Positions 1 through 64,000 of a stretch of DNA of 64,000 nucleotides are shown in pieces (position 1 is the stretch's first letter; each line of letters opens with the position of its first letter). This DNA is from Epiperipatus broadwayi (lineage: Eukaryota; Animalia; Onychophora), in contig JAQFVV010000011.1 of NCBI GenBank assembly GCA_028023455.1, positions 62,001 through 126,000 of the forward strand, read 5' to 3'. The translations under genes were made by a program, and so were the position numbers. The notes below the pieces were generated by a model. That model searched no databases. It was not told the origin of the DNA and saw only the letters and a program-made list of their open reading frames with translations.

Positions 1-561
1 TACTAAAGAAAAAAAAATCTGATTGAGCAAATTTATACTGTGAATTAATAATTATATTTATAAAGCGCATACTCGTTACTTAACGTAATATTTATTAAGG
101 CTAAAACCTTAAGAATATGCACCTGAAAAATGACAGTAGGGACCTCTGCAAATCTTTAACGCAAGATTTATTTTCTGCTGGGTCACTTGGGTATAAACTA
201 AAGAATTTTGGAATTTTAACAAGAAATTAAGACATTTTTATTTTTCAGATATTCCGGACTTTTCATATTTTAATGACAATAAAAATGCCTAATATTAAAA
301 GTAAAAATTATATAAATATATAATCATATCAGAGAACATTCGTATTCCAATATATTATTCAGAGTTATTTGTAAGCAGATGCATAACAAATCATTTTAAT
401 CCAGTTAGCAATGACCATTCATTCATTCTGATATCTGATAAAGCTAAATATTAGCTGTGATTTTAGTTCACAAATTAATCAACCCAGCTTAACATTTCAT
501 ATATATATAATTAAAAAATCATATAACATTAAATGCTCCCTAAAAGCAAATCCTAAAATTT

Positions 562-611
562 TCTCATGACCATGTTTTTGTCTATTAACAAATAGACTTT
601 GTCAAGTGAAA
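562..611 (-). ncRNA. Mirror copy of the U3:A8 hammerhead-like motif (decayed, G12A)
   Basis: Minus strand TTTCAC|TTGACAA|A|GTCTATT-TGTT-AATAGAC|AAAA|ACATGGT|C|ATGAGA. Confidence 0.5.
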
Positions 612-749
612 AATCAATTAGATGCAAAACATGCATATATAAAACATCAATAAGCTTATAATAAATCATTTCATAAGTTTTAATGAGATTGATGGCCATT
701 ATTTCTGTTCTATATATATATTTGCATGTGTATTTTCTATCTAGTTGAT

Positions 750-799
750 TTTCACTTGAGAAGGTCTATTTGTTAATAGATGAAACCATGATCATGAGA
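750..799 (+). ncRNA. Minimal type-I hammerhead-like motif, U3:A8 core variant (decayed)
   Basis: TTTCAC|TTGAGAA|G|GTCTATT-TGTT-AATAGAT|GAAA|CCATGAT|C|ATGAGA: stem I, core, 7-bp stem II, GAAA, near-palindromic stem III, NUH triplet. Confidence 0.55.
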
Positions 800-1280
800 G
801 AAATTTTTTTGGATAAATTTGTTTTTCATTAATTTTTAATGTTATATAATTTTTATTTTATTTATTAATCATACAAACATTTCTTATGCTTACATAATCT
901 TTTAAAACAGTACCATATTAGCTGTACATTTTGGATAGTTATAGAGATATTTTTTTATGAATTAGCACACCAACATGGAGGTTGATGTATAAGTACGAAA
1001 CCCAGATATCAAAAGTCCAAGTTAAAGTTCATTTTTGTTCGACAGGTTAAAGTAAAGAAGGGGAAGATTTTTTAAAAAGTATAAGTTCATTTTTGAATGC
1101 ATTTAGAAAAGTAATTATTGATTGCATAAATATAATTATTAAAAAAAAAAATTGACAAATTATTGCTAATAGTGAGAGAAAAAAGTATATATGTACATCA
1201 CAATGCATAATAAAAATTATTTCCTTTAATAATTAAAATTTAATATTAGCAGTATATAAATAAATGAAAATAAACATATA

Positions 1281-3327
1281 TGTAACATCCCCTAATATAA
1301 ATATATATAAGATCATTTTTCTTTTTAATTAAATACTATAGAAAGTTAAAATTAGGCAATAAAGCAATATCACCAAAGATATAACGTGGATGGCAAATGA
1401 AGGACTTTAAACTTTGAATAAATACTATGATGGAAAGTTAGACAGCACATATAATTTGGATATAGAGAGAAGTGAAAACAATCTAAGAAAGAAAATAGAG
1501 CAAGCATGTGTGTGATGATCAAAGATAAATAAATAGTAATATAGAATTATTATTGAAAGCAGAAATCTGAGCTTAATTTTATAGAATAAACAAGTTTTTT
1601 TTTATTGTTGAGTATTTTCTGGTATTGTCTAATATGGAAGCTGAGGAGTAAAGTCATAATTTAATATCTGAGGAGGTGATCTGAGAGAAGGATAGTCCCA
1701 TTACTTTTAAAAATCTCCCAAGTATTAAAAGAACAGACAACCCACAGAAGTACAAATGCTGATGAATATAATAATAGGAACGTTAAACAAAAATCAGCAA
1801 GATATGAAACAAAGCCAGTAGGCAATGATATAAAACATTAAACAAGAAATGATACAAAGTCAACAAGAAATCAAACAAAGAATAAATCAAAGTCAACAAG
1901 AAATAAAAGAGATGAAGCAAGAATTAATGGATAAGGCATATAAAACTCAGAATGCAATAAAAGCATTAAAAAAAGTAAGTAAAAATATTGAATAAGTAGA
2001 GCAAGAGGTTAAGGTAGTGAAAGAAAATGTTAATGAGATTAGAAAGTATAAGAATAGATAACATGAAGGAAGAAAAAATACAGGTGAAAGAAATGTTGGA
2101 GGACAATAAACAAATACAAGAAGCTAGCATCATTTAGTGAAGATGCAAAAAGAGGCTATAATGCTAAGGGAAGAAAAACTTCATAATAAAATTAGGCTTT
2201 GAATAGTTACTATGATGGAAACATTAGACAGCACACATAATCTGGATATAGAAATAAGTGAAAACAATCTAAGAAAAGAAATAGAACAAGCATGTGTGAA
2301 AATAAAAAGATGTCTTGTGCAAAGAACTATTGAAAGTGGGCATTATGAATCCAGGAGTGAAGAAAATAAAAAGTGCATGAGTATAATGTAAACTCCCAAA
2401 AATAAAGTAATAAGCAACAAGGGTAGAATAGGAGATAGGAAAACTAGCCAAATTATAATGAAAAACATTCAGATAAAGTCTTTCAGAGCTGATGTGGGGG
2501 AATATCCTTTGGACCACATTTAGAAAGTTTGCAAGAGATGTTCCAATTTCATAAATGGCTAGAGGATGAAAATATTGCAGTTGCTATAATCACTTCTATG
2601 GAGCAGCCAAAGATTGGTGGAATATCTTGAGAATAAAGCCCCAGTCTTTTGGAAATTATGAGCATGCAATTCTACACAGTTTCTGGAGAGGAGGAATGAC
2701 AAGATGGGCTCCTGCATAAGATCTCCCAAGAGAACTGGGAGAAGCCCATACACAATTTTTCTACCAGCAGATAGACTAATTAAGGTCACTGACTGCCTTT
2801 CCATTACTGAAAGGGAAGATAATTAGAACAATTCTTTATAATATGATGTCAATGGTACAGCAAATCATGCTAGGTCAAAAACAGTATAATACTGAGGAAA
2901 TGGCAGAATTGTTAACTATAATAGGAGCAAAAAGAATCCTGGAAAAATTTAAGATGCTAGATTCATCCAAATTGCATGCAGTGGGAATATAATGTTCAAA
3001 TGAAGAGGATCAGACTTATAAAGAAAAGTACGAGATAAAACAAACCCAAATAACTAAAGAAAGATGAATGAAAAATGGCTATCAGGAGCTTGTGCCACTA
3101 CCACAGAATAAAAGAATGACATCTTTTATAGAGAGAATTATACCAAAAAGTGAAAAGGCTAATAGATAGCCTAATAAATAAAATACAGTGACTTTCTTCT
3201 TGGATATATAGACTATTTTTTGTTATGTATTGTTTTATATACTAAATTTTGTATGTGTATTATTTTACTAAGCAAGTAAAACCTTTTTTTTTTTAATTGT
3301 TTTTTTTTTTAGGACTGTACTAATATG
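1281..3327 (+). mobile_element. Degraded LTR-retrotransposon (Gypsy-type) gag region
   Basis: Begins tgtaac; stop-riddled coiled-coil QEMIQSQQEIKQRINQSQQEIKEMKQEL (~1845-1930); gag-like FQS*CGGISFGPHLESLQEMFQFHKWLEDENIAVAIITSMEQP at 2481-2610; ~100-bp internal direct repeat 1412-1512/2197-2298. Boundaries uncertain. Confidence 0.45.
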
Positions 3328-6300
3328 AAGTGACATATATATATATATATTGTAATGATCATTAAATATATGTTGTAAAATCTGCATTACATATTTTATA
3401 ATTTAAAATAAATAAACAAATTATTAAGAAAAAGAGAAATGAAAAATAATTTGAAAAAAAGTAGATCTTGTAAAAATGAAATCAATAAAATAAAAAATTG
3501 CATCATTTTCTTTTAGGATAAAACTGTTTATTAAAAATACGGTGGGAAAAAAGAATCATGACAGATAAGGATTTAAAAACCGACTCTCTTTTGTTTATAA
3601 ATTAAATTTAAAAAAAGGGTAAATGTTAAAAGAATAAATAAATGTGAAATGTTTTAAAATAAAACTGACAATAGTATTAATTAATAAAAAGAAAAACCTT
3701 GTAAACTATCTCATCAGCAGCAAGGCGATAAGATAGTAGATGAATCTAAGAAAAATGATTAAACAAAAATGCAAAATTAATTAAACTAAATTAAAATTGT
3801 GATTAAAAAATAAACAATGAGAGAGTTAGGTATAAAAAAGGCAGCTTGTTCATTGTTTTCAGTTTCAGTTGAAGTTTCCAGATTGTTTTTCAAAAAATTT
3901 TCTCAAAATCAGTTAAGTTCATCAGTTGCTGAGTTCATCAAGTCATTCATCATTACTGAGGACATAGTTAACATGACCCTCAGTAAGCCAGTCCTTACTG
4001 CTGCAGAAAATATACATGTATAAGCCACATGCATTGCTAGAGAATCTTTGGAGTGTTCGGTTGGGCTCCTCGGCTCCATAAACTGCTCTCTCCTAGAATC
4101 AATGCCTCATATATAATATAGACACTGTCACATACTCTCTCTTTCCCATTGTCCATCAGAAGAATGGAAAAAAACCCATGAAACCATCACTGAAGATCAA
4201 ACAGCTAGCCATCCAGAAAATCAAACCAAAATGGAAATGTGTCATCTTGACATAATGAAAAACCTAGATAAATATACTTTTTCAATCGTAAACTGTTTAG
4301 ACATATATTTTTTTATGAAAAGAACTATAATGAAAAACAATCAGTAATATTGAATCTCTTAACAATTAATGTATACTTATTTATTCTTGTGTGTTAAATT
4401 GTAATGTTATATTTATTTAAATATGTGTGCATGTGAATAAATAAATGTTTGCTTAAAGTGTTGTTTGGTCTATACTCTCTCTCTCTTTTTACTGTGTCAC
4501 CAGTAATTTAAAGATTAGAACTATTTCCATGTGTTAATTAATACTGCACTGGATCATCTGATTAAGATTGAGAGTTAGCCTGGGTATATTTCAAGTACTG
4601 GGTTCATGTGCCTATTGTACGTGCATGTCAGTTATATATAATATATATGGCCAGATGGTGCTTGAGACTTGTTCTCAAAACAAATAAAGTGCTTTGGATG
4701 GCAGACATTGACCCAGCAGTATAGAGAGGAGTACTGTGGTAAGGAAAGATGGTCAGGGTTGTCCATTTGTTTAGCCTTGATCTGGCTACAGGTATCATTG
4801 ATGGTTAATCTATCAATATTCTACCCCTCTGCTTGAATGTGCAATCTGATGCTGAAGGTGTTAAACAAGAAAACTGATCATGTAAAGTAAATAATAAAAT
4901 TGTAGTAAATAACCATATGAGTAAAATAATAAAACATTAATAAATAATAATTTATAATAAAATTGATAAATATAAAAATATTTTTTAAACAATGGATGGT
5001 TACAAATAAACCACAAAAAGTTAATGTTGTGTATTGGATCATTACAATATATATATTATGTCTGTAACTTAAGAAATTGAAGGAAGGATTAATTTCAATA
5101 ATTTCAACAAATTTAATAAATAAAAATTAGGTATATAATTTATATGCATAGATAAATGAGTACAGTATGATTAATTAGAAGTTTATTTTAAAAGTAATTT
5201 AAATCAAAATATTTCTTTTGTTAACATTTGATATTTTATAATTATAAAGTGGACATGGCATTATCTTAGGAAATGTAATTAAAATTCTTATAAACAGATT
5301 GATTAATTAAGGAGATAAATATTTGATGTAATTTAATCTGGTAATCCCTTTCAAAGATAAAATTTTAAATATTGTGATTGGACAAAAAAGCTGCCAACCA
5401 AATTGGTATTCATGAGTTATCTCCCAACAATAGATCAATGAGTTAAAATGACAGATGATGGATCTGATTTTTCTGATAAGCTCAACTCCAGGAACTATAA
5501 ATAGGGGTTATAAATCATTGTAATTATTATTGATTACTGCTGAAGTATTATTGTTGAATGATTATCACTATATTGATTATTACTGATTGATTATTGCTAA
5601 AGTATTATTGTTGATATACTTTGATTGATTTTATTGCATTGATCTTTCTTGTGTGTTCAGTATACTTATTCTGCCTGGTGTTGAAAAATACAATGCAGGA
5701 GTAGAGAAGCCATCATCTGCTTCACTCCAGCCACCTGTAAGAATGCAGACTGAAAGTTCAAAGTAAAGTATGGAAAGGAGCCATCAGCTAATGTAAAAAT
5801 ATCTTAAGGAGCATTGTGTCCATTTTATGCCTAAACTTCAGGTTCTACTGTTTTGGAGAGAAACCATGCACCAACTACATCTAATGCTGCCTATAGAATT
5901 AGTAACAGTATGAGTAAAATCTATTGCCACTATTGCTATGGTTGAATAAATAAAGTTTTCTAAAAGTGTATCACTACCTGAAGTCCAAGTTCAAACTCTT
6001 AGTGGTGAAAGGGAATGGATATGAACTTTAAAATGTATTCTTATAGTATTAACATTAAGTATTTATCTCCATTATCCTGAAAGTATTTTATAAATTATCA
6101 ATATTATTGATTTTGTGAATCTGTTTATAAACTAATATGACTAGAGACTAATCTGTTATTTTATTTAATCATGCCACAATTCAGTCGGTGTAAATCTAAG
6201 AATAAATTTTTACATAAAGCAATTAGCATGTTTGCCATAAGCCTTGGCTATGCTTTAAAAGATGTCAAAATAATAATTTAATTGTAGCTTGATGAGCTCT

Positions 6301-7220
6301 TAATCAGATACAAATAGGCTGCATAGACAAATTAAATTAAGCTTGTTTTTTTATTATTATCTGTTAATAGTTTTAAGCAACTATCCTCCAGGTTTGGGGA
6401 AGGATAATTTAGGTGTATTGATATAAGGGAACTGCCGTAATTTTTTATCTCAGGCTGTTCTATTTATATATGAGATTTTTTTGTATGTATTTTATTTATT
6501 CAGAATAAATTATTGTGGTACTATTGCAATTACCAGTCACTTGCAATCATTATCTTATTTAGAGCAGTGTTATGTGGTAGATGGACATTCCTACCATATA
6601 TCATCTGCTTTCTTTTTGTACATATCTTGGATGATATTGTTTGCAACTGCCAGACCCTCTTACACTTAATACCTTTACAATAGTATGTGATGGATTTTAA
6701 TTCCTATTGTATAGCATTTTTCTAGCTCATATGTAATTTATTTATCCATAAATAATGTAACACAGATGTTGTATTCCTGCATCTTACTTTGCTTATATAA
6801 TATTTCATTATCTTATCTGCCATTACAGCCTGAAAGTATTTATGATAGTTCAGTTCTTTAAAGAGTTAATGAATTTAGACTAACCTCAGACTTTAGGTTT
6901 ATTAAATCTTAAAACTGTAATAATAAATAGTTGTGATCATTGGTTTATGCAGTAAGTTTAGATGTGTTCAGAAACAATCAAATTGTATTATATCGCATAT
7001 GATATGTGCAGAAACTTAATTATTGAATCCATAAATAACCAATCGTACTAACTTGCTTATTGACAGGGAGGTAATTAATGCTACTATATGAGTTATAGTA
7101 ATTTATATAAGTAAATATATTATAGTGTCTCATTATCTTTGGCATTTGTCAATATTTTGCAATCAGAAGTATATTCTCTTATTTTTCTCCTTCACTTTTT
7201 TTGCATATCTTCATATAATC

Positions 7221-7496
7221 ATATATTATTTATAATACTTCACTCATATACACTTTAATGCAATTAATTTTCTTAAAAACTTTTTTATTTTCTTACAGTT
7301 TCGACTGTCCAGCAGTCTTCTTCAGAGCTCCATCTTCCTTACAGTTTTTTTTTAAAATTAAAGTTAAAACAACTGTAAGGAAGATGGAGCTCTGAAGAAG
7401 AATGGTGGACAGTCGAAACTGTAAGAAAATAAAGAAGTTTTTAAGAAAATTAATTGCATTAAAGTGTATATGAGTGAAGTATTATAAATAATATAT
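7221..7496. repeat. Near-perfect fold-back (~126-bp arms, ~23-bp spacer) containing a hammerhead motif; PLE terminal-repeat-like
   Basis: 7221-7346 is the reverse complement of 7370-7496 with only a few mismatches. Confidence 0.9.
7292..7327 (-). ncRNA. Minimal type-I hammerhead-like motif (canonical C3:G8 core, extra A after A9)
   Basis: CT|CTGAAGA|A|GACTG-CTGGA-CAGTC|GAAAC-T-GTA|AG; the mirror copy at 7390-7425 (+) has two stem II mutations. Stem I is only 2 bp. Confidence 0.5.
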
Positions 7497-8423
7497 ATTT
7501 TGCAATCAATAAGTTAACTGGAGTATTCGTGTATCTAGCTGATCTTAGCAGGCTATAAAAAGAAAAGGTTGTATATTTTGTAACATCAGAAGTGGATGTT
7601 AGCTGTATATTTTTTTACAGTTATAAATATATAATATGCTGTAATTTTTAAAAAAATAATATCTCAGTTTACAGACAACCATTTTGAGTCTTATTTAGAA
7701 TGAGAAACACATTCCCTGAATCATGATTTATTAAATTAAAATCAAATGTAGGAAAAAAACACATTCTACATTTTAAAATGTATTTTTGATGCACTTTATA
7801 TTTTATTATCAAACTTTTATTTTTATAAATATCTAACAGTGCTGTTAATTTTTTTTTAAAACAATGCTTTGTGATTTTGTTTGCTTTATATAAATGTAGT
7901 CATAATTAAATAAAAATTAGATCAAGAAATGTAATGTATGCAAATAATTAAAAAAAATTGTTTTTTATGATATTGCTTTAGTATAGGAAGATGTACTTTT
8001 GGCTGGAGAAAATAAAAATTCTACAAATAAAAATAATAGAAATTAATTAAATAAAATTGTTTTTGATATAATGTGTGCATTTTAAAATTTCATTTTACTA
8101 CAGTTTTGCTGTTGTATATGACTGAAAGCTGTATTGAATAAAGGCTGTATTTTTTTGTTGATATTTTTTATATTCATTATAAAACCTGCTGTTATGATGG
8201 ATGTGTCAGAAATAGATTACAAGAATACTGAGTAATAATTAAATAATAAGTGATATATAAAGTTTATTATTAATTGCATAATGTATGATTTTTTATTATT
8301 ATAATAATTTAGATTTAAAATGACTGCATTTTTGCCTTGGGCGGAATTAGCAATTAAAAAAATTTTAGGCAGTGACTATATTTTAATTAAAGTTTATTAT
8401 TAGTGAACTTTGTTACTTTATAT

Positions 8424-8781
8424 CAGGGGTCCCCAACCTTTTTGCACTTAAGAGCACATTCTATAATACCGGCCAGGTGGCGGGCACTATTTATTTTTTC
8501 AATGTAAATTTATAGTTGGATATTGTTAATAATACACATAAAGTACCAAAAAATATTTATTTCAAAAATAAAATTTTAACTTACAATTAACGTTTGCCGT
8601 AAAAGTATAGTATTCCCTACAATTTGATTACAATATAATACAATAATTTATAAGAAATTTTAAAAATTAAATTTATTTGTATCAGATAAATAATTTTTTA
8701 TCATGTTTGGACAGCGGCGGTCACATGTAAAATGGTCTGCGGGCGCCATGGTGCCCGTGGGCATAGGGTTGAGGACCCCTG
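8424..8781. mobile_element. hAT (Charlie/Buster-type) MITE
   Basis: TIRs CAGGGGTCCCCAACC / GGTTGAGGACCCCTG; exact 8-bp TSD ctttatat at 8416-8423 and 8782-8789. Confidence 0.9.
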
Positions 8782-8789
8782 CTTTATAT

Positions 8790-9445
8790 CATGGGTGGAG
8801 AACCTCTGCCCTGGGGCAAACTTTGACCCTCAAAAGCTTTCAATAAGGTTCTAAATATTTTCAAAAATGTTTAAAACCTCTATTTAAACACATCTAATTC
8901 AAATATTGAATAAAAATTGACTAAAATAAAATATTTATTTTCTCAGCTACATCCAAGCTATCAGAGGTGCAACATTCCAGAAAATTATCTATTTTGTGTG
9001 ATCTATCTGACTACAGATTTAACCTACACTGCTGAGAGCATTTTGTTTGTTTTTGTAGTGATTTTCTCAGACTACATGTATATTTTTAAAAAAAATAAAA
9101 TTATAATTTTATTTCATTTTATTATTATTATTTTGCCTTTTTTTATTATTAGAATGGTCACATTAAGTAAGATAAAAAAAAATCACACAGAAAATTGAAT
9201 ACTTTAATAGAAATGAGAAACATCAGAACCATTTTCTGAAGGGGAGTTTATAAATGACTGCATCCTAAATGCTATACAATTAATCTGGCCAGAATATAAA
9301 AAGAAATTTGAGAATATAAATATGAATATGATGAGTAATTACATAGTAAATTGGAAAATTGGCATTAAATGTGGAACAGTCATTACATTTTTTAATTCAT
9401 AAAAAAGAGCCCTCACTTGCAAACTGAAAAGATTTTCCAACCCTA
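8790..9445 (+). mobile_element. Older hAT (Charlie/SPIN-like) internal-deletion derivative
   Basis: 5' end catgggtggagaacct; transposase remnant EPFSEGEFINDCILNAIQLIWPEYKKKFENI at 9226-9320 (KPFSDGEFIKEC-type motif); 3' end aagattttccaacccta. Confidence 0.65.
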
Positions 9446-9809
9446 ATGATTAGAGGTAAATTAATTTGTTTAATAAAATTTAGCAATCTAACGTTTAAGT
9501 TGATAATTTTGTATGGCTTTTGGCAGAAAAAGATTCCTGCCCTGATTTATATGATTAAAGTAAGTTTTGAGACTATTTATTGTAATGAACAAAATTTGTA
9601 TATATATATTTGCTTTCTTCTTCTTCTTCTTTTTTTTTTTGTTGAATATGTTGAAATCTTGTTTACCTTAGATGAGTTATAAATTAAGCTACAGATTGTC
9701 ATGGATAGTGGATGAAAATGAGGTAAATACAATAATTTAACTGTGTAACTCTGTAATTGTGCTTTATGCACATGTAATGAAGCTATATAGTGTAATAATT
9801 AATAATCTT

Positions 9810-10290
9810 AATTAATCATCTGAGCATTTTTGGGAAGTCTTAAGTTCCCATAATCATAGCTCGTTACCAATTGAGAAATGCTTGTAATAAAGCCTTATGT
9901 AAATTTATGAAATTTGACTATAGTGTCCATTTTTTGGAAATGCAGAAAAGCAAGCCTCTCTTCTGTTTGTAGCTGTGAGGTCGCTTAATATATAGCAGGT
10001 TTCTTTGACCTTGCATTTAGCATCATTTCTTTCAGTGCAGATAATCTTGGAAGTTGTTGATTGAGAGGCGTAGCCAGAAGTTCTTTCATGCTCAGCAAAT
10101 ATTGAGCCCCTTCTGTCTTACTTTTAATTCTGTTGTATAGATATCTATGCTATGCCACTCTAGTAGCAATATTAGTCTTAGTTTCTCTATAGTAGGTTGT
10201 GTGGCAATTAATAAATAAACTTTGTATTATACTGTATTTTTGACCTGAATATTGCTATGATAGCTTTTATGACATTATCTTTATAGACTT
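9810..10290 (-). mobile_element. Penelope-like element 3' fragment (GIY-YIG endonuclease remnant, family A)
   Basis: Frameshifted translation YYRETKTNIATRVA*HRYLYNR...SIFAEHERTSGY...ICTERNDAKCKVKETCYI...ATNRREACF aligns with the ORFs at 14159 and 46329. Confidence 0.8.
9818..9861 (-). ncRNA. PLE hammerhead-like motif with A3:U8 core (G12A decayed)
   Basis: AGCT|ATGATTA|T|GGGAA-CTTAAGAC-TTCCC|AAAA|ATGCT|C|AGAT. Confidence 0.6.
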
Positions 10291-12612
10291 TACTCTATGA
10301 AATCATCAGTCTTACAAAATAGCCACTATTAAAAACATGGTGGATGCTTTATAAAAAAAAACAGACTGTACCTGACTTATGGAAAAGCTATATATTTTTT
10401 AATTGGTTGCTTTAATAAGATTTTCTTAAGATTTAATGTAAATTAAACAAAACATTTTAATATTAAATAAATAAATGTGAGAAATTCACAATTGAAAAAT
10501 TGGAAAAATGTTTGAAACAAACCAGCCTGTTTAATACACTTCAGATATGTACCTGGCAAGATATTAATACATTTAGCTTTATTAATTTTAAATCTACTTG
10601 TTATATTTGATATGTGAATTTGACAGTATTATGGATAATTATAAAAATTATTAATGGCAGAATTACTTACTTCATATAAATATACCTCATAATAAAAATT
10701 ATGGATTATTAAATATAAAATGTAGAATTACTTCATTTGCATAAAATGCTCATAATATAAATTACAGTTTAGTTAGGCATAGTTATTTATTTATATAAAC
10801 AAATTTAAAGTTGCCTTTTTTTTTCAATTTTTAATTGTGAATTTGATAGTGTTACAGTCAAACATAATAGTTTTTTTCATTGGGTTTTCAATTTAACACA
10901 TGACAACTTTACGGACAAACATACATTCACGTGAAAATATGTGACAGCCTTATAGACAATTACACATTCACATGGATTTTATATATACTAAAAATGAATT
11001 TTAAAAAAATCATTATAGTGAATGGTTGATTTTTAATCAAAATAGTAAATACAAAATAATAATGAACACTATATGTAGAGAGAAAATGTATATTAATTAT
11101 ATTCAAATATATAATTATTTAATTGACAGTATCTATAATTATATGCAAATAAATTGAGTTTATGCAACCTCCAATAAGAGTATTGGAAATATTTAGTCAA
11201 TCCGCACAACTAACATCAGAAAACACTTATTTAAATTAAACAATTCTTGTTAGCTATTTAGATGAATACCAGATATTTAACAATAATTGTTTGATTCAAA
11301 ATACTGTACATCCTGTCCTCAGAGTGACAGTTTTTTTACTTGATTGTAGTGATCATAAGCTGTATATTATTAGCCTCATGATTGGCAAGTGACATCAATT
11401 CCATTTATTTATTTATATGTGCAGTATAATAAATAATCATAACTTTAAATATTTGTAATTGAAATGGAAGTAACTATCTCCTACTGAGTTATATAATCAC
11501 ATGATCACCCCTTCAATACGTATAGTGACTTTTGTTTAAAAAAATACCAAACTTATTATAAAAAAAACTACAAAAAAAACCACCTCTCTATTTAAATTAT
11601 ATATAAAAAACCACACTCAACATCTCAAATCTCTAGTTCAAAATGCTTGAGTCTGACTTATTTATATATAAATTTAAGCATAGAAGAAGGTGGGTCCCAT
11701 CTTCTTCTGATAGTTCTGGCTTTTGTGTTTAGAATTAAGAGTTTTACATGCAGTCATTGTTACATCTGATTGGCTGTCACATAAGCATTTTTAAAGCACA
11801 TCTGCCGAAGGTTTTAGCGTTTCACGTTATTACTATATAATTATGTTAGATTTAAGTAAAAGTTACAATATGGATAAATTCAATCTTAGTATTTTTATTT
11901 TACATTGATCCTTTAAAATCTGAATTTGTTATTTTCTACACTGAATTCTCATAAATAAATTTTTTAAAAAAACCTTTATTTTCTATAAAATAATGATATA
12001 TTTTTAAAATATTGTAATGGTAATAAATATTTTAGCAATAAATACTATTGTTAAAATATCTTAGTTTAAATTAAATAAAAAGATAACATATTTTAAATTT
12101 CAATTTAAAATTGTTTAAACTTTATCAGTTTTAAAAATATTGTTAATTTTATTATTATGTAGACAGCAAATTAATTATTCTAAAACTGGTGATCAATTTT
12201 CAATTTATTGATCAATAAAAAGTAATTGATTGGGTTTATTATGTAATGGTGTCTAGACGTCATGGTGTCTAGACGTATAAAAAGAAAAAAAAGAGGTGAA
12301 CTAATAGTAAGAGAGAGAAAAATGAGAAAAAGAAACAATAATAAGATGAACTGTTGTTTCAAGTAAAAGTTTGTAAAAACTTATAAAATGTAATATGTTT
12401 TATTTTTGTAAACAGTAAAATAAGTTAATCTTGCTAAAAAGGAAAATAATATATTTAATAGTAATTTAAAAGGATGGAGTATGTTTAAACTAAATTACTT
12501 TGTTTGAGATATTATTAAGTCTGAAACTTCAATTCACAATTAAAAATGCTATTGAAAAAAATTTGCAAGAACCTATTATTGTTAATAATTGGAAAAACCA
12601 TGAAGGCAAGGA

Positions 12613-12724
12613 TTTTTTTTTTCATATGTCATAGCATCAGCCGGGAGGCTAACCCACAACCGTCTGCAACCAACTACTTGCTTGCAAGGCAGCTGCGATG
12701 ACCTCTTGGCTAACAACGCTTGAC
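12613..12724 (-). mobile_element. tRNA-Gly-derived SINE, long-spacer subfamily
   Basis: tRNA-like head, tail gctatgacatatg-polyA, TSD ggcaaggatttt on both sides. Confidence 0.85.
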
Positions 12725-13244
12725 AAGGGCAAGGATTTTCAACTTCAATTAATTAAAAGATGCAAATTCTTTCTTGTAAGAAAATATGTTTTGTTTATCT
12801 CTGCTTTATTGATTAATTTAAATAATAACTTGATTATGAAGAGGAGCAAAAATAAATAAATGGTGATAATTTATATAAAGTAATTAAAGTAGTTTACTGA
12901 ACTTTAAAATAGTTTATGAATGGAGAAAGTCAACTAAAAATAATTGGTTTTAAAACTAAAGTAACTTGTATTACTCAAAGTAACTTTATAAAATTATAAA
13001 AAAGAATAAATGCTTGTTGTATATTTAATAATTAAGGAATATTAAGTAAATGAATATGACGATAAATGTTTACTCTAGATTATATTAAATAAAAGCTTCT
13101 TTCAAGAAAGAACATTTTGTTTAGCAAGTAAGATTATCTTATAGTATAAAATATTAAACTGATAAAAAGTTAGCAAGAAAAGTTATAATTTTTTATTATG
13201 ACAATTTTTGATAAAATAATATTTTACCAGATAATAAAATTAAG

Positions 13245-13505
13245 TCATCATCATCATCATCATTATCAACCATTATCAATCCACTGCAGGATGAAGGTCT
13301 CTCCAAGTTTAATCCATCTTCTCCGATCTTTAGCTTCTCTTCTCCACATCACCCCTGCACACTTTCTTATTTCATCCATCCATCTCACATGTGGTCTCTT
13401 TCTGGGTCTTTTATAATCTCTTGGAATCCAGTTTAAAATTTCAATTGTCCATCTATTATCATCTCTTCTAACAATATGTCCAGCCCAACTCCACTTCAAT
13501 CTTAT
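13245..13505 (-). mobile_element. RTE-clade LINE, 3' end
   Basis: ORF 13266-13499 KWSWAGHIVRRDDNRWTIEILNWIPRDYKRPRKRPHVRWMDEI is the typical RTE C-terminus; (TGA)n tail. Confidence 0.9.
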
Positions 13506-14168
13506 ATATGTTTATTTCGGAATGAAATAATTATTAAGTAAAATATAATGGAGAGAAAACGTGGAATTAAGAATGATTTATGAATTAATACTACATATAG
13601 TAAAGTTTATAGTAGAGAGAGATTAATACTCAAATATGTTTTGGAAATTTATTTAACTACAGTCATATTAAACTTCTATAATACTCGTGCATATTTAATG
13701 TGTGGAACATATTCAGATCTGAAAGATTAGATAAAGATGCATTAAATTTTTAAAGTGTTTTATTGAAATATTATTAGTGATTTTTAAATGTTTTTACACA
13801 GGATCATGAAAGTTGCTAGCAAGTGGAGAAATAATATTAGTAACTCGCAAGGAGGCGTGAAGTATTATGCTAAAGACTATAATGATGCGGAACTATGAAG
13901 AGGAATAAAAAAGATAAAGATATATTTTTTTGTTAATTTTATGGAAATGTAATATTAGATGTTATGCCTAGTAAGAAGGTAATAATATTAGATGTATTTA
14001 ATTTGAATATTTTGATATATTAATATATTTTATATATTTAAGGTTGTTTTTTTTTATTTTTAAAAATGATGATAATAAGAAGTATGCTTAGAAAGTTAAT
14101 GCAGTATACACGAGTGTTGAGAAAAAGGAGAATATGAGTAAAACAAGACTGTATAGTTATGTTAAAAG

Positions 14169-14730
14169 GTAAAATCCCCTACATTTCTAAAATATCTAAC
14201 AAACTAATGAAAGCATTAACCGATAAATTCAACATAGCATTTAGAACTCCACCTAATTCTAATAGACTGATTAACAACTCTAAAGACCACATTGATCGAT
14301 CGTTCACCCCACACGTGGTGTACTCCATTGCCTGCCCTCAGGCCAGATGCCATGCTATATATTATGATGAAACAAAAGCTACAATCAACACTAGACTGGC
14401 CCAACATCTTTACATGTATAACAGAGCTCAGAGGAACAGCAACACAGCTTCTGTATTTTTGGAGCATGCTAAACAATCTGGACACAACTTCACATCTGCC
14501 AATCCTATAATATTGTGCTCAGAATCAAATGATCACAAAAGAAAAATAAAGGAGGCATTTTACATTAATGGAAACATCCATGCTATTAATAGGAAAGACA
14601 CGTGCTTCGAAATCTTGAAGAAATTGGCTACGTAATACTAGCTTATTTGAATATTTGCATATATTTTACTATACATTTTATGAAGGCTATAAATATGAGG
14701 CATGGATCCTTGAAAACATTAAGCTGATAA
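14169..14730 (+). mobile_element. Penelope-like element 3' fragment (GIY-YIG endonuclease, family A)
   Basis: ORF 14159-14635 IPYISKIS...HVVYSIACPQARCHAIYYDETKATINTRLAQH...EHAKQSGHNF...KRKIKEAFYI...AINRK. Confidence 0.9.
14685..14725 (+). ncRNA. PLE hammerhead-like motif with A3:U8 core (G5A decayed)
   Basis: GGCT|ATAAATA|T|GAGG-CATGGAT-CCTT|GAAA|ACATT|A|AGCT. Confidence 0.5.
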
Positions 14731-17700
14731 ACTTTATTATTGATTTATATCTTCTTTATTAACAATTATAAATGTGTTTTTTGTTAAATTAATTTAATAT
14801 ACAAATTAAAAAGCGTATGAAACACTTGAATGAGAAACTATAAAGATTCCACAAATTATTATACGCTAAGCACTTTCGATATTTAATGAGTAAATTGATG
14901 TTATAGCAATGAATCAAGAGATGGGATTCATGGAAATAAAATACCTATGTTATTTGAATCTCAAATGAAAATATGAAGAGATGCAATGAAGTGAGTGGTA
15001 AAAGTAACAAAATAATTATGATCTCAATTTTGTATGATAAAAAGTATAATGTTTGACCTTTGTTATATGATTTATTTTGTAATATAATTGTTAATATTAT
15101 AGAAGAATACTTGATGGGAAGATGAGATTGTAGTATTAATTGTAAGGTAGATTATGGTCAGAGATGCTAAAAATATACAGTAAAGTAAAATAAGTTATAA
15201 TTCTAGGATAGTGTGGCATATCTTCATCAAGAACTGATTTATATTATAATGGGATTGATCGATGCCCCAAACATGGATGCTAATTTCCATAAGAGCTTAG
15301 TAGAGAAACCTGGATATTGGGGTAAAACCATTAAGATAAAAATGACTACTTGCCAAGATATAATATTTCATTAAAAAGAAAAGAAGACATCCATTCCTAT
15401 ATTTAGAGATAATAGTTTATTAAAACTCAGTTTCTTATCTATATAATTTTTGGATATAGTAAAGAAATGTATATAATGAGCATCATATGTAAACTAGTTA
15501 TTTTTTAGAAATATTATAGGTTCCTTCCTAGGTAGTAAAAAATTGGTTGTTAAAGAAAGAATAATAAATGCAAAACAAATATTTTAGTAGTTAAGTAAAA
15601 TCTGACAGATTTAATGCTAAAAGATAAAATACAAGAACAAAAGTAAGAATGAAAAAGTGAGTGAAAAGAAGTAAAGAGTAAAAAGGATAAGGGATGATTT
15701 ATTAATATGAAATTATTGAAAGTTATAATAACATAAACTAAATTTTATATGTAAATTTTATGAATAGAGTTTATGCAGACTTATATTATGAAAGGTTGTA
15801 AAGTATTGTATCTTTATGTAAATATTGCAAAAAGACAATGTATTATATCAGTAGATGGAAAAAAAAGGTTTTAAAAATTGAATCCACAAAAAACACTCAT
15901 GGATGGTAAAATTAATTATCAACATAAAAGAAAATATACCTGTTGATAATAGTAAATTTAATGTTTGAGGAATAGAACATTATATAATATCAATGTTAAG
16001 TTGAAAAGAAGTATGTTTATTTAATTTATTTATTTTTCGATGTAAATAATTGTACATACATTTTAATTAGTTCATATCTATTTGGGAGTTTAACTATGTT
16101 ATTTTAATATTTGATAAGTTGTGACTTATTGTACTACTGTTAAAACAAACTGTTATTTTAATATAAATCTTCGACTAGTGACTTTATTTCTACTCAGAAT
16201 TATTTTTATCACAAAGTCATATCAAAGCACATACATCATATATAAAAATGATTACAATTAAAAATATAGTTATTGGATAAGGAGAACTTAAAAAAAGTAA
16301 TTATTTATTTCTTGAAAATTATAATTATCTAAGTATTGCTATTTAATAGTATCATTTCCATAGAGCATTAACTGAAAATGATAATATCTTAAGAGTGACA
16401 TTATTATTAATTTAAAATCAAGTTAAATTCATTCTTATATTTAAAAGATAGCTCATTAATAGAATATATTACAAGGTTTATATATTTTTGAAAGATTTAA
16501 TTAAATAGAGTAAAATTGCTAAGCAAACTAATGTATTGAAATGAATGAAATGGGGAAGATATTATAGTTGTCTTATAAAGCCTTTGCTGATAGTAAATTA
16601 TTATTCCGTTTTATAACTAATATTTGTATACTGAAGATATTTGATATTCACGCATAATTAAATCATTTAAGGGGAAGTGAGGTAGTAAATAGTAAATGTT
16701 ACTTTTATTATATTATGATCATTCCAGTTATATTAATTTTAAGAAGAGAATTTAATTTAGGTTAATAATGTTAGGTGTGGTTATTATTGAGATGATTGAA
16801 TCTTAGAAAAATCCCTCCTACTATCCAATTATCTTACTGCTAGTAATTGTCATTATATTATAAGAGAATAATTATTATCCTTGAGATATCCATAAGGTAG
16901 TATTATTATAGGATGCATTTAATTTCATTATTATTATTATTTATATATATATAGTTTATTAAATAAATGAAGGGTAGAATAATCATTATCTTTAATGAAA
17001 GATTATGTTGGTCATTGTCTGTTGTGTGGATTTTCCTAATTATTATACTAGTATAGTAGTTGGAAAATTTCTACATTAGTAATGCCATTAAGAAGCATAT
17101 TCTATATGCCTCTCAATGTTAAAACCACTATATTGTGACTGTTGCTTAAGTCTATCTTATGTTTTATACATTTCTAGTTAATTATTGAGTCTCATAAAGT
17201 GGTGCTACTATATGTTTATATTTTGATGTTTGAGCTGAGCTAAAGAAAGGATTGGAGCAGAAGGAAGAGAAGGTTACAATATATATTTTAGGAATGTTCT
17301 TAATTAATTATATATGTATACATATTTATGTGTGCAGCACAGACATCAGAACACTGATATTGCATTTAGTAAATTAAAAATTACTATTCCATTATAGTTA
17401 TAAAATTACTGCTGAGGTAAACTTATTAATATGGAAGTGTAATATGGATTCTCTATCAATGTAATGTAAAGAAAATAGAAAATATATATTTAAGGATACT
17501 ATATAATATGCTGAAAATACAGTGACAAGTCAAAAAACACACAATCAGTACATTCTCCTGCTTAATGGATGTGATGGTACTAAATGTACTATTGTAAAGA
17601 CACACCTTTAATCATTTGGATGTAGAAAGTGAATGAATAGTAACAATAATTAATTGCTTTCTTTGGAAAGATACACCAAAAATAAAATACATTTATCAAC

Positions 17701-18064
17701 TATAATTATTTCAATGTATAAAATTTTCTCATTAAAAAAAAAATTACTTGGAAAGTAAAAGATAGCATTACAAAATGACAAATAAACTTTTGAAATAGTT
17801 TGTGATATGTAAAAACAGTGTTTCACCAATTGGTTTAAGTTAACACTTTTCCAGCCTTTTTTCCTTTTTATTTTTCCGGAGTTGTAGCCATCAATGAGTA
17901 CAGAAACTTAAGACATGCACTCTTACTATGCAAGCAATATGCAAACACCCTTCCTTTATCAGGTCAGACAGAACCATTAAATACATGGATCTCCATGCTT
18001 ATGCTGACAATATGGTAGAATAGCAAATTCTCCATACTGTAGTGCCACCTAGTGCAAACTATAG

Positions 18065-18236
18065 TAATAAATGGATGTTAGAAGATTTATGCATAAAACA
18101 CACTTATCTAGTTCCTACTCATTCAATATACCCAGACTTGTTTCTAGTTTGTGGTTTTCATCAGTGAGGATTTTTGGATGTGTAGATATTAGACAGGGAT
18201 TTTATGCACAAACCTTCTAGCATCTATTGATTATTA
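18065..18236. repeat. Small fold-back with ~35-bp imperfect inverted ends enclosing a decayed hammerhead (18131-18168, minus)
   Basis: taataaatggatgttagaagatttatgcataaaa / ttttatgcacaaaccttctagcatctattgattatta; minus strand CTCA|CTGATGA|aaaccacaaacta|GAAAC-AA-GTC|TGGG. Confidence 0.6.
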
Positions 18237-18934
18237 TGGCTTGCGGTGAGTGACACTACTGTATGAAGAGTTTGCTGTTTTAACAGCAATAGGAAATGAT
18301 CACGTGATATTTTAGTGATTAATATGGTGAAGTTAAAATGAAGGATGTACTAATAAAAACAAAAATACTTAAAGGTTTTTTTTTTTAGGATTGATTCTTA
18401 GCTGAAGAAAAAAGTAGAGAAAAAACTTTTTAGTTTAGTAATTGCTCGGAAATGGCATACTTTTACTTCTTTATCTCTTTGGTGTTCAACGTCAGAGAGA
18501 TCTTTTAAATAACTCGGATTATAGAAAATAATCGCTAGTCTGATAAGCCGATATATAGTTGAACAAACAAGCAGTTGGCAAATGATTTTAATAAATATTA
18601 ATTTATCTTAAATAAAAATCAAAAATTGTTTTATGCTTAAATGTGATGATAATAATAAGTCTAATATTGTAAGATATTTCACTTTTATTTATTTATGTTT
18701 TTAGTGGGCATATTGATATTATTTATTATAATTATATTGTTTTTGTTGGTTGACTGATCAATGAAAACTGAACTTATAAACATCATCTCTATTCAAATTC
18801 AAAGTGCAATAATGAAAAATAACATTTTACTTAATCTAAAAAAAAAAAAGCAGACGATATTTTTTTGTTGTTGTTGTTGTTTAAATTTAAGATATGAAAA
18901 ACAAATTTGCATATTCAGTATCTATATACAGTCA

Positions 18935-20320
18935 CCATAATCATCATTTTCAATTATTTGCTTTTTTCTTTACAGTACACTAACAGACTTTCTTATTTTA
19001 TCCATCCATCTCACATGTAGTCCTTTTTATATCTTACGATTCAATTTAAAACTTCAATTGTTCATCTATTATCATTTCTTCTAGAAATATGCCCAACTCA
19101 ATTTTAGTTTCTTAATTCTTTCAATAATGCTTGTTTGTTCTCTCACTCATGCATTTCATTTTGATCTCTTCTAGTTACTCCTAACATTCATCTCTCCAAA
19201 TTATGTTGGGTGGTCTGAAGTCTCTATATTGTTTTTCTGTTAAGTGTCCATGTCTCAGATCCATAAGTAAGAACTGGTAAAATATGTTTTTTAAAAATCT
19301 TTCTATTTAAACACATATAGGATACATTTTCTTTTAATATTAAGTTATTTTTATCAAAAATATTTTTCCAAGTTTAATTCTATGGTTATTTTATTCATTA
19401 TGTTTACTGACAAAGATATTTATAGTTTTTTTTTATGTGTCAAAGTGTCAGCCGGGAAGTAAACCCCAGGACAACTGCTTGTAAGGCAGCTGTGCTAACC
19501 ACTCGACCACCAATGCTTGATGAGACATTTATAGTTGTTAACTTCTAATTCATGATTGTCAATCTTTATTTTTTTCTGAGTAAATCCATTGAACATTACT
19601 TTAATCTTTTTAGCATTTATCTTTAGTCCTATTCTCATACTTTCATCTGATAACTCTTGCAAAACTTGCTGAAGTGCTGAAGCATTATTTGCAAAAGTAA
19701 CTACATCATCAATATATCTGATTTAAATAATTTCCATTTACCTTTATTTCAATAGTTTCCATTTTAATTTACAAAATACTGCTTCTAAAACTCTTACAAA
19801 AGGTTTTGAAGATGCAGAACCTGTTATACATCTTCTCTATGTTAATCTTCTTAGTATCATTGTATAATCCAAATCATTAATGTTGCATTTTGATAAATAT
19901 TATTAAGAAATGGATATGCTTATAGAATCAAATACCACTTCATAACCTACAAAACTAAAGCCTATATTCATCATTATTTTTGATAACTTCTCTCAAAACT
20001 TGGATGTGAATCACTGTGCTAAAACACTTTTAGATAAAGCTTTATATTATTTCTATTTTTTTTATCCAATTCTGTGAGCATGTTAATAATCATGTTCTCA
20101 AATCCTCTCATATAGATCTTAGTTTTATTTTCCTGGGCTTCTATTTTCACTTTAGCTTGGGTAATCGTATATATAACTTTAGAACCAGCTGATCACTTTT
20201 TTATAATAATTTAAAATGTGTATATAAAAACTCTAATATTTTTTTATTTCTTTAATACATAGAATGCTCATTCCTCTTTCCACCATGTAGCTTTCCTGTC
20301 ACTGCAATTTACTTTAATTT
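18935..20320 (-). mobile_element. Degraded RTE-clade LINE (RT and C-terminus)
   Basis: Minus-strand remnants SSKPFVRVLEAVFCKLKW, HILPVLTYGSETWT, LGVTRRDQ; 3' part similar to the 13.3 kb copy. Confidence 0.8.
19426..19520 (-). mobile_element. tRNA-Gly-derived SINE, short (tRNA-length) subfamily, inserted in the RTE
   Basis: gcattggtggtcgagtggttagcacagctgccttacaagcagttgtcctggggtttacttcccggc closely follows eukaryotic tRNA-Gly(TCC); TSD atttatagtt. Confidence 0.85.
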
Positions 20321-20900
20321 TAATGCCTTATTTGGTCTATTTGCATACTATACTTAGGGGATTGATTGATTTTTATTTTTGTTTATAACAAAATACATGA
20401 TTATATTTCTTATCTGATCAAGTATTTATATTCCATATTTCTATGACTAATTGATATTTTTCTGAATACTAATAAAAAAATTAAATTAAGCTGGGTTCAA
20501 TCCCTGTTTGTTTTGATCAAGATAATCCTGGAACAAGGCTCCCAAATATAACAGTATCAGTCCTGTTAACAATTGGTAACAATCAAGTTAACAATAAAAT
20601 GAAAAATGTGATATTTACAAATTAATTTTAGTCTAGGGGAATTCAAAGATAAATAACAGATGATCGTGTACGTGGTAAAGTGACTATATATAATTTATTC
20701 TTAATTGTCAAATCTGTAATAGTCACAATATAAAAAACAATCTATATGCAGATTCAATTATATTTCTTGACCACTACCCCTCACCAACTAATATTATTAT
20801 TAAATTAACAAAATAAAAAATCAGCTTGGATTTCAGATGAGAAATGAAAACAATAAAATTATTAACAACAGCAATAATTTTAATTAATAAATAGAATTAT

Positions 20901-20936
20901 ATAATAATAATGATGATAATGATGATGATGATGATG

Positions 20937-21003
<67 letters not shown>
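20901..21003. repeat. (TAA)n/(TGA)n microsatellite
   Basis: Direct reading. Confidence 0.95.
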
Positions 21004-21005
<2 letters not shown>

Positions 21006-21799
21006 TATCTATAAATTTACACTTAAAATTATAATACAAGCCTGCATGAGAGAGAAAATCTTTGAGGCTTTATAATAATTCATTGAGAAAAGCTAATAGA
21101 AAGCTCTGGTAATTATCTTGATATTTTTGTGAGCTCACATATATTTCTGTCTTCATAAATGTAGATATATGGCCATTAAAATTAATGTCTGCTAATAATA
21201 TTAACATTTTAACTTATTTTGGTACATTCTACAGGAGTTTTTCCTATGAGGGTTTCCATTGCAATTTTCCTATGAGCATTGAAATAAGTAGATTCACAGA
21301 CTAATTTCCAGAATATTTCTATATGATAATCAATTTAGATGGCTAGTTTCCTTTTTATATTAAGTAAATGTCAAATATTTAGTTTCAGCATTAGACAGTA
21401 ATGAACATATCAGCAAGATCACGTTAAATTTAGCTCCATATTCAGCTACAATTCTGGAAACATCAGGGAAAGCATTCTGGAAGTTTTTACCCCAGATAAT
21501 ACCTGATGCTTTTTTAAATAATCATTATTATTTTTACTGACTTTTGTTCAAAGGGAGTAATCACCCTTCCCAGGCTATGACTTAAAAACACCCTACATCT
21601 TGAACAAAAAATCAAAAATAAAATAAATCCATCTATTCTTGGTAGCTCTAATGTTTATAAGCATATCTTTGTCAACATTGTTGGTAATTCAGAGTGAAAT
21701 TAATTTATCAACCAGATTGAATATGGTACTTAAGAGTTATTTCTATAAGTCATATGGATTCATCATCTTTTCTGAATTATTTATAAATTTATTACCATA

Positions 21800-24010
21800 T
21801 TGTTGGTTTTCAGACTGCTGTTTATTATCACCATTCTTATTTTAGAAATTCATTAGATAGTTTAAAGATATTATTATATTTATTCTGTCTAAATTTAATA
21901 GACTCATTATTTAAGGAGATCTTGCTTACCTGTTAATACTGCTAATTTAGATACTACTCTTTTTTTTTTTTTTCATATGTCATAGCATCGGCCGGGACAC
22001 GAACCCACAACCGTCTGCAACCAACTACTTGCTTGCATGGCGGCTCCGATACCTCTCGGCTAACAACGCAAGACTACTACTCTTTTAATAATATATTTCA
22101 TGTTTATGGTTTAAGACAGGTAATAGATTTTCTACTAGAGTAACCAATTATAACGAAACTCTTGTTAATATTAGTTTTGACAATACTAATTTTACTAACA
22201 ATTTTGAGGTTATATATAAGATCTTTGATTATTGGATTACTTTCATTCTTTCTTTTGTTATTCCAGTTAAAGCTAAATTTATAATTTTAAGAGATTTTAA
22301 TGTTTATATTTTTTTTGTTATATTGTATTGTTGGTATTAATTGAAATTGTTGGGATAAGAATATTGAGAATTAAATTTATAGAATTCTATGTAATATCTT
22401 GTTGATAAATATGTCTCTGGTTACAAAATATGGTACAAGAGCAAAAAAATCATGGATTACTGCAGTGTTAAAAATATGATTAAGTTGAGAAATAAAGTTT
22501 TAATAAATTTATTAAGATAAACCCTAGGGTAGTTGGGCTTTATATAAGAGCCTGTGCCATTTGATTATGATTGGAGAAAAGCACTTATTTATATTTTTTG
22601 TCTCTTAAATTTAAAAATAATTATTCTCTTTGGAGATCCTTTTCCAAGTGGGGTATTTCTTGGAGTAATTATCCTATTACTGTGCCTTCTCATTTACAAA
22701 AAGTTGATATGTTTAATGTTTTTTTATTCAAAGAAGTATTTTTTCCTGATTCAAACAGTTGATTTTTACTATAAAAAATCTTCATTTAAATATATTTTAT
22801 CAATTTGAAATTGCACCAATAAATAATAAAGTGTTCTTAAAACTACTAAAGCTAATGCTTCTGGTGTTGATGGTCTGCAAGTACTGTATTAAATTTATAG
22901 GCATACTATTATAGGTATTTTCAGCCATTTCAGTTCTCATTCTTATTTTCCATTGTGTTGGAAATTTGCATTGGTAAGATCTATTCCTAAGATAAATTGT
23001 CCTTTAACTTTTTTAGATTAGTATTTTGCCTGTTTATCTTATTTGAAAAAAAATATTTATAATCAAATAAATCTTTTTTTTTTTTTTGCTGTTGTAATTT
23101 TAATGTTTTATCTTTAAACAGTCAGGCTGTAGAAAAGGATATTTTGTATCTATTATCTTGGCTGATTTAACTAATGACTTTGCAAGAAGTATTTATAATT
23201 CAAAACTTGTGGCCATGCTTGACTAGACTATTCCAAGATATATGATAGTCTTTTGGAAACTTCTATTAACCAAATTGAAATATTTAGACCCAGGCTAAGA
23301 TGTCTTGAATGCTAAATGATAGTATCTTATCTGATTCACTTTTAACAACTCAAGTCTTCCCCAGGGCGTTCTTATTGATCTTCTTTTGTATGTTATATAT
23401 ATATCAGATTTTACACATTATTTAAATTTTTCTAAGTCTCATAGTTTTTCAGATAACACTCAGCTTTATATAGATTTTTCAATGAGTTATCTTTCAGAGT
23501 GCCTAAAGAAGCTTGAGTCTGATTTGAAGTTATGATAGAAATATCTAAAAAAAATCATTTAAATTTGAATTATTTGAAATTACTATTATTTTATTTTGTT
23601 AAAGAATTGTTCTTAGTAAATTTGAGAATATGGCCTTAGATATAAATTTGAAAAGATGTATTATATGTATTGGTCAAAGTTGTAAGAATCTTGGCTTAAG
23701 TCTTGGATTCCCAGCTGAATTTCAAAAATTGCACTGGTAGATTCAGTTATCCTTTACCAGATTACAGAAACTATACACTTCTAAATTTCTTTCTAGTTAT
23801 ATAAAACTTCTATTTTCTGATATTTTGGTTTTGTCTTTAATTATTGCGACTTTGTCCAAGATCCATACTTAAGCATTTCTCACTGTCTGACTATTCAAAA
23901 AGTTCTAAATGCATGTTTGACATTTGTATGTTCTCTCATGTAACCCATTATTTTAAATTATGTAATTGGATTAAGGTGAAAGATGTAGAAATTGTATTTG
24001 TGTTGTACAA
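21800..24010 (+). mobile_element. Degraded L2/CR1-type LINE ORF2 (endonuclease and RT)
   Basis: Remnants VYGLRQVIDF.TRVTNYNETLV (EN), KANASGVDG...YFPLCWKFALVRSIPK, SSLPQGVLIDLLLYVIYISDF...FSDNTQLY (RT); start approximate. Confidence 0.75.
21960..22074 (-). mobile_element. tRNA-Gly-derived SINE, long-spacer subfamily, inserted in the L2
   Basis: Near-identical to the 12.6 kb copy, B box ggttcgtgtcc, TSD tactactctttt. Confidence 0.85.
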
Positions 24011-24319
24011 TTAATAAAATTCATAAACAAAATATTCCAGTACATCTCAACTCTAAATTAACATATATATATATATTTTCTAGAGGTGTTTTAATAGAGC
24101 AAGACTTTATTATAAACTTTCTTTCCAAGTGAAATGCTAGAATAGTTTGCTTTAAAAAAAGATATAAAAAAGAAATGAAAATAGTTTTTTTTTTTTTATT
24201 AATATGCTGTAATTATTATTTTATTGCTAATATTATATTTTTGTGAATCTTTTTGATTTGATGGAAGATCACGCCATTTGTTAAATTAAATTATGTGTGT
24301 GTATTTTTTATTTGACAAT

Positions 24320-24590
24320 AAAAATAATTATCTATCTATCCATTCACCTATCCATCTATCTATCCATATATTTATTCATTTATATATCTACCCATTCATC
24401 TATCTATCTATTCATCTATATTTAACAATCTATCCATCCATTCTTCTATACATCTGTCTATCTCTTTCTATCTACCTATCTACTTACCTGTCTACTTCCC
24501 TTCCTACCTATCTACCTATCCATTATCTATCTGTCTTTCTACATATATCCATTCATTCATCCATCATCCATTCATCTATCTATCTATGTT
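24320..24590. repeat. Degenerate (TATC/CATC)n tetranucleotide repeat
   Basis: Direct reading; explains the spurious ORF 24293-24625. Confidence 0.9.
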
Positions 24591-25703
24591 ATCATCTGAT
24601 TGCACTTACTCCATCAGTCTTCTAGACTAGAGAATACAAGACATTTTTACAATATTCTGCATATATATATATACGCATCTTTATTAAAAAAATTATGTTT
24701 GAAGAGACAATTTCTAAATGTTGTAAATTAAAGAAAATAATTTAATCCACTGCTTCTAATTACAATTATTTTGCGTGCGAATGACTTTTGACATCCTATT
24801 TGAGGTGTCTTCCAGGATGGTTCAACATCCGTCCCTCTCTCATCTATTAATTAAGACCAAACATTTCCTGTATTGCACACTTTTCCATTTCAGTCAAATA
24901 TAGATTTTTATTCAAATATGTGGTATCTAAAGTCTTTATTTTGAAAAAAGCTTAATATTAAAGTAAATATAATTTACTTGACTGATTTCGTGTTTATAAA
25001 ATATTTCTTTAATAAACAGCTTCTTGTTAGTCGTAATAATTATAATTTACGGTATAATGGAAATATTTTTAAAACAATAGCGAGCAAATCTGTTGGTTTG
25101 AAACAAAGATTGGACGCACGCGGGCAGTTATGCTCGCTCTTTTCCTGTAATCGCACCTGCCCGAATCTCATCAGTTAGAACTAAAGGATGGTTTGAGATA
25201 ATTTTTTTTCGTAAAAATAGATTAAAAGACTTATCAAGCGTTGCTTTTTTTTTTTTGTTATATTTTGATTGCACGTGCTCGTCCCTGTCTGTACAAAACA
25301 ATGCACCGGAATTAGGGATGACTCAAAAACGGCCAGGTACTTTGTTTATAGTAATGAGAAATCTCTTAGTTTTTAAAAATTTGCACTGACAAATGTGTGT
25401 ATTATTAAATGTTAATTTTTAACTTTACATAAAATTAATATACACAAAAAAGGTTATTTGTGGTTGCTGCTGTTAATACATAAATACAAAATTATTGCAT
25501 ATTTAAATATTAAACTAATATATATATAATTACAGTGAAAGTTTGATTAATAGATGTAAATTAAGAATAAGAGAAAAGGAATCAGCATTTTGTACAAAAA
25601 CAATAAAACACTTCAATGTTTAAACCTAACAAGTAAGAAGGAAAAATAGAATAATATCTTTATTAGAAGATTGAGTAATGGTAATAATTTCTTAAAATGT
25701 TTG

Positions 25704-25851
25704 AGCACCTCCGGTGACAGAGCTGGGCTGGGACTCATAGCCATATAGTTCGAGTCAGCCTCTCTATCATTGCATCGAACCACACAACGTACTCAGGCTT
25801 GAGAAGAGAGGGATGCAGCCAGTATATTGTTCCGATGGCACATGAAAGAAA
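25704..25851 (+). mobile_element. Possible second tRNA-type SINE
   Basis: A-box-like TGACAGAGCTGG (25715-25726), B box GTTCGAGTC (25748-25756), tail ggcacatgaaagaaa resembling the Gly-SINE tail; no clear TSD. Confidence 0.4.
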
Positions 25852-26111
25852 TTTTTTTTACAAAACCAAATTTTCAAAAAGAAAAACAATATTGGTTATA
25901 TACTTCATACTCCATACTTTATGTGTATAGCAAAAACCACCTTGCAGCCTTGTTTAACATAACCTTTATTAATCTGAACACTCAGTGAACAGTTATTTAT
26001 ATAATTTATTGAATTTAATTTAATTTCATTACTTATTTATTTAAGTTTGCAAGTTTAGTTTCATTTCTTTTATGAATATATTTTATATTTCAGTTTATGA
26101 ATGGTTATGAA

Positions 26112-28083
26112 ATGTCATCTCAAAAATCTGGAGATCAAAAATGCAAGGAAAAACAAAAATGTGGTAAGATTAATAAAAAGAGGTGACAAATGCTTTTTCA
26201 ACTTGACGTTAAATGCAAAACAAGTGAAACTAATCAAAATGAAATGTTAAACTCAGAACAATGTGAGACAAGTGCAGAACTGAATACAGGTCAGAATTTC
26301 ATGACTCATCAGATCAAGTAAATTCTCAATTTAAAGGGTTAGGTAACCAATTGAATGTTAGTGATGAGAGTATTTCACTATCTATAGAATCTGGACATAA
26401 CAGACATAGTGAAGAGAAGAATAGATCAAATACTGGAATTGATATTGTACTTCTTATAACAGACATGTCTTCTCTAATTGGGTATAGAAAACTATATTAT
26501 TACAGATCATACTGGCTTTCCTAAAACATTTCCCAAAGATATAAATAACCAAAGTTTTTCCTGAAAATGTTTTAACATTTTGAAGTTATGAAAAGCATGC
26601 CCAAGATTGGTTTGTCTGAAGTGAAATTAAACAATTATTATTCTGTTTTCCTTGTTGATTATTTTGGAACAAGGTTTGTTGCAGCATTATCTCAACATCT
26701 AAGTCAACAAAAGTATGGAGGCAGCTAAACAATAGTGAAAATTATGTATTTGCATCCTATAATATGAAGCAATAATAATAGGCAATGCTATCTGGCTTTG
26801 CAAGAACTAGGTATGGTAGGAAAATATGAAGGTGCACAAATAAGAATACTTGAGTAATGTAAAACAGCTTTATTTTCACGATGTAAATGACACACACTTA
26901 ATTTGTGTGGAAATGATGCCACAGAATGCATTCCTGAAATCATAATATATTTTGGAATTCTACAAATGGTTTACAACCTGTTTAGTTCTAGTCCTCAGCA
27001 AAGGAAAATCTTGACGTGTCCTGACTGTTCTCTTCATGTCATGTCTAACACACAATAGTCAGACCATATTGAAAGCATAAATCCCTTTGTATTCCACCTA
27101 TCAGGCATCAAATTAGCATTAGAAAACCTCTTGGATTTGAACCTATCTGCCAAAACAAAAACAGTGATTAATGGATCTGTGTTTTACGATACATCCTTCA
27201 TTTGTGTGGTAATGTTTGTTGTATGGTACCAAGTATTAGTTCCAGTTGATACCTATAACAAGGTTATTCAGTCCAAAAATGCAATGCTGGATGTCAAAGT
27301 TTTCAACTTAAATCCAACTTAAAAAGCTTAATTTCAGAACTGACAAATCTTTAGAACAAATGGACAAGTATGTGGAGCAAAGCAAAGCATGCTGCTTCTA
27401 AATTGTGCATAGAAGTGGAACTTTCTGGAACTTGGAGTGAAGCAAAACACAAAAGAAAGAGATTCCAAGATGAAAATATTTCAGAAGCAGCAAATTTGTC
27501 AAAACAAGATGAAATAGATGAATACCCAGAAGAAGCATATTTCAGAAAGTGTGTCTTCTATATAATATTGGATAATGTTATTGGTGAACTGACTATTCAT
27601 TTCAATGCTGCAGTGAACATTTCTGAAAAGTTCAGCTTCCTCTGATATATCTATCAATTCCTTAAGATGAGATGAAAGAAAAATTAAAATTATTGGTAGA
27701 TCAATAACCTGCTGATATCACTGAAGATCTTGTAATGAAGATAAGTCATTTACTATCTGTTCATCAAACAAATTTTGGAGAGGGCCAACTGAGTACATTA
27801 GAGCTACTGAATTCCTTGAAAATATAAAAGTTGGAAGAACTCTTCCCAAATATATGTGTCTGCCTCTGTATTTTGTTAATAATTCCTGCCACTGTTGCCT
27901 CTGCAGAGTGCTCATTCAGTAAACTAAAGATGATAAAAAATTATCCAAGATGGACTACATCACAGGAGCAACTGGTAGATTTGGCCAGACTCAGTATTGA
28001 GTCTGATCTTGCAAAAACAATTGATTTTGATGATTGATTCACAATTTTGCCAGGAAAAAAGCTAGGAAAACACCTTTATTTAG
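26112..28083 (+). pseudogene. Degraded hAT transposase (ZMYM1-like type, hATC dimerisation domain)
   Basis: N-term MSSQKSGDQKCKEK; GKYEGAQIRIL, HTLNLCGNDA, FGILQMVYNLFSSSPQ; C-term FPNICVCLCILLIIPATVASAECSFSKLKMIKNY...LARLSIESD; many stops and deletions; TIR/TSD not resolved. Confidence 0.85.
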
Positions 28084-28405
28084 CAGAATATAAATACTAT
28101 TATATCTCAACTGTAATAACTATTATGAGCTTGTAATCAATCTAGTATTAAATTCATTGTTTGTGTATATGTTCTATTTTTGTTTATATACTAATGTGTA
28201 TTATGGTTTTTATTATCTTTTACAGAAGTATCTGTCCTCTTTTAAATATGTTTGTATGTAATTAATAAATTTACAATTATGACATTATTGATTTCTGTGT
28301 CCATGTGTAGGTGGTGGTGGTGGGGACATATTAGTTTTGTACCAGCACTTAATAATCCTCTAATTTGTTCTGGGTATAGTGCAATTATTTCTCTTTCCAC
28401 AACCC

Positions 28406-28510
28406 TTTTTTTTTCTCATGTGTCATAGCATCAGCCGGGAAGGAACCGCTAACCTGGGACAACTGCTTGTAAAGCAGCTGTCGTTGACCTCTCGACTACC
28501 AATGCTTGAC
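28406..28510 (-). mobile_element. tRNA-Gly-derived SINE, intermediate subfamily
   Basis: gcattggtagtcgagaggtcaacgacagctgctttacaagcagttgtcccaggttagcggttccttcccggctgatgctatgacacatgag-polyA. Confidence 0.85.
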
Positions 28511-30189
28511 AAAATACTTTATTTTTTAGATCTTAATTAAAGCAGTAAGCATTCCTGGAGCTGTATTTAATGAGTAGGTAAAAAAGAAAAGGGTCATATT
28601 GCCCCAAATAAATATTTATTGTAGAAATAAAACAAATCTTGTAGCGTAAAGGGTTTTAATAGCAATACACATAACCTGGGTTTGAATACAGGTAAAACTT
28701 GCATGCTTTTCAGTTTTCATATGAGCTTAGGATTTTTTTTTCAGATAGTTGGTACATGGAGAACCTGCAATGAATTATTTATCTACTACTCTTTTGAATA
28801 TTAAATTATGCTTTTAATAATAATGATACGTAGCATTAAAATAGGCTTTTACAGTATTTGCAATTTTAAATGAAGTATTTAAAATAAATTCTAATCATTG
28901 GTTATAAAAATAAATAAATGTAAAACAGTCTTACTTATTTTAAACAAATTTTTATTAGGCTAAAAAAGATTACATTTTATAAAAAGGCAATAATAATGAA
29001 AGAAAACTGTTATACAATTGATTGTTAAAAGAGATTGGTATTAGTCCATACTGTTGAATAGAGATGATTGTTGTGATAGTAAAACGAGTCTTTCTTACAA
29101 ACTTATAAAATAGGGCAGACAAAAAACAAACTATACTATTGATTTCAGTAAAAGTAAATTAACTGTAGTCAATGCCTTTAATATATCGTCTATGTTAACA
29201 AAAAATTAAAAGGAAGGCGGTAATAAAAAACATAATGTATAAACACTTTACGAGTACCAAAGTAAAAGCCTCTTAGTGATTTTACACAACTTTAATTTAA
29301 AAAGAAAAAAAACAATTATAACATCCTATTAAATTTGAAAATAAATACTTGAGTCAGTATTTATTTATACAAATTTACATTAGGAATTATTTGGAAGATA
29401 AATGACAATTGAAAAAAAAAAAGAGGAAGAAAAATGAAATGGATTATAATAATATCTGATTATCATATGACCTATTTATATAATCGTGAGAGAGAGAGAG
29501 AGAGAGAGAGGGGGGGAGTTAGAAGGAGAGGGAGAGGGGGGAGAATTTATAATAATAAAGTATAAGCTATATTGCAACTTAAAAAATAAAATTAAAAATA
29601 ACAGGCCATTCATATTTACATCTTTATATACAAGATTAATTTTAATTCATTATCTATATATATATTTACAATCTTTCAACTGCCAAACTATCATTGCAGG
29701 GACATATGTTTTTGCCACAATCAACATCCAGCAACTTGGAAACTAGTTGAAACCCCATCAAACACAGCAACACAATTTCTATTTAAATCAAATCAACAAT
29801 ATTCAATTTGATAATAAACTTTAAATGTTATTTTCAATTATTACAAATTTAATTATTTTTAATCGGTTATTTATTTATTTTATGTCTAGTGACAATAAAA
29901 TCTCATGGCTAATAATCTCATTCTTGTGGTAGTAATTAAGACAAGTTTCCTATCATGCAAAATAATAGTTTGAAATATATCATAGACACATGAAGTAAAT
30001 TATGATAAAATTCTCTCTTAAATCATACGATTTTTTTTTAAAAAAAGAAGTAAAACAGTTTTACATTAAATTCACATAAAAGTTAATACCATTTGATTTT
30101 TTTTCATTCATGTTTTTTATATGTTAAATAATAAAAGTTCAAATATTAATTGGAAAAAATAAACTATTACAAGTTAACTGGTTTGTCTT

Positions 30190-30580
30190 TAAACACGTTT
30201 TGAAAAAACGTAGACTTCCTATTGAAATCGAGCCTACGTGCCATCCCAACAAATGCCTTACTCCACTATAAAATGGGGCAGGATATTGACCCTAACTGCA
30301 CACTGGTCAAAGACAAGAAGAGACTACCGATCACTTCCTCTTCGAATACACAACTTTGAACAATTTAAGAATTCATTTTCAGCAAAACATGACAAGAAAT
30401 CACATCCAAATGAATATCAAGATAGCAATTGAAAAGGGCAAATTCTCTGAGATCCGGCTTTCAGCCATAATTAACTTTTCCATTTGGGCATTGCACTGTA
30501 AGCTGGTGTTTGAGGCTGAAATTTTGAATAATATATTCACAGCATTTCTGCAAATACTAAACAAGGAAAGGGCTGTATAG
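30190..30580 (+). mobile_element. L1/Tx1-type LINE ORF2 C-terminal (zinc-knuckle region) fragment
   Basis: DFLLKSSLRAIPTNALLHYKMGQDIDPNC / QEETTDHFLFEY...FSIWALHCKLVFE. Confidence 0.65.
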
Positions 30581-31901
30581 ATCTCATTTTAATCGTCCCT
30601 GCTGCATTTACCACAAATAGATGTTGGAACTGGGAACAAAAAGAATGAACTTTAGACAAATTATGCTTCTATGGTTTGTTCTCGAAACAACAAACAAGTC
30701 ACAAATGTTTCCTGTGCAAACATCATCTCAAATATATCTCTTTTTTTCTGTTTTTGCATGCTATCTCATAATCATTTACTTGTTTTTAGGTCTGTATTTC
30801 TTTGATCTTAATATGCAATAAATTTGTTTTTGAAAGTAAAGCTAATTTGCATGTTTACCAAATTCCTGCATTAATGCTGTGGAATGTAATATTGATAGAA
30901 AACATGTTGTTTAATAAACAAACACGAAAGGTTATTTGATACTTGAAAAGCACATCTAGCTATACAAATAGCTTCATGTATTTTAAAGTAGGTTAACTGA
31001 AAACAATAAAAACAGAGCAGAAAACAATGAATAATGAGCACATGCTTATCCTAAGAAAGCATTGCAAATCAATATAAATACTTTCAGTATGTTTTAAAGT
31101 TCTGAAATGGAATTGACTAGAAAAGTGTTAAATTATTATTTTGTTATGAAGCTTGTGATCGCTAACTTTTCATCAAGGTGTTTAATTTCAGATATTAGTT
31201 ATAAGTTCCATGAAAATATATAGAGAATGCTTAATTTCAGCTTTAACAAAGCTGATTGGAAGTGCCAATCATGAATTTAGAAAAGTTTCAAATTACTTTC
31301 TAATTTAAAATATAAATTTCAAAAACTATCACAATTCTGCATAAATTTACTTATACTATATCTTAAAGATGACTAAAAACTATTGGAAACGTTAACAGAT
31401 TATCATCTAAATTTGAACTACAAAATATCAAAATATAATTAATTCATATAGGATTTAATCAATCAGTAATAATTAATAATACACTTCTATCAAGAATCCT
31501 GTATGAGAAAGAACTCCTACAAAAGATTGAATATGAAATTCAAGTATTGGTAACTGTATAAACAAATTAATTCTTTAAGTAATATAATAACCCAAGCTTA
31601 TCAATACCAGAAATCTTCAATCTGGGAATTTCTATGAATTAAAGATGGATCCCATCTTTTACTCTATTTTAAGATATTAATATGGGTAGGGAAATTGGCA
31701 TTTTGTCTATAACAGATTGAGATTTTTAAATTCAAAGAAGTTTAAATAAATCATATTAAGTAAGTCAATATAACTTATTTTGAAAGCATACTAATAAATA
31801 GATATTTTAAATATCTTCACCTATGAAATGTATTATTATATAATTTTTGCATAAAGTTAGATGCTTAATATATGCAAATCACATGACAAGAACCCTAGCT
31901 T

Positions 31902-32109
31902 ATCAACACCAGGAAGCTTGTCAGGCAAGTTCTATAAATGGTTATATTTATCTACTTAATAGGATTTATTTAAACTTTTCTCGATCTTCTACAGTCAAAG
32001 TGTCAACTCTTCTGTCTATATTAATTTCTTAGACCTGTGTAAAAGGGTCAATTCACCTTTCTTTTACAAAAGTTGCCTTGACAATAGACTGACAATTCCT
32101 GGTGTTGAT
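31902..32109. repeat. ~210-bp MITE-like element with ~22-bp inverted ends
   Basis: atcaacaccaggaagcttgtcag / ctgacaattcctggtgttgat; no TSD identified. Confidence 0.5.
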
Positions 32110-32346
32110 TAGAATTATTATTATGTTATTTACATTTGTTTAATCATCTAGCTTTATGCAAAAATCAAGTTTATTATCTAAATAAAAATTCTTATATGTA
32201 TGCAAAATCTGAATAAGCAAAAGAGCTTATACTGAATATAAAAATCTATTTTAAATTAAGTTGTTATTCTTTCACATATGCAGTTATTTCATTTATTTAT
32301 GTTTTAATACTAAATCTAATATTATCCAAATTAATAAATGGAGGAA

Positions 32347-32660
32347 AGTTTCATTTTGACTAATTTTCCATCTATATAAGTCTAATTTTGATTCATCTTC
32401 CATATATATAAATCTCATTTTGACTAATCTTTTATGAGTATAAGTCTAGATTTAGACTAATCTTTTATGAGTATAAGTCTAATTTTGACTACTCTTCTAT
32501 GTATATAAGTCTCACTTTGATTAATCTTCCATGTATATGTCTCATTTTGACAAATTTTTCCATGTAGTCTCATTTTGACTAATCTTCCATGTATATGTCT
32601 CATTTTGACTCATCTTCTATGTATACAAGTCTCATTTTGACTAATCTTCCATGTATATAA
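32347..32660. repeat. ~32-bp minisatellite, 10 copies
   Basis: Consensus AGTCTCATTTTGACTAATCTTCCATGTATATA. Confidence 0.9.
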
Positions 32661-33066
32661 CTGTTTTTTAATCATGAAATATTAATAATATCCATTAATA
32701 TTATTATTAAAAGTCAGTCTTGATTCTTTATTCTCTTAATGACTTTTTATTTTATTCAACCTACTGTGATCTTATCATGCTTTCACTACTGCAGTTCAAA
32801 CCTATAAATGTAATGTGTATTATGTGTATGCTTAATTATTATTTTCCTTATTCAAAACTGGCAAATTTATACAGGGATGCACCAGTAGTATCCAGTGTCT
32901 ACGTGCAAAACTTAATCCCCCTCCCCCCAGTATTCCTTTCAATAAAAAATCAGTTTATGAAAATGTATCAGTAAGTAAAAATAAAATACAAAATATATTA
33001 ATTTTAAGTTTATTGACAAAAAAACTGATACACTCAAGCACATATATGCTGAAAAGATAAATAATC

Positions 33067-33110
33067 ACCAATATATGTATTTCATGCTGAACCAGCAATC
33101 ATCAGTTGGT
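33067..33110 (-). ncRNA. Minimal type-I hammerhead, unit 1
   Basis: ACCAA|CTGATGA|TTGCT-GGTTC-AGCAT|GAAA|TACATAT|A|TTGGT. Confidence 0.75.
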
Positions 33111-33537
33111 CCAGATTATCATCTCCCACATATATATACTATAAGTGCTCAGATATATATTAAAATAGACAATCCTCATACTTTAATGGACAGGTTCCAA
33201 TCTACTACACACTCCAACTCTTCAACCGTCCATCCAATTGAAAATCTGATGATGGAATGCTCAAAGGCCACCCTGAGGCCGAGATTCTTGTCACACCCAT
33301 GTTGACCTAAGATCAATCTGAACCCCACATGTACAGGACATAATCCATTAAATACATATGCAGGATGGGCAGACATCTCTACAATGTAATAACTGAAACA
33401 CAGGCTTATTATATATCTGTGTCTATATATGTAATACAGGGTATATGAGCACAGACTTTCAGATGATCCATCACTCTCCACTCTATCTAATAACAGTGAT
33501 ACACTCAAGCACATATATGCTGAAAAGATAAATAATC

Positions 33538-33581
33538 ACCAATATACGTATTTCATGCTAAACCAGCAATCATCAGTTGGT
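33538..33581 (-). ncRNA. Minimal type-I hammerhead, unit 2 (perfect palindromic stem III ATACGTAT)
   Basis: ACCAA|CTGATGA|TTGCT-GGTTT-AGCAT|GAAA|TACGTAT|A|TTGGT; predicted cleavage after AUA, between 33543 and 33542. Confidence 0.8.
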
Positions 33582-34349
33582 CCAGATTATCATCTCCCAC
33601 ACATATATACTATAAGTGCTCAGATATATATTAAGATAGACAATCCTCATACTTTAATGGACAGGCTCCAATCTACTACACACTCCAACTCTTCAACCAT
33701 CCATCCAATTGAAAATCTGATGATGGAATGCTCGAAGGCCACCCTGAGGCCGAGATTCTTGTCACACCCATGTTGACCTAAGGTCAATCTGAACCCCACA
33801 TGTACAGCACATAATCCATTAAATACATATGCAAGGATGGGCAGACATCTCTACAATGTAATAACTGAAACACAGGCTTATTATATACCTGTGTCTATAT
33901 ATGTAATACAGGGTATATGAGCACAGACTTTCAGATGATCCATCACTCTCCACTATATCTAATAACACTGATACACTCAAGCACATATATGCTGAAAAGA
34001 TAAATAATCACCAATATACGTATTTCATATACCCTGTATTACATATATAATAAGCCTGTGTTTCAGTTATTACATTGTAAAGATGTCTGCCCATCCTTGC
34101 ATATGTATTTAATGGATTATGTCCTGTACATGTGGGGTTCAGATTGACCTTAGGTCAACATGGGTGTGACAAGAATCTCGGCCTCAGGGTAGCCTTCGAG
34201 CATTCCATCATCAGATTTTCAATTGGATGGACGGTTGAAGAGTTGGAGTGTGTAGTAGATTGGAACCTGTCCATTAAAGTATGAGGATTGTCTATCTTAA
34301 TATATATCTGAGCACTTATAATATATATGTGTGGGAGATGATAATCTGG

Positions 34350-34393
34350 ACCAACTGATGATTGCTGGTTTAGCATGAAATATGTATATTGGT
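34350..34393 (+). ncRNA. Minimal type-I hammerhead, inverted unit
   Basis: ACCAA|CTGATGA|TTGCT-GGTTT-AGCAT|GAAA|TATGTAT|A|TTGGT. Confidence 0.75.
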
Positions 34394-35456
34394 GATTATT
34401 TATCTTTTCAGCATATATGTGCTTGAGTGTATCAGTGTTATTAGATAGAGTGGAGAGTGATGGATCATCTGAAAGTCTGTGCTCATATACCCTGTATTAC
34501 ATATATAGACACGGGTATATAATAAGCCTGTGTTTCAGTTATGACAAAAAAAGCAGAAATTACAAAAGGAATGTATAAAAAACAATAAACATGCAAGAAG
34601 GATGCAAAACCAATAAAAATAATTTGGGAAAAAATAAAATAATTTATGTTAAGTGGCAAAAAAATCATTTGCAAATTGCATCTTATATAATTTTACATAA
34701 ATTAACAGATATAATTTTCATATTCATTGAGAATCATTGGGAGTTTCCATGAGAAAAATTCTGATTGACCTGAAGCTTTAGATATTGTAAAAGATAATAA
34801 GTTTTTTTTCTTTAGAATGGAGATTTCCTCTTAACACTTTTATGGATTTTTTAATTTAAAAAAAAAAAATATGAAGAGGTCAGTAGCCTATGGACAGTGG
34901 CTAATATCTAAGGCTTTACTCTTTTGTTTTCTAAGGTAAGATTTTATTATAAAAGTATAGTTTTCTTCTTGATGATACTTCATGTGAAACTCCTCACCAC
35001 ATGTCAAAATTGACATGTAGAATTTTTTCAATATTTTAATAATTATTAAGTAAATATCAGCTTTTAAAACAATTTGATAAATTTACCATAAATCAACTTT
35101 CATTCATTCACATTAAAAAAAAAAAAACTTAAATAGGATTCATTCATTTTTTGAGAAAATTTAAACAAATGTCGTTTATCTTCTGTTGTTCTGATTTACA
35201 AATATTTTTTTTAATCTTTAAAAAGGTCAACTGTGATTTTTAAGAATATTATATTATATGAAGATTTGGTTGTACTCTCATACTTGGTGTTCGCCTAGAG
35301 ATGGCATTGATGCTAATCAAAAACATATACATATAACGATTCTGGGGCCTGACCTAAATGATCGATTTGATTTAAAAAGATCTGATTTCTTAGATTTATA
35401 ATAAAATATTCTACTAACTAATACTATTATATGATGTTAGTTATTTCATTTTTTTC

Positions 35457-35965
35457 GTAAATGTTTATTAATCTTATCTTGTTTTTGAGTTTGTGTGTGT
35501 GTGTCTTTTTAAAGTTACAGTGTTTTTCTTTTTTTTTTTTTTGGACTTTATGTGTGTCTTTTTAAAGTTACAGTTTTTTTTTGCAAGAGTAAATCAATAC
35601 TTTTATTCAAAAGCAAGACATAATAAGTAAATGTTTATTAATCTTATCTTGTTTTTGAATTTGTGTTTGTGTCTTTAAAGTTACGGGGCTTTTTCTAATA
35701 TTTTTTTGGGGGACTTTATGTGTGTCTTTTTAAAATTACGGTACTTTTTTTGCAAGAATAAATCAATCATTTGATTCAAAAGCAAGATGTAATAAGTCAA
35801 TGTTTATTAATCTTAGATTGTTTTTGAGTTTGTGTGTGTGTCTTTAAAGTTACGGGGCTTTTTCTCTTTTTTTTTTTTGGACTTTATGTGTGTCTTTTTT
35901 TAAAGTTACGGTATTTTTGGTCAAGAATAAAAATCAATTATTTTTATTAAAAAAGCAAGATGTAA
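35457..35965. repeat. Three tandem copies of a ~170-bp T-rich unit
   Basis: gt(a/c)aatgtttattaatctta at 35457, 35627, 35796. Confidence 0.9.
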
Positions 35966-36009
35966 TTCTAAATCTATCAAAAGTAACGTCATTTATATAC
36001 TACAATTTA

Positions 36010-36730
36010 GAATTGATACCCGACTACTATTAGTAGGGACTGTCATTGAAAGATTCAATTGAAAAATGATACCCGACTAATTTCCGTTTTCTTTTTTTTT
36101 GGGGGGGGGGGGACAGTAATGAATCAGAAAGTGGGTTGTTTTTGTTAACTCTGTCTATATAAAAAGGGTACCATTATTGAAATACTAAATTTTAAAATGA
36201 TAGCCGACTAATTAGCATTTCTTTTGACAGTAATTAATCAGAAAGTGGGTTTCGTTTTTTGGAGGGGGGGGTAAATCTTGCGTATATATATATATATAAA
36301 ATACGTAATTCAAATACTCAATTGAAAAAAACCCAACCCTGTTGAATTTGCTTTTTTTTTTTTTTTAAGACAGTAATTAATCAGGAAGTGGGTTGTTTTT
36401 GTTAGTGTGTAGATATAATAACTAATCTTATTTTGAAATAATAAATGTAACAAAAAAAATAATAATAATAATACCCGACTAATTTTCTTTTTTGGACAAG
36501 TAATTCCTAATAAGACACTGGGTTGTTTTTGTTTGTGCATATATATATAGTATAGCAAAAGTAACTGGTCATGGACGAATTCTTGCAAAAACGGTACTTA
36601 CCCGACTAATTTTCTTTTTTGGACAAGTAATTCCTAATAATTAAACACTGGGTTGTTTTTGTTTGTGTGTATATATATAGTATAGCAAAAGTAACTGGTC
36701 ATGGAAGAATTCTCGCGAAAACGGTACTTT
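36010..36730. repeat. Degenerate ~115-140-bp tandem repeat (5-6 units) with conserved ACCCGACTA and GACAGTAATTAATCAG.AAGTGGGTT blocks
   Basis: Blocks recur near 36018, 36070, 36200, 36472, 36599; the last two units are nearly identical. Confidence 0.75.
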
Positions 36731-38573
36731 TCGCATGATCCTTAATTTTTTTCCATTTTGCACCCTTAACAGCAATTTTTGAGGGTTACCCATTCATAAT
36801 GGAATCTTCAGGACATTATTACTAAACTTACAACAGTAAAGTAAGTTACAACACATTAAAAAAAATAGACGTCTTATCAAATTTTAAAAAACTACGATTG
36901 CTTCAAATACACACACTCTCACACGAAACTACAGAGAAAATAGATATTCTACTATTACGAGAAAATGATGAACAAAATCGACTACTATGGCAGCCGATCA
37001 AGGCATTACTTTCTCTTTGCTTTTAGCATAGAAAAAAAAACCATAACCGGCAGCCGTCGGGAACTCTTTCTGTCTTTTATCATAGAAAGAAGTCTCATTT
37101 GTGTTGGCTTCTGTCACCGCCACCGCCTCAGTCAAACATAATGTGAGGACTTTTCTGCATTTATAACGTAGAAAATTTCCTTTTTTGTTGGGTGAAGGCC
37201 GGTGAAACGGTATATTTCTAGAAATTTACCTAGAAATAGCAACATCTTGAGGCAAACACCAAGGATCAGAAAACAATCGAAGATTTTATACAAAAGTGAA
37301 AGTTGAGCATTTTCAAAAAATCTCACTAGATAGAACAAAAGAAAATATTAAATATTTTTGGTACAAAATTAAATTAACTATACTTTATTTGACAAGAAAA
37401 CCATTTACATATGTTTAGAGCAAATGCAAGTTGATTCAACATGTGTCAACCTGTAAACAGTAAACTCACAAGTTTTTACTATGCTAAACTACTCGTTAGA
37501 ATTAGTATCAAAATAATATAAGATCTTATGAAATAATAACAGATAAATGATTATAAATAATTTGTTTAAGACAAATCTATAAAATATAAGTATCATTCAA
37601 ACAAAAATACAATTTATTTTGATATAATTAATAAATAATATATTTTAAAGTATTTCCTTCTCACCTGGAATGGAATTTTGGTAATATTTTGGTGACTGTG
37701 TTCTTCACACACATTGCACACTATATCAGCACCCCTTGAATTTATATAATTAAAATGTATTCTCCATAGGGAATATTACTTCTAGTAAATAAAAGCTACT
37801 TTACTTGATTATGAAGATAAGTAAGTCTTAACTTGTGTACTTTTAAAAAATAATTGTCAAGAAATAAATATATTCCTTCTATAACTTTTAGATGTTTTAA
37901 TTGATAAAATGTGAACTTGATAAATTATTTTACTTTTATATCATTTAGCAACCCTAGTTTTAGATATGATTTGGCCATTATTTTCATATGTGTACAGTTG
38001 TAAAAATTATTCACTATAAAAAAGTTCTTAATTTAAAGCTTAGGATATGCACACACATACATGATCTTTTACAATGATTTATTTATAATTTATTAATTTG
38101 TGTAATGATAAAGGAGAATACACTCCTCATTTACATTTTCTATTTAGATTTGTTAAATTTACTAAATAAGTTCTATTATGTTGCATGACAAAATTTAATC
38201 TATTTAAAATAAAATTAAAAAAGAATAGCATATAACATTAAGATGATGAAATTATCAGGGTTTTCTAATGGGATTTACTTCTTAACAACAATACCACACA
38301 CTGCTAGGATTTAATCAAATATAATCTATTCCAAAACTCAGTTATATAGGAATAATTAATTTGGTTAAAGTTTTATAATTATATTTAAAAGAATGAAATA
38401 AAATAATAATTTTAACACATCGTTTACTCTCTCATCTTTTATTATACAGTGGCACCATGAATTACATTATATTTTGTTCCAAGCCATGGCGTATAAAAGC
38501 TCATATTTTGTTGATAAAATTTATTAGACTATAATACATATTGTTTATTGAACTGCAAGTGTACAGTACTTTT

Positions 38574-38606
<33 letters not shown>

Positions 38607-38807
38607 CATTAGAAACCAGTGAATACTTAGACATTCCCAATATTAATAATTTCAAACTGTTGTCAAGGCAACCTCCTTTTAACAATAAAGGTGGAATCCC
38701 ATCTTCATTGTTAAAAGACACTTTTTGATATATATATAGCATGCATATACAAATTAAAATCATATATTTAGCCTAATCATTCAGTATACTGTGTATTTCA
38801 TATATAT

Positions 38808-39069
38808 AAATAGAGGGATATGAATTTAGGTTTTTCAGTCTATATTCACCCTCCACTTCATCTCAAATAACTGATATACATGACCACATACATGTGGAAA
38901 AGATAACTGATCCCCAATATACATATTTCATGCAGAATCAGCAGGCATTAGTTGGGCCAGATGAGTGCTGGTTTTGCATGAAATACATATATTGGGACTC
39001 ATCTATCTTTTTCACATGTATGTGTCATGTGTATAGGTTATTGAGCTAAATTCAAATTCCTCTATTTAA
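38808..39069. repeat. Palindromic deletion derivative of the 471-bp hammerhead repeat family
   Basis: Two opposed fragments fused at gat (38960-38962) inside the hammerhead core; right arm GATGA|GTGCT-GGTTT-TGCAT|GAAA|TACATAT|A|TTGG. Confidence 0.75.
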
Positions 39070-39235
39070 AATTAGAATACAAACAAAAATTTTTAAAAAT
39101 AATAATAATATAATTAATGAAAAATTGATCAAATACGTTTATAAATATTTGATTAAGTGTGTGATCATTCATTCATTCATTGAAGTAATAAAAAAAAAAA
39201 CTACCACACTTTTATGTTTAAAATAAAGTAAGTAG

Positions 39236-39336
39236 TCAAGCATTGGTGGTCGAGAGGTCAGCGACAGCTGCTTTACCAGAAGTTGTCCCGGGATAGCGGT
39301 TCGCTTCCCGGCTGATGCTATGACACATGAGAAAAA
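39236..39336 (+). mobile_element. tRNA-Gly-derived SINE, intermediate subfamily
   Basis: gcattggtggtcgagaggtc...ggttcgcttcccggctgatgc; TSD aaagtaagtag. Confidence 0.85.
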
Positions 39337-40314
39337 TAAAAAGTAAGTAGCTAAAAAAATTATGCTCTGGACAGTATTCTTTTTTTTTTCTCAATAATTT
39401 CTTTCTCTTATATTAACATAATAGTGATCTTGTTATCAAAAAATTAGGATTTTTCTAATTGTTTTGTTGTTTTTTTAAGTAAGTATCAACCAACTTTTAA
39501 TAGATTTTAAAAAAATTTAAAACATTTAGCATTATGCTCAGAAAATATTTTATTACACTAAATACTGCACAGCAAATTTGAAAAAAGGAAGGACAAAATG
39601 GATTTGCTTTCAACATCACCAAAAAAAATTATTAATATATATATAATCATGCATGAAGCATTGGTGTATTTAAAATTTATGTATAAATTTTACTCTTTTT
39701 TTAAACATAATCCCATATGGTGTTCTGAGAAGAAAAATGGCTGCTTCAATGTGAAAAAAATTGTAAATTTTATTTTTTGAAGGGTAATTAGTCATGGAAT
39801 TAGATATGGCATAGTTTATGGTTTCACTGTACATCTAATTTTAGAACTAAGGTATTCCCATTTCAATAAATAAATTAACAATGATAAAAATATATGACTA
39901 ATGATATATTAAGAATTATACAATATTAGAGATATCTATGACTAAAACTTAACTTTATCTTTCGTTTAATATTAATTTATCACAAAGTATTTAAACTTTA
40001 CTTTTTTGACTTTATTTATTTATCTTATATTAAGCACTGAATATTATTTTAATTAATTGATTTTATCCGTCTTATGCTTTAATATTGGGTATTCATTCAT
40101 TCAGTTTATTTCATATTGACATCTGTATTAACTTATGTATCATCTTTATCCTGGAACATCTTGAAACTGTATAACATTCCCCATTTTAATTTTCTGAATA
40201 TTTTATTAACTTTTATACTAACATTTATGCGGTAGAGACTTTTTATGCATTTCATTAAAGATATAATTTTAACAGTAATAATAAAATATAAAAATACATT
40301 CTATCTAATATACC

Positions 40315-40760
40315 ATAAATATAGGAGATTTGAACTCAGACTTTCAAGCAACCTTCAACTATTCATACTATCTCATACTACTAATACACATGACCACGCA
40401 CATGTAGAAAAGATAAGTAATCACCAATATATGAATTCATGCTGAACCACCATCATCAGTTGGTCCAGATTATCATCCTCCACACATATATAAAATCAGT
40501 GCTCAGTTTATATTAAGATAGTAAATCTTTATACTTTAATGGACAAGCTTCAATATACTCCAACTTCCAATTCTTTAGCCATCCATACCATTGAAAATCT
40601 GATGATAGAAAGCCCAAATTCCATGCCGATGCCAATATTGTTGCTATGCCTATGTTGACCTCATCACTCTGACCCCTCATGTATAAGACAATATCCATTT
40701 AAATACATAGAAGAGGGATGGGCAGAAAGCAAACTTAATGTGTAAGATTTGAAACACAGG
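40315..40760 (-). mobile_element. Diverged near-full-length monomer of the 471-bp hammerhead repeat family
   Basis: Colinear with the unit throughout; decayed hammerhead 40423-40464 (GAAT for GAAA, stem II deletion). Confidence 0.8.
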
Positions 40761-42124
40761 TCTGTATTTCAAATCTAATCTAATATACCATAAAAACAAA
40801 GGGAAAAAAGTATAATCATTACCATTACAAATTTTAATGTTTTAAAATTTATTCATAAATTATAATTTTTGGTATGTAAATTTTAAAATAGACTTTTTAA
40901 AATTAATTTTAAATTGTTATGTATAAAATTGTGATTAAAATGACATATACAACTTATCAATTATATTTTTAGCAACTTTTATAAAAATCAGAAAATATTG
41001 TTATTTTTAATCCAAAATATAAAATGAAGACATCCATTTAAGGGGTTTTTTTCTCTAGCAAAATAAATGTTAGATTAAGTAGCAGTTTGTTTTGAAATAT
41101 TTACTTAACAATATTCTTGATATATTATAGCTTGGAAAAGCAAATATACCTTACTAATAGCATTTGGGCAATTTAAACCCATATACACATATGCATACAT
41201 TAATAAGCAGTAAGATATTTATATGACCAATTCTTTTCAATCTATTAATTTTATTTTTATAGTGAAAATAAATTTTACTGAAATAATTTTCAATGTAACA
41301 TAAATTAATATTAAAAATATAAATATTAACAGTGTTTTTACCCTGAAAGTATCTATCAATTTATTTTAAATTTCCTGCATTTGAAATATGTATGTTTTCT
41401 TTTTTCCTCTATAAAAAGTATTTTTAAATTAGTTTTTACAAGCAAAATTCATTAAAAAAAACAGGCATACTGCCATAAATTATCTATAAGATGTTAGATT
41501 AGACATATTCCAATGCATACTCATTTTCTATTATGTTTCCCAAAAGACAAATTCATTTTTTTTTAGATTTCTGAACACTAATACAGATGATAATTTTTTA
41601 TAAAATAAACTTACAAATTAATAACAAATGAATGAGTTTTTTTTAAACTATATAATCTATTGTAAAGGTGTAAAATCTTTTACAAACCTATCAATAAAAA
41701 TTAAGCACATAAATATAATTAATTAAATGTTTAATTAAGCAGCAGAGGTAAAATTTATTTAATTACAATAATGTTTTTATACAGACTTTTTACTTGAGAT
41801 TAAATACAATGAAAACAAAGTCTGTAAGCAATACTTTTTTCTTTAAAAGGTCTTTCATTATATTCGGAGTTGATAGTAATATAAAGCAAACTACTAAAAA
41901 TAATATATTATTACATTTGGTATAATGTATTATTTATTACATTTAACCCTTCTATTAACATATATAAAATACTTTATTTAGAGACTTTTGAAGAGGGTGT
42001 TAATTACCCTTTAGCTTTCCTTTAGTTTTCCATAGTACTATTTTGTCAGTTTTGTTTCATTTGATGATAGAAGATTAACTTAAAATAATATTGATTTATT
42101 AGTTTTAAAAAAATCTGAAGAAGT

Positions 42125-42620
42125 CAGTTTAATTGATGTGATAAATGTACTACCCTCACAACTTTGACACAAATCACTTAATGAAAGTATATTAATAATT
42201 TTTATTAGTCATTCATTAGAGTAGAGATTATCCACTTAATATTTCTATAATGTAACTTTCACTACACCACTTTCACACAAGGTATGAATGATTTTTATCC
42301 ACTTTTAACATCTTGTGGATGGGGTGTAATCATAAACATATGACTAAAAACAGACATGAAAAAGTTATATGATCCCCAAAATTCACATTTGTGCTGCACC
42401 AGCATTCATAAGTTGACTCAGATCACATCTCTTACCCAAATCTTTATCATTGTTCACTATATATTGAGAGTCAATTACTACAGTTTAATTGATGTGTCAA
42501 ACATGTTGCCCTCACAACTTTGACATAAACCATTTAATAGAAGTATATTAATAATTTTATTAATCATTAATTTGACTAGAGATTACCCATTTAATGAGTA
42601 ATATTTTTTGTAATGTGGCT
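42125..42620 (-). repeat. Old 356-bp-period tandem related to the hammerhead repeat family
   Basis: cagtttaattgatgtg at 42125 and 42481; intervening decayed hammerhead on minus strand CAA|CTTATGA|ATGCT-GGTGC-AGCAC|AAA (42375-42415); related fragments near 42850 (inverted) and 48490. Confidence 0.55.
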
Positions 42621-43049
42621 TATATATATATATATACTGAACAATAATAAAAATAGGGGTTAAAGAGTCTGTGGCCTGGGCCAACTGAAAAGTACTGGTT
42701 CAGCAAGAAATGTTCATCTTGAGAATCATACATCTTTTCACTGTTCTTTAATCATATGTTTATAATTATACCCTTCCACAAGATATTAAAAATGAATAAA
42801 AACCAGACCCTATCTTGCATGAGAATTATCTAGAGAAAGTTACACTACAGATATATTATTCATTAAGTGGATAATCTCTAGTGTAATAAATGAGTAATAA
42901 AATATTTATTGATAATACATATTTGTTTTTTATTGTGTTACTTTGCATTTGAGAAGTATCAGGCAGAGAAACTTATGATAGTAGATTTATCATTTAATTT
43001 TGGCTAGGAATTTAATTGTAAAATGGTATATTTAGTTTAATACATATAT

Positions 43050-43730
43050 ATTGCATAAATAAAAAAAGCTGATCAACTTACATGGGCTGCAAATATATAT
43101 ATATATATCCACATTTTATTGTCGGGCAAATTAAAAATAAAATGATATCCTGCTTTAAGTCTGGGATTTAAATAAAACTTAATTTGTCTATAGAAGAAAC
43201 AATGACGAACTCTTCATTCAAACCAGATTTAATGGCAGAAACCGTAGTTTGAATGTATACTTAAATGAATAATACAACATCTCATTTTATAAACCATTAC
43301 AAATAATAAATGAAATTAAAATAATTATAAATATTTGAATAAATACTGCTAAAGTATATGTAAATGAAATAAAGCTGACCAACTTCCATATACTATAAAG
43401 ATCTAAATGTATATATCCGTAATTCATTGTCAGAAAAATCTAGGAAAAAATGGTTCACTATTTTAATTTAAGCCTGGGATTTAAATAACGCTTGATTTAT
43501 CTGACAAGTATGGAAATAAGAGTGGACTTAAAACTCAAACCAGATTTAATATATAGAATTAAAAGTTTGAACTTATAAAAAATCATGCATTATTTAAATT
43601 TTAAGTCCTAGAGTAAAACTGTTGTACTGTTTTATTCTCGATTTTTCTGACAATGAATTATGGGAGTATAGATGTTTTTGCACCACATGAAAGTTGGTTA
43701 GGTTTCTTTCATTTATATATACTTTATCAC
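43050..43730. repeat. ~306-bp-period direct pair plus a partial inverted third copy
   Basis: aagctga(t/c)caactt...ctgggatttaaataa...tcaaaccagatttaat at ~43066 and ~43372; inverted fragment 43630-43728. Confidence 0.7.
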
Positions 43731-44214
43731 TGCATTTACTAATAACATCTGAGTTCATCCATATATAATTCATAGTACTAATATATTAATGTTTTAGCTA
43801 GGTCACACTAGCCATCAAGTAGGTGATGAATATTATAAAAACTGTTATAGAAGTACTGCAAGCACCGATGTATAACAAGACTAAACACTCCATCAGTAGA
43901 CTTATCTCTCCATTATCATTTCTATTTCATCTTGCTATAAATATGAGTGTTACAAGTTCTTGAAAGCCACTAAGTCATATTTAATTTATAGAAAAAACGA
44001 GCTTCTTTATAGTTGCATATAAGTGCACTTATAACATTCTATATAAGATAAGTATAAACAGTTATCATCATTACAAAAGAAAATAGGTACAGAAAAATTT
44101 AAAAATATAATGGTTTGGATTGGTTAATAAAAATGTGATCAAAAGCTATTCAGTTTAATGGGTTTTAAAAAATTCTTTCAAATGGAAAATAATTTACATG
44201 TATTATCATGTTTG

Positions 44215-44510
44215 TTGATATAACTGGTCTTTTTAATGATCTTATTGGCTTTTCCAACATTAGTGCAAGTGTCATCTCTGGATAGGTTCCTGGTGTTTAT
44301 GAATTCTCTATTATAAACCTTATCCATAGCACAGAGAGAAAAGGCTGATGATGATGAGTATTAGTTATCAGCATTAATAGATTCCTCTCTCCTAGCACTT
44401 ATGTAATGATTGCTCATACATATATATGAGGCTCCACAAACTCCACATTAAATCTCACAAACTCCATGACCATTAAGAGGAATTAAGTCCTTAGGCTTGG
44501 ATGACAGAAT
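44215..44510 (-). mobile_element. Penelope-like element GIY-YIG remnant, family B
   Basis: LSSKPKDLIPLNGHGVCEI*CGVCGASYICMSNHYISARREES...SSSAFSLCAMDK...NTRNLSRDD. Confidence 0.65.
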
Positions 44511-45237
44511 ATTACCAGTTTTTTGGTTAGAAGTACATGCCATTTTTATATTATAACATTTTAAAATATGACTAATACTGTCTATAATTCCTTTTATATA
44601 AGTACAGATTCTAGTAGTTGTATTTTTTTCTTGTCTTTTTATTATGATTGTTTTAAGGCTTCGTTTATAATTCCATTAGTTAATAAGATATTATTTGCTT
44701 CCCCCACATATGATTTACATGAAAAACTAACTGCTCTGGTGAAAAGAGTTTTGATTACTAAAGATATCTAAGCAGAGTGATGATGGAATACAAATTGTAA
44801 ATATCTGTCTGTATACATACATTTTTGTGAAAGTGAGAAAAGCTAAATGATTATACTGGTTTTTGATGACAATTATAAAAAGGAAGGAAAGCTGCATGAT
44901 TCTCTGCTTCTATTGTAGACTTAATATGAAAGATGGAAATTATTTATATGTGAAATCATATATTTTATCTTTACTATGTTACTGGAGAACAAACATGTCA
45001 TCTATGCATTATTTAAGCCAAACAAGATGGAGTAATTTGTTATTATTATTACTATAACTTATTTTTATTGCAATGCTGATCTTGTACCCTTTCCTTTAAT
45101 ATTTATTCCTTTGTTATTTGATCATATTTGTGATATTGGGAGTAGATGATATATGCCATTACCGTATATCATCCCTACTTTCATACCATTAAATTTATAT
45201 ATATATCACCACTTTTGAGAGTATTTCTCACATGACT

Positions 45238-45518
45238 GGTTTATTGAGAAAATGAATACTCTCAAGCCATAGCATTTTTTTTTGTTTTGTTTATAGAGAA
45301 AAGAGTATATGTTTTCTCTCTTTTACTTTATTTTCTTATATAGAGGATTGTATGAAATCATATATTTAAATTAGTCATACTATTTGTTTTGAAGCGTTTT
45401 AAGACAATCCAATATATAAAAAAATGATGAGAGAAGAAATATGCTCTTTTCTCTATAAACAAAACAAAACAAATTGTCTTACGCCTTATCGTCAGAGTAT
45501 TCACTGACTTAATAAACC
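45238..45518. repeat. Imperfect fold-back (~85-bp arms)
   Basis: ggtttattgag..tgaatactct...tttgttttgtttatagagaaaagag / reverse complement at 45429-45518. Confidence 0.65.
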
Positions 45519-46976
45519 ACACATATTAGAAATAATCTTGAAGTGTTATATATTATTAAAACACTGGACATATATATATAATTATTACTAATGGGCTAGA
45601 ATAGAGGTGAAATAAGGACTCTAAAAGATTATAGCTTAAATTTGTCAGTTCTAATTCTCAATCATCATATAACCTTCCCAGTGACAACATTAAAATAATT
45701 ATTCCAGAATATTATCACTATCTATTATAGCAAAAATATTTACCAGTTATAGGTGAAAGGATAGTGGAGACCATAGTTTTTGGACATTAAAAAATGTTAT
45801 GTAGTCATAATTTGTGTTGCCAAGAAAATATAAAAATTTGTAGTGAGCAAAGACACATTAATATATCATAATTTACATATCATTTACTCATGTGAGAAAG
45901 ACATTTGACTCAGTTAAAAAGTTTTTATTTTAATGCTTGAAATTATATGACTGATTTCCAAAATATATTCATATTATATAACTTCTCTACAATGGTAAAA
46001 TATGAAGCGTTTGATATTACAGCTAGCTTTAAACAATAATATGCATTAACTGCGATTTGGTTTTCTAATTTTATGATGGTCATCATTGGAATAACTTACA
46101 AATGGTTTCATAAAGCAATTTCCATTACAATATAGGTTTGATAGTGGAATTTTTAAATTTAAAGTGATTAAAATCAAGAACTTCATTCTCTTCTCTTCAA
46201 GATTTAGAGGTTTCTGGTAATTGTGATCTTTTAACAATTTAAAATAAAATTATCAATAGAATGTTTTTAATGCAATCTGTAATGACTACAGTTGAGTAAT
46301 TAATATTCAAAACATTCAAAGGTTTTTATCAGCCAATGATAGAAAAAAAAAGACATCTTTTAACTTGTATTAGTGTCAGCTTGAGAGTGCAATTTAATTT
46401 AAGTATTTTGGAGATTGCAAAGGACGATTCTTTCCGGTTTATTGCACAATTGTCATTTGCAATAAAGCACGCCTCTTTAATTTTTCGTTTCATATTATTA
46501 TGTTCAGTGCATAGTGCCCTTGTCATAGTGGGTTCAAACACATGGCCTGTTGTTTTTTGGTGCTCGAAGAATATGGATCTGTTTTCATCGTTATTTATAG
46601 CTCTCCTGTACAAATAATGATATTGAGATGTTCTTGTTGTAATGTTGGCACGGGTCTCCCCATAATATGCCGCTCTACATCCATTGGTTGGGCATGAAAT
46701 TTTATAAACTGCTTGGTGATGTATTTTGTGTTTGGTATTGTTTATCATTCCGTTTGTTGATGGTGGGGTGTGGAATCCTAGTTCGAAGGACTCGGCAAAT
46801 ATTTTATAATATTTCCTAGCAATTGATGGTATGTACGGTAGCATTATTCTGGGTTTATTGTTTTTGACAGTGTCAGTTTGTAATTTAGTTTGAAATTGCC
46901 TGATATTTTTATAGATAACGTTGTGTGAAAATCCAATCTTTTCTAGATTTTTAATATAATTTGTGAGGTTCGTTTT

Positions 46977-47459
46977 TCAGTTAGCTTCAAATTTACATAG
47001 TCTGTGATTTCTGTGCAGGGAGGAAGAGAGTCCAGCCAATTTATATGAGTTGGGTGAGTTTGAGTTTGGATGTATAAATCCTCGAATTTCTAGTGGCTTA
47101 ACTGTCATAGCATATGTAAGTTGGTGGGGATCTCTATGAACTTGAATATCTAGATAATTAACATTGTGCTGAAGGTTTTCATGTATGCAGTTAATTGTTA
47201 AAGAGGTTTGTGTTTGTAGCTCTTTTTGAATATCCATTATTATTTGTTCTGGTGCAACTATGAATACATTGTTAACATAGCGCGTATATATTAAGTTTCG
47301 TTCAATTGTGTAGTACTTAGTCAATATTTGCCTTTCAAAATGATTGAGGAAAATACTAGATATTATTCCACTTATTGGGAGGCCCATTGACCATCCGTCA
47401 TTCATTTTAAACCATTTACCATTAAATGTGGCCACAATATTTTGATCTATCCATTTCAA
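46977..47459 (-). pseudogene. PLE reverse transcriptase fragment, catalytically dead (YVDD to YVNN)
   Basis: ORF track translation; both catalytic Asp codons show G-to-A changes. Confidence 0.85.
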
Positions 47460-48122
47460 AAATTCTACTATGAAATTCAGCTGACCGAAAAATGAACCTC
47501 ATAAATTATATTAAAGATCTAGAAAAGGTTGGATTTTCACACAACATTATCTATAAAAAGATCAGGCAATTTCAAACTAAATTACAAACTGACACTTTCA
47601 AAAACAATAAACCCAGAATAATGCTACTGTACATACCATCAATTGCTAGGAAATATTATAAAATATTTGCTGAGTCCTTCGAACTAGGATTCCACACCCC
47701 ACCATCAACAAACAGAATGATAAACAATACCAAAGACAAAATACCTTCTGATCAAATAGCCCAAGCAGTTTATAAAATTTCATGCACAACCAATGGATGT
47801 AGAGTGGCATATTATGGGGAGACCTGTGCCAACATTACAAAAGAACATTTCAACCTCATTATTTGTACAGGAGAGCTATAAATAATGATGAAAACAGATC
47901 CATATTCTTCGAGTACAAAAAAACAACAGGCCATGTGTTTGAACACACTATGGCAAGGGCACTATGCACTGAACCTAATGATATGAAATGAAAAATTAAA
48001 GAGGCGTGATTTATTGCAAATGACAATTGTGCAATAAACCGGAAAGAATCGTGCTTTGCAATCTCCAGAAAATGGTCGTTATAAATTTTACATAAACCAC
48101 AGCTAAACTTCAGTTAAAAATA

Positions 48123-48165
48123 GGCTAAGATTATGGAGGCTCAAGATCTCTGAAAGCGCTAAGCC
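48123..48165 (+). ncRNA. PLE hammerhead-like motif with A3:U8 core (U4A)
   Basis: GGCT|AAGATTA|T|GGAG-GCTCAAGAT-CTCT|GAAA|GCGCT|A|AGCC; palindromic stem III AGCGCT. Confidence 0.6.
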
Positions 48166-51100
48166 ATATAACTTTTTAATAAGATTGAGACAAGCTTCAC
48201 TTTTTTGCGTAAAGCACAATCTAAATTACTTACTACTCAAAGGTGAAGTAGAAAACTAGTATTTTATTTTAAGTATTTTGGTAGTTCTTAGATTAAAAAA
48301 ACATATTTAGATGCTAATGTTCAACACACACTCGAATGTGCTGCTGTTCTATTTAATAAATTAAAAGTTAGGTATTTCACTGAATGATAAACTACTTAAA
48401 CAAAAATTAGCTCTGCACAAGATTTTTATTCAAATTTATTGCAACAAAGTAAAACATAGATAAATTGTTACATTTTGATTTTATTCCACTAACAACTTTG
48501 ACACAAATCACTCTAGATAAATACAGAAATGATTATCACTAATCATTTATTAAACTAGAGATTATCTTTAGCTCAGTCATGAACTTTAAATCTCAATTGA
48601 AGATTAATATATCTGATTCTTTAATTAAACACACAGATATTGTGGAAGTTATTTAATACATCTATAAAACAGATACCATTGTAACATAGAGACAATAAAA
48701 AAATTCATTTAAAGATGCTTTGTAATAGTTTTAAAAAACTATGACAGAGAAATTTTAAGACCATTTACTATGTTATTCAGTCATGCATATTTCTATTGGA
48801 ACAATGAATTTATAATAAACTTGGGTAGTTGTGGAGGATGTGCTTGATCGCCGCAGTACCATAAACAACCAGCCCGAAGCTTGCAAGTGATAAATTTCTA
48901 TCCGAAAGTGGCTGAAAATTGACAAATAGAAATTACAGCATCATAAAATGCCAAGTAAGCATAGTAGATGTGGTTGCATCTATATTCTGTAGATTCATTT
49001 GCAAAGTCTTCAGCAAAGCTTCTAATTTTTTGTTCCTTAGATCTCTCTCTTTGTGAAGTCACAATAACCATATATCTCTTTTTATTGCAAGGAATAACTG
49101 AAAATAAAATGTTAAACAAAAATAGTTTTTTCTTTTTATAAATCAAAACAAGTTTGAATTTATTTTAATTAATTTTTGCATGAAGGGAATACATATATTA
49201 AATGTAAGGCGAATATATACACTATATATTAATATGAAAAAAATTTTCATTTATTTTTGTCTGTCATTACTGTGTGTGTTTGAACATTTATGATGATAGC
49301 GTGTTACTTGTAGTAGTTAGTATATTGAATTATTTCCATTATCTAGTTTTTGTTAAATGTTTTTAGAAAAAATTAAGCTTTATTTAAATTTTTCAAATAT
49401 ATTCAATAGTTAATAATGACATGTTGCTTAGTATATAGCGTAAGTAATATTTTAAGTGTTAATGGTATTTAGTTGATATTCTAATTAAGCTATTTTGTTC
49501 TAGTCACAAATATAAAGATCACTGATTTAATTCCTCTGCTGGTATTGTTAGTGATCAGACTAGAAATAAATAAACAAAAAAAAATGTCATTCGAAATGTT
49601 GTGCTCTATACTAAACTATATGCTGCTACTAACAATTGTATGCATTTAAAATTTTAAACAAAAGTTTGATTTTTTCCAAAAGCATTTAACAGTTAAAAAA
49701 TTAGATGGTAAAAATAATCTGACATATAAATTACAAATAATCACTATTATGCATATTAAATTATCTGACAACAGGAAAGTTGAGTAAGTGATAAGCAAAG
49801 CTCCATAACCAAGTGATAACACTTAGTATCTTCAGAGGCAAGTTGTCATCTTTTAGTACAATTTATTCTAGCATTGCAATATTAATGACTGAAGTTAAAA
49901 GTCTGTACGCTAATTTTGTTATTTCCACTGGTAAGTTAATATTAATATGATCAAATTTATGTAGAATTAAATTTTAAAAACTTCTGACTTGCTATTATAG
50001 ATCATCATAAGAACGTAGGAATGTAAGTTATAAACATACAATAATACTTATCAATTGAAAATTGAATAAATCAACTTCTTATCAATGTTTTAAATAAAAT
50101 TCACCTTTAAAATTAGTAAGATAAGTTTATTAGGTGATGATTGATGTAAACAATCCATACAGAAATAACAAGTTATGCTGTAGATTGCCATCATAGTGTG
50201 ACAATGGTTCAAAACATTAGTAATAGCATGTACCACTCACTATACAGTATAATTAAATACATAAAATGATGCAGTATAAAATTATGCTATTCATAGCATG
50301 ACAGTAATTGCCTATCAGTATTTTGTGTCATATCCTAAATGAATTGTACAAAATAATAAATTTTCTATTGTCATTCAAATATCATTAAACATATTTTTAT
50401 TAAAATGATAATATAACAGTAAGGTAAGAATAATATTTCTATCTCCTCTTTGCTTCATTTTGAGTATAATGTTGGGCATATTTTTATAATATATTTAGAG
50501 TTATTATAACTTCGAAATGAGAAGATCAAATCAATAAATGTTGCACAATGAGTCTTAAACAAAATCATCTGCATTTCTAGATTTTATTAATAAATATAAT
50601 AAAGATAGGAAGTTCAAAATCAGAGATGATAAATGAAATCAGAAAATTAATACCTGTATTTGGCATTTCAATATTAGATATGGTGACATAATATCTTGGT
50701 TAAAAGGATGTAGAACAAACAAATTTTGTTGCCATATATTCTTTTTAAATGAAAAAAAATGGAATTGAACTAGCTTTTATTAAAATATTTAGTTCAGTTT
50801 GTATTTTGATTCAAAATGAAAAATTGAATGACTTTCTTTTTTTCTAATCTCATCACACTCCGCTGTCAATGCTGACGTCAAATCTCTCTGATTGACTCTG
50901 TATAAAACACTGTAAAATTTCTAGTTTTGAAATGTTAGCTTGGGCTTTGTATTTAAGATTAAAAGGTGTTATAGTATGTAGCAATAATGCTACATTATCG
51001 TATATATGGGCGTGAATACATCATAATTCAATAATTGATTGTAGTTGTGGTAATAGAGTGAAGGACTCGAGACTTAAAGATCCCTAAATTGTAATTCAAC

Positions 51101-54016
51101 TGTGTTACTTTCGGTGCTCGAATGTTATATGACCTCACGAACGTCAAACTTTTAGATTACCATTAGTAAAGTGTAATAAAAATATATTCATCAAGTAAAT
51201 AAGCATTTATTTCAAAATAACCTTCATGCAGTGTATGTTAATATATAATTTACAGGATACCGCAATTGCAAATATTTATTTTGATAGCAAGCAACCTTTA
51301 TGATCTCCTCTTGGGACATTCTTCCTTACTGACCGAGGAATTTGTTTTAACCCTGGGCAATTTTATTTCCACCAGCGGAAATGATTCTTATTAGATTTTT
51401 TTAAATAACGCCAAATACAATTTATTATACGCTAGGGACAATCTTTTTCTTTTTTTTTAAAAAAAAAAAACGAACGATGTTTCTAATTTTGATTTAATAT
51501 TTTTTTATAATTAATGTTGAGCAGTCGATATTAAAGTGAATTATTTGCATTTTATTTATTTCGGTTCAAATAAAGTATTAAAACAATCATGTTTATTTTC
51601 TTTATAAATAGATATAAATTTAATATTTAAGTGACTAGTTGTTTTATTTAAAACTACAATACTGTATTTACAATTCGACATGTGTTTTTTTTTTATCAAC
51701 TTTATTTACTGACCTATGATTTTAAACTTACTCCCAAACATTTTATTGTTTTAATAAAATATGAATATCTATTTTACATCTTAAAAACAAGACAAAAAAA
51801 AAAACTTGGATAGAAACTTAATCATTCTTACGATTTTATAGCTAGCGAATGTGAATTTGACAATCGAAATGTCAAAGCTACTGTTACTACAATTATAGAT
51901 TTCTTATCATATATTGAAATCTAGGCCGAATTTCTACCTTTCCTCTATTAATAATTTTTCACAAAAATTCTCCATGTTTTTTTTTTAATCTTCATTACCT
52001 TTCTTTTATTCACTATTAATTTGCTTATAGCTATTATTTGCATTCGAGATAAACATTACAGAACTAAGTTAGCAACAGTTGCTTGTGTCAATACTAAAGC
52101 ATTTCAATCTACCCAGGAGAAAGTATTCATAAACTACTCTTGAGTATTACGTTTAAAATTTAACTATTGGCAGAATGCATTCACGTGTTAGCTAAAAGTC
52201 GATGTTGATTTCAGCGCGCTTAATTCTGATAAGTAACACTGAAGAACTTAAATAATAATTTTTAAAGTCTATCAGACTACGCTTAAACCTAGTGAGAGTT
52301 TGAACCGGGGGTTTTTTTTTTTAAATATTAAAATGTGTTTAAATTTTATGATAATTTTGAATTAAAATTCATTCATTAATTAAAATGTTTGAATGCCGTT
52401 TTTCATTACTATGCAAATTATGTTAATAATATTTATTAAGAAACGATTTTTCTTTTAATTGTAAATTGGACATTACATAATGTTTCTGATTAAATAATTT
52501 GTAGTGCTAACTTTTAAAAATTGTTATCCTGTAAAAGTTTCCCTGTTATTAGAACCACCTTTACTTACTTTCCTCGATTACGATTACTGTAATCTCTTAC
52601 CAAAGGTTAAAGGCGTTCTGCAACGTTTAACATAATGATCTCAAACTTCTTTAGAACACCTAAGGTTATTTACCGGTTTCTTAAACTTACGAACTGCGTG
52701 TTAAAGATATTTCAAGATTAAGACGTGATTTAATTAAGTATTTAACCAATAAAAAAAATTACATTCTAATTTTAATATTTGATAATTGATATCTTTTTAC
52801 TCTTTAATTTTTCGTAACTTTTGCTGTAATGTAAGTTTATATATATCTTTTAATGAACACACATTACTGTATTTCAGCGATTAGATAAAATAAGGGAAGA
52901 CCTTTAATATTAATTCTATATTGTTAGTTTGATATTGTATAATAAAAATATATTTTAAAATGCCATTAAATAGCAGGTATTCGTTTAGGATTGCTAGGAG
53001 ACATGGGTATTCAAACTCTTTTACATTTTTGTTTTGCTTAATTACCAGATCACAGTGGTGTAGATATGTGTAGTAAATTGCATGGAGTCTGGATCTTAGA
53101 AGCCTTCTGACCATCAATTATTAAATTAAAAGTTGATAATAAAAGTATTAAGATACATATAATAGATATTTAAAAAGGTATTTTTTGAAATTATGCACAA
53201 ATGCTCAAAAACTCTAACTATGCCATTAGTGATCAACATGGTAACCTATTTGGGGGAAAAGTCTAAACTTCATTGAAATTTGAAAACATATTCAAGTTTT
53301 GTCCATCTTGAATTTAAACATAGGTTATAGGCATGATAAACAGATGCAATGTTACTTGGAACTACATACCACAATATAATTTTTTTCTGTTATAAATAAA
53401 ATCCTAAAAGGGATGCTAAGTAATATCTATTAGAAGATGGTTATCAGGAACACATATATTCTATCTTTATTGTTACATAAAATATTATTTTACATCTTAA
53501 CAAAAATAAATATTGTTGTATATTTATCAACAACTTTGTTAGGCCTAGTACATCTTACAATCGTCATATAAGTAAAATATTTATTTATTTATTTATTTTT
53601 TAAAACTTACACAGTATATATGATAACACATTTACTTGATGTACATACAAGTCCCGAAGTCCTGTCACTCTATACAAGTTTATAATTAATTTGTAAGGCT
53701 ATGACGAACAAAATCTTTTTTTTACAAACGTATTGAAAATAAAGAAAAAATATCTGCTCAGTTTTATAAAATATATAAAATCTATTTTATGTATTTTAAA
53801 AACTGAGATTTTATTTATTTATGCTTATTTGAAAAAATTCTAAACAATATTCAAACATAAAATTATAAAAATATATTATTCTTAATTATATCTTTTGAAG
53901 ATTTACATATACAAGTGTGTATTTATATAAAATTAATAAATTATTTTTATATCAATATTTTTTTATTAAAATGTTATTCTTTAAATTGATTTTTTTATTA
54001 TTATAAAAGTTAATAA

Positions 54017-56290
54017 GGTATTTGTAAGTTTTCAGAAATAACAAGATGGCAGCCTGTATTTTTGATGAATATACAGTTTTGAGGGCTTACCAAAATGGCA
54101 GTTCATATTTCATTAACAATCTTCCAACGAAAAAAGAAATAAATTCTGATAAATTTCTTTAACAATATTTATTTCAATTTTGTTTTTTTACTTTCACCAT
54201 AAATGTTTACAAAATGAGAGGAGGGCCTACAGTCTCTTGAATCTGTGTTTGTTTTGTTGAATTAAAAAATAAAGTAATAAATTCTGTTAAATTTAATTGA
54301 CAATCTTTATTTCAACTTTTTTTTATTTATTTCCCACAAATGGGTTAGTTACATTTTCAAAAAATGAGTGAAAGGCCTACAATCTTTCAAAGATGTCAGT
54401 TTTTTCATGCATACAACCTCCCAAAGATGTCTTAATTACATTTACAAAAAAAATGAACCAAAAAAATAAATAATATAAATACAATATTTCCAGTTTATTC
54501 ATGTCATCAGTGTGCAATCTGTAATGGCTTCTAAAATTTCTTCAGATGTTCTGAGGGCCTACAATCTCCTGAAGACCGTAGTTGTTAAATTAAAAAAAAA
54601 AAACAATGTAAATTTAAAAAAAAAAAGAATAAATTCCAATAAATTTTGATAAATTTTATGAAGAATATTTACTTCAATTTTTTTTTACTTATATTACAAT
54701 GTGGAAATGATGAGACACTCTTAATGTTGTCATAATTTATTATTCAGTATATTTCTTTTTGGCCAGTTCTTTTTTGTAAAGTGTGATAATGATCAAAATT
54801 TGGGACCTTCCTGTCACAAAACAAGATGCAGTGAAGTACTTCCAAATATATTAAATCATACCCTCCAGAAAAGTGTGCATTGATGGTCATGATATGAAAA
54901 TAAAAAAACATCAGGGAAACATATGACAACAGCTGGATTCCTATTTAGTAGAATTACTGCAATAACAAAAAGATTCATTTCTAGTGATTTTGGAAGTCAT
55001 TAGAGATTGCACCCCACTGACATGAATAAACTGTAAATTTTGTATTTATATATTTTTTGGTTCATTTAGACCCTCCATTCATTTTTCTATAAATGTAACT
55101 AATACATCTTTGGGAGATTGTAGGCCCTCCACTCATTTTTTTTGTAAATGTAATAAACTCATTTTTGAGAAGTAAATAAAAAAACTGAAATAAATATTGT
55201 TAATGAAATGTGTAAAAATTTATTCCTTTTTTAAAAATTTAACATTAATTAACTCTTCTGTACTCTACTAACATTCTGACAGATTTCTCTGTTCTCACTA
55301 GATTCAAGCTTTCAACTTTCATTTTAATATTAAACCATTATTATTTATTCAAATATAAATTTGACCTTATTCGATATTTTTGTTTAGAAATTTAATAAAT
55401 TTTTAAAAATCACATTTAATTTTCAGAATTATTTTGAAAATTAGATTTTAATCAAAACAAAACACTGTCATACCATCAAATTTCAGATGGAACTGATTCA
55501 ATTTGCAAAATGAAAAAAATCTTAGTTTTATGTTTGTTTTAAAAATCTGAATGAATTATTTTTAATATCTCTTAAATCTATCAATTTATGCTTTAAAAGT
55601 CTAAAAAATTTTCATAATGTTTATGATATCACTAAATATTATAAGTCTGCTGAGTAACGTCATTTCTAAACCATTGTATTTCCCATGACTGCAATTTCTA
55701 TGGTAACAATATTCAGAAGAATATATTCTTTTATATTTAAAAATAAAACATTTCTATAAAAAAAAATGAATATGTAATATATTTTAGATTTCTAATAATT
55801 ATTACACAATTATTATACAAAAATAATAAACTTTCCAAAAAATCCAGTTTTTCAACCATCATAATATTTTCTCAAAGTAATCTCACAAAGTTCAAAATTG
55901 CCAATATACAATGATCAGGCATCAATGTGTGATTTCAGTTACTTTGAAATTCCTGCTTATTCGATTTTCATGACATCTTTTGAATTTTTTTGAAATTAAA
56001 ATATTAGAAAAAAAATGTTAGCAAGATCTTTCAGTTCAGAGTGAAAATGCAAATTTAATTTCTAGATTTCTCAGGCATGGGTCCATCACTTGGATAAATT
56101 GCTCGGTTAATTTTGTAAACATTTTTGGGGGAAGTAAAAAAAAATTAAAATAAATATTGTTAATGAAATTTATCAGAATTTATTCCTTTTTTAAAAAAAT
56201 TTAACATTAATTTTGTAAATGTTTTTGGTGGCTTGATTGTTAATGAAATACAGGCTGCCATCTTGGTATTTCTGAAAACTTACAAGTACA
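54017..56290 (+). mobile_element. Merlin (IS1016/ISXO2-like) DNA transposon, internally deleted, with long modular inverted arms
   Basis: TIR GGTATTTGTAAGTTTTCAGAAATAACAAGATGGCAGCCTGTATT / reverse complement ending 56290; 8-bp TSD gttaataa (54009-54016, 56291-56298); N-term remnant MIKIWDLPVTKQDAVKYFQIY*IIPSRKVCIDGHDMK from 54789. Confidence 0.75.
55251..56106. mobile_element. Unclassified ~856-bp insertion nested in the Merlin right arm
   Basis: Interrupts the module tttaacattaatt|ttgtaa with ttaatt duplicated at 55245-55250 and 56107-56112. Confidence 0.6.
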
Positions 56291-58717
56291 GTTAATAATT
56301 ATTAAACAAAATATATGACCCATTGTTTTTTGAATGCTTTAACTTTTCCCATAACAATATTTTGAAGCAAAAAAAAACAATAATAAAATAATATTCCCCA
56401 CTGGCTCACACTATTCTTTTACAATCCATTTTACAAAGTATGATGTTTTCTTCTCTTCAGGTTCAATTTCTGAGCTTAATTTCTGATCCAATAATGAATC
56501 TCTGAATGGCATTAATTGTTGAATAAAGTAATCACAATTTCAGTGTCTCCTAGTATTCTATGTTTTGTTTCCATTGTAATTATGTTTACAAAATGAACTA
56601 TTAGGTGAGAAAAGTGTATAAATTTAAGTTAATCCATTAAATCATTAACAATTAACCAGGTCCATAAAAACCTAACTGATAAAAGAAATAAATTTTGCCA
56701 TTTTCTTACTGTTTAGCCTTCAATTTTGTTCTTATGTTCCAAACTAATAATTCAATAAACAAGTTATTATTTTATCTTTTTGTAGATTAACTTTTTCTGA
56801 TACAGATTTGTTCAAAAGTCTAAATTGTTCTTTCTATATTTCTTTCCCACTTCCTCATATATCACTATTAAATTTAACATTTTTTTTATATTCTCTCATT
56901 TCAACACACCATTCTTTTTTTTTTAAAAAGGATTATTGTAAACAAAATAAAAATATAATTTTACACATTAATATTTTTTTTTAAGTAATGTTAATTAATC
57001 AGAATGATTTGTTTCTTTTATTTTAATATTTATTACCAAGATTAACCAACAATATTAACATACTTTTTTATGTAATAAAACAAATGAATAGCATTTCTGT
57101 TTGTTTATATTTATTTTGCACACCCACACTTCTCATGACCAGGTTATCCATCCATAACTAAAATAAAATTATATTTTTATGTTTTCCTTCATTATTTTTT
57201 ATTATATTAGTCTTCTCCCCTTTGCCAAACTGTCATCTTAAACTAACAGCCACAATTTATATCACATGATGACATCCAAAACTTACCCAAACATGAATCT
57301 ACAATCTACTATTGAGCAAAATCTATAATTAAAATATGGATACCACATTTCACTCTGGTGTAAGATTTTACTATAGACAAGAAAAGTGACTATAACAAAA
57401 TGATATTTCTATATTCCTAGAAGTTTAAATAAACCATATTAAACTGACAGCTATAACCTGTTTTGAAAGTATATTAATAAACAGACATTTTTAAAGCTTT
57501 CAAATCTCATTGCTATTCATTACTATTTAGATAGTAAACCTGATTTTGCACAAATCTAGGTAGTTTATAAATGTAAATGACATAATAACAATCAAAACCT
57601 ACTTGAGTCATGAATTTACCAAAATCCATAAATCAAAGATGGATACTATTTTTCACTCTGGTCTAAGATCTTATATATGCACACACACATATATAAGTTA
57701 TTCTTGACAAGAGTAATAAAATAAAAGATATATTAAGATTATATTTAATATTTTCTTCATGTATAAAGCAGTATGTCATATATCACTTTGCCTCCAAATA
57801 ATGGACTAGTCTAAATTCCATCTTATCTTGATCACATTGAGCATTCATTGCCAACTATCAATGGATATACATATAAATAACATAAACCTAATATCACCAC
57901 ACCACTAGTATTATCTTTAACTTATTACATTTTAATGATTAAGTCGTTATTGTATTTAATATTTAATTAAAACACCCAACATTGCAGATTATTGTATAAA
58001 CAAAATCGTAAAACACATAGAAGATAAGCTGGAAAGGGCAACAGACATTTGAAGTTTTTCACGTTTGCCACAACAATATATCATGAGCTTCACAGGAAGA
58101 ATTTGTTTTAGCAAGCTTGATATTGTAAATTTAAGTACCTAGAAAGATAAAATCATCAAAATATTTTTTCTATTTCTTTTTTTAAATAAATATATTTTTT
58201 TCTTTTTAATATTTAAATATAGTCCAAATATTACACCCCCACCCACCTTATCTAGCTTGAGGAAAATTTAAAAAAACACATTGAATACTATGTGCATTGA
58301 TATTACACACCTGCAGTGATCTATTACAGCATAGCAGGTTGTGTTATATCTAGACTATATAAGTTTATTTCTAATAATAGCAAATTTTCAAAACTCAATA
58401 ATCAATTTTGCACAAGACATAGTCTCTCCATACCATCAAAGAATTGATATTTAAAAGCATTTAATATTATTATTCTATGACTATTTTTTGATATCACTAT
58501 ATTGTTACCCTAAAAAAATGTTATCAAAATATCATCATCAGAATTGTAGTACTATGGTGATTTTTTTCTCAACTTTCTCCAGTTTTATCTCTTGCTAGAA
58601 TACTGAACATATCTATTTATAACTCCATAACATTCTTTAATGTTATTGACCCATATTCCATGGGGTCTTTTAATTTTGTTATTTTTGTGTATTGCTGAAA
58701 TTACAATATAATATGTT

Positions 58718-59021
58718 ATAACTGAAACACACAGGCTTATTATATACCTGTGTTTATATATGGACAGTTGATGAGTTGGAGTGTGGAATAGATTGAAGCC
58801 TGTCTATTAAAGTATGAGGATTGGCTATCTGAATATATATCTAAGCATTTATAGCATATATGTGTAAAGGTGGTAATCTGGACCAACTGATGATTGCTGG
58901 TTTAGCATGAAATACGTATATTGGTGATTATTTATCTTTTCAACATATATGTATTCAAATGTATCAGTGTTATGAGATAGTATGGAGAATGGTGGGTTGT
59001 GTGAAAGTCTGTGCTCATATA
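58718..59021 (+). mobile_element. Dispersed truncated copy of the 471-bp hammerhead repeat family with a short inverted 5' piece
   Basis: 58718-~58762 in opposite orientation, then a colinear unit. Confidence 0.85.
58882..58925 (+). ncRNA. Minimal type-I hammerhead, identical to unit 2
   Basis: ACCAA|CTGATGA|TTGCT-GGTTT-AGCAT|GAAA|TACGTAT|A|TTGGT; predicted cleavage 58920/58921. Confidence 0.8.
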
Positions 59022-60269
59022 CACATGTATCCACTCCATAAAAATTTATTTGTAATACAATTTGTTTGTTTTTTCAAATCCGGTTTATGACTTATAGAAA
59101 TAGTTTTGTTCTATCTCTAATTTTAATTTCAAAACATACAAAACTTTTTACATTGTCTAATCCATTTACATTCTAATTTCTTTTCATTTTCTCTATCTTA
59201 AACACTATTGCTTTTCTTTTGATCATTATTATATATTTAAACCTTATCTCTTTGCTTTCTCATTTAACATCTTTAATGTGGATTTGTGTTTCTTCATCTC
59301 CTTCAAAAATCAATATTATATATTATTAGCGTATCTTAAATTATTTACTCTAATTCCATGCATTATTTATTTTTTTTGCATATTTTTTGATGCTATTCTC
59401 TTTCCAGATATTTGATGAATATGCTTAGTGAATATTTCAAACTGGTTTCAAATTTTTTCACACATTTTCATTGCTGTTTTGAATTAATTTGGATATTAAA
59501 CTTCAAATATAAATGTAAAATCATTTTTACAGGTAAAATACATATTCAGGGGGGGGGGGAATCAAATAGCTTTATTGTTTAGGAATTCGTAAAAAGTTCA
59601 AGCACAGTATCAGAACTGGAATTAACCCAAGAACCTTATATTTCAGAGTCTGATAATCTATCATTATACTAAACCCCACAGAGCATACATATATAGAGAT
59701 ATGTATTCAGAAAAAAATTCTTACGGAAATTAATAGATTGAAAATAGAAAACATGTTGTTGATTCATGGAATAAAAAATGCTAAATTATATAATATATAT
59801 TTTTCTTCACATCATGTAAACAGTTATATACTAATGAAAAATATTGGCCTTTCCTTAGAACAATCATATTTGTATTATTTTTTTTTTTTAAAGTAATTAA
59901 TCCAACTTTTAAGCCAAGAAAATTGTTTTAGAAAGCATTCACCATAAAAATCCTTTTTAAAAGTATTTTTAAATAAACTTATTAAAATATTCACTTATAT
60001 ATCATGATATTAGATGAAAAAAAACATCAACTAATATCAGTATTTCTTAATATAGATATTAGAAATAATTAATGGGGCAAAGTAATAGAAAATAGAAGGA
60101 TAGTGAAGATAAAAAAAAGATATAAAGTACTTGTTAGAAAATATTAATAGAGGAAAGATGATGAAATTACAAATTTCAGTAGATTATGTATAGCTTTGGT
60201 ATCTTCAATTTACCATATCAATGTATTACTTAAAATAAATGCAGAGTCAATATTATTAAGAGTAGTAAT

Positions 60270-61090
60270 GGAATACATCTCAATATTCTTATGTCACTAA
60301 ATGTACAATTTTTGTTTTGCTATAAGTGTTTGTACAAATTGTATTTATATAAAATATTCTGATGCAAATATTTAACATTTCTGGTTCTATCTATAAATAT
60401 ACCATTATTTCAAATAGGTCAGAAATAAAAATCTAGTGATGTAAGATCTGGGCTTTTTATTTGACCATTTAAATGGATTTTGATATCCTATTTAATGTTG
60501 GAAAATTTTTTCACTTGGAGGCAATGTGTTGAAACACCATCTTTCTTGAATATATTAAGGATTCTTCATTGTAATTTAAAACACTGTTAAATGTTTTCCC
60601 CTTAAATTTATACAAGAAAGAGTATTCCTTAACATGTTCATTAAAAACAAGAAACTAAAGCTACTACGATATTTCCAAATGTCATTCTTATCATCAGTTA
60701 TATTAACTTACATTTCTTTTTTAAATTTTTATGAATGAAATATTTTGAATTTATAGTGGAGCTATGATATTCACTACATTTTGTTCCAGAATTCTCTCAT
60801 GTATGTCATACATCAGGTATAATAGCTCACATTTTGTTCATAAGCTTTGATTCTAACAAAACATGTTATTTTACTGAAATGCAAGTATATGATAATTTAA
60901 AATCTCTAAATATTTGTCTACAATGCTGTCATGTAAGTTAAACATTTTTTTGTTAAGAGGGCGTCTTTTTAAAAGAAAAAAAAAATTATTTGTTCCGTCA
61001 TTAATAAACCATAATTTTTTTATGAAGCGGTTTATGCGAAGGAAGTAATTCCTTTCTTCCATAGGCTGGGTACATTTTCCAGAAAAAAAA
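60270..61090 (-). mobile_element. Degraded Tc1/mariner transposase
   Basis: IFKKDGVSTHC (FQQDGAPAH-like) and KSPDLTSLDFYF (WPARSPDLTPLDF-like) remnants; TIRs not resolved. Confidence 0.7.
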
Positions 61091-61588
61091 AAGTTAAAGC
61101 AACCAATTAAAAAAAAACTATTACAAAGACAATGGCCTTTCTATAAATGAGTACATTTCTGGATTCTAAAAAAATATGATATTTTACAAAAGACAAATGG
61201 AATAAAACTTTTTGAAGAAAAAATGCGCAGAAAAAAATCAGTACATGTGCTTTTAACTACAGTATAGAATTGAATAAGTATAGCATTGAAATCACAAAGA
61301 AAATGTGATTACAGTACATAAATTCATGTGTGAAACATGATACTTAATGAAGGAAAAAAATAGATGCTATAATACGGTATTTACATTTAGTTTTGGTTAG
61401 CTTATAATTGAAGTCGTGCATTTTGATATCATGCCATTCATAGCTCCACAGTAATACCATGCATGCAAACAATTAAAAATAACTATTACAAAATGGGAGC
61501 CTTTCCATAGTTTGAGTACAATTCTGGTATGTATATAACACAGATGCTTTTTATTTGTATAATATTTATTTATAAATTAAGATTATAG

Positions 61589-61690
61589 TCAAGCATTGGT
61601 GGTCGAAAGGTCAGCGACACCTGTTTTACAAGCAGTTGTTCCAGGTTAGCAGGTTCGCTTCCTGGCTGATGTTTGGCACATGAGAAAAAA
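61589..61690 (+). mobile_element. tRNA-Gly-derived SINE, intermediate subfamily
   Basis: Same head and tail as the 39.2 kb copy; 15-bp TSD aaattaagattatag. Confidence 0.85.
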
Positions 61691-64000
61691 TTAAGATTAT
61701 AGGGTAAACCAAATAATAATAATAAATAATAATGTTATTAGAAATAGATTGAGGGAACATATTCATATATATATATTTACTGTGTATATTCATTCACATT
61801 TATTCAATAAATAAAATTTACTGTATCAAATCTTTACTTTTTAATAAAATAAAAACAAATAGTGACGTCATTAGATTTTTATCACTATTGAACACTGGAA
61901 AATATCCTTTTTTTTTCATTAACTTTTTTCCTCTATAGAACTGATATAGCTAGCACATGAATATGATTTCTGTACTTGTTTTGATGTTTTTTAAGTTTAT
62001 ATTAACTTCAGAATCTATACAGTTATTCCTACTTGCCATTATCTATTTTAAATTCTCAATTAAACTCCAAACTTTAAGCTTTCTGATGCAATTTAAGAAC
62101 ATTTATAATTCTTTTTTTTAACGATGCTATTAAATCGCTAGTTTTATTTTTATTGCTTGAGAAAAATTCTTTACAAATTTTCTTAAATTTTGTAAATTTT
62201 TTAGCTTTACATTTAGACAACATTTTATTATACAAAATATTGTACAACATTAAAATTTGGAAAGGATAAGAAAAAATGAATCCCCAAATGTGATTTTATG
62301 TTACATAAATAGCACCATTAATAAATGTGATTGCCTACAGCACTCCTAGAGCTGGTGCCATATCGTAAATTTTTTTTACATTTATGAATTTTAATGTTTT
62401 TATTTTTTTGTTTGTTTATATATATTGGATAGCATATAATTAAAATAGTATATATTGATGCAGCATATATCACAGTTTCATTCTATTCTTCTTTCAGATA
62501 TGTCACTATGGCCTGTAAAAATATAAAAAAGTACATTAATCATATAATGTTAGACTTATGGGTACTTATATGTTTATGCATATAAATAAATTATAATCCA
62601 CAAAAATGTATGCTTATATATTTAATATTGATTTTTGCCTTCATTTATATTTGCAATTCAAATTTGCATATGCTTGTTTATCGGCATAATAAAGTGGTTT
62701 CTTTCTTCTTTATAACCTAAAGCTGAGTGCACTTTTGGTGAAGTTCACTGTAATCATAAATTTCTTAAATTAATTATTGTTGCTGATTTACTTTTGCTGT
62801 AATGTAATTATGCATGCATTTTTATTTAAATTAATTCATTTAAATATTTGATTTATTAGATAATTGGTCATTGTTTTCTCTTTTGTTATATTTCTATATA
62901 GAGTATGATGACAGAAAAAGAAAAGTCAAGAATGTATGGTTTATTGCCAACCATAGAAATAATAAGGTTGAACATCATCTTAACTTATTAAGTAGTTTGT
63001 CATTAAATTATTGCTTTATCCAGAAGTTGAAGATTAAATTAAACATAAAAAAAAGATTGATACCCATCAATTAATTGGATGGCTAGTCAAGTTGGTGATT
63101 TAGCCTTTATGGCAATCTTTTCTGGAGGCAATAGTTTTTCTTTTTGATTTTTATGTTTCAGTGAATTAAAAGAATTAATTTTATGTCTAAATTCATTTCA
63201 TCCTTTTTTATGCTTACACAAGCTGTTAAAACAGTAGCAAACTTTCCACACAATAGTGCTACCTAGTAGAAGCCCCAGTAATCAATAGATGGTAATGGTT
63301 GTTGCATTATAATATTTATCCAATATCCTAAGGCTAATTTTTAGATTATGGCTTTTGTTAGTGAGTTGTCTTGATTTCAGAAGCTGTATAGTTGGATTTA
63401 ATGATGTGTTTTAGTGGTTTAATACTAATCCTATACAAAAAATAATGGTAACTATGGTTATTAAAAACCAAAAACATCATAATATGTAGACACTGAACTG
63501 AATCAGATCTGCATGGGAATACAAGAAAATACATTTGGATTGGCAACACTGTGTTTTTAATTTGCACTGATAATTTTATAGTTACCCAAAAAGATAACTG
63601 GTGGGTGCTAGCGGAAAGAGTACATTAGATCCAAATATCCAGGTGTATGGTTCCTGAATCTAAGACTCCTCACTGATGGAAAGTATAAGCTAGAAATTAG
63701 TATGGGAATATTGGATAGAAAGACACTGGATAGGGATTGAATGTACAATCTTTTACAATCTACTGATTACTAGAGCTTGCGCTAGGTGGCAGTATTGGAA
63801 AAAATTGTTGTTTTAATGAGACTAGTGTCAAAAGTCACATTCTGTATTCCTTGTCTTTGTACTATTTGCCTTGAAAGTATATTAAAGACCATAGTGATAT
63901 TATTAAAAAACAGGTAATTGCATTTGAATGAACTGAAGTCAGAATAAAAATATTTGCTGATTGTTAACTCTCTCATATTAGTCACTAAATAGATATTCTT

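What the first reader, a model, noticed from the sequence alone, without database searches (positions are those of the whole stretch)
9818..48165. A Penelope family whose hammerhead has swapped the C3:G8 core pair for A3:U8
Seen: three diverged PLE remnants carry the same motif about 80-100 nt after the final AINRK-type peptide: 9818-9861(-) AGCT ATGATTA T GGGAA..TTCCC AAAA ATGCT C AGAT; 14685-14725(+) GGCT ATAAATA T GAGG..CCTT GAAA ACATT A AGCT; 48123-48165(+) GGCT AAGATTA T GGAG..CTCT GAAA GCGCT A AGCC. All three have A3, U8, A9 and an extra U. Each copy's core lesion is private (G12A, G5A, U4A), stem II differs in sequence yet still pairs, and stem III points to a palindrome (AGCGCT/AACGTT). 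Established: 3-8 is a Watson-Crick tertiary pair in the active hammerhead, compensatory swaps can keep activity, and an extra base after A9 is tolerated. Inference: the consensus AUGANUA-U...GAAA is a family-specific non-canonical ribozyme that CUGANGA pattern searches would miss.
Basis: partly seen in the sequence, partly recalled or inferred. Interest (0 to 1): 0.85.

Follow-up and report, generated by a model that had tools for sequence, protein, structure and literature searches.

The report
Penelope hammerhead motif with A3-U8 core
Three dead copies of a Penelope-like retrotransposon each carry, just behind the endonuclease gene, the small dimer-type hammerhead ribozyme motif typical of these elements, but with the core C3-G8 pair replaced by A3-U8. 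This is a real, inherited, high-copy variant of a known ribozyme type, and whether it cuts RNA is untested.

Summary
The three motifs are at the stated coordinates. Each lies 50-90 nt behind a decayed GIY-YIG endonuclease reading frame of a Penelope-like element (PLE).

All three read A3, U8, A9 plus one extra U, and each has one core lesion of its own (G12A, G5A, U4A).

- **One clade.** On an endonuclease tree the window copies form one clade (SH-aLRT 100) against 95 PLEs of other organisms. The lineages are only 40-47% identical in protein.
- **High copy number.** About 5,700 DNA contigs of the organism lie on copy 3 at 80% likeness or more. Nearly all covering contigs read T where copy 3 has its odd A4, and no C3 or G8 alternative is among the best-supported differences. 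The family core is therefore AUGAUUA-U.
- **Helices.** RNAalifold recovers helices I and II, and four of eight pairs change on both sides.
- **Relatives elsewhere.** Related PLEs of other organisms carry the same layout in the tail behind the reading frame, with canonical CUGAUGA.

The extra nucleotide after A9 and a U3-A8 core covariation in PLE hammerheads were published in 2014. A3-U8 was not found in the searchable literature, and cleavage is untested.

This scan has reported the same variant several times on other pieces of this genome. Verdict: new variant of a known kind, moderate interest.

The parts
9818..9861 (-). c1 hammerhead-type motif: helix I AGCU/AGAU (one G-A mismatch), core AUGAUUA + U, helix II GGGAA/UUCCC, AAAA (G12A lesion), AUGCU, C17. 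Predicted cut between 9822 and 9821.
9932..10206 (-). c1 GIY-YIG endonuclease remnant, frameshifted and with stops; 41-47% identical to c2 and c4
9715..9931 (-). c1 3' tail. It aligns with the c2 and c3 tails and shares the blocks TTTACATAA and AGCTTCA..TGCATAAAGCACAAT with c3.
14159..14635 (+). c2 endonuclease-domain ORF (158 aa) ending in ..HAINRKDTCFEILKKLAT
14685..14725 (+). c2 motif: GGCU/AGCU, core AUAAAUA (G5A lesion) + U, helix II GAGG/CCUU, GAAA, AACAUU (one CpG-to-CpA step from the palindrome AACGUU), A17. Predicted cut between 14721 and 14722.
46406..47459 (-). c4: inverted, longer partner of c3 with RT and EN remnants. It is 92% identical to c3 over 46406-47001; its tail and motif are missing.
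47467..48287 (+). c3: 5'-truncated PLE copy (EN remnant 47621-48081 plus tail). Repeat depth falls sharply after 48287, which marks the 3' end.
48123..48165 (+). c3 motif: GGCU/AGCC, core AAGAUUA + U (A at 48128 is private; other copies read U), helix II GGAG(G)/(U)CUCU, GAAA, perfect palindrome AGCGCU, A17. Predicted cut between 48161 and 48162.

Best explanation
These are three dead insertion remnants of one clade of Penelope-like retrotransposons. The clade's 3' tail carries the minimal, dimer-type, type-I hammerhead motif known from PLEs. In this clade the core tertiary Watson-Crick pair C3-G8 was replaced once, in the clade's ancestor, by the isosteric A3-U8.

The pair was then kept under selection while the lineages diverged to 40-47% protein identity.

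By analogy with published PLE hammerheads, the RNA would form helices I and II within one motif. Two motifs, from tandem or pLTR copies, would form helix III between their palindromes. The RNA would then cut after H17, with G12 as base and the 2'-OH of residue 8 as acid, probably slowly or only with the element's protein.

- Shown: the motif, its position, its inheritance, its copy number and the helix covariation.
- Inferred: the dimer, the cleavage and its role in processing the element's RNA.
For: - **Motif and position:**
- **Single clade:** the four window copies form one side of a branch with SH-aLRT 100 against 95 other PLE endonuclease domains. Path lengths between lineages are 1.0-1.25 changes per site.
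- **Retained core:** A3, A6, U8, A9, the extra U, A13, A14, A15.1 and U16.1 are identical in all three copies. U4, G5 and G12 are each lost in one copy only.
- **Family state from DNA of the organism:**
  - 5,745 contigs were laid.
  - At 48128 the share reading T is 6,697.7 of 6,789.9 depth, in 36 contigs.
  - The same T is read in three further runs, including one of a second organism.
  - One contig reads GGCUAUGAUUAUGGAG directly.
  - No C at 48127 or G at 48132 appears among the best-supported differences.
- **Helices:** RNAalifold predicts exactly helices I and II. Of the pair cells, 95.8% are paired and 4 of 8 pairs change on both sides. Slid controls give 20-71% paired.
- **Relatives in other organisms:** they have the same layout in the tail behind the reading frame (70-95 nt behind the stop in L004 and L005, about 245 nt in L013), with canonical CUGAUGA plus one extra nucleotide (L004, L005, L013).
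- **Hallmarks listed in PMC4209133 that are present:** a nucleotide between 9 and 10.1, G10.1, a 4-5 bp helix I, and a palindrome at helix III (perfect in c3).
- **Activity of swapped pairs:** swapped 3-8 pairs retain activity in vitro according to PMC3088659 (citing its reference 32). A C3G/G8C double mutant partly restored cleavage in a PLE hammerhead (PMC11167929).
- **Other core types in the same window:** canonical C3-G8 motifs and a U3-A8 pair of motifs. Positions 3 and 8 are always Watson-Crick compatible.
Against: - No cleavage evidence. The runs are held only as contigs, which show no molecule ends (table 6: none). At least one contig (run X7, library kind not on record) spans the predicted cut site.
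- Published minimal PLE hammerheads cut poorly even as dimers (PMC4209133). One needed the element's protein (PMC11167929). An A-U pair is weaker than C-G.
- Catalysis was not needed for insertion in vitro (PMC11167929), and Naiad PLEs thrive without hammerheads (PMC8557442). Conservation therefore need not mean cleavage.
- Only three sequences support the covariation, and 28 of 500 shuffles reach the observed score.
- Helix III of c1 is not palindromic. 10.1-11.1 is G.U in c2 and c3.
- The full list of variant positions from the read laying was truncated (480 not shown), so minority C3/G8 copies cannot be excluded.
Confidence: 0.7

Rival explanations
1. The motif descends from a hammerhead but no longer cuts. 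In this clade it is kept as a folded RNA element of the 3' tail that the reverse transcriptase/endonuclease protein recognises, or that positions internal initiation of reverse transcription. The A3-U8 change was tolerated because catalysis is dispensable.
For: - The whole tail of about 230 nt is alignable between lineages that share only 40-47% protein identity. It has other conserved blocks besides the motif: TTTACATAA and AGCTTCA..TAAAGCACAAT.
- Hammerhead catalytic mutants did not affect PLE insertion in vitro, and no RNA-seq ends were seen at the cut site (PMC11167929).
- Naiads lack hammerheads (PMC8557442).
- Contigs (library kind not on record or uncertain) run across the predicted cut site.
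Against: - Every catalytic position other than 3 and 8 is retained in the majority of lineages: U4, G5, A6, A9, G12, A13, A14, A15.1, U16.1 and H17 not G.
- The 3-8 change is exactly compensatory. A mere protein-binding hairpin would not need these unpaired core letters.
- Swapped 3-8 pairs are reported as active (PMC3088659, PMC11167929).
Confidence: 0.25
2. Chance or decay: these are ordinary canonical CUGAUGA hammerheads, or random AT-rich sequence, that drifted to A3 and U8 independently under the AT mutation pressure of this genome.
For: - The genome is 25-30% G+C.
- A relaxed descriptor finds A..U-type look-alikes at about 1.7 per 64 kb by chance. One such chance hit is at 13723.
- Each copy is visibly decayed.
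Against: - C-to-A and G-to-U are transversions, and both occur in all three lineages.
- The motifs are positionally homologous within alignable tails.
- Nearly all of the 36 DNA contigs covering the site agree with AUGAUUA.
- The expected chance of a descriptor hit in a 60-nt slot behind a given reading frame is about 8e-4.
Confidence: 0.04

Closest known systems
Minimal (dimer-type) type-I hammerhead motifs of Penelope-like elements (Cervera & de la Pena 2014, PMC4209133)
   Same: - Location in the PLE tail/pLTR just behind the RT-EN reading frame.
- Type-I order of elements.
- Short helix I (4 bp).
- One unpaired nucleotide between A9 and 10.1, and G10.1.
- No loop-loop contacts.
- Helix III reduced to a short palindrome that can pair only between two copies.
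- High copy number, mostly as solo truncated remnants.
   Different: The core reads AUGAUUA instead of CUGAUGA (A3-U8 for C3-G8). Helix II is 4-5 bp here, against 7-8 bp in the S. mansoni families.
U3-A8 core covariation in nature: Cercyon-type PLE motifs of Schistosoma mansoni (about 1,300 hits, PMC4209133) and several hammerheads in Perreault et al. 2011 (PMC3088659)
   Same: The tertiary Watson-Crick pair 3-8 is replaced by another Watson-Crick pair in a whole family. Such motifs escape CUGANGA descriptors. A U3-A8 example also lies in this window (513-853).
   Different: The orientation of the pair differs: purine at 3 and pyrimidine at 8. Residue 8 is a uridine, not a purine. The phrase 'A3-U8' with 'hammerhead' returned no paper in the searchable library. 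Lunse et al. 2017 could not be read.
Engineered 3-8 swap mutants (C3G/G8C in Martick & Scott 2006 as cited, and in the Anolis PLE hammerhead, PMC11167929; Przybilski & Hammann 2007 as cited in PMC3088659)
   Same: Compensatory exchange of the 3-8 pair, with activity partly kept.
   Different: Those are laboratory constructs. Here the exchange is fixed in a natural retrotransposon clade.
Canonical-core dimer-type hammerhead of the 471-bp tandem/inverted repeat in the same window (retrozyme-like; 33050-33125(-) and copies)
   Same: Type-I motif with an extra U after A9 and a palindromic helix III (AUACGUAU), in the same genome.
   Different: C3-G8 core, a longer helix I (5 bp), a non-coding tandem repeat, and no adjacent RT-EN frame.

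Membership tests
Hammerhead ribozyme, minimal type-I PLE class | Type-I order: helix I 5' strand, 7-nt core strand, helix II hairpin, GAAA, helix III, U-H, helix I 3' strand | tested here: met
   Read directly. RNAalifold predicts helices I and II at exactly these places. 95.8% of cells are paired, and 4 pairs change on both sides.
Hammerhead ribozyme, minimal type-I PLE class | Conserved core letters C3 U4 G5 A6 G8 A9 / G12 A13 A14 / A15.1-U16.1, H17 not G | tested here: inconclusive
   C3 and G8 are not met by letter: all copies and the family majority read A3 and U8, which can form the same Watson-Crick pair. All other letters are present in at least 2 of 3 copies, and each copy has one lesion (G12A, G5A, U4A). 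H17 is C, A, A.
Hammerhead ribozyme, minimal type-I PLE class | Unpaired nucleotide between 9 and 10.1, and a G10.1-C11.1 pair (hallmarks listed in PMC4209133) | tested here: met
   There is an extra U in all three copies and G10.1 in all three. 11.1 is C in c1 and U (G.U) in c2 and c3. A canonical relative (L004) also has G.U there.
Hammerhead ribozyme, minimal type-I PLE class | Short palindromic helix III that allows a dimer | tested here: inconclusive
   c3 AGCGCU is a perfect palindrome and pairs between two copies in the cofold. c2 AACAUU is one CpG decay away from AACGUU. c1 AAUGCU is not palindromic.
Hammerhead ribozyme, minimal type-I PLE class | Site-specific self-cleavage after H17 | not testable with these tools
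   Runs are held as contigs only. No table of molecule ends could be made.
Hammerhead ribozyme (Rfam models) | Match to an Rfam hammerhead covariance model | tested here: inconclusive
   No hit at gathering score or at E up to 10. The same search also misses canonical-core minimal hammerheads in L004 and at 33050-33125, so the blank carries no weight.
Penelope-like element (EN+ PLE) | Single reading frame with RT followed by a C-terminal GIY-YIG endonuclease | tested here: met
   - RVT_1 is a weak hit on 46977-47459(-) (E 6.7e-4).
- The 171-aa EN fragment finds 169 proteins (E up to 0.001).
- Four of those hits were fetched. Their gene calls carry HTH_animal (all four), DUF8422 and RVT_1 (three each) and a faint GIY-YIG (one).
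- Pfam GIY-YIG itself is not hit by the window fragments.
Penelope-like element (EN+ PLE) | Typical insertion anatomy: 5'-truncated copies, an inverted head-to-head partner, and copy number rising towards the 3' tail | tested here: met
   c4 and c3 are inverted head to head at 47459/47467. Summed contig depth is about 10-fold higher over 48004-48287 than over the RT part.

The most novel reading that the evidence does not exclude
A deep clade of Penelope-like elements runs on a catalytically active hammerhead whose core pair is A3-U8. Together with the C3-G8 and U3-A8 motifs in the same 64-kb window, one animal genome would then hold three of the four Watson-Crick versions of the 3-8 tertiary pair in working ribozymes. 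That would make it a natural covariation series for the pair that positions the general-acid ribose.
Probability: 0.45. Interest if true: 0.55.

Novelty: new variant of a known kind. Interest (0 to 1): 0.4.

Why it matters
Searches that fix CUGANGA undercount hammerheads. In this genome they would miss a family with thousands of copies.

A natural, long-maintained A3-U8 core would extend the known natural covariation of the 3-8 pair (so far U3-A8). It would also give a ready-made test of how much the identity of residue 8 matters beyond pairing.

It also bears on an open question: whether PLE hammerheads are kept for cleavage or for another RNA role. Here the compensatory nature of the change argues that the active fold is under selection.

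The gain is incremental, because the ribozyme class, its host element, its extra nucleotide and 3-8 covariation are all published.

Tried and rejected
- **Rfam at gathering and permissive thresholds:** no hammerhead. Controls showed it also misses canonical minimal PLE hammerheads, so the result was dropped as evidence.
- **Relaxed descriptor scan of the window:** many chance hits in AT-rich DNA. The hit at 13723 and the canonical-looking hit at 3891-3925 are chance.
- **Word-based protein search and exact cluster look-up for other copies in this genome:** nothing found. The protein collections do not hold this genome's PLE frames, so a genome-wide covariation alignment could not be built.
- **Relatives fetched through the representative search:**
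  - P0001 (L001) is an intron-containing gene model, and I could not place a hammerhead in the first 300 nt behind it.
  - I saw no hammerhead motif in the tails of L002, L003, L006 and L014.
- **MAFFT/RNAalifold on six motifs of different helix II length:** the alignment failed and gave no structure.
- **Homodimer MFE folds:** these are dominated by alternative extended duplexes for c1 and c2 and are not decisive.
- **BLAST of the three tails against the window:** no further copies.
- **Papers that could not be read:** Lunse, Weinberg & Breaker 2017; Przybilski & Hammann 2007; Nelson & Uhlenbeck 2008. The in vitro rate of A3-U8 cores is therefore not cited from source.
Full report
**What is in the sequence**

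Written in hammerhead numbering they are:

| Copy | Coordinates | Helix I 5' | Core + extra nt | Helix II | 12-14 | Helix III | H17 | Helix I 3' |
|---|---|---|---|---|---|---|---|---|
| c1 | 9861-9818(-) | AGCU | AUGAUUA-U | GGGAA/UUCCC | AAA(A) | AUGCU | C | AGAU |
| c2 | 14685-14725(+) | GGCU | AUAAAUA-U | GAGG/CCUU | GAAA | ACAUU | A | AGCU |
| c3 | 48123-48165(+) | GGCU | AAGAUUA-U | GGAG/CUCU | GAAA | GCGCU | A | AGCC |

All three have A3, A6, U8, A9, one extra U, A13, A14, A15.1 and U16.1. Each has one core lesion that the others lack: G12A in c1, G5A in c2 and U4A in c3.

tblastn with the window's own reading frames finds four endonuclease-domain remnants:
- c1 at 9932-10206(-)
- c2 at 14159-14635(+)
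- c3 at 47621-48081(+)

c4 is the inverted, head-to-head partner of c3 at 92% nucleotide identity (46406-47001 against 48070-47467). Its homology stops just behind the reading frame, so c4 has no tail and no motif.

The adjoining frame of c4 has a weak RVT_1 match. The EN fragment finds 169 proteins elsewhere. Four of those hits were fetched. All four carry HTH_animal, three each carry DUF8422 and RVT_1, and one carries a faint GIY-YIG, the make-up of Penelope-like elements.

**Is it more than chance?**

A relaxed hammerhead descriptor is not significant by itself in this DNA of about 27% G+C. Allowing one core mismatch, it gives 48 hits of all core types in the window. For A..U cores it gives 4 hits against 1.7 expected from first-order Markov simulations. 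One such hit, at 13723, is plain AT-rich sequence.

The weight comes from homology:
- The three tails align over about 230 nt, from the stop codon to the 3' end.
- The motif sits at the same place in each.
- Invariant columns are concentrated in the motif: 18 of 44 against 42 of 234 elsewhere in the tail (Fisher p = 0.0012).

**One clade, and an old swap**

On a maximum-likelihood tree of the EN domain, the four window copies form one side of a branch with SH-aLRT 100 against 95 PLE proteins from other sources. The paths between c1, c2 and c3/c4 are 1.0-1.25 changes per site, and identities are 41-47%.

Unconstrained nucleotides would be saturated at that distance. Yet the core letters, including A3 and U8, are shared.

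The simplest reading is one C3-G8 to A3-U8 exchange in the clade's ancestor. The motif was then kept by selection while the lineages were active. The private lesions came after each copy died.

**Family state from the organism's own DNA**

The window stretch 46300-48400 was laid against Logan contigs of one DNA run and three further runs at 80% likeness.

- 5,745 DNA contigs were placed.
- Summed depth is about ten-fold higher over 48004-48287 than over the RT part. It collapses after 48287, which fits many 5'-truncated copies and marks the 3' end.
- At 48128, the odd A4 of c3, 36 DNA contigs carrying 6,697.7 of 6,789.9 depth read T. So do all or nearly all contigs in the three other runs, one of them labelled as a second organism.
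- No difference at 48127 (A3) or 48132 (U8) appears among the best-supported differences.
- One contig reads GGCUAUGAUUAUGGAG outright.
- Other contigs read U instead of A at position 17, which stays within H.

Two caveats apply. The list of differences was truncated (480 not shown).

**Structure**

RNAalifold, run on the three motifs without guidance, predicts exactly helix I (4 bp) and helix II (4 bp) and leaves the core strands open.

Counting pairs on that structure:
- 95.8% of cells are paired.
- 4 of 8 pairs change on both sides, three of them in helix II.
- Slid controls give 20-71% paired.
- With three sequences the shuffle control is weak: 28 of 500 shuffles reach the observed score.

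The helix III segment differs between copies:
- c3: a perfect palindrome, AGCGCU, which pairs between two copies in a homodimer fold.
- c2: one CpG-to-CpA step from AACGUU.
- c1: not palindromic.

10.1-11.1 is G-C in c1 and G.U in c2 and c3.

**Relatives elsewhere**

Tails of related PLEs (30-36% identical in EN) were fetched from other sources.

| Locus | Helix I 5' | Core + extra nt | Helix II | 12-14 | Helix III | H17 | Helix I 3' | Distance behind the stop |
|---|---|---|---|---|---|---|---|---|
| L004 | GCC | CUGAUGA-A | GAGAAU/AUUCUU | GAAA | GCU | A | GGC | about 93 nt |
| L005 | AUAU | CUGAUGA-C | not resolved | GAAA | UAU | C | AUA | about 70 nt |
| L013 | AGUA | CUGAUGA-A | GUCUA/UAGAC | GAAA | CUGU | C | UACU | about 245 nt |

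The window motif is thus the positional and architectural counterpart of the canonical PLE minimal hammerhead.

**Known background**

- Cervera & de la Pena 2014 (PMC4209133) describe minimal hammerheads in the flanking repeats of all PLEs examined.
  - These have a short helix I and a conserved nucleotide between 9 and 10.1.
  - They also have G10.1-C11.1, a palindromic helix III and low in vitro activity as dimers.
  - The paper also reports a U3-A8 covariation family of about 1,300 hits in S. mansoni.
- Perreault et al. 2011 (PMC3088659) report natural U3-A8 covariation and state that swapped pairs had been shown active in vitro.
- For an Anolis PLE (PMC11167929):
  - The hammerhead cut only in the presence of the element's protein.
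  - C3G/G8C partly restored activity.
  - Catalytic mutants did not impair insertion in vitro.
  - No RNA-seq ends were seen at the cut site.
- Naiad PLEs lack hammerheads (PMC8557442).
- The phrase 'A3-U8' with 'hammerhead' gave no paper in the searchable library.
- Lunse et al. 2017 and Przybilski & Hammann 2007 are not held, so priority for A3-U8 cannot be fully excluded.

**Rfam**

There is no hammerhead match at gathering score or at E up to 10. As a control, the same search misses the canonical-core minimal motif of L004 and the canonical-core motif at 33050-33125. The blank therefore says nothing about the core variant.

**Mechanism**

Shown:
- A conserved hammerhead-type motif with a compensatory 3-8 exchange.
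- It is inherited in a PLE clade and is high-copy.
- It lies about 120 nt from the element's 3' end.

Inferred, from the published class and hammerhead chemistry as I know it:
- Two motifs from tandem or pLTR copies pair through the helix III palindrome.
- A3-U8 takes the place of C3-G8 in positioning the ribose of residue 8.
- G12 acts as base, and the chain is cut after H17.
- This is likely slow or protein-assisted, and it processes the element's transcript.

The main rival is that the fold is kept for protein recognition or reverse-transcription initiation without cleavage. I give it about one chance in four. Against it stand the retention of every other catalytic letter and the strictly compensatory nature of the change.

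**RNA evidence**

Two runs flagged 'RNA?' hold the tail at higher depth than the RT part. At least one contig, from a run whose library kind is not on record (X7), runs across the predicted cut site. Contigs cannot show molecule ends, so cleavage in vivo remains open.

**Earlier notes of this scan**

The same A3-U8 PLE hammerhead has been reported and followed up several times on other pieces of this genome. Those notes agree with what I tested here. Two further notes concern my own window, a canonical-core tandem repeat and a U3-A8 fold-back, and I confirmed both by reading.

**Verdict**

- This is a new variant of a known kind, of moderate interest.

Noticed in passing
window 33018-34546; also 58760-59030, 40318-40760, 38897-38995: A 471-bp unit in tandem and inverted copies (97% identical) carries a canonical-core dimer-type hammerhead on the minus strand of the first units. 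It reads GGACCAA CUGAUGA U UGCUG..CAGCA U GAAA UACGUAUA UUGGU, with helix III palindrome AUACGUAU (decayed to AUACAUAU in the first unit). It looks retrozyme-like and has no RT-EN frame beside it.
   Followed up: partly
window 513-853: A fold-back whose two arms each carry a hammerhead-type motif with a U3..A8 core (UUGAGAA and UUGACAA). It has a 7-bp helix II GUCUAUU/AAUAGA(C/U), GAAA (AAAA in the left arm) and a palindrome AUGAUCAU. This resembles the published S. mansoni U3-A8 type.
   Followed up: partly
window 28427-28505(-); related copies 39220-39340, 61574-61690, 12613-12719, 21964-22069, 19426-19520: A tRNA-model match (39.8 bits) belongs to a dispersed repeat family (77-91% identical copies), probably a tRNA-derived SINE.
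   Followed up: no
window 13266-13499(-); similar 18984-19101: A 77-aa ORF (..WAGHIVRRDDNRW..RPRKRPHVRWMDEI..) looks to me like the C-terminal end of a non-LTR retrotransposon reverse transcriptase (not searched). It lies between c1 and c2.
   Followed up: no
window 48080-48083 and 46406: Many contigs of other copies diverge, carry 11-16-nt insertions or join to other parts exactly at 48080/48081, close to where c4 loses homology. This suggests a variable or modular boundary between the reading frame's end and the conserved tail.
   Followed up: no
window 9715-9790(-) and 48205-48245(+): c1 and c3 share a second conserved tail block downstream of the motif (AGCUUCA..UGC(A/G)UAAAGCACAAU). All three tails share UUU(A/G)CAUA about 35 nt upstream of it. 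The function of these blocks is unknown.
   Followed up: partly
window 9836-9843(-), 14697-14709(+): The helix II loops contain short palindromes of their own: CUUAAG in c1 and GGAUCC spanning loop and stem in c2. These drive alternative extended duplexes in homodimer folds.
   Followed up: no

Follow-up and report, generated by a model that had tools for sequence, protein, structure and literature searches.

Newt satellite 2 and the pDo500 repeat of Dolichopoda are built of repeats of about 330-500 bp carrying a type-I hammerhead, which is active in dimeric form. Metazoan non-LTR retrozymes have been described by Cervera & de la Pena 2020 (PMC7229834) and by Li, Clavereau & Pollet 2026 (bioRxiv 10.64898/2026.07.22.740005), and a dependence on Penelope-like elements (PLEs) has been proposed for them (PMC7229834, PMC7761336, bioRxiv 10.64898/2026.07.22.740005). 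In animal retrozymes other than the family reported here, cutting to monomers and circularisation were shown experimentally. On the one hand, animal retrozymes make abundant small circular RNAs. On the other hand, the return of these RNAs to DNA is so far hypothetical, and the PLE dependence has been argued from co-occurrence and from similarity to vertebrate pseudo-LTRs. As cited in PMC7761336, minimal dimeric hammerheads of PLEs were reported by Cervera & de la Pena 2014 and by Lunse, Weinberg & Breaker 2017. The hallmarks of PLE integration are 5' truncation, partial tandems, an adjacent inverted 5'-truncated copy, a tail of 30-40 bp at one end and a variable target duplication (PMC8557442).

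Here we analysed a stretch of 64,000 nucleotides from Epiperipatus broadwayi (GCA_028023455.1, contig JAQFVV010000011.1, positions 62,001 to 126,000), referred to below as the window, in which a first-pass annotation made from the letters had noted a candidate retrozyme. We consider it likely that positions 33025-34541 are a young and abundant non-coding element of the non-LTR retrozyme type, which is non-autonomous and was integrated by PLE machinery. Its 471-nt family is new; the element type is already known.

Structure of the inserted element

By sequence reading and repeat search, units of 471/472 bp fill positions 33025-34541 and carry a type-I hammerhead core on the sense strand of the unit. 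The unit spacing given in the first-pass annotation was recovered as two pairs of direct repeats, 33018-33317/33489-33788 (spacing 471, 96% identity) and 33362-33556/33834-34028 (spacing 472, 98% identity). Its description of the block as a 471-bp tandem repeat holds for the repeated units and fails for the layout, which is not a simple array: about 2.1 minus-oriented units and about 1.1 plus-oriented units are joined head-to-head as a single insertion with opposed arms (locus L001), bracketed by an 11-bp target-site duplication. The repeat search also gave an inverted repeat, I1, of 503 nt (98%), with the plus-oriented copy running from 34029 onward. The features are listed below, where U numbers give the position within the 471-nt unit, with counting begun at the predicted cleavage site.

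33014..33024, no strand: target-site duplication, left copy TGACAAAAAAA (sequence and 11-nt direct repeat bracketing the insertion)
33025..34028, minus: minus-oriented arm (direct repeats D1/D2 and BLAST layout against the reference monomer)
33025-33071, minus: partial unit of the minus arm, U47-1 (BLAST layout against the reference monomer)
33067..33110, minus: hammerhead 1, complete core, helix III loop UACAUA with the CpG lost, predicted cut 33072/33071 (motif scan)
33072-33542, minus: unit A of the minus arm, 471 nt (direct repeats and BLAST layout)
33538..33581, minus: hammerhead 2, family-consensus motif with palindromic UACGUA, predicted cut 33543/33542 (motif scan)
33543-34014, minus: unit B of the minus arm, 472 nt (direct repeats and BLAST layout)
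34010..34028, minus: hammerhead 3, cut off at U458 by the inversion junction (sequence and BLAST layout)
end of the 33025..34028 arm, minus: 14 nt of a further unit, U471-458 (BLAST layout)
34029..34541, plus: plus-oriented arm, 5'-truncated at about U98 and running through U471 to U153 (inverted repeat I1 and BLAST layout)
34350..34393, plus: hammerhead 4, complete core, helix III loop UAUGUA with the CpG lost, predicted cut 34388/34389 (motif scan)
34542..34552, no strand: target-site duplication, right copy TGACAAAAAAA (sequence and direct-repeat detection)

Three nucleotides, CAT at 34026-34028, are common to both arms. The long 3' end of the plus arm, which bears the 'tail', stops at U153, and the U458 breakpoint of hammerhead 3 recurs at locus L015. 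The truncated third motif, the inverted arm with the fourth motif and the flanking duplication had escaped the first reading of this DNA, as had the extension of stem I described below. A period of 471 bp is absent from the Tandem Repeats Finder listing for the window.

The unit has a GC content of 38%. As had been claimed, it is non-coding: no meaningful ORF was found in it, and coding capacity was rejected because the longest ORF has 112 aa and no Pfam match. A search of the unit for a tRNA-like module or Pol III head found none. The only long ORFs within the window are PLE remnants, and inspection of the stretch behind two PLE endonuclease remnants showed no partner feature.

The hammerhead motif

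The hammerhead layout proposed for each unit (ACCAA-CUGAUGA-stem II-GAAA-UUGGU) was read on the minus strand at 33581-33538 and 33110-33067, with the proposed cuts at 33543/33542 and 33072/33071 correctly placed on these motifs. Hammerhead 2 comprises ACCAA, CUGAUGA, helix II UUGCUGGUUUAGCAU, GAAA, UACGUA, U, A17 and UUGGU; hammerhead 1 has the same layout except for helix III, and its helix II shows a G-C where the family has G.U. The residues C3 U4 G5 A6 N7 G8 A9, G12 A13 A14, A15.1-U16.1 and H17 are all present in three of the four window motifs, and of about 60 family copies covered by a motif scan, nearly all have the conserved core residues. Three helices surround the core and helix I is open, as in type-I hammerheads.

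The 5-bp stem I of the earlier description is present, and it was found to be the start of a longer helix, in which a 3-nt UGG bulge is followed by a long stem closing the unit into a rod. The paired share of cells in this extension is 81%, compared with 35-52% when the partner is slid, and the stem covaries, one pair being A-U in 8 sequences and G-C in 5. In the family, helix II is 4-5 bp long. Helix III is a single pair closed by the palindromic hexaloop UACGUA; two motifs could form 8 bp, and only between two motifs can this helix arise. The self-complementary stem III reported earlier applies to hammerhead 2 and not throughout the window copy, since the CpG is lost in two motifs and one is truncated, the palindrome being kept in one of four. 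This copy also has 27 private changes. With these changes and only one of four ribozyme motifs matching the family consensus, the window copy is most likely an inert product and not a source.

In a cofold of two motifs a stable dimer was predicted (-24.5 kcal/mol), but its layout was not that of a hammerhead, and folding of the whole unit was only modestly better than that of shuffles (z = -1.6). The Rfam hammerhead models gave no match to the unit or window at the gathering score or at E<=10. Rfam also gave weak matches to mir-4012 and mir-10; these come from a hairpin inside the unit, score far under the gathering threshold and were dismissed.

Where helix II begins, positions 10.1-11.1 are U.U in this family instead of the canonical G10.1-C11.1, which confirms a caveat attached to the original proposal. 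In an older sister family this pair is G10.1-C11.1, with decay to G.U at the CpG. The U.U mismatch has a published precedent in axolotl HHR_Amex2, in which the monomer cleaves 22% per hour and the dimer efficiently (PMC7229834). The self-cleavage proposed in the first-pass annotation, and with it a 471-nt circle, is a prediction from the sequence.

Copy number and sequence constraint

A genome-wide copy-number search, as suggested in the first-pass annotation, was made with the exact 28-nt core of hammerhead 2 (core, helix II and GAAAUA). It has 38,529 copies in the 5.6-Gb genome, or about 7 per Mb, and the reversed control has 0; accordingly, the hammerhead family is far beyond chance. In the sampled loci, the dispersed arrays range from a single unit to at least four. 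The first 100 genome matches listed, on contig C1, have same-strand neighbours 473-490 bp apart, with at most three in a row. The likeness to non-LTR retrozymes suggested at the outset is borne out by this huge dispersed family, whose features match published ones (PMC7229834): the units are non-coding, head-to-tail and low in GC, with one type-I hammerhead each and without LTR, PBS or PPT, and the many dispersed copies (38,529 cores) have target duplications above 4 bp (11-14 bp). The family amounts to about 0.3% of the genome and is undetected by Rfam, which matters for annotation. Contigs matching it number in the thousands, from runs of four organisms; their library type is unrecorded, and they are uninformative on RNA ends.

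The core is conserved relative to its flanks across copies, as a functional ribozyme had been expected to be. With CpG sites left aside, copies diverge from the consensus by 0.71% within the 44-nt motif and by 1.76% elsewhere (Fisher p = 1e-5), so that the hammerhead is about 2.5 times less variable than the remaining unit, and the motif lies in the lowest 1.3% of 44-nt windows for divergence. Low variability is not specific to the ribozyme, because several other 20-nt bins of the unit are as invariant. The core is retained in copies that are 72-85% identical overall, and the 38,529 exact copies indicate that source copies kept it intact. Within insertions, 46 variants occur in every unit, compared with 271 found in one unit alone, of which only 35 are common in the family; the units of one insertion would have been alike at the time of insertion.

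Insertion sites across the genome

The most informative feature, which the first reading had not seen, is a Penelope-type integration signature. In BLAST layouts, 14 of about 25 independent loci had arms joined head-to-head, and 5' truncation with partial tandems was seen. Pairs within 1 kb among the first 100 listed matches were minus-then-plus in 15 cases and plus-then-minus in none. Each of the 12 complete head-to-head insertions has an outer end at U153-158 and an opposite end at U47-119, which in 7 cases falls at 110-119; a 'tail' of 34-48 bp extends only one of the two ends. Direct repeats flank 9 of 12 head-to-head insertions and are 11-14 nt long, compared with a 95th percentile of 7 for mismatched flank pairs; single-orientation insertions mostly have no clear duplication. 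The family insertions show the PLE insertion signature as described in PMC8557442.

Every multi-unit arm reads through the ribozyme site, and none of about 24 arms begins exactly at the predicted cleavage site, so the genomic record holds no direct trace of cleaved templates. Edge pieces of 48 nt had suggested insertions starting at the cleavage site, which was rejected on re-mapping against a cut-site-phased monomer; likewise, arm starts at exactly U1 in L015 and L028 were BLAST truncations, the arms extending to U458 and about U463. The inner breakpoints are unequal between arms (for example 263/317, 282/210 and 438/290), and for this reason we discarded a snap-back origin of the inverted arm during second-strand synthesis. 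Loci L004 and L029 have a common junction at a 7-nt CTGATGA/TCATCAG microhomology.

The genome is PLE-rich, with 10,241 GIY-YIG candidates. Intact PLE frames of 875-901 aa lie in 3134-bp tandems plus an inverted copy, and autonomous PLEs are present in the same genome as the family. Homologues of the PLE frame carry RVT_1, the intact frame itself gave no match in a Pfam hmmscan, and identity is 28% with the closest named PLE homologue. In 32 PLE loci, representing few PLE families, BLAST found no sequence common to unit and PLE except inserted unit copies, and neither two motif scans (including N3-N8 covariant cores) nor Rfam found a hammerhead.

Discussion

The 471-nt family resembles metazoan non-LTR retrozymes (PMC7229834; bioRxiv 10.64898/2026.07.22.740005) in being an AT-rich non-coding repeat of a few hundred nucleotides with one type-I hammerhead per unit, in forming head-to-tail multimers without LTR, PBS or PPT that have target duplications above 4 bp, and in occurring in thousands of copies in a PLE-holding genome. 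Axolotl hammerheads offer a precedent for a helix III that requires a dimer and also for U.U at the start of helix II. In length, the unit is at the upper end of the range first reported, 150-450 nt, and within the 51-972 bp of the 2026 survey. The family differs in that its arrays are short and made at insertion. Most of its insertions consist of head-to-head double arms with a one-sided tail, and we found none described in the retrozyme literature cited here.

With the minimal dimeric hammerheads of PLEs, as they are presented in PMC7761336, the family shares the one-pair helix III with a palindromic loop, the expectation of cleavage only in a complex of two motifs, and the association with PLE-type tandem and inverted insertions. 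In contrast to that account, its motif lies in a non-coding unit instead of a coding PLE's pseudo-LTR, its helix I is extended and carries a bulge where theirs is minimal, and scans of the sampled PLE copies of the present genome showed no such motif.

If the element is a PLE-integrated retrozyme, the hammerhead would cut multimeric transcripts to monomers, which a cellular ligase could circularise, and the template would be a multimeric RNA or a circular one that was cleaved and religated. Both nicked target strands may then prime reverse transcription on the RNA template, and the two cDNAs may be joined at microhomologies, often where the enzyme encounters a stable hairpin. Only tentatively would we go further and propose that the insertions record Penelope-type rolling-circle reverse transcription of a covalently closed 471-nt RNA, primed from both target strands, and at the same time that the ancestral G10.1-C11.1 pair gave way to U.U, in the family with about 38,000 copies, because selection favoured a slower hammerhead, with which more of the template stays read-through or religated. 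If true, this would provide direct genomic evidence of the copying of an animal retrozyme, a step that the literature calls unknown. The family shows a clean integration signature (several units running on across the ribozyme site, arms in opposed orientation, about 40 bp of tail on one side and duplications of 11-14 bp), because it is young and very abundant and the junctions are kept at every insertion.

The absence of arm starts at the cleavage site, together with read-through in every multi-unit arm, would also be expected if the hammerhead were a functionless inheritance in a PLE-mobilised non-coding element, weakened by U.U, with uncleaved multimers as templates and neither monomer nor circle. 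The change from G10.1-C11.1 or G.U in the older sister family to U.U in the burst family points the same way. However, the motif belongs with the least variable stretches of the unit and is kept in diverged copies, the exact copies imply a core intact in source copies, and U.U at that position does not prevent activity in the axolotl motif (PMC7229834). We therefore consider a functionless hammerhead rather unlikely.

Inverted, 5'-truncated insertions with target duplications also arise by an established route in L1, twin priming. A SINE-like element mobilised by a LINE could have gained its head-to-head arms in this way and not by PLE machinery, and the 32 PLE loci yielded no partner PLE. Such an origin is very unlikely: the 3' end has no poly(A) or simple-repeat tail, inversions occur in more than half of the sampled loci, and hammerheads have been published with PLEs and retrozymes and not with LINE/SINE. 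In addition, two fixed internal positions, separated by about 40 nt, account for the 3' ends, each insertion having one end of either kind, and this matches the PLE 'tail' in PMC8557442. An ordinary hammerhead satellite grown by unequal crossing-over, to which the repeat size range and the type-I dimer-type hammerhead would fit in view of newt satellite 2 and cave-cricket pDo500 (general knowledge; PMC7229834), is hardly credible for short arrays spread evenly over the genome, with at most three motifs in a row among the first 100 listed matches, as dispersed insertions and not long satellite arrays, bounded by their own target duplications (9 of 12 head-to-head insertions) and built of 5'-truncated and inverted arms.

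Two further observations concern the 471-nt family. Loci L007, L009 and L022 have microsatellite flanks, in line with the PLE hallmarks of PMC8557442. The sister families, with G10.1-C11.1 in one and U.U in the other, form a natural pair of ribozymes with very different copy numbers.

Organization of the insertion

A repeat search of 33018-34028 gave direct repeats spaced at 471 and 472 bp with an identity of 96-98%, in agreement with the spacing in the first-pass annotation, and 33385-33887 recurs as an inverted copy at 34044-34546 (503 nt, 98%). We mapped both arms on a reference monomer, the reverse complement of 33072-33542, in which U1 is the first base past the predicted cut:

33014-33024 and 34542-34552: flanking direct repeat TGACAAAAAAA, bracketing the insertion block
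Minus arm (-): U47-1, U471-1, U471-1, U471-458
34028/34029: inter-arm junction, 3 nt (CAT) common to both arms
Plus arm (+): ~U98-471, then U1-153

Because the block is bracketed by TGACAAAAAAA, the coordinates first assigned to it mark where one insertion event begins and ends and do not delimit a satellite array. The tandem repeat described earlier thus holds for the direct 471/472-bp units, but these belong to one bracketed insertion with an inverted arm. Unrelated tandem repeats lie beside it at 32346-32660 (32 bp x 10), 35457-35966 (169 bp x 3) and 36472-36729 (130 bp x 2).

Integration signature and the proposed PLE partner

The genome-wide copy-number search proposed in the first-pass annotation yielded 38,529 exact 28-mer copies of this family (U.U), compared with 505 of the sister motif of its older relatives (G at 10.1). 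The family is dispersed genome-wide at a density of ~7 per Mb. In the first 100 matches listed, same-strand neighbours were spaced at 473-490 bp in runs of at most three, and pairs closer than 1 kb were minus-then-plus in 15 cases and plus-then-minus in none. In a sample of ~25 independent family loci, the longest tandem had at least four units, and 14 loci showed the same head-to-head layout as the insertion, with 5'-truncated ends central and 3' ends outward. Twelve of the head-to-head insertions were complete. Flanking direct repeats of 11-14 nt were found in nine of them (95th percentile of mismatched flank pairs, 7). In all 12, the outer ends lay at U153-158 on one side and at U47-119 (mostly U110-119) on the other, and a single end carried a 34-48-bp extension. 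Some family insertions adjoin (ATT)n microsatellites. A second, shorter head-to-head family insertion occupies 58712-59038; its plus strand carries a hammerhead that is complete and of consensus sequence, with C3 at 58887.

Penelope-like elements (PLEs) are described as having common 5' truncation and partial tandems, an adjoining inverted 5'-truncated copy, a 30-40-bp tail that is often single-ended, and a microsatellite bias (PMC8557442). Our family resembles them in truncation, partial tandems, inverted copy, one-end tail and microsatellite flanks. PLE dependence of non-LTR retrozymes has been proposed (PMC7761336; bioRxiv 10.64898/2026.07.22.740005), and for this family it is supported by the integration signature and not by sequence likeness, as no similarity of the unit to a PLE was found in 32 PLE loci. 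A scan of the sampled PLE copies for hammerheads with A3-U8 cores found none.

The genome is rich in PLEs, with 10,241 GIY-YIG candidates. One locus, L051:1-9901 (G000:C12394:20942000-20951900), holds an apparently intact PLE, with two 875/877-aa frames in a 3134-bp tandem and an inverted truncated copy upstream. The genome search placed GIY-YIG at the C-terminus of its frame (39 bits); Pfam hmmscan of the frame gave no match, and RVT_1 occurs in distant homologues. A copy of the 471-nt family lies inside this locus at 8814-9258. In the window, the only ORFs longer than 130 aa are 14159-14635 (+) and 46329-47459 (-). Judged by eye from their translations, they look like PLE remnants, one a GIY-YIG-like C-terminus and the other a piece of reverse transcriptase; no hammerhead was seen directly behind either.

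Origin of the two arms

Within insertions, 46 variant sites were common to all units and 271 were private to one unit, and only 35 of the 271 were common elsewhere in the family, indicating that the units were essentially identical at insertion. Two templates fit: a circular monomer copied in repeated passage, or RNA transcribed from a homogeneous array of very young age. Simple snap-back synthesis is excluded because the break falls at a different unit position in each of the two arms. Cleaved linear monomers are ruled out as templates, since the arms read through the ribozyme site from once to at least four times and none of ~24 arms starts exactly at U1.

Arm breakpoints fall into two clusters. 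One, at U250-305, coincides with a putative GC-rich hairpin that we read in the consensus unit; the other, at U422-463, corresponds to the hammerhead. A junction at a 7-nt CTGATGA/TCATCAG microhomology is common to two loci. From the breakpoints, we infer that two priming events would have produced cDNAs that were joined at microhomologies.

Hammerhead structure and conservation

On the sense strand, each unit carries, as first laid out, stem I ACCAA, the CUGAUGA core, the helix II hairpin, GAAA, the UACGUA loop, U, A17 and stem I UUGGU. All conserved core nucleotides are present. Rfam models gave this motif no score at all. With just one A-U pair beneath its palindromic hexaloop, helix III can be stable only when two motifs form it together; a cofold of two motifs predicted a stable dimer, in a layout other than that of the hammerhead. 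The self-complementary stem III reported earlier is retained in the insertion at 33581-33538, the only motif with the consensus palindrome; of the other three, two lack the CpG (UACAUA, UAUGUA) and the third is truncated.

The 5-bp stem I is present but is not the whole helix, which runs on beyond a 3-nt UGG bulge for >25 more pairs and gives the unit a closed rod shape. In an alignment of 16 copies, including relatives only ~70-85% identical, the extended helix I was 81% paired versus 35-52% with the 3' partner slid. A distal pair was A-U in eight sequences and G-C in five, and proximal pairs showed isolated double changes. Because several aligned copies are decayed, this covariation gives the extended helix moderate, not decisive, backing.

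Divergence from the family consensus (97 pieces)
CpG sites: 14.6%
Non-CpG sites within the 44-nt hammerhead: 0.71%
Non-CpG sites elsewhere in the unit: 1.76%

At non-CpG sites the hammerhead is thus more conserved than the rest (Fisher p = 1e-5), which answers the core-versus-flank comparison named in the first-pass annotation, and among all 44-nt windows it ranks in the lowest 1.3%. Bins U161-200 and U341-360 are similarly quiet, so the ribozyme is conserved yet is not the only conserved part of the unit. In L001-L030, the sampled family loci, CpG sites were off consensus in 14.6% of copies versus 1.7% at other sites. The implication is that CpGs in this AT-rich genome (window ~27% GC) are strongly methylated in the germline and decay. 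The CpG of the palindromic helix III (UACGUA) is lost in ~40% of copies.

The U.U at 10.1-11.1, flagged earlier as unusual, proved to be the family consensus. Position 10.1 is G in the older relatives that lie in the window or in the flanks of sampled loci, and their 11.1 is C or U; of the first 100 sister-motif matches listed, ~1/4 have C and ~3/4 T at 11.1. This mixture is as expected for CpG decay at C11.1-G12, so the canonical pair is ancestral, and the burst family has moved away from it. A U.U mismatch also sits at the base of helix II in axolotl HHR_Amex2, whose monomer cleaves 22% in an hour and whose dimer cleaves efficiently (PMC7229834). Self-cleavage of the U.U family hammerhead is plausible but unproven. 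Decayed older relatives of the unit lie at 38800-39026, 40318-40765 and 42359-42741, the first and last also head-to-head, and several keep G at 10.1, unlike the young family.

Classification and distribution

By its architecture, which is like that of non-LTR retrozymes (PMC7229834), the family is assigned to that class. We regard it as real and well preserved within a class that is already known; the mechanistic detail is useful and no new principle is demonstrated.

A search for sequencing runs gave 12 from seven organisms, none recorded as RNA; four were compared, all as contigs. These four had 3,200-10,400 family contigs per run and almost no coverage of the insertion flanks. Depth at the ribozyme-proximal ~U260-471 and U1-50 was 10-500 times that of U35-215; hence the ribozyme module appears more widely shared than the remainder of the unit.

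Elsewhere in the window, a 58-nt inverted repeat of another element (555-806) is 86% complementary with arms 136 nt apart; a hammerhead scan that demanded stems of at least 5 and 4 pairs gave no match there. A tRNA-like sequence at 28427-28505 (-), which scores 39.8 bits and has 10 extra nt inserted in its T-loop, could be a gene or a SINE head.
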